Shown here one piece after another: positions 1 through 32,025 of a DNA stretch of 32,025 nucleotides (positions within the stretch are counted from its first letter, which is position 1; the number at the start of each line of letters is the position of its first letter). The notes under the pieces are model-generated. The model was not told the DNA's origin and did no database searches. It worked only from the letters and a program-made list of their open reading frames with translations. Source of the stretch: Chrysochromulina tobinii (taxonomy: Eukaryota); contig JWZX01003049.1 of assembly GCA_001275005.1 (NCBI GenBank), positions 1 through 32,025 of the forward strand, given 5' to 3'. Position numbers and translations under genes: made by a program.

Positions 1-286
1 GTTTACGCGAGCGGTAGTACGTATACACAGCGGGTGCGTATACGTACCCCCTCGCGTATACACAGGTTTCTGCGTATACGCACCCCCGTCCGCGTAAACA
101 CAGGAAACGACAAACCGTAATGAATCGTACGGCTGCGAGGCGTGGATGCCGGGTACGTCCGTGCCGTACGCTACTTTGCAGTCGCCACACTATTTCTGAC
201 CATGACCTCTCCAAAGGCCAGCTACAGTCCCGACTCGCTAGCACGACAAACGCACGGAAAGCTGCACTGACGCCTTGAGCATTTCC

Positions 287-1333
287 TCAGCCAGCCAACG
301 CTTTCGCAGCTCCGGCCTGGAGGCCAGGGAAGTGGCGTGCCTCGGCCTCCGGGTCGTAACGTATACTCGCAGTGTCCTCTGTGTGCATCCAGACCGTTAG
401 GGCCCAGCGGTGGGTCGCCTCGTCGCCCGACGTGGCGAAGGATGGACAGACAGCGTGCACCATCGAGTCCGACCAAAACGCGAGCAGCCGGCCGCCCACG
501 GGCGCGATGTCGACGAAGCGGTGGCCGTCGGCATCGGCACCGGCGCTGACTGTGCCATCTGGCGCGCCGGCTGGTGGGCCCCCGTCCCCATCCACAAACA
601 TGCGAAAGCAGCCACCATCCTCCAAAGAATACTGTGGCGTTTGCAGGTAGACGATCACGGTGAGCTTGCGATCGTCGCGACCAGAGTTGTCGTAGTGCTT
701 CTGGTAATGGCTCCCCTCCCCCAAGCATACAGCGAGCTTGTTCGTATGGACCCTCGCGGACAACGCGGCCTCGGGAAAGCGCTCGTTGATCAAGGCGGGA
801 AGGCTCGAGACCAGTGCGACGCAGTATTCTGTCAAGCGAGGCGCAAGCTCGTACTCCGTGCCGCCGACAAGGTTGTAAGACATGACGTTGACCTTCTTGT
901 ATGTGACCACCTGCGCAGACTCCCCGTCCCAACGCGTGGACTCGGACGCATACATTTTGTTGCCGTGCAGCAGCGAGACGCACTCGGACCGCAAGATCGA
1001 AACCGTCTCGGCGGGCAAGAAGTTGTCGACCAGCGCAAAGCCACGCTGGGCAAGCCCATCTGCAACTGCCGCGGCGTGATGCCTGGCAGCTGCCTGGACC
1101 AGCTGCAGGTGCCTCGCACGCTGCTGCTCGTTGGATTCATTTGGAGAGGCGTGACGCTCTATCCTCGGGGATCGCGGTTCCATCTTCCGCTTCTTTGGTG
1201 GACTAGGACCACGCATGAGGATGCAGCCTGACCCAGCATGTGGACTTGCAACACGGAAGGAGGGATGCAACGAAACAAAGCCGTGCGCGACTGCGGCAAA
1301 GAGGAGCACCATCGGCAGCAGGTTACGTGACAT
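287..1333 (-). CDS. 2OG-Fe(II) oxygenase, prolyl 4-hydroxylase (EGLN/PHD-like), with N-terminal signal peptide
   Basis: ORF 287..1504; likely start MSRNLL at 1333. Motifs: GFALVDNFL, Y-x-x-HYDN (HxD), DDRKLTVIVYL, GGCFRMF, DIAPVGGRLLAFWSD-x-MVHAV (distal His), RWALTVW (2OG-binding Arg). Confidence 0.88.
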   Translation of the reverse strand: MSRNLLPMVLLFAAVAHGFVSLHPSFRVASPHAGSGCILMRGPSPPKKRKMEPRSPRIERHASPNESNEQQRARHLQLVQAAARHHAAAVADGLAQRGFALVDNFLPAETVSILRSECVSLLHGNKMYASESTRWDGESAQVVTYKKVNVMSYNLVGGTEYELAPRLTEYCVALVSSLPALINERFPEAALSARVHTNKLAVCLGEGSHYQKHYDNSGRDDRKLTVIVYLQTPQYSLEDGGCFRMFVDGDGGPPAGAPDGTVSAGADADGHRFVDIAPVGGRLLAFWSDSMVHAVCPSFATSGDEATHRWALTVWMHTEDTASIRYDPEAEARHFPGLQAGAAKALAG

Positions 1334-1534
1334 TCGCCGCCGCCAGCCCGCTCCAGCGTGACCCTGTGCAGTTCTAAACCATGGCGCGGAGCCACTCCGC
1401 GGAATTCTGGATCGGGTTGTGAATTCTCGAAATAGCTGTGTGAAGACTTTACTGTAACCATTGGCTGTGAATACCTGTACATGTGCGGAAGACCTCTCGC
1501 TCAACCCTCGATCGCACGTTCACGGGATCATCGA

Positions 1535-4500
1535 TCATGGAGCATGCACATCGCTCGGCTTCCGGCCCTTGCTCTCCGTCGTCGCCACCGTGCCCTCCTC
1601 ATTGCTTTCTCGCGCCTCGCGCAGCTGATCGCGCAGCCTCACGCGCTCCCAGTCGTTGGTCGATAGGATGGTCGACCCGTCCCCACTCCGCATGTGGTAC
1701 AGCCCACGGACGACTTCGTCAGCCTCGACGAGCCGCTTGATCTCGAGGCGCACGCAGCGGGAGAGGCTCACCTGCTCGCGCTTGAGCTCCTCCACGCGTG
1801 AGCGACTGTACAGCAGGCGCGCGAGCATGGGGCGCAGGTCTCGTAGGGCGATCATGCCCGACTCGACCGAGATGACTCCTATGTACCTGATGAGGGAGTC
1901 AATCAGGTGTCATCAGAGGTCGTCAATCTACTGTCGTAGGTCACGAAGAGGTCATCAAAAGGTCATCAAGAGCCCCTCATGGTTCATCCGTGGCTATAAT
2001 GTACGAGGCGAGAGGCGCGATCATGAGCAGCGTGATCACGTCGTGCGCCGACATCGAGGTGCACGCCAGCAGGAGCGCTGCATAAGAGAGCCAAACCTGA
2101 GGGACGGAGGCAATTAGATGTGTCATCAGAGGTCATCAAGAGGCACTCATGGTTCATCCGCCTAGGAGCACCATACAAGGGGCACCGCGACCTGATGAGG
2201 GAGGCAATCAGAGGCCATCAGAGGCCATCAGAGTCAATCAGAGGAGCGCCATACAAGGGGCACCGCGACCACCGCAAACTTGAGCTTCTCGGAGAGGAGC
2301 ACGTCGTGCCCCGTCCGTTTGACCGTTGAGGAGGCCAGAGCCACCCGCTGCCGCCATCTGGAGCACGCGAGGGCGGCGAGACGGATGCACTCAGAGGCAC
2401 TCAGAGGCACTCAGAGCCTATCAGAGCCAATCAGAGCCAATCAGAGCCACTCGGAACCAATCAGAGCCAATCAGAGTTCATCAGAGCCAATCAGAGCCCA
2501 TCAGAGCCAATCAGAGCCAATCAGAGCCCATCAGAGCCCATCAGAGCTCTTCAGAGCCAATCAGAGCCCATCAGAGCCCATAACAGTTCATCAGAGCCAA
2601 TCTCACTTTGACCACGCGAGGGCGGCGAGGCCCACGGGCGCGTTGAGGATGATCGAGGGCACCGACGCGATCATGAGCATCACGAACATGTGTCCTATGG
2701 TGAAGAGCGTCGCACCCACCGGAGCACGCTCGAGCGTTGGCACCTGCGAGTCACGCAGCCCGAGCCGCCGCAGCTCCTGGTCGTACCTGAGGAGGGAGGC
2801 AATTAGGTGTCATCAGAGGTCATTAAGAGGCAATCAGCTCCTGGTCGTACCGGCGCAGCCTTTGCATGAGCTCGGCCAGCTCGCGCTGACGAAGCAGCGC
2901 CTTGAGCTCGCGCAGCTCGGTCGCCACGTCACTCGCCTCGCTCGAGCCGCCGTCGCCCACGGCGGCGGCAGCGACGCCGTGGGCAGCCGGAGCGCCGCCG
3001 CTGTTGCCGCCGTTGCCGCCGCCGTTGCCGCCGCCGTTGCCGCCGTTGCCGCCGCCGTTGCCGCCGCCGTTGCCGCCGTTGCCGCCGCCGTTGCCGCCGT
3101 CGAGTTGTCGGAGGAGTCGTCGGATGCCGAAGGCAAAGCGGCGGTCAAGGTCCTGGCGCACGGCCGATTCAAGCTTGCCCGACATGCCCGGACCGCACCA
3201 GAGCCGGCGTACCACGTGGACCAGCTGCAGCTCCTCAAAGGACGAGACGGGCACGATCACGTCCCGCATGGCTCGCTCGATGCGGGCGAGCAGCGCCGTG
3301 CATGCGCGCTGCCGACGCTCGCCACCATGCGCGTGCTCCGCCTTCTCGGCCTTGGAGGCCAGGATGGGCGGCCCCACATGCACAGTCACCTTGGCGGAAC
3401 GGAACACATGCCCGCGGAAGTAGGACAGCCCGACGGGTACGATGGGCACCTGAAGCTGCGCACTGAGGGCGAGGAGCGCCACGCCCGGCTTGAGCTCCAG
3501 CAGGTCGGTGCGGTCGTGCGAGCCGCCCTCTGGGAAGATGCCTAGGCACGCGCCCCTGTCGAGCGCCTTGACCACGTCGGGAAACACCTTGTCATAGTCG
3601 CCACGGGGCAGCACGCGGTATGCGCCGCTTGCGGGCAGCGTCCAGCCAGCGTCGCCGCACGCGTGTTCATGGCGTGTGCCCAAGGCACCGTGTTGCTCAA
3701 CAAGACGCTCATATGGAGGCAAGACGGGCGAAGATGTAGGCAAACTGGCCAAGGGCGCCGGAGGCAAGACGGGCGACGCGGTTGGCGAGCTGGCGCAGGG
3801 TGGCTGCGCGAGGCGCACAAAGCATACTGCGTTGCTCTCGATCGCCGTCACGCGCCAGACCCAAGTGAGCGTCGGCCTGCGCCCGTCGACGAAACTCAGC
3901 TTGTCCCCACACCCAAGCTCCGTGCAGAAGCGGCAAGCCTCGCTGCCAACGAGCCGATAGAGATCCGCACGTGGCTCCTCGGGCTGCCCGTCAGCGGCGG
4001 CATCGCCGCCTGTGGTGCGGCCGCCCTCAGTGGGCTCGGTGGTCTCGCGCGAGGTGGCGGCGGCGGGCTCGGCGCGCAGCTGCAGCAAGGCGCCCGAACC
4101 TGCGAAGGCAACATCTTGCGGGCGCGTGACCGGCACAGCCGCCATCGCTCGCGCAAAAAAGCCGATGATCGGGTGTGTGTACGACTTGCGTGCGATGAGG
4201 AAGCTGATGCGCCGCTGCGGGCACGCACACATGACGCACATGCCGTCGATGAACTGGTTGAAATGATTGGCGACCAGGATGGCTGGCCCGTGCTGCGGGA
4301 TGTTCTCCATGCCGATGACATCGATGCGGCTGATGAAGATGGAGAGCATCGAGTTGAAGAACACACGGCCGGAGTAGAAGACGAGGCTCTGGAGGTCTTG
4401 TAGCACGGCCAACACGAGAAAACAAACAAAGGCCCATCCGAATGCCACGCGGCCCCACTCGGCCAAGCCCGCAAGCGTGCACAAGCGCTTCACCGGGTTG

Positions 4501-4778
4501 AGCGTGTCGAACGAGAGCATGATGAGCACGACGAGGATGAAGAGGTGCATCGTAGTACTCGTCGTTGAGCCGAGCACCTGGCTGCTTGGACGAGGGCGCG
4601 GAAAGGTGAGCTCGTCCTCCTCCTCCTCCTCTGGAACTTTCGGCTCAGCCATTCCAGGCACCTCCACCGGCTCCGGAATATTCGGCTCAGCCGTTCCAGG
4701 CACCTCCACTGGCGGCAGGCTTAACGAAGGTTTGTGCGGTGGCTTTGGCTCGCTCCTTGGCGGGCCAGCCCAGTCCAT
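1535..4778 (-). CDS. Glycerol-3-phosphate/DHAP O-acyltransferase, fungal Gpt2/Sct1 type; exons 4778-2851, 2786-2607, 2357-2270, 2191-2177, 2096-2005, 1886-1535 (884 aa)
   Basis: PlsC motifs ANHFNQFIDG (HX5D), VTRPQD, GIFPEGGSHD, IVPVGLSY. Removing five GT-AG introns gives one frame: ...RRYDQELRRLGLRDSQV...LNAPVGLAALAWSKWRQRVALASS...HDVLLSEKLKFAVVAVPLVWLSY...SYIGVISVESGMIALRDLRP. Exon lengths sum to 2655 nt. Confidence 0.9.
1887..2004 (-). mobile_element. Introner-like intron A (118 nt) in acyltransferase
   Basis: Sense: GTACAT...TGATGACC-type repeats...TGATTGACTCCCTCATCAG; next exon also begins GTACAT; removal restores frame (A-S-Y-I-G). Confidence 0.8.
2097..2176 (-). mobile_element. Introner-like intron B (80 nt)
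   Basis: Sense: GTATGG...TAATTGCCTCCGTCCCTCAG; next exon begins GTTTGG; removal gives P-L-V-W-L-S-Y and removes an in-frame TAG. Confidence 0.8.
2192..2269 (-). mobile_element. Introner-like intron C (78 nt) with 29-nt target duplication
   Basis: Direct repeat 2164-2192 / 2242-2270 (1 mismatch); CTGATTGACT/CTGATGGCCT units; ends TGATTGCCTCCCTCATCAG. Confidence 0.8.
2358..2606 (-). mobile_element. Intron D (249 nt): about 22 copies of a 10-nt repeat (sense TGATTGGCTC-like); acceptor region duplicated from the upstream exon
   Basis: Donor AA|GTGAGA, acceptor CTCCAG|ATGG; 17-nt direct repeat 2364-2380 / 2613-2629, offset 249 = intron length; (tcagagccaa)n array at about 2388-2600. Confidence 0.85.
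2787..2850 (-). mobile_element. Introner-like intron E (64 nt) with 17-nt perfect target duplication
   Basis: cagctcctggtcgtacc at 2771-2787 and 2835-2851; sense ends TAATTGCCTCCCTCCTCAG; the unspliced ORF stops inside it (TAA 2823-2825). Confidence 0.88.
2995..3099 (-). repeat. Coding minisatellite encoding a Gly/Asn tract (GGN/GGGN)n
   Basis: Alternating gccgccgtt and gccgccgccgtt units, in frame in the acyltransferase. Confidence 0.9.
4639..4709 (-). repeat. 42-nt-period coding duplication (PVEVPGxAEP x2)
   Basis: ttcggctcagcc[a/g]ttccaggcacctccac at 4639 and 4681. Confidence 0.85.
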
Positions 4779-5008
4779 CGACGACGGCGTCCACGAGCTT
4801 CGAGACGCTCACTCCAGGGCTGTGTGTGAATGCACACCTGAATTCAACGAAACTTGGACCCGAAAAAAGTGACAAGTCTTTTTAGAAGTTGCGCCAATTC
4901 ATCTCCGCGCCATTCCGAGCGAAGTGCATGCATGCAAGGAGTGAACCGTCAGTTTCGCAAAACCCTTGTCAAATCGTCTGCACGATCACGCTTGTGTACG
5001 TTTGCACG

Positions 5009-7318
5009 ATGCTCATGACAGACTACCAGCAGCCCACGGGCAGGCTCAACCTAAGATTCGCGGACAAGGTCGCCGACGGCCACCACCAATGGCGCAGCCA
5101 GTCGCAGCCAAATGTTCACCTCAAGGAGCGCTGTGGGGGCGGCGACCTGAACAGCCGAAGTGGCTGCGGCATGTGGAAGCCCAAGGGCGCGCCGTGCCCG
5201 CATTGCCAGCGTACCGCCAAGCAGTTCGGCCTCATTGACACGCAGCAGTCGACGCTGACGCCTATGGCAAAGCTGAGCGCAAGGCTCGGCAAACCCGTCC
5301 ACCTCACGATGCCGAGTGGAGCGCTCATGAAGAGCTCCTCGGTGTTCGCGCTGAGGACGACTGAGGAGCTTCTCAGCGGACGCCGGTACGACAGCACCAC
5401 GGCGCACCTGAGCCACGAGGAGCCGCCGACGCGACGCCCCTCGTCGGCCCAGTCGCTCGCGCCCGGCGGCAACAGTACAGGCCGCCGAAGCCCAGCCGAA
5501 GCTTCAGCGGTGTCGATCTCACCATCGTCTCGATCCGCGCCGATCTTCGAGGACGAGGCGAAGGAGATGAAGACCCTCGCCACCGCCTTGCGAGAGGCGG
5601 CCATGTGTCGCACGGAGTGTGCGCACGCCCTCGACCACCTCGCCTCCGACTTTGAGCGCGAGTTCCGCCCGGGCATTCCATCGCGCCCCGCAGCGAGCTC
5701 TCTCGTCGTCAAGAGTAGCACGATCGCCTCGCGCCTGTCGACGGCGTGCTTCAGCCTCGAGGCGGCCGCGGCGACGTGCCTGCAGATCTCGCGCATCGGC
5801 GCCATCGAGCGCGAGTCGATGATCGACGCGCTGCAGGACGACGCCATCCAATTCGATCATAGGATCGACGAGGCGAAGGCGGCGATGCGTCGCGTCGAGA
5901 TGAGCAAGCTGGACGAGCGCGCGGTGTACGACAAGCAGGCGCGCGCCACGGCGCACGCGATGGCCATCGAGCTCGCGCGCGCAGAGCACAAGATTGACAC
6001 ACTGCGCGCCGAGCTGAGCGCAAGCCGGATCCTCATGGGCAGCGCGCTCGAAGAGGAGCGCGCCAAGGTGGTCGCGCATCTGCGCGCGCAAGCGATCAAG
6101 AGGATGCTCAAGATCGAGCTGGCGCGTAGTTGGACGTCGTGGATGGACACGTACAAGCGAGGCCGGAGGCTCAAACGGCGTGCGCTGCTGCGATTTCGTC
6201 AGGGCGAGCTCAACAAGGCACTGAGCACCTGGGCTCAGGTACGTCCGCCCCCCTTTAGCCCTATACCGCCCCCCGAGAGCCCCCCGATGAGCCCTGAGGA
6301 CCTCGTTGATGACCCTTGATGACACCATCGGTGCCCCTCCGCACGGCCCAGGTACACCCCCCGATGAGCCGCATACGGCGCGCGATCGAGCCATACAAGC
6401 AGCAGATCGCCGACCTGGAGCGCGACCTACGCAAGGAGAAGGCTGCGCATGAGATGACGCGCACGATGCTCGAGGCGCGCGCGTTGACCACGGAGGAGGA
6501 GATGCATCGGCGGCGTGAGGCTGAGAAGCACCATCGCATGCAGCACCTGCTGCAGGTAGCGGTGCGCCGGACGCTCAAGATGGACCTCGCTCGCGGTTGG
6601 ACTCAGTGGCACGACGTGACCAAGCATACCAAGATCAATCGCATGCGCGCGCTCGCCCGCTTCCGCTCGCAGGGGCTGTTCAAGGCGCTGCGCACGTGGC
6701 GCCTCGTGTGCCCGCCGCGACACCTGACGCCCGAGAGCCTGATCATCTGCCAGGAGGCGCTCGAGCGCGAGCGCGCTGCGCACGCCAAGTGCCGCGCGCA
6801 GCTGGTCAAGCTGCGCGAAAAGTGGGAGACGAAGTTCGAAAAGTATCGCGAGGCCGTGCAGACGGCGGCGACGCTCCAGTCTGTGGTGCGTGAGCTGCAG
6901 GCGGTGCTCAAGGAGGCCCTCGACGCCTCCTCGTGGTCTTCCTGCCGGATGGTCCTCTACCACGAGCACCTGCGCTACGTCCCCTCGGCCGCGACGCATG
7001 GGCGCGGCGGCAGGTGGCGTGCAGGCCTCGCGCGCAAGAAAAGGGCGAGATTGATTACGAGATTGATTGCATGCTGTTTGCATGCTGTTTGCATGCTGAT
7101 TGCATGCTGATGGCCTCCTCATCAGGTGGCGTGCAGCCTCGCGCAAGAAGGGCGAGATAGACTCGCGCCTCTCCAACGGCTGGTCCGTCGGGCGCCTCGT
7201 CGACGGCTCCCATCTCGAAAAGGTGCTCACGTGGCCAAGCTCCTTGCGCGACACGCCGTTCGTGCGGAGCGAAGACCTGGTGCCATTCCCCCTGGAGCAC
7301 GAGCGCGCGATGGAGTGA
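5009..7318 (+). CDS. Coiled-coil protein with Trp-containing Sfi1-like repeats; exons 5009-6238, 6352-7013, 7126-7318
   Basis: ORFs 4889, 6316 and 7100 join in frame through GT-AG introns. Duplicated module AIKRMLKIELARSWTSW...LNKALSTW / AVRRTLKMDLARGWTQW...LFKALRTW. Start codon uncertain. Confidence 0.65.
6239..6351 (+). other. Intron F (113 nt), probably an eroded member of the duplication-intron family
   Basis: CAG|GTACGT...CCCAG|GTACAC; ccccccgatgagcc occurs in the intron (6280-6293) and next exon (6357-6370); degenerate TGATGACC units. Confidence 0.75.
7014..7125 (+). mobile_element. Introner-like intron G (112 nt) with stuttered 33/38-nt duplication
   Basis: Intron 7014-7051 copies exon 7126-7158 with +G, +CG, +AA; (ttgcatgctg)-type repeats; ends TGATGGCCTCCTCATCAG. 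Confidence 0.88.
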
Positions 7319-7449
7319 GTGAATAAGCGCGTGAATATTGTTTGAGATTGCGTATGTGTTTGTTTGCGGTGGGAGTTGGTACGAACTACATCCACAGTCA
7401 TTGGCTCTGCATCAGCAGCACGCCAGCCGTGGCATCAGCAGACCCTAAG

Positions 7450-10370
7450 CAGACCCAAGCTAGGTAATTACCTCCACCGTAGCTCTAGCTGGAGCCACGA
7501 ACATTAAGCTGCCAGGCCAAATGACATTGCTTGCCACTGAGCTCCTCCTAACCACCAGCTCAGTTGGAAAAGCAGAAGCATCAGCTTGCATGGTTACGTC
7601 GTGCTCCTACGGCCTCTCTTACCTCTCCGCTTCAACCAACAGTCGGTGCAGTTCCTTTGCCACTTTACGCTCTGCTACCGCGTACCATCTTCATCAGACG
7701 CCCTGGCGAGTGCTCTGCGAGAAGGCGGAAGCAACTTTCGACCGCCTGCTTCTGGTCATCTGGTGCGTGGTGGACAAAACCGAGCTTGTGATTCGCATCC
7801 TCAAGAAGTTTGAGCCTGATGATTCGCTCATCCACACGTTCGTGAAGAACAGCTCAAGAACAGCTCGAAGATCGTGAAGAACAGCGGCGAGCTACTCTTC
7901 GAACTGCCGCGATACGACTTATGCTTCGAGCTCTCCAGTGACAACCAACAGCTGTGGTCGAAGAACTTAATTGGCTTCTCCCTCACAGCAAGACTCAGCA
8001 GCTCAAGACGCTCCACGGCTTCTAGCAGTATCTCGTACTTGAGTCGGGCAAGCAGAAGATCCTCATTGTTCCGCGGGGCGACGTGGTGAGAGAAGGTGAG
8101 CGGGTCTTCATCGACGGATCGAGCGCGTGCGACGCCAAGCGTGAAGTCACTGAAGTGCATAGGTATGACGTGCACGAGCGTTTCAAGAGTCTCGAGTCGC
8201 CAGCTGGTCTACAGCTGGTCGGCACTCGGTACTAGCGCGCCTGCTGCTGGCCGCGCTTTCTGCTGCTACTGGCACGGTCGACCATATGCAGGCTCACAGC
8301 AGACCGGCGGAGAGCCGGAGAGTCGGCTATCGAGCTAGTGCGCCAGTGCTGGGTGAATCGTCCGCTCGATTGCGAAGAGAGCAAGCACAGCTCCAGTCCG
8401 TCTCCAACTTTAGCCAGCTCGTGCCCGCCCTTCCTTTGATCTGCCACGAGTTGTACATGAGCGCGCGTGAGATGAGTTTTCTACACGCCCCAGATGCTGA
8501 TCCCCCAGAGAAGCTGGCATTCAACGCGGACGGCGGACCCCGCGACGGAGTATACACACAGCGGAAGCAGGCTATGCAACTCAACGCGCACGAGATGTTG
8601 CGCCCTGACGAGGAAACGCGCTCGCTCGCGCACTTGGTGAGACCGCGCTCGCTAAAGAACCTCGAGCGCAATCTTGACGTCCTGCCTCCGAGTCGGAGGA
8701 GGCCACAGCAAGGTGATCCAAGAGACCGAGGAGACTTTGAAGGCGATGATCACGGAGTCGTCTACGGACTCTTGACCCATCGCTGCCTTTCCCCCTAGTT
8801 GATGTCGCAGACTTTGAAAGCACACAGCCCGGCAAGCACATGTTCACGGAGCTCCGCGATAGCTGGGGGGCGCACCAAAAGATGCTCTCAATCCAGCTTG
8901 CAGCGAAGCACACCATCCTGGCGGATCTCAAGAGACAGCGAGAGACGATTAGCGTCGTCTCGTGCATTCGGGTGCAATGTCCTGCCAACTTCAACATGCG
9001 CCGTGCCGCAAACCGTGTCCGGAATGCAAACCTGGTCCCGCACGTGACACTTCGTGACCTCGCCCGAGTATCGCCCGAGCAGCGCTCCACTCAGCCGAGC
9101 TGCTGCGCTTCAACCCGTTCCTCTCGGTATAGGGGCAGAAGCACAGTAAGGCACAGCTGCACGAGTGGGTGCTTGACTGGCTCAAGTACTGCGTGCTCGA
9201 AGACCAACTAGAGCGCATGCATTCGAGCGCCTTGGCAGCGGCCTCTGCCTCCGCCGCTGCCGCCTTCCAGGAGCTCAAGCGTGAGCTCGAAGAGATCGGG
9301 CGCGAATGGGAGGTGCATGTACACCCGGAGTGAGGAGTGGCTGGTCTTCAAAGTTGAGCAGTAGCTCAAGATCCGGCGGGTGCAGTACATGACAAGGGCA
9401 ATCCCTGTGCCGCTACTCAGCTCAGCATGGGCGAGGGCAAGACGCGCGTCATCCTCCCGATGCTTCAGCTGCACCTGCGCGGCCGGGCAAACTCGTGAGG
9501 ATGCACTTCCTCACTATTCCTCACAAAGCTCCTCGTCGAGGCTTACTTCTTCCTCCACCGTGGACACCTCACCGCCAGCCTGATGAATCGGCGGCTGTGC
9601 CTGCTGCCCTTCCACCGCAAGGTGAAGCTCACGATCAATGACGTGCTACGGATGTACCAAGGGCTGCTGCGCTGCGAGCGAAACGGCGGCGCTGTTTTCT
9701 TCACATCAGAGCACCGTCTTTCACTGCAGCTCAAGGGCCACGAGCTGCGCCTCTCTGAGAAGGGCAGCGGGGCTAATGCGGACAGCTTTGAGCGGATCCG
9801 CGCCAAGCTTGACCAGCTGCACAGCCTGCCGTACCACGATGTGAGAGCGACGAGGAGCTACGCCACCACACAGTTCCAGCTAATCTACGCATGGGGTAAG
9901 CTGCAAGCCTTTGCCGGCGGGGTCCGAGCGATGGATCGCAGCAGAGGCGCTCCTACGCGAAATCCAGCACAATCCTGAGGCGACGATAATCCTCGCCACG
10001 CCCGACGTCTCGAAGCGGCAGAAGCGGCAGCTAAGCGGCAGCCACTCTTCTGGCGCTTGGCCCGCAGGCGCAGGAGGCTGAGTACACGCTGTGGCTGTCC
10101 TCCGCTTCGCAGATGATTAACGATGAGCAGAGGCAGGCGCTCGACTCGGTTGACAAGCTCGATCTGACGAGCGAGCCGCAGCAGCTAGACATGCTCTTTA
10201 CCCTGTGCAAGTACAATATGGCTGCGGTCAACTTCTGGCTCAATAGCTGTGTGCTTCCGCGTGAAACAATGCAGTTCCCCAACCGCCTGTGGCCAACGCG
10301 TTCAACTTGACTGACAATCCCTCAGGCGAGGTGATCGGCTTCTCGGGCACCAAGGACAACAATCCTCGAG
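7450..10370 (+). pseudogene. Heavily disrupted DUF3638/DUF3645-family giant P-loop protein fragment
   Basis: Collinear motifs across shifting frames: EWLVFKVEQ*LKIRRVQY (about 9335-9388), QLSMGEGKTRVILPML (about 9418-9465), LLPFHRKVKL, EHRLSLQLK, ESDEEL...QLIYAWG, VNFWLNSCVLPRETMQFP, IGFSGTKDN (about 10334-10360). Multiple stops and frameshifts; boundaries approximate. Confidence 0.78.
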
Positions 10371-10455
10371 CGAACAGCTGTGTGTCTCAGACCAGCACGA
10401 TCGAGGGGAGGGTGGGTCGGAGGGTGGGAGGCAGCGTGTGAGACATATGGGCTAG

Positions 10456-10540
10456 GCTACATGGGGACGCTCACGGCTCACCCAGGCTGTCTGTGGGGGG
10501 CTGGGGGCTTGGGTACATGGGGACGCTCACCCAGGCTGCT
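10456..10540 (+). repeat. Short intergenic direct repeat
   Basis: tacatggggacgctcac...ccaggctg occurs twice (about 10458 and 10514). Confidence 0.7.
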
Positions 10541-10855
10541 GTGGCTGGGTTAAACTGAACAACCATGTCCTACCATGTCACGTGTGTGTGTCTGCGTGAA
10601 ACTGGTCCTACCGACAGTACACCGCGAAGCGCGCGCTAGCCCGCCCCTGTTTAGGGGCGGCATGGTGGCTGCTCACGCGACCACTCAGCACTGGCGATTA
10701 TCAGATCGCATGAACGTTTCACAGCGTACAGCAGCGTTGTACAGCGATCGATGAACGCGTCCCAAGAGAGACTGAGGTGCGTGTCTGTGAACTCCTCCTG
10801 GTACCAACTCACAGTGAAAAGGTCGTGCGTGCCCGGAACTTTCCTTCCCCGAAGC

Positions 10856-12424
10856 ATGCGGGCAACTGGCTCACTCGCCGCGAAAGGTTCACTCGCCGCG
10901 TCGCGTGCGAGCGTCTGTGCACGAGTGAGGCGCCTGTGCACGAGTGACACGCGCGGAGCTGCGCTGGGCGCGTACGGTGGAAAGGGTAGCAAGGGCAGCG
11001 GCAAGTCGCTCATGGGCTCGAAGGCACGTGGGCGAGGAGCGCACCTCACCATGGAAGAGCTTGCGGCCCTTGAGCGCGGCGAGCTGCAGGCTGACCTCGA
11101 TCTGGATGCGGGCGATGTGCTGATGGAGGTGCTGGCAGAGGACCATCGCCACAGGAAGGACTCGAGGAGCCTCGAGTTCCTCGAGGGCGGTTCCTCGAGG
11201 GCTGGTGGCGCCAACGACGAGGAGGTCCGGCGAGCTGAGCCGAGGATTGCGCATCGCCAATACCTCACAGACGCGGGCGTTGGGCCAGGTACCATGTTCC
11301 AGCGGCAGCAAGCCGCGCAGCAGCGGCGCCTTGAAATCGCCCAATCGAATGCATTCGACTACCACATGCCTCAGGAGGCGAAGGCAGCGCGCGAGCACGA
11401 GCGCCGTTCGCGGGCCAAGATGCGCGAGCACGACGTTGTGGAGAACCGCATTCAAGAGGCGATGTCGACTGGCGCGTTTGACAATCTGCCCGGGGCAGGG
11501 AAGCCTCTCAAGCGCGAGGAGAATGTCTTCGAGCAGATCTCCGGTGATGCGATGGCCCATCGGATTCTGAAGAACGCAGGCATCGCTCCGGGTTGGGTGG
11601 AGCAGCGCAAGGAGATCCGCGCCGCGCTCGCCAAGGCGCGCATCGAGCTCGCCCTCGACTGGGCCTCGTGCGTGCCCGTGTGGCCGCTGCCACCTCCGCC
11701 ACCCGAGATGGCTACGTTTGCCATCGGTACCGATGTGCAGCCCGCGTCGGCCGAGCCGAAGGTCGTCGATGCGGCTCCGCCCGGCGCCGCCAGCGGCGGC
11801 TGGCGCATCTACCGCGCCCCGGCAGAGCTCCAAGACACACCAGACCCCGATGCCACCAGGACTGCGGCTGCGGCGGACGCGGCGCCCAGGACGGCGGACG
11901 AGGCGCCAGTAGCGGCGACGGCCTCAGCGTCGGCTGCGGAGGAGGCAGAGCCCTCGGAGGATGAGCTCAAAGCCCGGGAGCAGGCAGCCGCGGCGGCCGC
12001 GGCACTGGCCAAAGCACAGGCCGCCGAGATGGCGAACGCGGCCGCGGCGAGCGGTCCACAGCCGTTACATTGGGCGGCGTCCATCGCACGCTTCCATGAA
12101 GAGCTCAAGGTCGTCAACAAGATGATCGACTCTTTCAACCTGAGCGTGCCTGCCTCGTGGCAACAGATACACAAGCTCCAGCCTGCAGCTGAGCTCACGC
12201 GCGCGCTCCACGAGGCGCCGCAGCGCGTGCAGGAGCTCAAGGCCGAGCGGCGCAGCCTACGCGCCGAGGCCGAGGCGCTCGCTGCCTCGTCGAGCAGCGC
12301 GGGCAGGAGCGCCATGGGAGCGGCTGCACTATTTGGCGGCGCCGAGCCCTCGTTTGCGGTGCGACAAGGGCCCTACTTCCCAAACGTCTTCGAGGCCTTG
12401 GCGTCGGCGCTGTTCTCGCGTTGA
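10856..12424 (+). CDS. DUF1992 (DNAJC28 conserved domain) protein, possibly mitochondrial
   Basis: VVENRIQEAMSTGAFDNLPGAGKPL...MAHRILKNAGIAPGWVEQRKEI, later VNKMIDSFNLSVP; Arg/Ser/Ala-rich N-terminus; no HPD J-domain seen. Confidence 0.82.
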   Translation: MRATGSLAAKGSLAASRASVCARVRRLCTSDTRGAALGAYGGKGSKGSGKSLMGSKARGRGAHLTMEELAALERGELQADLDLDAGDVLMEVLAEDHRHRKDSRSLEFLEGGSSRAGGANDEEVRRAEPRIAHRQYLTDAGVGPGTMFQRQQAAQQRRLEIAQSNAFDYHMPQEAKAAREHERRSRAKMREHDVVENRIQEAMSTGAFDNLPGAGKPLKREENVFEQISGDAMAHRILKNAGIAPGWVEQRKEIRAALAKARIELALDWASCVPVWPLPPPPPEMATFAIGTDVQPASAEPKVVDAAPPGAASGGWRIYRAPAELQDTPDPDATRTAAAADAAPRTADEAPVAATASASAAEEAEPSEDELKAREQAAAAAAALAKAQAAEMANAAAASGPQPLHWAASIARFHEELKVVNKMIDSFNLSVPASWQQIHKLQPAAELTRALHEAPQRVQELKAERRSLRAEAEALAASSSSAGRSAMGAAALFGGAEPSFAVRQGPYFPNVFEALASALFSR

Positions 12425-13074
12425 ACTTCCCTATGCGGTCTCACGCCGCGCATATCGGGAAATGTTTACCGCGCGAATGAATTGGAAATGTCCTAGTGGC
12501 CGGGCTCGCACGCAATTGCTCGCACGGCTGGTGGGGCGGAGTTGCTTCTTGTCGGGGTAAACGAGAACAATAAGGACGAATTACGAATCCGAACCCCGTG
12601 CGGTGTATGCTGTATCCGTCGGTCCGGTCCAATCTCGCAAAACGCATGCGCGAAGACCGACCCGGCACGACGCACATCCCACCCCACCTCTGTATGTCAG
12701 CTGTCTCCTCGCGTCGCCGGCTGTATCACAAGACACAAGCCGGCGCGAAGAGAGCCTTTCTCTGAGAGACGCGGATTACCCGTAGTTGTGCGTCCTCGTC
12801 CTGGCGCCGTCGGTCTTCCCTGGCGCGCGATTACATGTAAGGAGCCGCGAACCGGTTGAGGTGCACGTTGGGTCCTACCGTACGCTGTTATGCTCCGGCC
12901 TCGCGAGTCGCGTACGTTCATCGTTGCTCCCGTCCTCCTTGACGCCTTTTTCTTTTCTTGCGTGACGATGCCAAATCCCAACTCGTCATCCCGCCGCGTT
13001 CGCGTCGCATCGTCGGACGGCAACGCTGCGCTGCTATTCGCAGCTGGCTCGCGATGCCTTCGTGTTCGTGGCCA

Positions 13075-15324
13075 TTACGTAAAGTCGAATTTGACCTGCA
13101 GCACATAGCGCTGGCGCACCTGGCTCGTGTCGTACACGATGAACTCGTTGTACAGTAGCGAGGTCGGCTGGTCGCCGAGCACGGTGTTCTTGGCGCCCTT
13201 GCCGAGCGGTACCTTGACGTGAGGCTCGCCGGGGAGCGTCGTATCTTCAGACGGATCGGGCGCCGTGCGGCCCTGGCCCCAGGTCGAGTCTGCCTTGGCC
13301 TTGCGGCACGACTTCTCGGCCTCGTACTCGGCGGCTGTGCGTACGTATTGTTGGCCAAGCGCCACCTCGGAGAGAAGCATCACGGCCGCCGGCTCCTGGC
13401 GCGAGGCGAAGCAGTAGTTGGCGCTCTTGCTCGACATGTCGGCGAAGTAGACGCCCTTGCCGAACATGTAGCCCGTCGACGGCGCCTCGGGCGGCGCGAT
13501 GCGCAGGCCCTGTGAGATGATGCCACACCAGTTCGTCAGGCGCGAGCCGTGCCAAAGCAGCTGCCGGTTTCCGATGGCGGAGGTGAACCTGGCGGCCTCG
13601 CCCTCTCGCTCAATCTCGAAGGCTTGCTCGAGCACGAGCGAGTACGTGTTGTGCGTGCTCGCGTGCGTGTTCTGAAGGTACCGGTTGAGGAGCGCGTGCA
13701 GCGGCGAGCCCTTGTCGATGGGCGTGAGCTGCGCCTTGAGCTGCGCGTAACGCGCGTCGACTGGGTGCACGTCGCAGCCGAGGCCCTTGGTGTCGATGAC
13801 GCGTGAGGCGAGCTCGATCTCACCGAGGGCCTCGAGCATGTCGATCTTGTCCTTGAGCATCTGCGCCGTCTCGATTGGAGGCAGCCGTTGGCGCTTCTCG
13901 GTCGTGTGCGGGATCACGCTGTAGAAGCGGTTGGAGAGCTCGACGATCTGCTTGTACGCGGGCGAGGAGGCATCGACGTCGACGGCGCCCATGCTCTTGC
14001 CCTCGAGCTGCTTGCCCGAGGCACCGCCCGCGACGGCGCCGCCATTCGAACGGATGACCTCCCCAAGCTCCCGGAGTGCCTCGTACCCGTCCAGGATGGT
14101 CTTCTTCTTGAGCTTACCCAGAGGCATCTTGGCCGGGTCGAAGCCGATCTCGCGCATCGTGCGCTCCATCATGCGGATGTCGGCGATCTGAGCGACAAAG
14201 CTCTGCACGCGCGGGTCGAGTTTCGACTCGACGGGCTTTGGCGGCGCCAACGCCGGCGCGTCCGTGGACGCCGCCGCAGAGGTCTTCGCCGCGTCCTCGG
14301 CGCCGTCCTCGGTGCCGTAGTCGCGCTCGATGAGGGTGTACTTGCCGGCGACCGGCTCGAAGTCGTGGCGCTCCTGCCACTTGTTCTTCGTCTTGTCGTG
14401 GAACTTAGACTCGAAGTCTTTCTTCGCTGGGCCGAGGCCCATCGGGCCGCGGCACGCGTTCTGGAGATTGCGTTCCTCACCCACACGGCCCCAGCGGTTC
14501 CACGTGTAGTACTGGGGCGGCGTCGCGTCCGTCTCGAGCAGCTGGATGATGTAGTATTTGTTCTTGTTCTGCCCAATGTCCGTCTGGTTGAGCAGCGCGT
14601 CGAACACGTTCTTGCCGTCGTCGTACACATGGCATGCGTTTGCATGCGGGCAAGAGGCGTCGACCGCCGCGCGCCCTTTGACGACCTCGGTGCGCACGCC
14701 GTCGGAGGACCCGCCGCCCGTGCTCGTGTATCGCACCTGGCTCACGCCACCCGCCTTGACCGACTTGGCGCCGACGACCGCGCTGCCGCCCGTGGCCATG
14801 GCCGGTGGCGGCGGTGCGAGTGCCTTTGCAGTCGGTGCGGCGGTGGCGCCCATGCTTTTGGTCCCGCCGCCCGGGAGGTGAGCGGGCTTGGGCGGTGGCT
14901 GTGCCGGTGGATCACCGTTGGCCATGCGGCACACCGGCCGCTGCAGCTTGGCGTTGTCGAGTCGATACTGGAAGAAGTGGAGCACGGACGAGCTTGCGGG
15001 ACCGGAGCCACTCAGGTCGACGCGGTGGTAGTCGCTAATCTTCTCCTCCTTGGCACCCGCTTTCAAGGCCGCCTCGAGAGCGGCAGTGACATCCGGGGGG
15101 TATGGCGTCCACTCGCGCTCAGTTGGGCTCTTGTCGCTCGCCCAGAACCAGGCCGCGGCGCCCACCTTCACTTTCTTGGATTCCTGATCATCATCAGCGT
15201 CAAGGTCGATCGGTTTTCGCTTCTTGTTCGCCTCTGCGAGACGCGCGACGAGGTCCGCCTTGAGTCCTGAGGTGTCCTCGCCAATCGCGGCGAGTTCGGC
15301 GCGCAGCTCTGCCACAGTCGGCAT
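13075..15324 (-). CDS. PARP: Poly(ADP-ribose) polymerase, PARP2-like: SAP-WWE-WGR-regulatory-catalytic (749 aa)
   Basis: SAP TVAELRAEL...GLKADLVARL; WGR LNQTDIGQNKNKYYIIQLL...RWGRVG; regulatory KMPLGKL...LSNRFYSVIPH; catalytic LLWHGS, GYMFGKGVYFAD, LLYNEFIVY (H-Y-E triad). Confidence 0.95.
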   Translation of the reverse strand: MPTVAELRAELAAIGEDTSGLKADLVARLAEANKKRKPIDLDADDDQESKKVKVGAAAWFWASDKSPTEREWTPYPPDVTAALEAALKAGAKEEKISDYHRVDLSGSGPASSSVLHFFQYRLDNAKLQRPVCRMANGDPPAQPPPKPAHLPGGGTKSMGATAAPTAKALAPPPPAMATGGSAVVGAKSVKAGGVSQVRYTSTGGGSSDGVRTEVVKGRAAVDASCPHANACHVYDDGKNVFDALLNQTDIGQNKNKYYIIQLLETDATPPQYYTWNRWGRVGEERNLQNACRGPMGLGPAKKDFESKFHDKTKNKWQERHDFEPVAGKYTLIERDYGTEDGAEDAAKTSAAASTDAPALAPPKPVESKLDPRVQSFVAQIADIRMMERTMREIGFDPAKMPLGKLKKKTILDGYEALRELGEVIRSNGGAVAGGASGKQLEGKSMGAVDVDASSPAYKQIVELSNRFYSVIPHTTEKRQRLPPIETAQMLKDKIDMLEALGEIELASRVIDTKGLGCDVHPVDARYAQLKAQLTPIDKGSPLHALLNRYLQNTHASTHNTYSLVLEQAFEIEREGEAARFTSAIGNRQLLWHGSRLTNWCGIISQGLRIAPPEAPSTGYMFGKGVYFADMSSKSANYCFASRQEPAAVMLLSEVALGQQYVRTAAEYEAEKSCRKAKADSTWGQGRTAPDPSEDTTLPGEPHVKVPLGKGAKNTVLGDQPTSLLYNEFIVYDTSQVRQRYVLQVKFDFT

Positions 15325-15619
15325 TTGCGCTCGTGTGCGGCGCGAGCGCTCGTGGATCCGCTCGTGTGTGCGCGCCGAAGCACCACGCTGTGCTGTGAAC
15401 ACTCGCCGCGAGCGCGGTGCTGCTCCGTGTCTCAAGGGGTCAAGTAAGGTGTGTGTATTCTGAGCGGGCAGTAACAGTGCCGTAGCACCGGTTGTCGCGT
15501 CTTTCGTGTTAACGTTCACACGAACACGCACGTCCACCCCCACACCCTTCACCAAGGTAAACAGGGACCCACACCTCAAGTCATTGTCGCGATGGGAGGC
15601 TTGTGATCAGACTATAAGA

Positions 15620-16897
15620 TCAGACATGCTTAGCTCCTTGATTGAGCGGTTTGAGCTCGCTTTTCTCGCTTCTGAGCTGCACGTACTGACGCATCGCAAA
15701 AGGCGGCGGCAACCGCTCAAGTGGCACGCCCTGCAACGCAATACGATACAGCGAGCCGAAGACTGTGGGCGCAGCCTCAATGCGTGGAATGGCAGCGTAC
15801 ATGCTCCCATAGATCGATTCAAACATGTGGTACGCCATGCGGCCGTAGAATGCATGCGCAACCGCCCCCCGTCCCCCCGTCCGGTCGCACCGAAGGTCGA
15901 CACCAACCCTCGAGCAGCGCAAGTCGGAGGAGCTGCATCCCAGCTGCTCATCAGTCAGTTTGATCGCGGGTAGCCCGTCGTGCCGAACATCAAGCTTCAG
16001 CTCGTGGCTCCGATGCTGTTGCATGTGCTCATGGCGCGTCATGCCGAGTGCATGGCCGTTAGCATGGCCGTTGGCATGGCCGAGAGCTCCCCCCCTTCCG
16101 CTGCCCTCTCCCTGAGGATGCGATGGCGTCCCATCGGGTCGAGTCCCATCGACGCCGCCCGGCTGCTCTAACGGCTGCTCCGAAAGCCGCAGAGATTTGA
16201 TATGGAAGAGGTTGGTGCACTTGTAAGACTGATGCAGAGATGTGCTGTGCGGCGTGAAGCTCTGCGCCCCCGCGAAGCAGTACACGGAGAGGCGGCCCGA
16301 GGCAGCAAAGTGCTTCTTGATGGGCGGGTTGAGAACGTCCGTGATGGCCCATGGCACACGACACGGCACCGGCGTGTTGTTCGACGAGTAGCAGCAGATC
16401 TTGTGCCGTGCCCTCGTGCCGCATCGACGCGTGAGCTGCTGCCGAAACACCGTCCACACCTCCATCATGAAGGCGCTCCCATTCCGCGCAGCAGCAAAAT
16501 TGCTGACGAAATGTTGCTGGCACTCGTGCTCGGTGGTAGGAGTAGGGTCATCTTTTGACCCGTCTTTGGAGATGTAGCTGACGATCTCGTACTGATCCAA
16601 CAGCTTGCGTATTGGGCCGAGCGAGCGGGTGACCAGAAAGTCGAGGTCTGCATACAGGCCGCCGTGCGTCGCGAGCAGGGCCATACGCGCAAAGTCAGAA
16701 GCGGCGACAGCGTACGGGATTCGATCGAACTCTGGCGGAAGATGGACGTATAGGTGGAGGCTGCTCCGGTTCACCGTCCTAATTTCAAAGTCGCGGCCTG
16801 CATGGTGCTGGAAGAGAAGAAGGTGGAGCTGCAAGTAGCGCGGCATCACTGCGTACTCTGACCAGACCCACAAGGGAAGTGGCGACAACGCAGACAT
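15620..16897 (-). CDS. DXD glycosyltransferase (GT32 / capsular polysaccharide synthesis-like)
   Basis: SDFARMALLATHGGLYADLD motif, preceded by WVW...PRYLQL...FEIRTVN; Cys-rich C-terminal part. Confidence 0.8.
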   Translation of the reverse strand: MSALSPLPLWVWSEYAVMPRYLQLHLLLFQHHAGRDFEIRTVNRSSLHLYVHLPPEFDRIPYAVAASDFARMALLATHGGLYADLDFLVTRSLGPIRKLLDQYEIVSYISKDGSKDDPTPTTEHECQQHFVSNFAAARNGSAFMMEVWTVFRQQLTRRCGTRARHKICCYSSNNTPVPCRVPWAITDVLNPPIKKHFAASGRLSVYCFAGAQSFTPHSTSLHQSYKCTNLFHIKSLRLSEQPLEQPGGVDGTRPDGTPSHPQGEGSGRGGALGHANGHANGHALGMTRHEHMQQHRSHELKLDVRHDGLPAIKLTDEQLGCSSSDLRCSRVGVDLRCDRTGGRGAVAHAFYGRMAYHMFESIYGSMYAAIPRIEAAPTVFGSLYRIALQGVPLERLPPPFAMRQYVQLRSEKSELKPLNQGAKHV

Positions 16898-17556
16898 CGA
16901 AAAAGGTTCGTAAACGGACAGGGGAGATCGTGTCAGTTCTCAGTTGTCGGGCACGGTTTCCTCTCGCGTTCCTATTTGGCATTATGCATGCTCAAGTTAC
17001 ATGTCGTAAAACAATTGCCTGGCTTGCGGCAACGCCTCAGCAGGCCGCTCAGGACTCCGTGGATGCGATGCGTAGTGGGGACCCAAGCTCTTCCAAGGCC
17101 ACACGACGGAGGAGCCAGCGCAAGCCCGCGCGCGCACGACATATTTTACTCGCACACAGACACACGGTCCCGGTCACTTGCACACGCTCGGCTGCCTCGT
17201 CCCCTCCGCCCTCCGCGCATCGGCGCGCGGACGGGACGAGCGGTGGCTCGTGCGGGTGCCGGGTCCCACGCGCGACGGGAGGTGCGCCGAGGCGTGCGGG
17301 GTGCGGGGGCTGCGGGCGTGCGGCGGTGAGCGAACGTTGAAGGGAGAAGCCAGTTCCAGCCAGAAGCGAGAAGGGGGCTTGACGACCCGTAAGCGTTTTT
17401 TCGTCACCAAAACAAAGCACAGATTCAGCACCTATTTATCCGCGCGCGCTAGCTCGCTCGACGCGCTAGCGGGTAGTTGCCATCCATGTGGGCCCCGTTC
17501 TAGAGTATCATTCTGTGCTGTCGGGCAGCCCACACGCATGCTCTCTCTCTCTCTCT

Positions 17557-18222
17557 CTAATCATCCTCCTCCTCCGCGGCGTTCGCCTCCGCAGGAGTCT
17601 CCTCCTCCTCGAGCAGACCATCGGGCAAGTGCGTAGAGATCACCTACGCTCAGAAGATGCGCACATGGCGATGGTTTGAGTGGGCGGGACTGACAAGGAA
17701 AAGCGCTGCGTGGGTCTCAGTGTGCGGCTGGGCTCCGTGGCGCACGCGCGCGCCTTTTGGATCAAAGGCACGTTTACGCCCACAATCGGCTCGGCCACCA
17801 GCTCGCCACCGTTCAAGGCAATGATCGTCGGCCTCGCCTCTTCCTTGTATCTCTCAAACAACTTCTGCTCGTCGGGACTGGAGTAGTTCTCGTTCTTCAA
17901 GTTGGCGCACATCTTCCACAGACGCAGCTTCTTGAACTCACACACATAACTGATGTGAAAGTTCGAAAGCGGGTTCTTCATCGCGTCCGAGGGGCCGCAC
18001 CACTCCGCATAGATCTCCACAACTGCGCGCACAAGCATGGACGCGGAGCACGGATCGCTGAGTCAAGTCGTGGAGGAACTGCGCGCAGGAGAGGCGCCAG
18101 CTTAAGTTGTAGGCGAGCGCACTGTGGAGCATGCCCTCGCTAGCCGCACTGCCGTAGATCTTGTTCCACTTCTCGACCGTGTCGATCTGCTGAAACGTGG
18201 GACCATCGACTGAGAAGCCCAT
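17557..18222 (-). CDS. Thioredoxin-like protein (WCGPS), resembling flagellar dynein light chain/NME8-9 type; exons 18222-18123, 18022-17754, 17643-17557 (151 aa)
   Basis: Spliced: MGFSVDGPTFQQIDTVEKW...MLHIVEIYAEWCGPS...RPTIIALNGGELV...IVGVNVPLIQKVISTHL + acidic tail. Intron 1 GT-AG (18023-18122), intron 2 GC-AG (17644-17753). Confidence 0.8.
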
Positions 18223-18493
18223 AAAACAACGTTCGTTGTGATCCTTGGAACGTCCCACGCGCGTGTGTGAATGTTAACACTGTATCTCAGTACTTTCATC
18301 GCTGCTCTCATCACTGTGCTCTCCCACCCGGGGGCACTCATGCAAAAACAAACGTTCGTGATCAATACGACGCGGCCCGCCACCGCAGGATGGCCGGTGA
18401 CCTCTGTCCGGCGCTCGTCGGTACGACGCCCGTGAAGATTTGTTACGTGCGCGAAACTGACGGGCAAATACCTTTCACTCTCACGAGCGAGAT

Positions 18494-19354
18494 TCACTCC
18501 TTCTTCCCGTCATGACCGGGCGGAAGCTTCTGTTTGGCCGCAAGGAGTTCAGCGAGGAAGTCGTCGTCGTCTGCGCTGAGTCTGGGAGCCTCGACGGGGT
18601 CGCCCCGCTGCACCAGCTTGAAGGCGGCCGTTGGCTGAGGCGGGAGAACCGCGCCCCCCGCGTCCTCCTCGACGCTCACGTTGCCACCGTGCACGGCGCC
18701 CGTGGCGGGGTCGTACACCTGCGCGAGCGAACTCGCGCTCGGGACGTAGGTGCCGGCTGTGCGCGCATTGATGGCCTCGTCCTGCTCCTCCTGCTGGTTG
18801 CGCCGCGCGATCCCGTTCCAGCGATCGACGGGCGACTTTGGGGTCATGAGGAGCATGTTCAGCTTCTTGTCCATGTTTTCGGGGTAGAGCCACGAGCGCG
18901 ATCCCATGCGAAGGGGCATTGTGGAGGCAGTGCCCTCGACGTCGTAATCCTTCAGGACACCCTGCATCCATTTGCGCAGGAACTCGGCCTCGGCCTCGGC
19001 GCGCTTGGCCATGCGCTGAGCGCTCACGCGATCTGCATTCTCGTGCTGCTTGTCCTGGCTGCTGCGCTCGGCGGCAAGCTCGCGCGCGCGGGCCTCTCGG
19101 TACTCCTCACGCCGAGTCTGGTACATTGAGGTGCCCTCGGTGCGCACCTTGGATTTCGCGGCCTCCACACGGCTCGCGACGTAAGCTGCGCGCCGCGCGT
19201 GGAGGTCCTCAGTGACCCACTGGCGCCGGAGGGAAGAGAGCTGCTCCTTGTAGACGCGGCGGTCGGCATTGAAGAAAGTGTCGGTCTTGCCCTTGCCGAG
19301 GTCAATCATCTTCAGCGATGCGCGCTCCGCCAACCAGGCGGCGCGACGACTCAT
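18494..19354 (-). CDS. Charged helical protein, possibly mitochondrial ribosomal protein mS26-like
   Basis: Long ORF with G/C third-position bias; YKEQLSSLRRQW, a charged helix, then SWLYPENMDKKLN...P recalls the mS26 C-terminal motif (weak, from memory). Confidence 0.45.
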   Translation of the reverse strand: MSRRAAWLAERASLKMIDLGKGKTDTFFNADRRVYKEQLSSLRRQWVTEDLHARRAAYVASRVEAAKSKVRTEGTSMYQTRREEYREARARELAAERSSQDKQHENADRVSAQRMAKRAEAEAEFLRKWMQGVLKDYDVEGTASTMPLRMGSRSWLYPENMDKKLNMLLMTPKSPVDRWNGIARRNQQEEQDEAINARTAGTYVPSASSLAQVYDPATGAVHGGNVSVEEDAGGAVLPPQPTAAFKLVQRGDPVEAPRLSADDDDFLAELLAAKQKLPPGHDGKKE

Positions 19355-19531
19355 TGTGCCGAGGTCCACGCGAACGCAGAGAACTCACCCTTTCTTCGAG
19401 TCGGCCACGCAGAAACGCACTAGGCTACATGCACATGTGAAAAGCGTGATAACCCGACCCTCTCCCAGCTTCAACCTTATTTAGAAGCAGTTTGGGGCAA
19501 GTCTTCGAAGCGTTCAGCCCGTTCACCCTCG

Positions 19532-22135
19532 ATGGCCGCGCTCTCGCTGACGCCTCGCGAGACCTCGTCTGGGCTGCGCAAGCCGCGCGCCGCGGCTCCG
19601 GCGGTCGGCGGTTCGCCGCGCGGGGCGCAGCCGCCCAAGGTTGGCTTCCTTCCCGAGGCCCGTGGTGCCAGTGGCGGGGGCAGCAGCAGGCGCCGGCCGT
19701 CGTCGCGCTCGCACGCTCACGACGAGGACGAAACACCGGTCCCGTCACGCGACGAGCTGCGCAACGGCGCGCGTGTTCTGCACGAGCGTAAGCTTCAAAA
19801 ATTGGCGGCGCTGCTCCAGGGTGACCAGATCGTGGACGTCTCAGCGGCCATTCGCGAGCGCACGAAGCTCACGCTCAAGATGGCGTTCGCCAAACCGGAC
19901 ACGGGCGCGGACCTGAACCTCGCGCGCGAGATGGAGCTCCGCCGGCAGCTCGCGCGAATCGAGGAGATGCGAAAGACGTATGACGTGCTGCACGCGGAGG
20001 CCGTGAGCAAGGAGGTCCTCAAGCGAGAGCTCGAGCTCAACTACGCTACAGACCATCTCGGGGTCGCGACAGACCATGAGGAGGTCATCGCAGCCCGACG
20101 TGCGCTGCAGCATGGGCACCACGTGCCCGCGCCGCCGCCGGGCAAGCCGCCGGCCACCGGCTCGAGGCGCTCGACGCCACGAGGCGCCGGGGTGAGCGGC
20201 ACGTCGTCGGCGCCTCTCGATGGCGGCAGCAGCGCTGTGGGCCCGCCCGCCTCGATGAGCTACGACGGCTCCGAGCTGCCGCAACGCTCGCTGGTCGAGA
20301 TCATGTGGGAGGGGGCGACGCCGCGCGCGCTCGAGGAGATGAAGGTGCTCGTGGATCAGGCGAACGAGGCGCTCGCCCAGATGCAGCACGATTGCCAGGC
20401 GTACGCGTACGTGGAGCATCGCACCTTCGAGGCGAACTTCAAGCTGGGCGGGCTGATCGACGCCCAGCGCTCGACGATGGGCGAGCTCGCCAAGGAGGAG
20501 GAGCGGCTGCTCGAGATGCAGGAGGAGGCGAACCAGGCGATGAAAGTGGCCTTGAGGGCTCTCGCGGAGGCCAAGGTCGCGCATGCAGACCAGCAACGAA
20601 ATTACGAGGATATCAAGTGGCAGCGAGCGCAGGTGGGCGCGGACAAGAAGAAGCAAAAGGAGCGTGAGAAGCTGTTCGAAGCTAAGCAGAAGGACTCGCT
20701 CCTCGATGCGCAGGGCGAGCTCGACGAGGAGGCCGAGGAGGCGCTCCGAAAGGAAGCGAGCGAGATCCAGCAGCACGTAGTGATGGCGACGCTCGAAAAG
20801 GAGGCTGCCACCGCGGAGGAGCGCCGTATGGCAGTTATCTTCCAACGACTTCGTCGCGCGACGCACGACCCTGAGTCGATCGCTACGCCGACGGACCTGA
20901 TGATCTCAATGCTCTCGGCCTCGGAGCGCGGAGAAGCGCTCCAGGCGCAGATCAGTGACGGGCAGGAGCTGCAGTCGCTACTGCTCGACGAGCACCACCG
21001 GCTCAAAGGCGAGCTCCAGAAGCATATGTACGGCATCACGTCGTCGACGACGGCGACCGTCGAGGTGGAGCGCGAGATGGCGCCCGCAATCTATGCGTCG
21101 GAATCGCTCATGGCGACAAGCCAGTTCAAGTGCGGGGAGGCCCGCAAGCTGGTGCTTGAGTGCAAGCAAGGCCTCGGGCTGCTCGTGAACCTGGCGCTCG
21201 GCGAGTCAGCCACTAAGATCGTCCCAGACGCGGAGGTGGGCGCCGTACTCGAGCGCGTCGAGAAGCACGTCGTCGCGTGCCTTTCGGTCATCACGGCGCC
21301 CCCACCGCAGCCCTTCCGGCGCGGCGGCCGTGCGCAGACGGTGGCGGAGCGCGCCGCCGAAAAGGCTGAGGAGTTGGAGAGGGCGGCGGAGGCTGAAGAG
21401 CAGTTGGCCTACGAAGAGGCGGCGGAGAGTGCCGCCGCCGAGGCGGAGGCGGCGGCGAGAGCGGCGGACGCGGCGCAGGGCAAGGTGGAGGCAGCTAAGG
21501 CGAACGCTATGAGGATCGCTTCCCAGTCAAACGGAGGCGAAGATCCCGGATCTCCCGGATCTCCCGGCTCGCCCACGCAGGAAGAGGTGGCTTCCTTGGA
21601 CGCCGTCATGAAGGCTGAGAAGGCGGCGAGGCTGGCCAGGGAGAAGGCGGCCGCGGCCGAGGAGAAGGCTGCTAAGGCCAAGGCGGCCGCGAAGCAGACC
21701 TCCGCCGAGCGGAAAGCCGATCGGGCAAAGACTGCCAAGGGCGGTGCAAGCGCCTCTGGGCCATTGCAACCGGGCAGCCCTCACGGCAGCGCTCACGGCA
21801 GCGCCTCCGACGGCCGAGCAGCGGCTGCCGACCCGAAGCAGCTGGCGGAAGCGACGTCGCTCATGCCGAGCAATCCCAACAACGTGCGCGTGGTCACCGA
21901 GGAGGAGATGGAGGAGAGTGTCGAGCAGGCGGACTATGAGGACGATGAGGGGGTCGACGCCGATGGGACGGAGCTGCTGCTCACCCGCAGGCACCGCAGG
22001 AGCTCGGGCCAGGTGCACGAGCCCGGCGAGCGCAGGCGCGCGAAGCGCGTGAACAAAACCGGCGCGCAGGGTGCCGGAAAGCCGCCCCGGAAAATCGGCA
22101 GCGTGTCGCTCAAGCCCCCCCCAAAGTTGTCCTGA
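19532..22135 (+). CDS. Long coiled-coil protein, possibly related to outer-dynein-arm docking complex/CCDC151 proteins
   Basis: 867-aa ORF, heptad-rich; IFQRLRRAT...DLMISML and PNNVRV segments. CDS is secure, function tentative. Confidence 0.55.
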   Translation: MAALSLTPRETSSGLRKPRAAAPAVGGSPRGAQPPKVGFLPEARGASGGGSSRRRPSSRSHAHDEDETPVPSRDELRNGARVLHERKLQKLAALLQGDQIVDVSAAIRERTKLTLKMAFAKPDTGADLNLAREMELRRQLARIEEMRKTYDVLHAEAVSKEVLKRELELNYATDHLGVATDHEEVIAARRALQHGHHVPAPPPGKPPATGSRRSTPRGAGVSGTSSAPLDGGSSAVGPPASMSYDGSELPQRSLVEIMWEGATPRALEEMKVLVDQANEALAQMQHDCQAYAYVEHRTFEANFKLGGLIDAQRSTMGELAKEEERLLEMQEEANQAMKVALRALAEAKVAHADQQRNYEDIKWQRAQVGADKKKQKEREKLFEAKQKDSLLDAQGELDEEAEEALRKEASEIQQHVVMATLEKEAATAEERRMAVIFQRLRRATHDPESIATPTDLMISMLSASERGEALQAQISDGQELQSLLLDEHHRLKGELQKHMYGITSSTTATVEVEREMAPAIYASESLMATSQFKCGEARKLVLECKQGLGLLVNLALGESATKIVPDAEVGAVLERVEKHVVACLSVITAPPPQPFRRGGRAQTVAERAAEKAEELERAAEAEEQLAYEEAAESAAAEAEAAARAADAAQGKVEAAKANAMRIASQSNGGEDPGSPGSPGSPTQEEVASLDAVMKAEKAARLAREKAAAAEEKAAKAKAAAKQTSAERKADRAKTAKGGASASGPLQPGSPHGSAHGSASDGRAAAADPKQLAEATSLMPSNPNNVRVVTEEEMEESVEQADYEDDEGVDADGTELLLTRRHRRSSGQVHEPGERRRAKRVNKTGAQGAGKPPRKIGSVSLKPPPKLS

Positions 22136-22586
22136 CACCCTAGGGTGACAGTCTCGTCATTGGACAGTCGCACACAGACCGCAGAGTGCGTGCGTGACTG
22201 AGCGTCGACCGCGATCGCGAACCTCTGGATGCGCGTTCGTTTTGAGACTGACGATGCACATGCATATTCTGCCGATGTGGATTCCGACGCGGCGAACGGG
22301 TCTGGGCGCCGCGCGTTCCGACTCGGTTGCGCGTTGGTCCGTTGGACCCGCGTCTACGAACTACGTTCCGTTTGCGTTCGTTCAGGAACCCGTATTTTTC
22401 TTAAGAACAGTGACACCACACATGTGAGTCGCAGTGGAGGTGCTCTGCTGACATGACAGATAAACAGGACGGATCGCACCGAGGGGCGGACGCTGCGTCA
22501 GTGGAATTAGGTCACATACCGACGCGCGAGCGTGCAGGCGAGAAACGATACTCGACGAGAAGAAGTCTCCACTGCTCCACTCTGAC

Positions 22587-23273
22587 TCAACCACCAGTGC
22601 GTCCGTTTGAGGGCACCGGCTCGCACCACCTCGGGATTCCAAGCGTACACTTGATGCGGCCTTCGAATACGCGCTCCACAAAGGTCGCGCAGTTGTCGGC
22701 ACCCGACAGGAGTGAGGCGAGCCCTACGTAACGTTCGCCGTCGAGTCGGCTGATGGCAAGCTCGCGCTCCTTGCCGGCCGACGTGGTGAAGCGCGTGAGC
22801 GCGAGCGCGCCAGCGGAATCGTCCGTCCAAGCGTTTAGCGCCGCGGCCTGCGCCTCGTCGAGCTGGCCAGTGTGGAGCTCTACGATGCGCGCTGCCAGTG
22901 TCTTGTTTGCAGCAGCCCGCGTATACAATGGGTCTGGTGAGACCAGAATCCCCTGGTCTGGTGAGACCATGGGCAAGCCGCTTCGGTAACCTTTTGCGTA
23001 GAATCCTACGGACGCCATCTCGTCTGATGAATACCCAACTAAGAGCGAGATATGCCCCACGTCGATGCCAAGGATGTTTTGTGGTACGCGGACGATGGCG
23101 TAGGGCAGACCTGCACTGTATCGACGGGGCGAGGTGGAAGCTCGCCGCAGCCGCGCGTCAGGCGGTGCGGCCGCGAGTTGAGGGGCGCGGTTGGTGTTCG
23201 ATGCTGCAGCAAACGTGGATAAAACAGCGGCGCGTCGTGCGATCGTGTGCAACCGGATAAAGGTCGAGGCCAT
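22587..23273 (-). CDS. Hypothetical protein with His...Asn-Cys motifs (possible permuted papain-like/NlpC-P60 fold)
   Basis: VGHISLLVG...SVGFY and, near the C-terminus, Y...DNCATFVE; transit-peptide-like N-terminus. Confidence 0.55.
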   Translation of the reverse strand: MASTFIRLHTIARRAAVLSTFAAASNTNRAPQLAAAPPDARLRRASTSPRRYSAGLPYAIVRVPQNILGIDVGHISLLVGYSSDEMASVGFYAKGYRSGLPMVSPDQGILVSPDPLYTRAAANKTLAARIVELHTGQLDEAQAAALNAWTDDSAGALALTRFTTSAGKERELAISRLDGERYVGLASLLSGADNCATFVERVFEGRIKCTLGIPRWCEPVPSNGRTGG

Positions 23274-23418
23274 TGCGTCGCGGCCGAGATCGCAAGGAAA
23301 GAGACTGTGAATTACAAACATTGGCTGTGAATGGGCTGCTTTATATTATCGCGAGTGTGAAGAATGACCAAGCTAGGGGCAGGTCTAGGAGAAGCACCTA
23401 AGCAACACGCGTACAGTT

Positions 23419-26400
23419 TCAGATGAGCTTCGCCTCGGCGGCGCTGAGCTTCGCCTGCAGCTCTTCCTTTTCGTTGACGAGCTGTAGGATCTGCTCCGAT
23501 TGCGCCTGCAGCATCATGCGCATTTGCCCCTCATCCTCCGCGTCGATGGTGCCCGGCCCCCGCCCGAGCACGCGCCCCCCGGTGGCGGAACGCACCCATG
23601 GCGCCGCGTCGCGGACTCCATGGCGTGTTTCGCGCGCCTTGGCAAGCTTCACCTCCAGAGCCGTCATCTTCTCAAGCTCGGCGACCCGCTGGACCTTCGC
23701 CTTGCGCTGCAGCCGTTGCTGCTCCGCGAGCTCGTGCCCCAAGGCCACCTTCTCGGCGAGCGCCTGCGCCGCCTCCATCTTGGCACGGCGGAGCTCCGCC
23801 GTGAGCGCCTCCACCTGATGAGGGAGGCCATCAGCATGCACTCAGAGACGCACTCGGACGCAATCAGGCGGAGCGCCGCCGTGAGCGCGGCCGTGAGCGC
23901 CTCCACCCGCGCCAATGCGTGGAGGGTCGAGCGCAGAGGATCCGCGGAGAGGCGATCAGCCGCCACGCCGCTGCCGCCCACCGCTGCGCCGACACCCTGG
24001 GCGCCGCTGCCCTCGGCACGAGCGGACTTGGCGCGAAAGGCAGCGGCGTCGGACTTGAGCTGCTCGATCTCGTCTTGCAGCGCGTCGCGCTGCTGACGGC
24101 AGCGCACAAAATCCGCTTTGGCGCTCAGCAGTGCCATCTCCGCATCCTGCTCGGCGTCTGAACCGTGCGTGGACCCTGGCTTCGCCCAACTCAGCGCGCT
24201 CGCCACGGCGCTACCGTGCGTGGACCCTGGCTTCGCCCAACTCAGCGCGCTCGCCACGGCGCTGGCGGCACTCGCCTCGCCGACGTCAGCGCCGCTCCCC
24301 GGCGCGCGGTCCGCCCAATACGGCGCGCGGTCTGCCTGCAGCCGCCCAGCTGGGATGCGTGCCGCCTCGGCCGCCTCGACCGCCACCATCGCCTCCGCCT
24401 CGGTCAGCTTCCGATGCGCCATCGCCACCTCGCGTTCAGTGGGCCGACCGAACAGTTGGCTCAGGGCGTAGATGCCGCCGGCGCCCGTGCCGGCGCTGAT
24501 GGCCACCGGCACGCGCACGGACGCCGCGCCGCCCGCTGCGCTGCCCTCCGCGCCGTGGTGGGCACTTGCATGCGCGCCCCCCGCCGCCTTACTGGCTGCG
24601 CCGTCCGCCACGCCGCCCGCCGCGCCGCCCGCCTCGCCGCCGTCCGATACGTCCACGGGGTGCGCTGAGACGGGGGCGGCACCCAGTACAGCGCGGTAGG
24701 CGTGCGCGGCCACCTGCGGTGCACCGCTCTTGAGGTACATGTTCGCTGTGGAAAGGAGGAGGGAGACGCGAGGATGCACCATGAAGGCGGCCTCGTACGC
24801 GCCACGTGCGCGCGCTGCATCGCCCACCTCGTTCGCCGCTTTCCCCTCGGCGATCAGCTGATCAGCGAGCTGAGAGGCCGCGCTGCCCCCAATCCCGCCT
24901 CCCCGCCCGTCAACGCCGCCGTCGCGGGCCGCAAGTTGGGCAAGCCTTGCGTGCGCTGCCGCGTGCTCGAGAAGGGATTGGACCCGTGATTGCCCATGCT
25001 CGGCCGTCGCCGCCGCGCGGCTGGCCAACTCATATGCACAGCGCTCGAGGTAGAGGCTCGCCCGTGCGGACGCTTCCTGCTCGGCCGCCACGAGCGTCGC
25101 CAGCTGACCGCGCTGCAGTTGCATGCGGTCAGCTAGCGCCGCATGCTCCGCCGTGAGCCGACCGAGCTCGGCGCGCGCCGTGCTGAGCGCCTGCTCGGCA
25201 CGTTCTCGCGCCGCGAGCTCCTCCTCGCGCCTGGCGATCGCCGCGGCGGCCATCTCCTGCGCCGGCTTGATGGCGGTCTCCGCACGGCTCTGCGCCGCGA
25301 TGGCTGCGGCGAGGTCTGTCTTCTCATCAGCGTTGGCCGTAGCCGAGGCCGCGGCCGAGGCCTCGAGGCAGCTGAGCGCCTCACGGGTCGCCTCGAGCGC
25401 GTCCTTAGCCTGCTCGGCCTCACGCATCGCCCTCGCCACCGCCGCGCGCGCCGCCGCAGCTTCGGCGAGAGCCGCGGCTGCCTCCGCCTCGGCGCTGGCC
25501 GTGTGCTTTGCCTTGAGCTCCGCCTCGAGCTCAAGCAGACCGAGCTCGGCAATGCAAGCTCTCCTCTCGTACTCGAGACGGTCGGCGCGCCTCGAGGCTT
25601 CGAAGTTCGCCTCCTGCATGCTCGCGAGCTGCTTCTCGAGCACCACGGTTCGCGCCTCCGCCGCCACCAGCGCCGTCGCCGTCGCGGCCGCCTCCATTTT
25701 AGGATCGATTCCTTTTTTAGGCTCGCTTCCCTTTTTAGGATCGCTTCCACCGAGCGTCTCCGTCCCCGCACGTCCGTAGTAGCTTTGCGAGTTCCCTGGC
25801 GTGTACTTATACACTGTCTTGCCTTCCTCCGTCTCCTCTTTGAGCTTGCCTTCGGCGAGGAGCTGCTCGAGCAACTTATGCCGAGCCAGCTGCCCCCCGG
25901 TACGTGAACTCGTTCTTCAGCTCGAGGTGCCTGGGCATCAGAGCACCGAGCACGCGCCCGGCGCCGCGCTTGCCACGCTGCTGCTCCTCGATCATCGCCT
26001 CGAGCTCCTCCTCCGTGTCCAAGTCGCGGTCGTCCTCCACGTCCGACGCCGCGTCCGACTCGCCCGACTCGCCTCCGGCCGCTTGATGTGAGGCCGCTTG
26101 ATGTGCCACTCGGCCTGCGCCACCGCCGCCGCGCCGGCCGGCGCTGGCTCGCGGGAAACTCTCGCCCGCCTCCGACCCGACGTCGGACAAGTCGGCGTCG
26201 GTGTCGTCGTCGGCCGTGGGCCAACCTGACGACTCCGCCTCTGACCCGATGGACGACAAGCTGTCGCTCCGACCCGAGTCGCTGCCCGAGTCGCTCGATG
26301 CGAGCGGCTTGCCGCTGGAGCCGTGCTTGTCGTAGTTGCGCAGCCAGCGCGAAGAGAGCGTGAGCACGAGGTCGCCCACGGGCACGCCGTCGTGCAGGAG

Positions 26401-26790
26401 CACGAGCATGAGCTCCTCGCTCACGGCCTCCAGGCTGGCATGCCGTGCGAGGTCCACCTTGGCGCGCCCGAGCGGCCGGAAAGAGCCGGTCTTCTTGCCC
26501 TCTCGGCCGCACAGGAGCGTGAAAGTAGCCTCCTTGGGAAGGTATTGGGCGGCGCCGCGATCGGGGTCGCGGTACATGGTGCACACGAGCGAAAGCTCCT
26601 CGTCATACGAGGCCACGCCGACGCTGCTGGCGGCAAAATCGCGCGTCGAGGCTGCACGATCACCCTTCTTCCACAGAACGCGGTAGCGCACGTCCGGCAA
26701 GAGGGCAATCCCGTCGCGCAGGCTCACCGACCGCACCTGCACAGAGAAGTGGTACTTGAACTTGCCGCCCTTGTGCAGGAACCTCTTCAT
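23419..26790 (-). CDS. NT-C2 (EEIG1/EHBP1-type) domain protein with coiled coils and a TPR-like segment; apparent frameshift at 25893-25898, intron 23815-23906
   Basis: N-terminus KFKYHFSVQV...VLWKKG...YDEELSLVCTMYRD...YLPKEATF...LGRAKVDLA; three ORFs joined by a 1-nt shift and a phase-0 intron. Confidence 0.78.
23815..23906 (-). mobile_element. Introner-like intron H (92 nt) with 28/40-nt duplication
   Basis: Intron start (23867-23906) copies exon start (23787-23814) with an internal 12-nt re-duplication; sense ends TGATGGCCTCCCTCATCAG. Confidence 0.88.
24162..24263 (-). repeat. Perfect 51-nt coding tandem duplication (SAVASALSWAKPGSTHG x2)
   Basis: Identical units starting at 24162 and 24213. 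Confidence 0.92.
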
Positions 26791-26984
26791 GAACTTGCGA
26801 CTTCGGGCGTGCCGTCCGTGTGAGCGGGTCGCAAGTTCTTGCGAGCACACTTGCCCCCTGCTAGAAACCCCGCCTCGCGCCGCACTGTAACTGCAGCCCC
26901 TTTTCACATACTGTTCACCGATGGACGTGGGTGAAAGTTGGTGGGTTTTGATTGGACGAGAACAAGATCAACTTTTCGTGGGGT

Positions 26985-28068
26985 ATGGAGTTCATCCTCG
27001 GCAGCACCACGAGCAGAACGGCCCCCGTTGCTTCTACCCGAGATGTCCTGCCATTAACGGCCGCCATCAGCATCAAACGCCCCACCGAGTGCATGGTGTG
27101 CATGGAGGCTCCGCGGAAGATCCGCTTCGCGTGCGGCCATCTTGCGTGCTGCGAAAAGTGCACAGCCGAGTGCGTTGTTGGACTATCGATCCCTCGGGCT
27201 TGCCCTTGAATGACGCCTACCGATTGAGATGCAGCTTACAATAGTTCCGCACGTCGACTCTTGCGCTCGCAGCCTGATTGCCACTGCCGACAATCGCGTG
27301 CCGCAGAATGCCTGCCCAATGTGCCGAGCAGAGATCATTGTGTGGGAGCAGTTGGGAGAGGATGACGATGCCTTCACGTATCGCCAGCCCGCTGGGCCAG
27401 TTCCAGGACCGATCAAAACCAAGCCACCGCGGCCGCCCGATCCAGCACGGTCGCCCGATGCAGTGGCACTGGACCAGGAGCCTTTCGTCCTTTTGTTTCG
27501 CGAGAGCGGCAGCGTGGGGATCAGCCTCGCACGCCCTTGGCGAGGGCCTCAGGGGCTGATGCACAGCGTGCGCGATGTGAGCTTCGGCTCACCCGCGGAC
27601 GATCTAGGGTGCCCCACGGGCGGTGTGATCCTGCATGTGAACGGAGTCAGTGTGATCGGCATGTCGCGAGCCGAGGTTCTCCAACGGACTCAGGAGCGGC
27701 CCCTCCGGATCGTGATGCGCCTACCCCTCGCGGGCGAGTGGCCGATCCCCGACCCGCCCAACCAGCCGCCGCTACGAGCCACCGTGATCCCCAAAGGTTG
27801 CTGGGACGTCCAGTATACGGTCACGTTGCCCCCGAGCGTGGTGGCTGGCGAGACGCTCATCGTTGCCATGCCGCCGAAGTACACGGTGCACGTTGCGTTC
27901 GTCGTGCCGCGCACTGTGGCTCCGGGCGCCCAGCTGCTGCTCAAAGTGGCCCCAGAGGATCTTCGGAAGCTGCGCAAAAGCCGAGGCCGTCTGGCGCTGA
28001 TCGCGATGAATATTATTCAGGCGCGGAGGACGGTACGATACTCGATAGCTACTACCCCCACGCTGTAG
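26985..28068 (+). CDS. C3HC4 RING finger protein with PDZ-like domain; exons 26985-27169, 27273-28068
   Basis: CMVC...CGHLACCEKC|...CPMCR split by GT-AG intron 27170-27272; GSVGISL...GSPADDLG...ILHVNGVSV...RPLRIV is PDZ-like. Confidence 0.8.
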
Positions 28069-28877
28069 GATCTCTAGGACGTCACGTCGAACGGGACGCG
28101 AAGACCGAAGTCGCGTTGTGCGAAACCCGAAACGAAACACTTACCTCTTTCGTTAGGGGGGAAATTGAGTAAAACACGACCAGTGTGTCGCTCGGTTGCA
28201 ACTTGCAAGCCGGACTTCTTAACCGTTTCGCGGTTCGTTCGCGGATCCTCCGGTCCGCCCCGGCGCCGGCCCCGTGCGCACGGGCCACGGCAGGTCGGAC
28301 GGGGAGACTCGTTTATTATTACGAGTACCGTACGTACCCCCGACCCGGGCACGATCTCTGTTCTCTCTGTCTCTCCTCCACTCGATGTCTCTGCCCCGCA
28401 CTCGTGGTGTGCGCCCTGCGGAAGCAACGAGCGACATGATCCGAGTCGACTCGGCACGAGCACGAGTCGCAGTCCGCGACACGACGCGGGCGCCTTCTCT
28501 TCTTGATGGGCCCGCTTGGGCTTCACACACGCCAAGCCCCGCAGCCACATTCGGCATCTCGCTTCAGAGCACTGGCGTGCCGATCCCCGCGTGTGCTTTC
28601 GCCCTGCCCCGATGCCCGAGTACGGAGAGGCGAGATCACGTCGCGTGGGCGCAGCCACCTTGCTCCCAGCGGGTTCTCTTCGCCTCACACAGTGCACGCG
28701 AGAGGTCCTAGAGAGAGCATCGCAGCATCGGCGATCCTCACCGTCCAGCCAAGCTCGTTCGCTATCGCCCCATGCACTCCCGCGGCGAGCCACTTCATGC
28801 TAGTGTGTCCTTGCCCTGTATGCACCGCGCCTTTCCGCGCTGATATACCGCGCCAGCCTGCGCCGTCGCGGCGCGTC

Positions 28878-31655
28878 TCACTTGGCGGCCTTGCCTTTCT
28901 TGGCGGCCGCAGGCTTGGTTCCCATCTCGGGCTGTGTGGGGCGCGCCACGTCCCGCAGCCGTACGGCGAGCCCGCCGCGCTCGCCAACGAGCTCGACCGC
29001 ATGGCGCTGGCCCGCCTCTTCAAAGTATTCCTCACCCACCTTGATGAAGCAGTCCACCTTGAGCAACCCGACCTTAAACTTCTCTACCTCCTCCTTGCGG
29101 AACTCATGCTTCTTCCGGAGCGCCTCGCTGAGCGCCTCGTTGAAGAGCTCGGTACCAGAAGCTGGTCGCTCACGCCCAACATTCGTCCACTTGGTTCCGA
29201 GCGCGGGCGGCTCGTTGGCCAGGTGGAGCAGGCAATAAAAGGCCTGCGCAATCGAGATGCTCTCGGGCTTGGCGGGCGGCGGCATCCGCTCGGGCAGCCG
29301 ATGCAAAGCCTGCTGGAAGTCCACCACGCGCGTCGGCGAGCCCGCACCGTCGCCCTGTAGCAGGGTCCACAGATCCTCCTTGAGCTTGCCCACATCCACC
29401 ACTGTCGAGCGGCGTGCGGTGGGCCAATCCTTGGAGCTCACCTGATGAGGGGATTACTCAGAGGTCATCAGTGCCAATCAGAGGTCATCGGGGGCCAATC
29501 CTTGGAGCTCACCTGATGAGGGGATTACTCAGAGGTCATCAGTGCCAATCAGAGGTCATCAGGGCCAATCCTTGGAGCTCACCGCGATCTGCGCCGGCGG
29601 GACGATGGGCGCGGGCGCAGGGGCGCGAGGGCCGGCGCCGGCGCCACCATCCTGCTCGTCCCCGCCACCGATATCCCATCCGCCCTCCTCGTCGGGCCAG
29701 TTGCCGTCGTCGCCGTCGTCGCCCCCGTACGCGTCGACGCCATCGGCTGCGCCCTTGCTCGCTGCACCGGGCTCGGCGGAAGAAGAGGGTCCGTTGGCGA
29801 GGGCCTGGGAGCCGTCGGCGTCCGGGAACAGGCTCTCGGTCCGGCGCTTGGCCTGACGCTGCTGGCGCTGCACGTGCCGCTCGTACGCGATGCGCTTCGA
29901 CGGGCGCTCGAAGAGCGTCTCGAGCGCCGCCATCTGCACTTGGAAGTCGCGCTTGAGCAGTGTCTCAGCCGCCTTGGCCTTGGAGAGCATCGTCTTGGTC
30001 AAGATGGTCGTCCCCTTTGTGTCGAGCGCCGCCGCGTCCTCCAGCTCAAGTACGAGCGCCGCCGCGTTCGAAAAGTCGACCGTGACCGGCTCCTTGGCCT
30101 TGCGCGCCCCCGCACCCGCGCCGGCCGCGCCTCCCGCAGCAGCCGCGCCCACACGGTTCCGGCGTCTCCTCGCTAGCTGCTCCGCCATGCTGCTGCCGCC
30201 CTGGTACCCGTTGCCCTCGAGCCCGCCCCCGTCGAGCTCGAGCTCGTCGCCGGCGTCGTCGATGAGCGATGCGGGGCCCTCGGCATCGACGAGGCCGATG
30301 AGCCCCCCCTGGGACTGCGCCACGCGCTCGTCGGGCTCGTCGGCAGCTCCGGGTCCGTCGTCGCCCCAGCCGTCGGCGCCGTCGTCGGCGAACTCATGAG
30401 CACCAGGGCTCGACAGCGCTGGGGGTGCAACCTCGGGCGCGGCGGCCAGCTCGGGCTCCAGCTCGGGCCCCGGCTCTGGCTCTGGCTCCGGCTCGGGCTC
30501 CGGCTCGGGCTCGAGCTCGAGCTCGAGCTCCGCCTCCGGCTCCTCCTCGCCGTCGTCGGGCTCGCCGTCGGGCCGCCGCTCCGCCCAATACTGTCGGAAG
30601 GCTGTCGCCACCCGGAGCTCCTTTGTCACCGTGGGCAGCAGGCCGACCAGAGCGGCCGCGGGCAGCGGCGCCGGCGGCGCGGCGACCTGCGCCTGAGCCC
30701 GCGCCGCCGCACTCGCCACCTCCGCGTCGCGCGCGTCGAGGACGAGCGTGAGGCCGTCGGCGCCGAGGTCGAGGCTGTGTACCATCAGGCCGCGCGCGCC
30801 CTTGATGCCGTACAGCGCGGAGGTGCGGTAGAAGAACGGGTCGGCGTCGGCGCCGAGTTCGTGCTTATCCATGTTTAGCTTCGACGGGTCGGTCTCCAGG
30901 TACGCGGTCGGGTTCTTGCGCTTGGGCTTCTTGGGCTTCTTGGGCTTCACGATCTTGGACTGGACGAAGTTGAACAGTTCCGTCGCCTTGGCGTCGCTCA
31001 GGTTCAGCTGCGTCGCGATCTCGTGCATGTCGGCGGGACTGGCCGTCTTCTTAGCCTCGGCCATGAGCGCGGTCATCTCTTCCACGACCGACGCCTCCGC
31101 CCACTCGGGCGCGCCCTCGAGGTCGACTGCGCCAGCCTTGGCGCCCTCCTCCTCCTCCTCCTCGTCCGCCGGGTCGTCCACCTTGGCGCCCGGCCGGTCG
31201 ATCATGCGGCGGAGCCGCTCCTGCTGCATCTCGAGCGCATCGACACGCGCCGCGATGATCCGGGAGCCCGCATCGAGCATCATCGCCCCCTTTTGGAAGA
31301 TCTCGATGGTACCGCCGGTGGAGTTGCGGTCCATGTCGCGGATCATCCGGTCCATGTCGTCGATGTTGTACGCATTCAGGAAGGCATTCTTCTTGTTCAC
31401 CTTGTTGTCCATGAAGCGCTTCATCGCGTCGCCGTAACCCTCTAGGCGTCGCTCCTGGCGACCTGGCGTTTCCTTGAGCGGTGACTTCACCTTGGCGAGC
31501 TGCTTCTGCACCGCCGCCTGCGCGGCCTCCTGGCGCTCGTTCTCGTCATCGTTCTCGTCCAGGCCGACGTCACCAGGCAGGAACCCGCCGGACAGGCGGC
31601 GCTTGCCGCCCGACGAGTTGCGCCGGGGGGCGATCACCGGCAGCGGAGAGCTCAT
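28878..31655 (-). CDS. NCAPH: Condensin I kleisin subunit CAP-H (Barren/Cnd2/Brn1); exons 31655-29583, 29441-28878
   Basis: DNKVNKKNAF, FQKGAMMLDAGSRIIAARVD, DPFFYRTSA...GARGL, VDVGKLKEDLW, ISIAQAFYCLLHLANE. Confidence 0.9.
29442..29582 (-). mobile_element. Tandem twin introner-like introns (29513-29582 and 29442-29512) with no exon between
   Basis: 22-nt gggccaatccttggagctcacc present three times (29421, 29492, 29562); each unit in sense is GTGAGC...TAATCCCCTCATCAG. Confidence 0.88.
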
Positions 31656-31997
31656 CGCACGGGGCAGGGAGCCGGTGGGGGGCGCGGCGAGTGGGAACCG
31701 CGACGCAGCCCAGTATGACGCTTTGCGGAATCGCATAATAAACTTGCCTACCAGCAACAAGTAGCCGTGTTGCCGAAAGATGGGCGAGTTCGACAAAAGA
31801 ACCATTCTGGAGATTGGACACCAGTACTTGACACGTAGTTACAGCGTGCACATCTGTCATCTCTTCGTCGCGTATAACATGATGGTATGAATCGCACACT
31901 CCGCACTTGCCTCTAGGCCCACAGCGCGCCACGCCGCCACCCATCCCATCGATCGTACCGCGAGCGCCTCAGGCTCACCCGGCGCCTCGGCGTGGCC

Positions 31998-32025
31998 GCC
32001 CCCCCCCCCCCCCCCCCCCCCCCCC
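31998..32025. repeat. Terminal poly-C run
   Basis: Homopolymer at the window end; probably a contig break. Confidence 0.7.

What the first reader, a model, noticed from the sequence alone, without database searches (positions are those of the whole stretch)
1887..29582. Family of introner-like introns built from long, variable target duplications plus CTGAT repeats
Seen: eight introns in four unrelated genes (1887-2004, 2097-2176, 2192-2269, 2787-2850, 7014-7125, 23815-23906, 29442-29512, 29513-29582) share one design. Each has a copy of the first 6-40 nt of the downstream sequence starting at a GT, then 9-10-nt TGATGACCTC/TGATTGCCTC-like units, then a near-invariant ...CCTCCCTCATCAG acceptor. 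All are in sense orientation in both + and - genes, and splicing restores the protein exactly. Established: introners in Micromonas and Aureococcus are non-autonomous DNA transposons whose short target duplication supplies one splice site. Inference: the long variable duplications and variable repeat bodies here do not fit a fixed-stagger transposase. They suggest a distinct intron-creating mechanism, such as target-primed or repair-associated templated repeat addition. I cannot confirm whether this has been described for this taxon.
Basis: partly seen in the sequence, partly recalled or inferred. Interest (0 to 1): 0.93.

Follow-up and report, generated by a model that had tools for sequence, protein, structure and literature searches.

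The report
Self-copying introns with long target duplications
Ten introns in four genes of the alga Chrysochromulina tobinii share one repeat-built insert set between two copies of a 13-32-base stretch of the host gene, RNA shows four such segments cut out exactly, and they likely spread by the copying of spliced-out intron RNA back into genes, a proposed route of intron birth that published screens of this genome were built to miss.

Summary
Real, and larger than reported. The window is C. tobinii. All eight inserts exist, and two more were missed (2358-2606, 6239-6351). RNA contigs skip 1887-2004, 2097-2254, 2358-2606 and 2787-2850 exactly; the DNA run does not. The design: a GT-first copy of 13-32 nt of the host exon, then a body that starts at a CTGAT-like unit (8 of 8) and ends at (C)ATCAG or a worn form, so both ends are defined and form a 5-7-nt inverted pair. 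A 97%-identical relative reads through both gene-B sites; a 99.4%-identical lake allele carries an extra, 12%-divergent copy at 2787. Inserts cluster (5 of 9 in 375 exon nt). A published screen lists 0 introner families for this genome; the 2022 method required similarity at both intron ends. Fixed short-stagger transposition is excluded. Best guess (0.4): excised intron RNA copied in at a staggered break. Rivals: short-TIR DNA element with loose stagger (0.3), repair-templated insertion (0.15). No enzyme found. This scan noted one such intron before in this genome (e1-2577349).

The parts
1887..2004 (-). Family intron, 118 nt; worn 14-nt duplication (10/14), body starts CGGATG, ends TCATCAG; relatives have another 3' end here
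   Evidence: Skipped in RNA runs X10, X12, X8, not in X3
2097..2176 (-). Older family intron, 80 nt; worn 16-nt duplication (11/16), shares a 15-nt string with 1887
   Evidence: Removed in RNA as part of the 158-nt joint 2097-2254
2192..2269 (-). Young family insert, 78 nt; 28-nt duplication (27/28) that includes a 15-nt exon piece and the 5' end of the 2097 intron
2358..2606 (-). Missed member, 249 nt, long repeat body; the 25-nt duplicate (21/25, GT-first) lies at its 3' end, read as an old insert whose splice sites slid by one duplication length
   Evidence: Skipped in X10 and X12; needed for the 884-aa frame; sliding is inference
2787..2850 (-). Family intron, 64 nt; 13-nt duplication plus 3 shared bases; present twice in tandem in lake allele L002
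   Evidence: Skipped in three RNA runs
6239..6351 (+). Missed member, 113 nt; expanded 55-nt lead ending in a 14-nt exact copy of the downstream exon, then CTGAGG; worn acceptor
   Evidence: Removal needed to match KOO24829.1; leave-one-out profile hit weak, E 0.06
7014..7125 (+). Family intron, 112 nt; about 32-nt duplication with 5 inserted bases; unit number varies among alleles
   Evidence: no RNA cover
23815..23906 (-). Family intron, 92 nt; 27-nt duplication with a later 12-nt internal repeat
   Evidence: Restores a 728-aa frame; not RNA-tested
29442..29512 (-). Tandem copy 2 in condensin H, 71 nt
   Evidence: joined protein aligns across the site with P0309 and P0363; not RNA-tested
29513..29582 (-). 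Tandem copy 1 in condensin H, 70 nt; 20-nt duplication then CTGATGA
   Evidence: not RNA-tested
1535..4778 (-). Host gene: glycerol-3-phosphate acyltransferase (PF01553 family), 884 aa when spliced
5009..7318 (+). Host gene B: hypothetical coiled-coil protein, 694 aa (KOO24829.1)
23419..26790 (-). Host gene C: NT-C2 domain (PF10358) and coiled coil; whether the two upstream frames are one gene was not tested
28878..31649 (-). Host gene: condensin subunit H (PF05786), 876 aa when spliced

Best explanation
These are spliced introns of one repeated family, each set between two GT-first copies of 13-32 nt of host exon, and they likely multiply when the RNA of an excised family intron is copied back into a gene at a staggered break. 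Shown: the anatomy, the splicing of four segments, shared bodies, absence from related proteins, clustering. Inferred steps: (1) splicing frees an RNA whose 3' end is exactly CAUCAG; (2) its locus-specific 5' lead is trimmed or skipped back to a CUGAU unit that can pair with that end; (3) the 3' end is joined to, or copied onto, target DNA just before a GT, by target-primed reverse transcription with a borrowed enzyme or by a half reverse-splicing step; (4) the other strand is broken or extended 13-32 nt further on, and fill-in gives the duplication; (5) the duplicate GT is the donor, the insert brings branch site (CTGAT/CTAAT) and acceptor, so the mRNA is restored and each new intron is a new source; (6) later slippage, tandem doubling, end replacement and sliding remodel the copies.
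For: Long variable duplication with one precise end is the footprint of target-primed copying (established knowledge, recalled); precise 3' and variable 5' junctions were seen for partly reverse-spliced group II intron RNA (PMC3280974, passages). The 3' end falls exactly at AG with no upstream homology in 1887 and 2097. All 10 are sense and genic, none in 8.4 kb non-coding where 33-144 would be expected if insertion were untargeted and neutral there. No promoter or ORF is needed, since each copy is transcribed and excised. Clustering: 5 of 9 events in 375 of 22,560 exon nt, P 5.5e-5, post hoc. G precedes the GT in 6 of 8 (P 0.008). Junction microhomology 12 nt in 5 inserts against 5.4 expected, P 0.02. 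In 5 of 6 folded 3' ends the terminal CAUCAG pairs with a CUGAUG unit in the minimum-energy structure.
Against: No reverse transcriptase, small RNA or free intron was seen. The folds are not beyond shuffles (z -0.06 to -2.07). Published reverse-splicing models predict clean insertion without duplication. The in-register CTGAT start and inverted ends are what a transposase leaves. Genic bias does not discriminate well: published Chrysochromulina introners with short duplications are up to 98% genic. Sense bias and GT follow from selection alone. No donor-locus exon fragment was traced in any body. The microhomology test used junctions I chose by eye, 5 of 6 scorable, and weakens if bodies are taken to start at CTGAT.
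Confidence: 0.4

Rival explanations
1. A non-autonomous DNA transposon with 5-7-nt inverted ends (CTGAT(G)..(C)ATCAG) and subterminal repeats; its two ends are joined to the target strands at loosely coupled positions, giving 13-32-nt duplications; any internal CTGAT can serve as left end.
For: 8 of 8 bodies start at a CTGAT-like unit right after the duplication (chance about 5e-6 to 2e-5 with a post hoc motif; about 2e-3 for the 4 exact CTGAT cases). Symbiodinium introners also run CT..AG with a GH-first duplication as donor. 1887 and 2097 start at the same point of a shared string. Local hopping would explain clustering. Bacterial IS1549/IS1634 make long variable repeats (recalled, no call).
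Against: Every introner class read has a fixed 3-9-nt duplication. The inverted ends are very short and coincide with branch site and acceptor. No antisense or intergenic copy in 32 kb. No transposase found; bodies are far more variable than published families.
Confidence: 0.3
2. Repair of staggered breaks (3' overhangs give the duplication) with a polymerase-theta-type templated insertion copied from a nearby or abundant family intron; selection keeps only products that splice.
For: 3'-overhang breaks give small tandem duplications (PMC8355091, passages); new Daphnia introns carry 4-12-bp direct repeats (PMC4202315, passages). Neighbouring inserts 1887, 2097, 2787 share 15-17-nt strings; leads of 6239 and 23815 hold iterated target copies.
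Against: Does not by itself put the 5' junction at a unit start in 8 of 8; ragged and inverted products should litter non-coding DNA and are absent; lone inserts in gene C and condensin need templates in trans.
Confidence: 0.15
3. A tiny SINE-like RNA of the opposite strand (terminal hairpin followed by a tail of 10-nt repeats) is retroposed by a LINE enzyme that primes on the tail and slips on it; only antisense-to-gene insertions at GT survive as introns.
For: Variable duplication, unit-register and weak microhomology at the repeat end; stem-loop-plus-repeat 3' ends of L2-type LINEs (recalled).
Against: No promoter in a 50-100-nt element; contigs leaving the acceptor share no continuation (agreement about 0.4 among 95 and 32 contigs); no non-genic copies.
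Confidence: 0.1
4. Old ordinary introns whose 3' ends were homogenised by a repeat, or an assembly artefact.
For: At 1887 relatives have an intron with another 3' end, so end replacement does occur.
Against: Locus-specific duplications up to 28 nt, read-through relatives, independent assembly and RNA joints.
Confidence: 0.03

Closest known systems
Symbiodinium and Polarella glacialis introner-like elements, classes 4/5 and 6/8/10 (bioRxiv 10.1101/2020.10.14.339549; parts 1-2 of 4 read)
   Same: [quoted passage not shown]
   Different: Their duplications are fixed at 4 or 8 nt per class; here 13-32 nt and variable, with a body of 9-11-nt units and only 5-7-nt inverted ends.
Chrysochromulina sp. 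TARA introners (PMC9860276, passages and supplement searches)
   Same: Same genus, strongly genic, one splice site co-opted.
   Different: 4-bp duplication, carry the 5' site and co-opt the 3' site. C. tobinii was screened and is listed with 0 families in the 2025 data set (PMC12130899 supplement file 7).
Reverse-splicing model for Micromonas and fungal introners (PMC4540971, PMC10996645; passages)
   Same: Short, non-coding, sense-only, genic, precise intron 3' end.
   Different: The model inserts the whole intron cleanly; here the donor's 5' lead is not carried and a long duplication is left.
Daphnia pulex new introns from staggered breaks (PMC4202315, passages)
   Same: Direct repeat of adjacent exon at one end, internal repeats, repeated gains at one site.
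   Different: Repeats 4-12 bp and mostly unrelated filler; here 13-32 nt and one shared family.
Non-LTR retroposons and non-LTR introners (PMC12130899, passages and supplement file 8)
   Same: Variable duplication length is their recalled hallmark; about 5% of classified introner families are non-LTR, one in Pavlovales.
   Different: No poly(A) or simple tail on the sense strand, no ORF, under 250 nt; none of the 14 non-LTR rows or 14 of 15 haptophyte rows seen lists a duplication above 11 nt.

Membership tests
Introner (operational sense) | Spliced out of mRNA | tested here: met
   4 joints in RNA contigs, absent from the DNA run; 5 members not RNA-tested
Introner (operational sense) | Related sequence at unrelated gene positions | tested here: met
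   Leave-one-out profile finds 7 of 8 at E<0.02, 6239 at E 0.06
Introner (operational sense) | Absent from orthologous sites in relatives | tested here: inconclusive
   P0159 (96.8%) and P0003 (65%) read through the sites as single ORFs on contigs up to 8.9 and 12.4 kb; their DNA was not seen, transcripts not excluded
Introner (screen criterion of PMC9860276) | Similarity between introns begins within 10 bases of both ends | tested here: not met
   First 13-55 nt are locus-specific; criterion read
TIR DNA-transposon introner | Fixed short target duplication (3-9 nt) | tested here: not met
   13-32 nt, variable
TIR DNA-transposon introner | Terminal inverted repeats | tested here: inconclusive
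   5-7 nt CTGAT(G)..(C)ATCAG, in register in 8 of 8 with a degenerate motif; no longer arms found
TIR DNA-transposon introner | Autonomous transposase partner | not testable with these tools
   No genome held; none in the window
Non-LTR retroposon | Variable-length target duplication | tested here: met
Non-LTR retroposon | Random 5' truncation with microhomology | tested here: inconclusive
   Microhomology P 0.02 but starts are in unit register
Non-LTR retroposon | Poly(A) or simple 3' tail; reverse transcriptase partner | not testable with these tools
   No tail on the sense strand; partner not searchable
Reverse-spliced (TSD-less) introner | Clean insertion of the whole intron without duplication | tested here: not met
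Daphnia-type repair-born intron | Unrelated filler with 4-12-bp direct repeat | tested here: not met
   Shared family body, longer repeats

The most novel reading that the evidence does not exclude
The spliced-out intron RNA is itself the mobile unit: a spliceosome-made CAUCAG end is joined to transcribed DNA and repair leaves a long duplication, so a large share of this alga's introns would be the first genome-scale natural footprint of spliceosomal intron retrotransposition, each new intron seeding more.
Probability: 0.2. Interest if true: 0.95.

Novelty: new variant of a known kind. Interest (0 to 1): 0.74.

Why it matters
How new introns arise is an open question, and RNA-based intron transposition has been proposed without a clear natural footprint. 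Here a cultured alga with public RNA data carries a family whose duplications are two to four times longer than in any introner class read, and variable. Because the first 13-55 bases of each intron are locus-specific, a both-ends similarity screen cannot see it, so published counts (0 families for this genome) may miss a whole class. Whichever mechanism wins is new: either RNA-templated intron copying or a eukaryotic DNA element with long loose staggers. The family also shows intron sliding and tandem doubling in progress, and it breaks gene models (the NCBI acyltransferase model P0125 stops at 570 aa against 884).

Tried and rejected
No whole genome was available, so no genome-wide count. 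Summed contig depth at the 2192 bin is 74,443 against about 44 in single-copy bins; the tool warns this is no copy number, so it is only a hint of very many copies. Motif scans: viral contigs 0, 0 and 13 hits, prokaryote genomes 2 hits; all 15 lack repeat body and duplication, so chance. Metagenome scan gave 5 loci of 457 candidates; L003-L005 lack the introns but may be transcripts and were not used as empty sites. Condensin homolog searches gave 1 and 0 hits; the representative search gave two useful homologs among 150 listed. Rfam: 0 matches. A resemblance of the units to box C/D motifs (recalled) was dropped: no terminal D box, no Rfam hit. A significant terminal hairpin was not supported. 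Helitron/Replitron reading dropped: long duplications (Helitrons make none). RNA contigs do not cover gene B in the runs laid, which says nothing either way. Paper searches that found no description of this family; the genome paper's matching passages mention introns only as one per gene (PMC4580454); PMC12480563 passages had nothing on it. Not seen: the SI appendix of PMC9860276 and the cut end of its table file, files 13-14 of PMC12130899, the C. parva genome paper, the Current Biology version of the dinoflagellate paper, and the Emiliania genome paper, whose report of 10-11-bp intronic repeats I only recall and which may describe a related phenomenon.
Full report
Source. The window is eukaryotic, GC about 0.6-0.7. 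A cluster look-up lists KOO24828.1 of Chrysochromulina tobinii on a contig of 32,025 nt, the window's length, and the neighbouring gene with two introns removed equals KOO24829.1 at all 694 residues. No whole genome was available, so all counts concern this window and fetched relatives.

Observation. All eight intervals begin GT and end AG on the sense strand. RNA contigs of runs X10, X12 and X8 skip 118 nt (1887-2004), 158 nt (2097-2254) and 64 nt (2787-2850); X10 and X12 also skip 249 nt (2358-2606); the DNA run X3 shows none of these joints and spans the inserts. These runs may be of the same strain, which suits a splicing test but is no independent occurrence. A tenth member, 6239-6351, is needed for KOO24829.1. 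Removing 23815-23906 or both tandem copies restores long frames, and the condensin joint aligns with two homologs; these three were not tested in RNA. An independent assembly is 99.98% identical over 1-14777.

Anatomy. Each insert reads: duplicate of the downstream exon starting at GT, body of 9-11-nt units, terminal unit. Exact matches are 2-21 nt. Measured to the first unit, duplications are 14 (1887, 10/14), 16 (2097, 11/16), 28 (2192, 27/28), 13 (2787), 20 (29513), about 32 (7014, five inserted bases), 27 (23815, with a later 12-nt repeat) and about 19 (6239, of which the last 14 nt match exactly after an expanded lead). In 8 of 8 the body starts at a CTGAT-like unit (CTGAT four times, CGGAT twice, TTGAT, CTGAG), the inverse of the ATCAG end; chance is about 5e-6 to 2e-5 for a 4-5-nt window, optimistic because the motif was chosen afterwards. 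CTGAT/CTAAT 15-20 nt before AG is a branch-site consensus (established knowledge), so the body is a run of branch sites ahead of a pyrimidine tract. 2358-2606 has its 25-nt duplicate (21/25) at the 3' end, but that duplicate also starts with GT, the exon copy starts GC at a glycine third position, and the body starts GTGAG; I infer an old insert whose splice sites slid by one duplication length.

Family and age. A profile of eight 3' ends hits only the ten introns at E<0.5, all sense, none in about 8.4 kb of non-coding DNA that includes a 3-kb decayed DUF3638 region; left out in turn, 7 of 8 are recovered at E<0.02. Separate inserts share strings of 15-17 nt, so bodies descend from members. 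In DNA run X3, 95 contigs leave the acceptor after GT and 32 after G alone, with no common continuation (the table is cut). P0159, 96.8% identical to gene B, on 23 contigs up to 8.9 kb, reads through both sites without indels; P0003 (65%) and P0007 are uninterrupted acyltransferases on 12-16-kb contigs. Their DNA was not seen, so they are likely, not proven, empty alleles. Of 15 listed members of the close acyltransferase cluster, 13 stop a few residues into the 2787 insert, so it is shared there. Lake allele L002, 99.4% identical in exon, has two tandem copies at 2787: one differs from the window at 2 of 64 bases, the other from its neighbour at 8 of 64, too many for a doubling since the split; it is either a second insertion or an old pair reduced in this strain. 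Alleles at 7014 differ in unit number, and relatives have another 3' end at 1887: bodies keep changing after insertion. At 6239 and 23815 the intron copy matches the residue found in relatives rather than the present exon. Five of nine events fall in 375 of 22,560 exon nt (P 5.5e-5, post hoc).

Mechanism. Shown: two target copies, defined ends, sense and genic placement, clustering. Not shown: any enzyme or intermediate. A fixed-stagger transposase is excluded. I put 0.4 on copying of excised intron RNA: it gives the exact AG end and a promoter-free source, long variable duplications are the recalled mark of target-primed copying, and partly reverse-spliced group II intron RNA gives precise 3' and variable 5' junctions. 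Against it: published reverse-splicing models leave no duplication, the pairing of the ends is no stronger than in shuffles, microhomology is weak (P 0.02, 5 inserts), and the unit-register start suits a transposase. A short-TIR DNA element with loose stagger gets 0.3, repair-templated insertion 0.15, an antisense SINE-like RNA 0.1. The lack of non-genic copies (33-144 expected if untargeted) looks decisive but is blunted by published short-duplication Chrysochromulina introners being up to 98% genic.

Known systems. It works like Symbiodinium and Polarella class 4/5 introners (donor from the duplication, acceptor carried, CT..AG ends) but fails their fixed 4-8-nt duplication. Chrysochromulina TARA introners have 4-bp duplications and the opposite arrangement. 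C. tobinii was in the 2022 genome list and has 0 families in the 2025 table; the 2022 method required similarity near both intron ends, which this design fails. Eight paper searches found no description; the library lacks most subscription papers, and unseen supplements or the Emiliania genome paper may bear on this.

Verdict. A real, spliced, recently active intron family: a new variant of introner with unusually long variable duplications, mechanism open between two new routes. Interest 0.74.

Noticed in passing
window 28878-29220 (-): Condensin H continues past its Pfam domain into an unnamed domain of about 70 residues that occurs in up to 8 copies in many large proteins (653 hits at E<=0.001) and has no Pfam match.
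   Followed up: no
window 1-99: Nested inverted repeats at the contig start (30-nt arms, 80% complementary; a perfect 13-nt pair), MITE-like or a hairpin repeat.
   Followed up: no
window 7400-10400 (+): Decayed gene in many short frames with one DUF3638 match (E 9e-14); the breaks are shared by the independent assembly L001; it holds no family insert.
   Followed up: partly
window 13075-15324 (-): Intron-free PARP gene of 749 aa, near-identical in many lake metagenomes.
   Followed up: no
window 17560-18260 (-): Small gene that appears to carry ordinary introns without the repeats, so family and non-family introns coexist (read from sequence).
   Followed up: no
window 25874-25876 (-): The NT-C2 frame stops where the coiled-coil frame begins in another phase; a short ordinary intron or two genes.
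   Followed up: no
window 2994-3102 (-): Gly/Asn-coding microsatellite in the acyltransferase whose length varies among close relatives.
   Followed up: no
NCBI model P0125 (KOO24828.1): The public model of the acyltransferase ends at 570 aa with a false tail; RNA joints give 884 aa.
   Followed up: yes
table 5c: Other loci show two family bodies separated by 14-40 unique bases, one in an RNA run, suggesting tandem inserts are common genome-wide.
   Followed up: partly

Follow-up and report, generated by a model that had tools for sequence, protein, structure and literature searches.

A compound intron probably built by two successive insertions of one short intron-making family in Chrysochromulina tobinii

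The acyltransferase gene and the repeat family in its introns

The window, by which we mean the whole analysed stretch of 32,025 nt, comes from the freshwater alga Chrysochromulina tobinii and carries on its minus strand a gene for glycerol-3-phosphate O-acyltransferase, a lipid enzyme. The product matches Pfam PF01553, and the protein cluster closest to it includes the C. tobinii protein KOO24828.1. It is 809 amino acids long when counted from the methionine at 4550, with a further 76 back to the start of the open reading frame at 4778. The stretch is present in six RNA and ten DNA sequencing runs, five and three of which, respectively, were compared as assembled contigs rather than reads. 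In four RNA runs, contigs confirm the removal of intron A and of a block composed of B and C in every run, of intron D in two and of intron E in three (Table 1). The NCBI model KOO24828.1 has 570 amino acids against the approximately 885 indicated by RNA, ends near intron E in a different frame and omits the C-terminal membrane region supported by RNA (window 1535-2850, minus strand); stacked sites of the family described below break gene models. A Gly/Asn repeat tract in the acyltransferase (window 2993-3100, minus strand) differs in length among cluster members. In addition, a metagenome scan returned four loci: L001, nearly identical to the window; L002, a second allele (91-97%) that carries both B and C; L003, a distant orthologue with no introns at the B and C sites, which is 72% identical and may be a transcript; and L004, an mRNA-like spliced contig.

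Table 1. Positions of the acyltransferase gene, the parts of the B and C block and the other family sites in the window
Feature	Position	Strand	Description and basis
Glycerol-3-phosphate O-acyltransferase gene	1535..4778	-	~885 aa once spliced; PF01553; KOO24828.1 cluster; metagenome contig L004
Intron A	1887..2004	-	118-nt skip in 4/4 RNA runs; same family as B/C; short diverged duplication
Exon copy after B (V-W-L-S-Y)	2081..2096	-	Ancestral state of the bases duplicated by B; homologues, L003
Compound intron B+C	2097..2254	-	158 nt, GT..AG; likely spliced unit; skip seen in RNA, probable route
Element B body	2097..2160	-	64 nt, same family; 5' motif in common with intron A, 3' end with E; provides the acceptor used
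Donor of intron B plus its diverged copy of exon 2096-2081	2161..2176	-	Sequence comparison
Downstream copy of C's duplication (original site)	2164..2192	-	Repeat match; CpG decay differs between window and L002
Candidate 15-nt microexon (VAVPL)	2177..2191	-	From sequence; likely a skipped pseudo-exon
Element C body	2192..2241	-	50 nt made of five 10-nt units, with a CTGAT resembling a branch point, a pyrimidine run and CAG; numerous similar copies in the genome
Upstream copy of C's duplication	2242..2270	-	15 nt exon (2269-2255) + donor 2254 + 13 nt; weak alternative donor 2269
Intron D	2358..2606	-	249-nt skip in 2/4 RNA runs; same 10-nt units as C; reversed layout
Intron E	2787..2850	-	64-nt skip in 3/4 RNA runs; same family; perfect 16-nt duplication
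Site F	6239-6351	+	Reading frame; diverged family intron, consensus-like donor, internal 14-nt copy of downstream exon
Site G	7014-7125	+	Reading frame; duplication with slippage-like insertions
Site H	23906-23815	-	Reading frame; duplication with slippage-like insertions
Tandem I1/I2	29582-29442	-	Two near-identical 50-nt bodies, three copies of a 21-nt target, no exon between (AG|GT)

The introns of this gene belong to a repeat family with eight sites and ten bodies in the window (A, B/C, D, E, F, G, H and the tandem I1/I2). All eight sites lie in coding exons in the sense orientation, while about two-thirds of the window is coding and about a third is not. The bodies repeat a unit of 10-11 nt, contain a CTGAT resembling a branch point and end in a pyrimidine run and CAG; five of the eight measured (C, E, H, I1 and I2) are 50-53 nt long. 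Their ends are weakly inverted, with 4-7 of 8 end bases matching (five of them contiguous in C), for body starts chosen by eye. Exact duplications of the target, counted from the GT and laid out as at C, span 16 nt at E, 11 at G, 17 at H and 21 at I; across the family sites they range from 2 to 21 nt and reach 28-38 nt if mismatches or slippage are allowed. The slippage-like insertions in the duplications of 7014-7125 (plus strand) and 23815-23906 (minus strand) include a 12-nt re-copy, suggesting error-prone or iterative fill-in.

These elements share several properties with the Introners, families of similar introns found in unrelated genes: the ten bodies align although they come from four genes; the elements are spliced out with the protein unchanged, as RNA contigs, L004 and homologues indicate; and at E, where the 64-nt skip falls within the 16-nt duplication, a splice site is taken from the duplicated target. 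Removing F and G opens a frame of 721 amino acids, removing H one of 728 and removing both I units one of 928; the last, encoding a condensin subunit (Cnd2), opens only if I1 and I2 are both removed. Beyond the window, 20-28 contigs in each RNA run carry the end of C, up to 2190, joined to foreign flanks, and 582-823 contigs per DNA run match the stretch, mostly at the C body. Several contigs read body, short spacer, body, so stacking recurs in the genome; within the window it is seen at two of the eight sites. The element patterns found no loci in viral contigs. Three pattern matches in prokaryote genomes (none in another scan) had neither repeat units nor a flanking duplication, were at chance level and were set aside.

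Other observations concern individual elements and the rest of the window. Intron D has its donor at the start of a 21-unit array, the unit number of which differs in allele L002, and its acceptor within a changed copy of the exon upstream. A, B and E (1887-2004, 2097-2160 and 2787-2835, minus strand) share motifs not seen in other window elements, including a 31-nt stretch 94% identical between A and B, and local templating among these three within one gene is possible. The region 7600-10400 (plus strand) resembles decayed coding sequence, with many breaks, no family elements and no long open reading frame; 13075-15324 (minus strand) holds a PARP gene that has no introns and encodes SAP, WWE, WGR, regulatory and catalytic domains; and 24162-24263 is a perfect 51-nt tandem duplication in a coding region, with no element between the copies.

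The 29-nt duplication and splicing of the B and C block

The block at B and C is organised around a direct repeat, 2164-2192 and 2242-2270, whose coordinates in the sequence-only reading were right: 28 of 29 positions are identical (the single mismatch is 2170/2248), similarity ends on both sides, and 30 shuffles of the window gave no comparable repeat with a spacing of 40-300 nt. Read on the minus strand, both copies are made up of a shared G, then 15 exonic nt (VAVPL), then 13 nt beginning GTATGG. That reading had described the copies as 15 nt of exon plus about 13 nt of intron B; the layout holds, but the 13 nt derive from B's exon duplication and not from the B body. Over its first 13-19 nt, B is similar to the exon downstream of it; these bases represent B's own diverged duplication, with identities of 10/13 for copy 1 (P ~0.002 given GT), 14/19 in allele L002 and 12/16 for the inferred original. 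C's duplication includes 13 bases of B's duplication and no sequence specific to the B body. Searches for other features here were negative: the pre-mRNA surrounding the site has no folding advantage over its shuffles (z 0.89), which lends no support to structural looping-out, and Rfam gave zero matches over 1500-3000.

The repeat creates three GT..AG candidates, 2269-2192 (78 nt), 2176-2097 (80 nt) and 2254-2097 (158 nt). As had been pointed out from the sequence, the first two together and the third by itself leave identical mRNA and hence the same protein. Pairing donor 2254 with acceptor 2192 would add five amino acids, pairing donor 2269 with acceptor 2097 would remove five, and all four combinations are in frame. 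Four of five RNA runs contain the 158-nt skip with a single VAVPL in the mature form, which is also the form of L004, and the fifth, thinly covered, shows unspliced sequence only.

We consider it likely that B and C are removed together as a single 158-nt intron rather than separately around a microexon, since donor 2269 is weak and B and C are retained together. The 5' splice consensus and branch-point motif used for scoring are the general ones. Donor 2269 matches the consensus at one of seven positions beyond the GT, making it the weakest of ten genomic donors scored in the window and the only one with a pyrimidine at +3. At 2254 and at 2176, three of seven positions match and the context is the same, so one of the pair is used under either model. 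In all five RNA runs, the contig that retains B extends into the C body. In simulations, contigs were expected to break at 2191-2192 or 2204 if splicing intermediates had been kept, and a majority of molecules with C spliced would break or divert at 2191-2192. The simulations also predicted a break at 2253; unspliced 2220-2252 must exist yet is uncovered, and the depth of the bin 2246-2294 equals that of the mature contig alone. RNA contigs thus drop real minor paths, so that missing splicing intermediates are weak evidence, and the unspliced contigs may stem from DNA or from nascent RNA. At B/C, contig depths in four RNA runs were 22.7, 9.05, 6.9 and 15.6 for the unspliced form against 60.1, 9.78, 14.6 and 19.7 for the mature form, suggesting more unspliced signal than at A; contig depth is a poor measure, and we did not count it as evidence.

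The same insertion history could instead have left C and B as separately spliced introns around a true 15-nt microexon, as the sequence-only reading had it, and although we think this unlikely it has real arguments on its side. Acceptor 2192 and donor 2176 look competent by sequence; C carries a branch-point-like motif, a pyrimidine run and CAG, as do the RNA-confirmed introns A and E; C's duplication begins at G|GT; and microexons between very short introns can be included, according to the available part of a published study (PMC8378409). Against this, donor 2269 would have to outcompete a competent donor 15 nt downstream, use of which leaves an intron of 63 nt, a plausible length given that E is spliced at 64 nt. 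Such competition predicts the isoform with five additional amino acids, which the sequence-only reading had offered as a check; neither this junction nor the one lacking five amino acids is among the joints listed (15 of 17, in RNA contigs). That B and C are kept together in every one of the five RNA runs argues in the same direction. A plain tandem duplication of the 15-nt exon plus intron B, or recursive splicing through the AG|GT at 2192/2191, is very improbable: the layout is formally two such units, but similarity stops sharply after 29 nt, the C body is a different, widespread sub-type, the loose contig ends already point to copies of it at many unrelated sites, and the regenerated donor (one of seven) would lose to 2176, giving the unseen form with five additional amino acids.

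Order of the insertions and source of the duplicated bases

The relative age of B and C can be approached through the bases that the duplications share. Both intronic copies differ from the exon copy at the same three positions, +3, +8 and +12. In 10 readable homologues, drawn from 120 protein matches and the cluster members, the affected codon specifies leucine seven times and methionine, valine and phenylalanine once each, never the arginine, cysteine or histidine of the intron copies. One of the shared substitutions is thereby polarised as derived, by the homologues and by L003, and the other two are synonymous and unpolarised. If B was first, these three changes need to have happened once; if C was first, the same changes happened twice or a conversion took place. 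The two duplications also differ in state: B's is about 75% identical and far more diverged than C's, while one CpG in copy 2 has decayed by opposite changes in L002 and in the window, so that C's two copies were once identical, a perfect duplication. The homologues have no extra residues at the insertion site. From the shared substitutions and the state of the two duplications we judge that B very probably entered before C, in agreement with what had been proposed from the sequence.

No allele lacking either element was seen directly, both being present in three of three DNA runs and two of two close genomic loci. In one DNA run (X2), a 53-nt variant contig ends at 2192 and another ends at 2271, a combination matching only the simulated model that includes a molecule without C. 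We regard this as only a hint, as recombination or PCR switching between the repeats yields the same molecule.

An improbable alternative is that a single compound event, prone to error, produced both B and C, or that C came first with later homogenisation. The duplication would then have been copied from exon, and would give no argument against an mRNA template. In keeping with this, the duplicated 13 nt are exon-derived without B-body sequence, and the slippage-like insertions at G and H indicate that copying can be error-prone. Both copies would nonetheless need the same three changes, one of them swapping a conserved leucine for arginine; the B and C bodies are different sub-types; and the divergence of B's duplication far exceeds that of C's.

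With B before C, the sequence-only conclusion that the copied template was genomic DNA or unspliced RNA, and not mature mRNA, is supported, with the qualification that it hangs on three bases. Because the 13 "intronic" bases are exon-derived, both the copying of intronic sequence and the order of events depend on the three shared substitutions. A genomic or unspliced template is, moreover, expected of any target-site duplication made by a staggered cut, and the same reasoning has been published, in the available text on nested introners of Micromonas, where it led to the view that mobility acts before splicing (PMC3879977). Stacked sites of this kind put the events in sequence and link the duplication with the chromosome and not with mRNA.

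Taken together, the 29-nt repeat, the family membership of both bodies and the mature mRNA, all observed directly, fit a history that we hold to be somewhat more likely than not: a compound intron made by two successive insertions of one short intron-making family, B and then C, and spliced as 158 nt. For B, the target would have been a G-rich exon with a DNA break of wide stagger; filling in this break would have duplicated about 16 nt, with the GT among them becoming the donor. The intronic copy of B's duplication would then have drifted, including a T to A change at +3 that made a better donor. A second staggered break may then have let C in; its overhang of 28-29 nt would have reached into the drifted donor of B from a point 15 nt within the exon. 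Fill-in at this second insertion would have copied the chromosome as it then stood; a staggered break and fill-in would make the duplication blind to exon-intron boundaries. The upstream copy would thus hold a second functional donor of B (2254); splicing from it to the acceptor of B (2097) would leave out C's acceptor and the 15-nt piece in most cases. As the offset is 15 nt, every donor-acceptor combination is in frame, which would have let the allele survive. What speaks against this history is that C keeps an intact-looking acceptor and that its duplication starts at G|GT, the latter most easily explained by past or present use of its own donor.

Insertion machinery and comparison with known systems

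How new introns arise is an open question, and for this family several candidate engines were weighed. Six of the eight family sites have a G before the GT, while GT occupies 4% and G|GT about 1% of coding positions. The variable junction shows weak microhomology (five sites, Fisher p 0.018; C alone, p 0.10; H none), with none at two of the five sites. No transposase family was recognised in the 10 window open reading frames scanned.

Our tentative choice, for which the odds fall somewhat short of even, is a DNA-level integrase acting on a non-autonomous element of about 50 nt with the ends CTGAT..ATCAG. A possible but rather unlikely engine is RNA-templated: the 3' end of an excised intron would be joined to DNA at G|GT and the other strand nicked downstream, with fill-in, reverse copying and end-joining to follow. 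The exclusively sense and exonic placement of the sites in a window about a third non-coding, the prevalence of G before GT, the constant 3' end and the weak microhomology at the variable junction are all in its favour, and linear group II introns perform half reverse splicing, a staggered nick and end-joining in the published account available (PMC3280974). That same account has the group II system losing the overhang and making no duplication (PMC3280974), and in C. tobinii the bodies start in phase and mostly measure 50-53 nt, unlike random truncation, intron D is without the constant 3' end and any enzyme for this route is hypothetical.

A Replitron-like HUH transposase is a doubtful third option. 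According to the accessible part of the source, insertions of Replitron-1 have a fixed orientation, a dinucleotide target and duplications of variable length, and C. tobinii yielded one Replitron-like locus (10.1101/2022.12.15.520654); tandem units as at 29582-29442 would suit rolling-circle copying; the same text describes other Replitron families as lacking duplications and having an RG target (10.1101/2022.12.15.520654). The combination of fixed orientation, GT dinucleotide and variable duplication fits the Replitron pattern, and selection for splicing explains it equally well.

At stacked sites, the choice of target can be told apart from selection for splicing that acted afterwards. Should donor 2269 not be used, splicing selection does not explain why C starts at G|GT, and the target preference would be intrinsic, suggesting insertion machinery that prefers splice-like sites; if donor 2269 is used, the microexon is real, and one site proves neither case. 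A speculative extension, to which we give little credence, is that C never needed its own donor and that its G|GT start reflects the insertion machinery's own choice of sites: the spliceosome itself would join the 3' end of an excised intron to DNA at sense-strand sites resembling splice junctions, a nick in the other strand tens of bases downstream then being filled in and the intron copied in. Were this true, spliceosome-guided intron transposition would have left the long variable duplications of this family as its mark, and its target preference could be read from stacked sites free of selection.

Among described systems, the Introners of Symbiodinium and of Polarella (classes 4/5 and 6/8/10) come close, being multi-copy short introns with an acceptor in the element, a donor from duplicated host bases and unchanged mRNA, as the available parts of two sources describe them (PMC9860276; 10.1101/2020.10.14.339549). 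Introner target duplications are given there as 3-9 bp and fixed per class (PMC9860276; 10.1101/2020.10.14.339549), whereas those of C. tobinii are several times longer, approximately 16-38 nt, variable and sometimes slipped, and its bodies are arrays of 10-nt units with inverted ends of 4-7 nt. A 2025 survey, in its accessible portion, scores C. tobinii as having zero Introner families (PMC12130899), and the available text of another paper names the species solely in its genome list (PMC9860276). Our literature search, with limited coverage of subscription journals, found no paper describing this family. Within the genus, Introner family 5 of a marine Chrysochromulina sp. MAG is alike in lacking a clear terminal inverted repeat and in sharing the splice-site logic of intron D, and differs in its 4-nt duplication and in an element that carries the donor; this comparison is by description, not by sequence, and follows the part of the source at hand (PMC9860276 Fig. 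2C).

A cut-and-paste (DDE, MITE-type) Introner would have a short duplication of fixed length (3-9 nt), which the duplications of 16, 21 and 28 nt and the longer slipped copies seen here do not fit, and a terminal inverted repeat of at least 6 nt, to be compared with the 4-7 of 8 matching end bases given above. Target-primed reverse transcription by non-LTR elements yields variable-length duplications, 5' truncation at random points and a 3' tail of poly(A) or simple repeats. The variable duplication fits non-LTR retro-insertion; the truncation and tail do not, the bodies starting in phase with a unit, having a largely uniform length and ending in CAG. Stwintrons and introns with recursive (RS) exons also have a complex intervening sequence with internal splice sites, including AG|GT, a short exon and a second donor. 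C, however, interrupts no splice signal of B, so an ordered two-step removal is unneeded, and RS sites are described, in the sources available, in long introns; identity with a stwintron was rejected, as B's donor is intact in both copies.

New introns of Daphnia pulex attributed to staggered breaks resemble ours in having a direct repeat of adjacent exon at the far end of the intron and repeated hits in young introns (PMC4202315, as far as its available text goes). The repeats there are 4-12 nt with filler mostly of unknown source (PMC4202315), whereas those of C. tobinii are longer and their family is recognisable. In Micromonas, nested or merged introner elements lie inside or merge with another element and are confined to the sense strand of genes; the part available does not describe host sequence duplicated over a long stretch (PMC3879977), whereas here the second duplication copies the donor of the first intron and leaves a 15-nt pseudo-exon. 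Nesting as such, to which this is a published parallel, is an expected by-product, and the stronger story is a family of approximately 50-nt elements with long and variable duplications.

What the first reader, a model, noticed from the sequence alone, without database searches (positions are those of the whole stretch)
1887..2850. Five repeat introns within 1 kb that resemble each other most: local cis propagation
Seen: A and B share a 30-nt block with 2 mismatches (1961-1990 / 2131-2160, ...ctcatggttcatccg). A, B and E share caat(c/t)ag..gtgtcatcagaggtc. I did not see these blocks in introns G, H or the CAP-H pair, and the first 1.9 kb of the CDS is intron-free. Inference: new introns are templated from neighbouring introns of the same gene or transcript.
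Basis: partly seen in the sequence, partly recalled or inferred. Interest (0 to 1): 0.7.

Follow-up and report, generated by a model that had tools for sequence, protein, structure and literature searches.

The report
Algal introns copied from their neighbours
Three of five recently gained introns packed into one kilobase of a lipid-synthesis gene of the alga Chrysochromulina share rare sequence marks, so they were likely copied from one another at the DNA level, a local route to new introns known elsewhere only from a few cases.

Summary
Partly confirmed. Removing five GT-AG inserts (A 1887-2004, B 2097-2176, C 2192-2269, D 2358-2606, E 2787-2850, minus strand) restores an 884-aa glycerol-3-phosphate acyltransferase that aligns gap-free there with relatives. 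A close protein relative is named Chrysochromulina tobinii. The A/B block (28/30) and the A/B/E motif are real. The inserts belong to a 10-mer-repeat intron family with thousands of copies, which this scan met before on other DNA (e1-2577349). The block is rare: one further locus per whole-run contig set, against 2,119 and 2,781 family contigs laid, though a sensitivity control failed. The A/B/E motif is in at most about 7%. Only A, B and E form a private, 3'-anchored nested series; C is near consensus and may be part of B; D has opposite polarity. Each insert duplicates its own target (6-28 nt), in C across an exon-intron border, which excludes plain reverse splicing. Best reading: DNA template switching to a nearby intron, with genome-wide spread also occurring. 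The genome-wide distance test could not be run.

The parts
1535..4778 (-). Host gene: glycerol-3-phosphate O-acyltransferase, 884 aa after splicing
   Evidence: ORF; PF01553; homologs; one search named relative KOO24828.1
1887..2004 (-). Intron A, 118 nt; first 6 nt copy the downstream exon; carries the block and the A/B/E motif with an internal expansion
   Evidence: RNA contig X15 record 17 joins 1880 to 1999
1961..1990 (-). Shared 30-nt block, copy in A
   Evidence: 28/30 to the B copy; no other contig laid at 1952-1989 in X1 or X12
2097..2176 (-). Intron B, 80 nt; target duplication decayed; likely the oldest of the series
   Evidence: age is inferred
2131..2160 (-). Shared 30-nt block, copy in B
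   Evidence: found at B, at A and at one other locus per DNA run
2192..2269 (-). Insert C, 78 nt, near-consensus body; its first 28 nt (2242-2269) duplicate 2164-2191 = 15 nt exon + first 13 nt of intron B; may be spliced with B as one intron 2097-2254
2358..2606 (-). Intron D, 249 nt, 21 copies of a 10-nt unit; opposite polarity: its last 23 nt copy the upstream exon (20/23)
2787..2850 (-). Intron E, 64 nt; 16/16 target duplication; body matches the 3' 48 nt of B; doubled in tandem in allele L002
   Evidence: 13 of 13 listed cluster proteins from other records that reach this site read into it
6239..6351 (+). Intron F in the next gene; diverged; nearest to B and A; possible fourth member of the local group
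   Evidence: suggestive only
7014..7125 (+). Intron G (comparison member, other subfamily)
23815..23906 (-). Intron H (comparison member, shares 18 nt with G)
29442..29582 (-). Tandem pair of near-identical 71-nt units in the condensin subunit gene (comparison; local tandem doubling)

Best explanation
Introns A, B and E are a related, 3'-anchored series within a large 10-mer-repeat intron family, and they likely arose by DNA-level copying from a neighbouring intron in this gene. Shown: each insert ends at a splice acceptor, runs a variable distance upstream, and is preceded by a variable-length copy of its own target that supplies the GT donor; A, B and E share variants that are rare in the genome. 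Inferred: during repair of a break or restart of a fork, the new strand leaves the exon at a (G)GT, switches to an existing family intron at its CAG|GT junction, copies 45-110 nt, and returns 6-28 nt away at a short microhomology, duplicating the target. Any family member can be the template, but one a few hundred bases off is favoured. Inferred order: B early, C after B, E from a B-like template, then tandem doubling of E in one allele. Selection keeps the products that splice. No enzyme is identified.
For: Rarity: block at A, B and one other locus per run against 2,119 (X1) and 2,781 (X12) family contigs laid; exact scan found only this gene; A/B/E motif at most about 7%, P(3 of 4)=0.0013 at that rate. 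Nesting: E matches the 3' 48 nt of B, and A is B with an internal expansion. Within-window rank 1 of 70; clustering P=0.002-0.01. DNA level: 5' ends follow the target, not the donor; C duplicates 13 nt of intron B, and the two alleles each differ from C's copy at one base of the same CG. Local doubling seen directly: E+E' in L002 and the CAP-H pair. Both polarities occur (D). Junction microhomology 10-16 nt summed over 6 inserts vs 4.6-9.8 expected, P=0.02-0.03. G before GT in 6 of 8 targets vs 28% background, P=0.008. Recent gain: relatives align gap-free, one as an 895-aa single ORF on a 12-kb contig.
Against: The completeness of this genome in the collection scanned is unknown. The third locus matches B slightly better (32/34 in X1) than A does and lies outside all DNA held, so the type also moves between genes. 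G and H share 18 nt across 17 kb. C and D show no private link to A, B, E. The microhomology test is weak and used boundaries I set by eye. C ends exactly at CAG|GT although it may not need its own acceptor, which fits an RNA-defined end as well. Later conversion between neighbours would leave similar marks.
Confidence: 0.5

Rival explanations
1. A rare, genome-wide B-type subfamily of a mobile element (retroposon-like, primed at staggered nicks) hit this gene several times in trans, because the region is an insertion hot spot or was open during one burst.
For: A third locus carries the block and a B/E-like end. Variable target duplications with a fixed 3' end and variable 5' end are what target-primed reverse transcription gives (established for non-LTR elements; recalled). 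Allele L002 has a further insert of a different family 115 nt from A, so the region takes inserts that no neighbour templated.
Against: The subfamily is rare, so three hits in one kilobase need a strong local bias anyway. No poly(A) tail; D has the opposite polarity; no partner element found in the window.
Confidence: 0.2
2. The introns came independently from the family, and A, B and E were later made alike by short-range gene conversion or slippage between neighbouring repeats.
For: Repeat units turn over fast between alleles: C, D and E' differ in several units while exons differ at 11 of 1,614 sites. A has the consensus variant in the window and the B/E variant in L002 at one site.
Against: C lies 15 nt from B yet stays near consensus. 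Similarity is nested from the acceptor outward rather than patchy. Conversion does not explain positional clustering.
Confidence: 0.15
3. The excised RNA of a neighbouring intron is the template: its 3' end is joined to the DNA of the same gene and copied from the acceptor inward, and repair synthesis adds the target duplication.
For: Exact CAG|GT 3' junction even in C; sense orientation in all cases; G|GT targets; all 8 family sites mapped on three genes lie in the 3' 41% of the CDS. An R-loop reverse-splicing model exists for Micromonas (PMC4540971, passages read).
Against: That model inserts the intron cleanly, with no duplication. D's polarity and F's position in another transcript do not fit. 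Selection and GT microhomology can give the same junction.
Confidence: 0.1
4. Chance: low-complexity 10-mer arrays converge on similar variants.
For: Short sequences, few comparators (9 bodies), grouping chosen after the fact.
Against: The block includes a non-repeat 15-nt exact stretch seen at one other locus per run; rank 1 of 70.
Confidence: 0.05

Closest known systems
Nearly identical intron pairs of Oikopleura dioica (Denoeud et al. 2010, as reported in PMC3879977 and PMC4122922; passages read, original not read)
   Same: Related new introns within one gene.
   Different: Four pairs among about 75,000 introns, ascribed to reverse splicing. Here the copies are partial, 3'-anchored, carry their own target duplication and belong to a family of thousands.
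Same-gene duplicated introns (SGD) of fungi (PMC3609843, passages read)
   Same: Intron copies in the same gene without duplication of whole flanking exons (half of SGDs).
   Different: SGDs are by definition found only within one gene and are rare (82 in 24 species); here a high-copy family has a local sub-lineage plus at least one outside copy.
Introners that take one splice site from the target duplication: Symbiodinium, Polarella glacialis classes 4/5 and 6/8/10, Chrysochromulina sp. family 5 (PMC9860276, passages; bioRxiv 10.1101/2020.10.14.339549, first quarter read)
   Same: High-copy intron family; the element carries one splice site and the duplicated target gives the other; both polarities exist.
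   Different: Those have fixed 4- or 8-nt duplications, several with inverted ends. Here duplications run 6-28 nt in this gene, bodies are variable 10-mer arrays with no defined 5' end, and neighbours are related.
Daphnia pulex neointrons from staggered double-strand-break repair (PMC4202315, passages read)
   Same: New introns flanked by a variable direct repeat of adjacent exon (4-12 bp there), with internal repeats.
   Different: Daphnia inserts are AT-rich and mostly of unknown source; here the source is a recognisable family and often likely the neighbour.

Membership tests
Introner (DNA-transposon type) | Many similar introns in unrelated genes | tested here: met
   2,119 and 2,781 contigs laid on A-C; members in 4 genes of the window
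Introner (DNA-transposon type) | Removed by splicing | tested here: met
   A: RNA contig joins 1880 to 1999. B/C: RNA contigs stop at 2096 and resume at 2253, a hint only.
Introner (DNA-transposon type) | Gained recently at new positions | tested here: met
   Relatives gap-free at all five sites; P0005 is one 895-aa ORF on a 12.4-kb contig
Introner (DNA-transposon type) | Fixed-length target duplication | tested here: not met
   Exact 5' duplications of 6, 2, 21, 16, 4, 11, 17, 21, 21 nt
Introner (DNA-transposon type) | Terminal inverted repeats or defined ends | tested here: not met
   Bodies share a 3' end but no common 5' end and no inverted ends by inspection
Introner (DNA-transposon type) | Autonomous partner with transposase | not testable with these tools
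Reverse-splicing intron transposition (Oikopleura NII model) | Whole intron copied, no target duplication | tested here: not met
   5' ends copy the target exon; C duplicates intron B sequence
Same-gene duplicated introns (SGD) | Near-identical copies only within one gene | tested here: not met
   A third locus holds the block; family is high-copy
Break-repair neointrons (Daphnia type) | Variable direct repeat of adjacent exon at the far end of the intron | tested here: met
Break-repair neointrons (Daphnia type) | Dependence on an end-joining or template-switch pathway | not testable with these tools
   Microhomology excess P=0.02-0.03 is indirect
Non-LTR retroposon (SINE-like) | Poly(A) or simple-repeat tail and a partner retroelement with the same 3' end | tested here: inconclusive
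   No tail in any of 10 inserts; partner not searched

The most novel reading that the evidence does not exclude
This alga's thousands of repeat introns spread without any transposase: repair synthesis copies the 3' end of an existing intron into a nearby break, so introns seed new introns along the chromosome and leave readable local family trees gene by gene.
Probability: 0.25. Interest if true: 0.8.

Novelty: new variant of a known kind. Interest (0 to 1): 0.5.

Why it matters
How new spliceosomal introns arise is still argued, and the donor sequence of break-repair introns is usually unknown. Here donor, target duplication and order of events can be read in one gene, in a cultured alga with a public genome and thousands of family copies. 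A simple distance-versus-similarity analysis would test whether introns seed their neighbours, and would separate transposon, repair and RNA-based models. It also shows that the public model of this lipid-synthesis gene lacks its last third.

Tried and rejected
Viral-contig scans for the block and family patterns gave 0, 0, 0 hits. Genome-contig scans gave 0 and 15 hits, a short viral scan 13; all 28 lacked repeat arrays and were dropped as chance. Protein searches with read-through frames of intron B, meant to find the block in other genes, gave only P0123, this same gene's intron joined to what I recall as a prolyl-tRNA synthetase motif, probably a chimeric contig; and nothing. These searches are insensitive (3 and 1 candidates). 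Exact protein look-ups of three window ORFs failed. The 24/24 match of the L002 extra insert to window 24550-24573 first looked like 22-kb local templating; rejected as evidence because a near-identical motif ends an unrelated intron-like stretch in L003, so it is a second family. The middle of A and the 5' part of F have no source in the window beyond 11-nt chance matches. Plain reverse splicing rejected (target duplications). Segmental duplication of exon plus intron rejected for A, B, E: flanking exons are unrelated. Four runs with next to none of the words were not used.

Full report
What is there. The region is the 3' third of a minus-strand gene (ATG 4778, stop 1535-1537). Removing five GT..AG inserts, A 1887-2004, B 2097-2176, C 2192-2269, D 2358-2606 and E 2787-2850, gives one 884-aa ORF with an acyltransferase domain. 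It aligns without gaps at all five sites to homologs; the nearest outside relative, P0005, is a single 895-aa ORF on a 12.4-kb contig, so the inserts are lineage-specific gains (the intronless state of relatives is inferred from ORF and contig length). A member of the same 90% cluster is KOO24828.1 of Chrysochromulina tobinii CCMP291, on a contig of the window's length. That public model stops at 570 aa. An RNA contig joins 1880 to 1999, the removal of A given its 6-nt duplication. RNA contigs of two runs stop at 2096 and fit again from 2253, a hint that B and C are removed leaving one copy of the 15-nt exon.

The observation. The A/B block matches at 28 of 30. The 15-mer core of the second motif is exact in A, B and E and absent elsewhere in the window at up to 1 mismatch. 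With target copies stripped, A,B,C,E have the highest mean pair score of 70 possible subsets, and A-E of 126 (9 bodies, the second CAP-H unit left out as a near-duplicate). The signal comes from B-E (70), A-B (58) and A-E (55). E matches the 3' 48 nt of B, and A is B with an internal expansion. C is near consensus and D is another unit. G and H, 17 kb apart, score 50. F, in the next gene, is nearest to B and A (44, 39), within the range of some unrelated pairs (41-50), so only suggestive. Clustering in 375 of 2,652 coding bases has P=0.002, or 0.01 with four events.

Is the block common elsewhere? First, an exact pattern scan of the metagenome collection gave 2 loci, both this gene: L001, 99.98% identical to the window, and L002, another allele. 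How much of this genome that collection holds is unknown. Second, whole-run contigs of two DNA runs were laid on 1800-2340 at 80% likeness: 2,119 (X1) and 2,781 (X12) contigs were laid, almost all on C. In single-copy depth units, extra cover was 0 and 0 over the A block, 103 and 66 over A's 3' end, 35 and 40 over B's repeat part, and about 9,500 and 8,100 over C. These are rough, since summed depth is no copy number. Taking 138 of 2,119 as an upper bound of about 7% for the A/B/E motif, three of four same-polarity inserts carrying it has P=0.0013. Third, laying on 2129-2182 alone gave 2 records in X1 and 3 in X12: the gene's own contigs (B and A copies) and one foreign contig each, 32/34 and 30/32. 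Its flanks are not in the window, L001 or L002, and in X12 they show a B/E-like intron end. The block is rare but not unique. The window's left edge is only 1.9 kb from A, so the third locus need not be unlinked.

Anatomy and mechanism. A, B, C, E, F, G, H and the CAP-H units begin with a copy of their own downstream sequence (exact 2-21 nt; 27/28 in C) that supplies GT, and end in CAG, most after a CCTC run. D is reversed: its last 23 nt copy the upstream exon (20/23). The copies therefore do not carry the donor's 5' end. C's duplication covers 15 nt of exon and 13 nt of intron B; window and L002 each differ from C's copy at one base of the same CG. So C came after B, on unspliced sequence. 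B and C can also be spliced as one intron 2097-2254 with the same protein, so 'five introns' may be four. L002 has E doubled in tandem with a rearranged second body, and the CAP-H pair is a 71-nt doubling: local duplication is seen directly. E is present in 13 of 13 listed cluster proteins that reach the site (15 of 27 members listed). Junction microhomology is modestly above chance (P=0.02-0.03) and 6 of 8 targets have G before GT (P=0.008). I infer a template switch during break repair or fork restart that copies a family intron from its acceptor inward and returns a few bases away, with near templates favoured (0.5). Rivals: repeated trans insertion of a rare subfamily into a hot spot (0.2), supported by the third locus and by an insert of a second family 115 nt from A in L002; later local conversion (0.15); an RNA template in cis (0.1); chance (0.05).

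Comparison with the literature. Same-gene intron copies are known: four pairs in Oikopleura, ascribed to reverse splicing (PMC3879977, PMC4122922, passages), and 82 fungal same-gene duplications (PMC3609843, passages). Introners that take a splice site from a fixed 4- or 8-nt duplication are known, including a Chrysochromulina sp. family with 4-bp duplications (PMC9860276, passages; bioRxiv 10.1101/2020.10.14.339549, part 1 of 4). Daphnia neointrons have variable 4-12 bp repeats from break repair but mostly unknown donors (PMC4202315, passages). An R-loop model inserts introns cleanly (PMC4540971, passages). The C. tobin genome paper mentions introns once in its main text and no intron repeats in the passages shown (PMC4580454). 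PMC12130899 holds none of my terms for haptophytes. Nine searches listed no paper on local propagation of a repeat-intron family in haptophytes; the library is incomplete and I saw no supplements, which may list this family. The scan described the family before on another piece of this genome (e1-2577349).

Verdict. It works like break-repair or template-switch intron gain with a recognisable donor family. It is not a member of fixed-duplication DNA-transposon introners, nor a reverse-splicing pair, nor a strict same-gene duplication. The local kinship of A, B and E is likely real; the general rule is untested. New variant of a known kind; interest 0.5.

Noticed in passing
L002 2975-3055 (minus); site = window 1771/1772: Presence/absence insert: L002 has an 81-nt GT..AG insert with a 19-nt target duplication that the window lacks. 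Its body belongs to a second repeat family; it is in frame without a stop, so splicing is untested.
   Followed up: partly
window 24550-24573: The second family's 24-nt motif lies inside an open reading frame here and matches the L002 insert 24/24; possibly an exonised relic. A near-identical motif ends an intron-like stretch in L003 4495-4541.
   Followed up: partly
L002 4031-4168: Intron E is doubled head to tail with no exon between, like the CAP-H pair at window 29442-29582; a candidate for recursive splicing or acceptor choice.
   Followed up: partly
window 1535-4778: Public model KOO24828.1 (570 aa) departs from the 884-aa reading and lacks the conserved C-terminal membrane region.
   Followed up: yes
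window 2129-2162, foreign contigs: The third locus may hold two tandem B-type copies, and the non-repeat half of the block could be that gene's duplicated exon carried along, which would make it the donor of A and B.
   Followed up: no
window 1887-2850, 6239-7125, 29442-29582: All 8 family sites mapped on three genes lie at 59-91% of the CDS; a 3' bias worth testing genome-wide.
   Followed up: partly
window 24162-24263: Perfect 51-nt tandem duplication in coding sequence, in frame: target-style duplication with no insert.
   Followed up: no
window 7440-10380: Lower-GC stretch with broken reading frames that looks like a decayed gene or mobile relic.
   Followed up: no
window 1-127 vs L002 1-1362: The two alleles have unrelated sequence left of window position 128; the window has an inverted repeat at 1-99.
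   Followed up: no

What the first reader, a model, noticed from the sequence alone, without database searches (positions are those of the whole stretch)
29421..29583. Twin introns with a zero-length exon in CAP-H (recursive-splicing-like AG|GT junction)
Seen: two nearly identical 70/71-nt units abut as ...CATCAG|GTGAGC..., and the true exon also begins GTGAGC, a strong donor. Removing only one unit leaves stops or a frameshift in an essential gene. Inference: either recursive splicing or skipping of the inner acceptor must occur. The unit probably doubled by unequal recombination between the 22-nt duplications or by re-insertion at the same site, so these introns may be able to amplify or excise precisely.
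Basis: partly seen in the sequence, partly recalled or inferred. Interest (0 to 1): 0.78.

Follow-up and report, generated by a model that had tools for sequence, protein, structure and literature searches.

The report
Repeat-flanked intron doubled end to end
A condensin gene of what is probably a freshwater alga carries a 70-base intron twice in a row with no exon between, in this window and in two other alleles; it was likely doubled by slippage between the short repeats that flank it and is likely cut out in two steps, though no RNA data show the route.

Summary
The twin is real. Two intron-like units (70 and 71 nt) abut at CAG|GTGAGC in CAP-H, and only removal of both restores the 878-aa frame. 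All 6 of 6 metagenome contigs carry a twin: four match the window and may share its source, two are different alleles. One lake RNA-library contig holds a single unit. The unit belongs to an intron type common here, whose 5' end copies the start of the next exon (4 of 7 other window introns clearly). The inner unit starts with the exon's version of the repeat, which points to slippage or unequal exchange, not re-insertion, and probably to more than one doubling. Whichever splice sites pair first, what remains is finished or an ordinary one-unit intron, which may explain why doubling is tolerated. Two-step removal is inferred: no contig shows any spliced junction, and 141 nt is a normal intron length here. 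The scan noted this intron family before on another piece of this genome, and abutting introns in other genomes, but not this twin. Verdict: new variant of known kinds, moderate interest.

The parts
29583..31655 (-). CAP-H (condensin kleisin) exon 1
   Evidence: ORF; Pfam Cnd2 E 7.1e-25
29513..29582 (-). Intron unit 1, 70 nt: 21-nt copy of the exon-2 start (supplies the donor) plus a repeat module ending in CAG
29442..29512 (-). Intron unit 2, 71 nt; same module, junction to the module differs (CC for T)
29510..29515 (-). Inner CAG|GTG junction (zero-length exon position, between 29513 and 29512)
   Evidence: present in 6 of 6 loci; its use in splicing is not shown
29562..29582 (-). Direct repeat copy 1 (intron 5' end); donor matches the consensus at 5 of 9 positions
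   Evidence: reads EWP in 4 of 4 members of a protein cluster
29492..29512 (-). Direct repeat copy 2; donor matches the consensus at 7 of 9 positions
29421..29441 (-). Direct repeat copy 3, the first 7 codons of exon 2
   Evidence: reads DWP in 8 of 8 cluster members seen that include this end
29528..29532 (-). Predicted branch point CTGAG of unit 1 (-20 to -16)
   Evidence: same register as CTGAT/CTAAT in 4 of 6 sister introns printed; inferred, not mapped
29457..29461 (-). Predicted branch point CTGAG of unit 2
   Evidence: inferred
28878..29441 (-). CAP-H exon 2 (C-terminal kleisin domain plus an unnamed domain)
   Evidence: Pfam Cnd2 E 2.5e-9
23815..23906 (-). Sister intron, 92 nt, 17-nt exact copy of the next exon's start
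2787..2850 (-). Sister intron, 64 nt, 16-nt copy
2192..2269 (-). Sister intron, 78 nt; its 28-nt copy spans a predicted 15-nt micro-exon and the first 13 nt of the next intron
7014..7125 (+). Sister intron, 112 nt, gapped copy of about 33 nt

Best explanation
A 70-nt intron flanked by a 21-nt direct repeat stands twice, head to tail, in CAP-H; it was likely doubled by slippage or unequal exchange between its own repeats and is likely removed in two ordinary splicing steps through a zero-length exon. Step 1 (inferred): the intron arose when a short repeat module carrying a branch point and CAG entered the exon and about 21 nt of target DNA beginning with GT were duplicated; the upstream copy became the donor. 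Step 2 (inferred from allele pattern): mispairing of the intron copy with the exon copy doubled the unit, probably more than once. Step 3 (shown by translation): both units must go. Step 4 (inferred): the spliceosome defines the smallest intron first. Inner donor to outer acceptor (the inner donor is the better match) or outer donor to inner acceptor each leaves an ordinary one-unit intron with an intact donor, which is then removed. Every first pairing converges on the same mRNA, so the doubling would be nearly neutral. My odds: origin by repeat-mediated doubling about 0.85, two steps as the main route about 0.6.
For: Twin in 6 of 6 loci, with three distinct alleles and total insert lengths of 140, 141 and 142 nt, so length is not held at 3n. 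Within each haplotype both acceptors share the same base at -9 (C,C in the window; T,T in L003 and L006), and unit 2 always starts with the exon's T at +15: this fits separate doublings of one-unit alleles, or homogenisation. A one-unit form exists as a 524-nt contig in run X17 (skips 71). Run X12 has a 100-nt contig over the inner junction in a third arrangement, a G-type unit preceded by an acceptor (read from difference tables, the contig itself was not seen). Intron family: 4 of 7 other window introns and one intron seen in both L005 and L006 begin with an 11-24-nt exact copy of the next exon (scores 16-25). Of 120 random AG|GT sites 115 scored 8 or less; four of the five higher ones are these introns. 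One copy includes the start of a neighbouring intron, so the duplication was made from genomic DNA. Each unit has donor, branch-like motif in the usual register and CAG. Smallest-intron-first splicing is reported for fungal complex introns (PMC7138796, passages).
Against: No contig from 5 of 5 RNA runs laid shows a spliced or fully spliced CAP-H junction. The X17 one-unit contig fits a one-unit allele (DNA carry-over or unspliced RNA) as well as a half-spliced intermediate, and its unit matches neither unit of the window nor of L003/L006. Other introns here are 64-249 nt, so 141 nt needs no second step. The few allele differences miss the inner junction, but they are too few to show selection on it. 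In animals the exon junction complex represses reconstituted donors (PMC6224609, abstract), which could block one of the two-step orders; untested in this organism. Depth in X1 and X10 is lower than a uniform twin predicts. No zero-unit allele, the expected reciprocal product, was seen.
Confidence: 0.55

Rival explanations
1. The twin is spliced as one 141-nt intron; the inner AG|GT is a passive by-product of a neutral duplication and is skipped, or its use ends in decay of the transcript.
For: 141 nt lies within the local intron range of 64-249 nt. One-step removal gives the 878-aa frame. No sign of selection on the inner sites. In Lipomyces starkeyi a complex intron is removed by either route (PMC7138796, passages).
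Against: The inner acceptor is identical to the outer one and comes first; the inner donor matches the consensus better than the outer one (7 vs 5 of 9). Folding does not hide the inner sites more than the outer ones (unpaired 0.37 vs 0.33 for the acceptors).
Confidence: 0.3
2. The twin is a minority or unstable form: cells of the source carry a mix of one- and two-unit alleles, and function rests largely on the one-unit allele.
For: Junction-contig depth is 0.35 and 0.57 of flank depth; implied twin share 0.65 and 0.84. A one-unit contig exists in X17.
Against: 6 of 6 assemblies chose the twin, two of them with their own alleles. Both readings need a local depth dip (0.53, 0.68), so depth is a poor guide here.
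Confidence: 0.1
3. A second, independent insertion of the same mobile element at the same site made unit 2.
For: The family looks like insertions with target duplication; parallel gains at one site are common in Daphnia (PMC4202315, passages).
Against: Sister introns have different modules and copy lengths, while the two units share the module and, within each haplotype, the -9 base.
Confidence: 0.03
4. Assembly artefact: two one-unit haplotypes joined in tandem.
For: Low junction depth; X1 and X10 may be the window's source.
Against: Junction contig with 0 differences in 2 of 2 DNA runs; twins with other variants in L003 and L006.
Confidence: 0.02

Closest known systems
Recursive splicing at zero-length exons: S. 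pombe SPNCRNA.445 intron, 336 nt (bioRxiv 10.1101/226894, passages); Drosophila ratchet points (PMC8605326, search listing only)
   Same: An acceptor directly followed by a donor inside one intervening sequence.
   Different: There the intermediate ends were detected and the sites are conserved across species. Here the sequence is 141 nt, made of two near-identical whole introns, varies among alleles, and its stepwise use is not shown.
Introners that carry the 3' splice site and take the 5' site from the target-site duplication: Symbiodinium microadriaticum, Polarella classes 4/5 (4 nt) and 6/8/10 (8 nt) (PMC9860276, passages; bioRxiv 10.1101/2020.10.14.339549, part 1 of 4)
   Same: Donor supplied by the duplicated target, acceptor carried by the insert.
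   Different: Their duplications are fixed at 4 or 8 nt, with inverted ends reported for the Symbiodinium elements. Here the copy is variable, 16-33 nt, and the body is a variable array of 10-11-nt words. The Chrysochromulina sp. example in PMC9860276 is the opposite geometry (carries the 5' site, 4-bp duplication).
Daphnia pulex new introns from staggered double-strand breaks (PMC4202315, passages)
   Same: A direct repeat of adjacent exon sequence at the far end of the intron; alleles differ within populations.
   Different: Repeats are 4-12 bp; no tandem doubling of whole introns appeared in the passages read ('tandem' occurs 0 times).
Fungal stwintrons, including Lipomyces [D6,7] with abutting donors (PMC7138796 and PMC8469720, passages)
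   Same: Complex intervening sequence of two U2 units; one- or two-step removal.
   Different: In stwintrons the inner intron interrupts or abuts a splice signal of the outer one and must go first; here the units are end to end and either order works on paper.

Membership tests
Recursive splicing / zero-length exon | Acceptor AG immediately followed by a donor inside the intervening sequence | tested here: met
Recursive splicing / zero-length exon | First step regenerates a usable donor | tested here: met
   Both units begin with the same 14 nt or more, so the regenerated donor equals the original; a sequence argument only
Recursive splicing / zero-length exon | Intermediate or short lariats detected in RNA | tested here: inconclusive
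   One one-unit contig in X17 cannot be told from a one-unit allele; no other joint in 5 RNA runs
Recursive splicing / zero-length exon | Inner site conserved by selection | tested here: inconclusive
   Intact in three twin alleles, but they differ at only a few positions
Introner with donor from target-site duplication | Target duplication supplies the donor; insert carries the acceptor | tested here: met
   21 nt here; 4 of 7 other window introns clearly, 3 of 7 weak or decayed
Introner with donor from target-site duplication | Fixed short duplication length (4-9 nt), as for DNA transposons | tested here: not met
   16, 17, 21, 24, 28 and about 33 nt
Introner with donor from target-site duplication | Near-identical copies end to end at many loci | tested here: not met
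   Within the window the modules share words and the 3' end but not their whole sequence; no whole genome held, so a genome-wide family is not excluded
Introner with donor from target-site duplication | Intron-free allele or ortholog showing one copy of the target | tested here: inconclusive
   No zero-unit allele in 6 loci; no close ortholog found
Stwintron (strict sense) | Inner intron interrupts donor, branch point or acceptor of the outer intron | tested here: not met
   Units abut end to end
Condensin kleisin CAP-H / Cnd2 | N- and C-terminal Cnd2 domains | tested here: met
   the Tyr seen in two homologues and yeast Brn1 just downstream of the junction is Thr here under all three splice options aligned

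The most novel reading that the evidence does not exclude
This alga has an intron class, made by a DNA-level mechanism with long variable target duplications, whose flanking repeats make each intron a copy-number unit (0, 1, 2 or more). Recursive splice sites then arise again and again by simple slippage, segregate in wild populations and are used at once, giving a direct evolutionary origin for zero-length exons and a route to precise intron loss without reverse transcription.
Probability: 0.3. Interest if true: 0.78.

Novelty: new variant of a known kind. Interest (0 to 1): 0.52.

Why it matters
How recursive splice sites originate, and how introns are lost precisely, are open questions. Here a potential recursive site appears to arise in one mutational step, in a gene that is essential in other eukaryotes (established knowledge, not tested here), with one- and two-unit forms available for comparison. 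That makes three questions testable with a 300-nt RT-PCR and lariat sequencing: whether short-intron spliceosomes use regenerated donors, whether exon-junction-complex protection applies, and whether repeat-flanked introns are gained and lost by recombination. Gene finders that do not splice here cut the gene in two (696- and 187-aa database proteins).

Tried and rejected
No whole genome is held, so no genome-wide count of twins was possible. RNA: X13's loose end at 29433 looks like library adaptor (recognised from memory), and X13 has no cover at 29434-29688; X14 and X15 do not bridge the site. Gaps in contig cover are no finding. Three protein searches found no close ortholog. The profile search was dominated by a different domain. 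Alignment to two distant CAP-H proteins does not choose between acceptors 29442 and 29430 (scores 83 vs 86 and 83 vs 77); 33 donor-acceptor pairs of 40 nt or more keep the frame, and I prefer 29582-29442 on signal quality and the family pattern. The protein atlas did not answer. Module patterns found nothing in viral or prokaryote collections. No Rfam match at E up to 1. The units are not more folded than shuffles. An intron circle as the source of the X12 100-nt contig was considered and cannot be excluded. In one search the script picked a wrong donor for two of the three weak introns; they are counted as misses.

Full report
What is there. On the minus strand a CAP-H gene (Pfam Cnd2 in both exons) is interrupted after codon 691 by 141 nt made of two near-identical units, 29582-29513 and 29512-29442. 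Each unit is a 21-nt copy of the start of exon 2, beginning GTGAGC, followed by a 49-50-nt module with two 20-nt repeats, a branch-like CTGAG at -20 to -16 and CAG. Removing either unit alone gives a stop after 698 or 705 aa; removing both gives 878 aa. I take it for a freshwater haptophyte, probably Chrysochromulina, from recall of its intron repeats, the freshwater labels of the runs and an earlier scan note.

Is it real? In 2 of 2 DNA runs laid, a 62-nt contig covers 29460-29521 with no difference. It joins the unit-2-specific bases to the upstream acceptor, though with only 9 letters beyond the AG|GT, and these runs may be the window's source. All 6 of 6 loci from the metagenome scan span a whole twin. 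L001, L002, L004 and L005 are identical to the window over the junction and the 788- and 535-nt flanks compared, so they are not independent. L003 and L006 differ from the window by 4 and 6 substitutions in those flanks and from each other by 4. Their twins are 142 and 140 nt. One result runs against a uniform twin in the source: junction depth is 0.35 and 0.57 of flank depth, and the shared repeat 0.88 and 1.25 rather than 2.

Copy number. A 524-nt contig from lake RNA run X17 spans 29218-29812 and lacks 71 nt, leaving one unit with G at +15. It may be a one-unit allele (DNA carry-over or unspliced RNA) or a half-spliced product. As no fully spliced contig accompanies it, I lean to an allele. 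Run X12 holds a 100-nt contig across the inner junction in which a G-type unit follows an acceptor, an arrangement absent from the six loci (read from difference tables only). No zero-unit form was seen.

The unit is one of a family. Of 7 other window introns examined, 4 begin with a clear copy of the next exon (16, 17, 28 and about 33 nt) and 3 show a weak or decayed copy; an intron seen in both L005 and L006 has a perfect 24-nt copy. Of 120 random AG|GT sites, 115 scored 8 or less; four of the five higher ones are these introns and the fifth most likely lies in a module. Removing the five introns predicted in the gene at 4778 to about 1560 gives 884 aa, and keeping any one stops it early. 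One intron's 28-nt copy includes a predicted 15-nt micro-exon and 13 nt of the next intron, so the duplication used genomic DNA rather than spliced mRNA. The scan noted this family earlier on another piece of this genome (e1-2577349); I had seen the pattern before that look-up (note). How the module is inserted (break repair with a copied template, or target-primed copying of intron RNA) is not settled by anything here.

How it doubled. In L003 and L006 unit 1 has G at +15 while unit 2 has the exon's T, as expected if unit 2's start derives from the exon copy. The exon copy reads DWP in 8 of 8 database proteins seen that include it, the intron copy EWP in 4 of 4. Both acceptors read C at -9 in the window and T in L003 and L006, and the unit-2 junctions differ between the two haplotypes. 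Separate doublings of different one-unit alleles explain this most simply; one doubling followed by gene conversion is the alternative. Re-insertion is unlikely, since sister introns have different modules.

How it is spliced (inferred). Three first pairings exist. Outer donor to outer acceptor finishes the job. Either short pairing leaves an ordinary one-unit intron with an intact donor. All routes converge if splicing goes on, which would make the doubling nearly neutral. For two steps: both units have full signals, the inner donor is the better match (7 vs 5 of 9), and smallest-intron-first selection is described in Lipomyces (PMC7138796, passages). For one step: local introns run from 64 to 249 nt, and the exon junction complex represses regenerated donors in animals (PMC6224609, abstract and outline). 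The third GTGAGC, at the exon start, has no acceptor with a CTRA motif downstream by a simple scan (one search printed none). RNA contigs from 5 runs show no spliced junction. I put two steps at about 0.6.

Relation to what is known. Zero-length exons are established, including in a 336-nt S. pombe intron (bioRxiv 10.1101/226894, passages). Introners that take their donor from a target duplication are known with 4- and 8-nt duplications (PMC9860276, passages; bioRxiv 10.1101/2020.10.14.339549, part 1 of 4); PMC12130899 does not mention Chrysochromulina or haptophytes in its main text. Daphnia introns have 4-12-bp flanking repeats (PMC4202315, passages). Hypoxylaceae sister stwintrons lack duplications (PMC8469720, passages). 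The C. tobin genome paper mentions introns once and suggests haploidy (PMC4580454, passages); whether it applies to this organism is not established. Nine searches listed no paper on whole-intron tandem doubling with allele variation, or on 16-33-nt duplications in haptophyte introns. The library lacks most subscription journals, I read listings only for most hits, and I opened no supplements, which may list this family. The scan has notes on abutting mini-introns in other genomes, unchecked by me.

Verdict. It works like a miniature recursive site but is not shown to be one. New variant of known kinds, interest 0.52.

Noticed in passing
window 2097-2269, minus: Two module introns separated by a predicted 15-nt micro-exon that begins with GT; using that GT as donor also keeps the frame (879 vs 884 aa), a second possible zero-length-exon site.
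   Followed up: partly
window 2358-2606, minus: Mirror-type intron of 249 nt: it starts with the repeat module and its 3' end copies about 17 nt of the upstream exon's end.
   Followed up: partly
window about 29000-29213, minus (exon 2 residues 77-147): CAP-H carries, after its kleisin C-terminus, a domain without a Pfam match that recurs, often repeated, in most of the 150 listed hits of 653.
   Followed up: no
window 29421-29441, minus: The Tyr found in two homologues and yeast Brn1 before the A-K/R motif is Thr here; a 15-nt insertion of module-like sequence into the exon is possible but untested.
   Followed up: partly
window 28844: All 4 runs laid show one extra A here, downstream of the stop: probably an error in the window's assembly.
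   Followed up: no
window 24162-24263: Exact 51-nt tandem duplication (17 codons), apparently in coding sequence.
   Followed up: no
L005 2092-2261 and L006 991-1139: The same intron with a perfect 24-nt exon copy in both alleles, while its repeat module differs in length (170 vs 149 nt) and in its 3' end.
   Followed up: partly
window 23904-23909 and L005 about 14066: The base before the donor of the 23906 intron differs between the window (G) and L005 (A), giving CAG|GT in L005.
   Followed up: no
window 7400-10400: A stretch that by eye looks like a degenerate gene with many stops and frameshifts.
   Followed up: no

Follow-up and report, generated by a model that had tools for sequence, protein, structure and literature searches.

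The DNA analysed here, which we call the window, is a stretch of 32,025 nt from contig JWZX01003049.1 of Chrysochromulina tobinii, and its reverse strand carries the gene for the condensin subunit CAP-H (Table 1). Exon 1 of this gene has 691 codons and starts from an ATG at 31655, and a GT-AG intron separates it from a last exon encoding the C-terminal winged-helix region. Downstream of CAP-H, positions 27045-28068 hold what we take to be a short gene whose product would have RING-like and PDZ-like parts. A sequence-only reading had reported a module of about 69 residues standing directly after the LLHLANE motif of CAP-H, and these residues are the exact translation of the segment, in a single open frame with the last exon. 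The Pfam Cnd2 match to this exon covers profile positions 651-746 of 764 and stops at LANE, and the solved CAP-H chain (PDB 6qj2_B) can be aligned as far as LLHLANE, which is the same stop.

Table 1 Features of the CAP-H locus and of its C-terminal insert, with the evidence for each
Feature	Position	Strand	Basis
CAP-H (condensin subunit 2, kleisin) exon 1	29583..31655	-	Pfam PF05786, E 7e-25; open frame
CAP-H intron, GT-AG, 141 nt	29442..29582	-	absent from X16 RNA contig; repeats D1, D2
CAP-H last exon: C-terminal winged-helix region and insert	28878..29441	-	Pfam PF05786, E 6e-10; PDB 6qj2_B
In-frame insert, 69 codons: 192-bp element and junction codons	29004..29210	-	translation; RNA contigs; cluster members
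192-bp element proper, encoding the module core	29012..29203	-	family end statistics; L016/L020 identity break
5′ terminal inverted repeat, eroded, overlapping the G-x-K-W motif	29189..29203	-	7/15 matches to opposite end
3′ terminal inverted repeat, eroded, overlapping the Y-F-x-x-A motif	29012..29026	-	7/15 matches to opposite end
Candidate left target-duplication copy, within host N-E codons, 6 nt off the element	29210..29215	-	inferred; 4/6 identical to 29006-29011
Candidate right target-duplication copy, decayed	29006..29011	-	inferred; 1/6 against the 6-mer adjoining the element on the left
Likely displaced CAP-H ending HAVEL...LAVRL, predicted wing hairpin	28956..29003	-	length fit; low-confidence hairpin
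Host-side inverted repeat I10 flanking the insert, arms 28980-28992 and 29210-29222, 10-bp perfect core	28980..29222	.	repeat scan

The 16-residue stretch HAVEL...LAVRL after the insert had been read as the displaced normal ending of CAP-H. About 18 positions of the Cnd2 profile remain unmatched, so the stretch fits the missing end in size, and in a low-confidence model from single-sequence folding of the last exon (pLDDT 42) it forms a beta-hairpin. A search of the PDB sequences with the stretch alone gave no CAP-H match; length and predicted shape make the proposed ending likely. The recognition helix and the wing of CAP-H both contact the SMC4 head. If these contacts apply here, the module in CAP-H would lie between two SMC4-contact elements.

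The insert is more AT-rich than its flanks, as had been noted (GC 0.59 vs 0.66 and 0.72). Its GC3 of 0.77 is below that of all 622 same-size segments of exon 1, and its total GC is matched by 44 of the 622. The earlier statement that no in-frame GT-AG boundaries occur has to be narrowed, because the insert does contain frame-keeping GT..AG pairs (GT at +30 and +37), and what stands is that none of them removes it cleanly. The window contains a single copy of the module, and the insert is present in all 14 cluster members examined from a cluster of 27, two of the 14 being partial proteins. Word-index searches returned only the window's own cluster with the single module and nothing with the last exon, and no insert-free haptophyte CAP-H was found in them.

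Assembled contigs from four of the six RNA runs that contain this stretch (X11, X12, X13 and X16) were used to follow the insert in RNA. A PolyA contig of X11 spans 28600-29433, the entire insert included. In X16, one contig lacks the 141-nt intron and an overlapping contig bridges the 5′ junction of the insert, and a contig of X13 bridges the 3′ junction. No contig joint skipping the insert was seen in any of the four RNA-library assemblies, and splicing of the segment out of the mRNA, which would have spoken against a coding module, is thus not observed. One X12 contig extends into the CAP-H intron, and RNA libraries can contain DNA; retention of the insert in the transcript is well supported at the level of contigs rather than reads. 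All four runs also hold contigs with part-module matches (~85-90%) that run into other sequence, indicating that other copies lie in other transcripts. Contig 9 of X12 matches CAP-H from 28600 to 29002 and then continues, at the expected 3′ junction of the insert, with 30 foreign letters that, read in frame, bear a loose likeness to the module end; the contig may be chimeric, or it may come from an allele whose junction differs.

A phmmer search of 1.84 billion representative proteins gave 695 proteins at E ≤ 1e-3, so the module is not confined to one gene. The best 150 of these matches and further ones from a profile search made up 221 proteins with 454 module pieces; 106 of the proteins have one piece and 115 have 2 to 14, in a set where ranking by total score favours multi-copy proteins. 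After masking of the modules the 221 proteins fell into 147 host groups, which is an overcount since fragments of one gene may not link. The suggestion that the module inserts into unrelated proteins is borne out by these relatives and host groups and by the empty homologous sites described below, and the motif string W..G...P..G.EL.N, offered earlier for haptophyte proteins, agrees with the family profile. The hosts are eukaryote-type proteins, many of them signalling or repeat proteins, and their domains include ankyrin, LRR, WD40, EF-hand, Roc-COR, TIR, SLOG/TRPM, C2, filamin, Kelch, caspase, PKS and formin. Pfam matches were found in 54 of 148 scanned hosts and belong to many unrelated families. 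No Pfam match covered the module itself, either in these 148 hosts or in a search with the module, and NCBIfam gave one weak match only for 21 module members. A young subfamily, 80-89% identical in unrelated hosts, comprises P0033, P0036, P0075, P0103, P0118, P0135, P0198, P0199, P0208 and P0211.

We also collected 38 metagenome loci. Several of them are like the window in tetranucleotide use (r 0.94-0.98), are likely from the same organism, and carry five more module copies in four genes, including a Sel1-repeat protein and a formin. Other loci (45-60% GC) come from different eukaryote-like genomes. With narrow search patterns, 0 of 17 and 0 of 26 matches in viral contigs and 0 of 31 in GTDB prokaryote genomes were confirmed, and the ESM Atlas returned phage-type clusters only, at low recognition, with no usable match. 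Lower GC was rejected as a family signature, because the GC3 of the module tracks that of the host locus. At L026 (10004-10225), a module copy with a 10-residue insertion of its own stands at the start of the FH2 domain of formin, a conserved cytoskeletal gene. At loci L031 and L033-L035 (45-47% GC) the host is a Cys-rich protein that belongs to no known family, and its module copy is shortened. When L033 is compared with L035, pS is 0.25 in the module and 0.81 and 0.50 in the flanks, and the low value for the module may reflect gene conversion or a small sample.

Repeat-type introns, in a style known from haptophytes, interrupt CAP-H and one module copy. Together with the GC content and the freshwater labels of the sequencing runs, they make a freshwater haptophyte the likely host. 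In the CAP-H intron (29421-29583 with its repeats), two units of 70/71 nt stand in tandem, bounded and separated by three copies of a 22-nt direct repeat of exon sequence; the two units are spliced as a single 141-nt intron in X16, and the arrangement resembles a mobile intron that has been duplicated and has a long target duplication. At L021 (4752-4850), a repeat-type intron with a ~16-nt flanking direct repeat lies inside a module copy near its end, and the frame resumes after it. Module copies in this lineage therefore likely predate at least some such introns.

The ends of the module are sharp. Among 809 copy pairs that are at least 70% identical and come from different host groups, identity is at background (0.04-0.15) 5 residues before W8 and 5 residues after Y62. 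In a set of 21 DNA copies, from which the intron-interrupted L021 and L035, an orthologue of L033, were left out, the element is 192 bp long in 10 copies and the others differ by whole codons. L016 and L020, which lie in unrelated genes, are identical at 166 of 192 bases, with flanks only 9/30 and 7/30 identical; their likeness stops exactly at the inferred end bases, and both read CA...TG. The codons split by the ends are also restricted, with A/T/S/P at -5 in 63% of copies (25-33% farther out) and A/V/D/E/G at +5 in 71% (31-44% farther out). On the left the end position lies five bases outside the codon of G5, on the right five bases past the first two bases of P65, and the two positions are symmetric about an inverted repeat made by the codons of G-L-K-W and Y-F-K-P.

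Of 190 registers compared for the inverted ends, the symmetric one scores highest (6.9/16 vs 4.0 ± 0.6), and the majority ends match in 11 of 15 positions, a score attained by 7 of 13,366 pairs. Single copies match their own opposite end at 10-11 of 15 positions in L016 and L020 and at 4-8 of 15 in the other 19 DNA copies. The codons of residue 6 are TTR in 6 of 8 cases of Leu and TCR in 6 of 6 cases of Ser. Covariation of the two ends within copies is absent (144 matches vs 151 shuffled), suggesting that the inverted repeat is a family consensus lying on amino-acid-constrained positions, and many of the end mismatches are compatible with G-U pairing. A per-copy scan for exact repeats, whose windows excluded W8 and in which mismatches were disallowed, found no shared ends.

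A footprint of fixed length was found outside these ends in a flank test on 248 copies with both anchors, 216 after removal of redundant sites. When each of 12 left flank positions was compared with each of 12 right ones, a single cell stood out, that of the residue six before W8 against the residue six after Y62 (Z 6.5). The two residues are the same at 36 of 216 sites vs 13.8 in shuffled pairings, a number reached by 0 of 2000 shuffles, and the other same-copy cells have a mean of 14.9 and a maximum of 27. Among models of target duplication, 6 bp gave Z 7.8, and 3, 9 and 12 bp gave 0.6, 3.3 and 0.3. The split codons beside this cell share the predicted bases as well (91/216 vs 61.4 and 102/216 vs 77.2). 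The single-residue match holds for isolated copies (30/149 vs 9.9 expected); among the 67 copies that are adjacent or nested it lacks significance (6 vs 3.7). In the DNA set the 6-bp duplication is matched at 44 of 126 bases vs 30.9 (16/2000 shuffles); L016 has a perfect 6-bp target duplication, and L020, with ends that look intact, matches at only 2 of 6. Retention of the duplication is flat over an age proxy (14, 9 and 13 of 72).

In CAP-H, the mobile unit is shorter than the 207-bp insert, and its first base is codon base 2 and its last base codon base 1. Its inverted ends match at 7 of 15 positions and the directly flanking 6-mers at 1 of 6. The six nucleotides between the candidate left duplication copy and the element are 5/6 identical to the first six bases of the element. 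Read from these letters, the junction may plausibly have the host 6-mer as its target, with the right-hand 6-mer as the decayed copy, and a tandem duplication of 6 nt on the left together with 3 extra bases on the right would plausibly account for the 69 codons. The closest full copies at other sites are only 57-59% identical, suggesting that the CAP-H insertion is old, and the eroded ends and the three extra junction codons suggest that it is both old and immobile. At the empty site, the arms of the host-side inverted repeat would pair as a stem of 10 bp around a loop of 10 nt; there are only 3 stems like it in the window, and no such hairpin was seen at 22 other copies.

The module is multi-copy and mobile in origin. 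An empty homologous site was found for 11 of 142 isolated copies tested. In the cleanest pair, P0217 vs P0220, the flanks are 77-82% identical and four residues stand where the insert would be; some of the other pairs involve distant homologues and imprecise gaps. The module also inserts into itself: a full copy comes after an N-terminal piece in 31 cases, 26 of which have the interrupted copy resuming farther on (14 by profile and 12 by motif). The break points fall at profile positions 27-39 (13 cases), 45-50 (4) and 58-62 (14), which are a helix end, a loop and a hairpin turn of the predicted model. Close copies in different hosts share no sequence outside the module. Exon shuffling was rejected as the mode of spread, as none of the copies in the loci read has flanking introns.

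All 51 module pieces in the loci are on the coding strand in open frames, and a DNA profile run over the 382 kb of these loci, which were chosen through a protein search and are thus biased to coding copies, brought up none that was non-coding, reversed or out of frame. No transposase was found among 49 long ORFs near copies, and no free element ends in the 382 kb except for one 15-mer (L038, 6553-6567), which lies away from any copy with at most 2 mismatches to the right end of the element and may be due to chance. Near-identical copies with clean ends at different sites were not found, the best pair having 86% DNA identity.

A model of the module from 34 aligned sequences (pLDDT 88, pTM 0.73) shows two strands, a helix, a second helix and a hairpin. 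A fold search gave no hit at Z ≥ 2 among 48,161 chains, which does not by itself prove a new fold, and Foldseek gave no match at E ≤ 0.001. PDB sequence searches brought up ferritin and TetR noise, and none matched the module to a solved structure. In a coupling analysis, contact of the first and last strands accounted for 3 of the top 40 pairs, which equals chance. The module copies are under purifying selection at the protein level: among ten 192-bp copies (45 pairs), mean pS is 0.75 and mean pN 0.35, and the youngest pair has 0.27 and 0.10. Only one of the six frames is open, as each of the five others contains stops in 12-21 of 21 copies.

Our preferred interpretation, to which we assign a probability of about 0.8, is that the insert belongs to a widespread 63-residue module with fixed ends, likely the protein product of a non-autonomous, cut-and-paste DNA transposon of 192 bp, which is probably tolerated in exons because the passenger domain that it adds is predicted to fold by itself. 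To judge from the footprints, a trans-acting transposase would make its cuts at the 15-bp inverted ends, and insertion would leave a 6-bp target duplication. Element and duplication together make 192 + 6 = 198 bp, or 66 codons, a length that keeps the host frame. The added codons stay in the transcript, as seen in the RNA-library contigs, and form a predicted compact unit. Because of this predicted compact folding, insertions into loops would survive, the loops of earlier copies included. Selection against misfolding would conserve the terminal motifs G-L-K-W and Y-F-K-P, and since these are at the same time the two inverted repeats, coding copies would remain recognisable to the transposase longer than neutral ones.

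Spread of a useful promiscuous domain through ordinary recombination or templated repair of breaks, its ends seeming sharp because selection acts on the whole fold, would accord with the purifying selection, the confident predicted fold, the frequency of signalling and repeat proteins among the hosts and the lack of covariation between the ends of a copy, as well as with the transposase and non-coding copies not found (49 ORFs, 382 kb). We nevertheless consider it unlikely, because it leaves unexplained why the duplication is site-specific and constant in length and codon phase, why split codons carry fixed bases and why the inverted ends are symmetric, and because the module inserts into its own loops and thereby breaks the host copy in 26-31 cases.

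It is also quite improbable that the module moved via an RNA copy or a non-DDE integrase, with the enzyme making the 6-bp duplication and the inverted ends being an RNA stem. Every copy seen lies in the sense strand of coding exons, with copies clustered in the same genes, and many end mismatches could form G-U pairs, as such a route would lead one to expect; the sense-only placement, however, already follows from the blocking of the other frames. Neither a poly(A) tail nor 5′ truncation is present, both ends are fixed to the base, and the duplication is constant in length. LTR ends read TG...CA, whereas the best-kept ends of the module read CA...TG. Removal of the segment before the protein works, as a non-canonical intron (introner) or a protein-splicing element, is very hard to credit: repeat-flanked mobile introns exist in this organism and one X12 contig ends in foreign letters at 29002, but none of the four RNA runs has a skipping joint although the neighbouring intron is skipped in X16 and the PolyA contig spans the insert, pN is well below pS, and the module has neither the first Cys/Ser and final His-Asn by which inteins are recognised nor a match to a solved fold.

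Inteins are mobile in-frame insertions in conserved proteins, and the module, as a cut-and-paste element, would resemble them in being a mobile in-frame insertion. It differs in its size of ~65 aa and in having no splicing residues, homing endonuclease, fixed allelic site or solved-fold match. Ordinary MITEs are mostly non-coding. With MITEs the module element shares a repeated unit with fixed ends, a duplication of fixed length (a statistical result) and imperfect terminal inverted repeats; it departs from them in being coding wherever it was seen, in loci biased to coding copies. In the text available from PMC12730594, 6-bp target duplications are reported for hAT6 and IS3EU, and IS3EU has ends TAYGG..CCRTA and TIRs over 30 bp; hAT TIRs measure 10-25 bp according to the available part of PMC3942097. 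On these descriptions, the module element is similar to hAT6 and IS3EU MITEs in its 6-bp duplication, short inverted ends and lack of an enzyme of its own, and unlike them it has a selected reading frame and no neutral decay. Membership in IS3EU was rejected, because the module ends are not of the described TAYGG..CCRTA type and its imperfect inverted ends span 15 bp.

Introners are described, in the portion of bioRxiv 10.1101/2022.06.06.494994 at hand, as small non-autonomous transposons of aquatic protists, Chrysochromulina included, that invade exons and spare the host gene. Duplications or inverted ends are common among them, and the one cited from Chrysochromulina has a 4-bp duplication and no inverted ends (same source). 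Whereas introners, so described, are spliced from RNA, the module element stays in RNA and would be neutralised at the protein level.

The closest parallel comes from bacteria, where comparable in-frame coding repeats are known. The Rickettsia palindromic elements (RPEs), as the accessible text of PMC10969869 presents them, are MITE-like, ~150 bp long, inserted in frame in unrelated genes and about half coding, and each has a conserved peptide thought to be compatible with the host fold. The CAP-H module family is like these elements, as far as that text describes them, in its in-frame insertions, unrelated host genes and conserved peptide. It is unlike them in residing in eukaryotic nuclear genes, in its 192-bp length and 6-bp duplication, and in the conserved protein motifs that overlie its 15-bp inverted ends; in contrast to the half-coding RPEs of that account, every module copy seen is coding, and copies nest in one another, with up to 14 pieces per protein in those analysed. 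The best reading of this comparison is that the module family would be a eukaryotic counterpart of RPEs in its way of working and not a member of that group.

No description of the module family or of a eukaryotic equivalent was found in the full-text literature searched, to which subscription journals and Repbase do not belong. A wider view, which we hold tentatively and regard as possible rather than probable, is that the family represents an exon-dwelling lineage of eukaryotic transposons hidden by translation into a small domain whose fold has no solved relative and whose terminal motifs are the lineage's own inverted repeats, so that selection on the host protein preserves the signals for mobility. 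Such a lineage would still be spreading in some protists and nesting in itself, and it would parallel introners at the level of protein and be a lasting source of new domains. The filled and empty sites amount to hundreds of natural domain-insertion experiments, one of them at the SMC-binding end of an essential condensin subunit. They open to testing the origin of new domains from selfish DNA, the choice of loops that can accept a graft of 65 residues, and the capacity of selection on protein to sustain the ends of a transposon.
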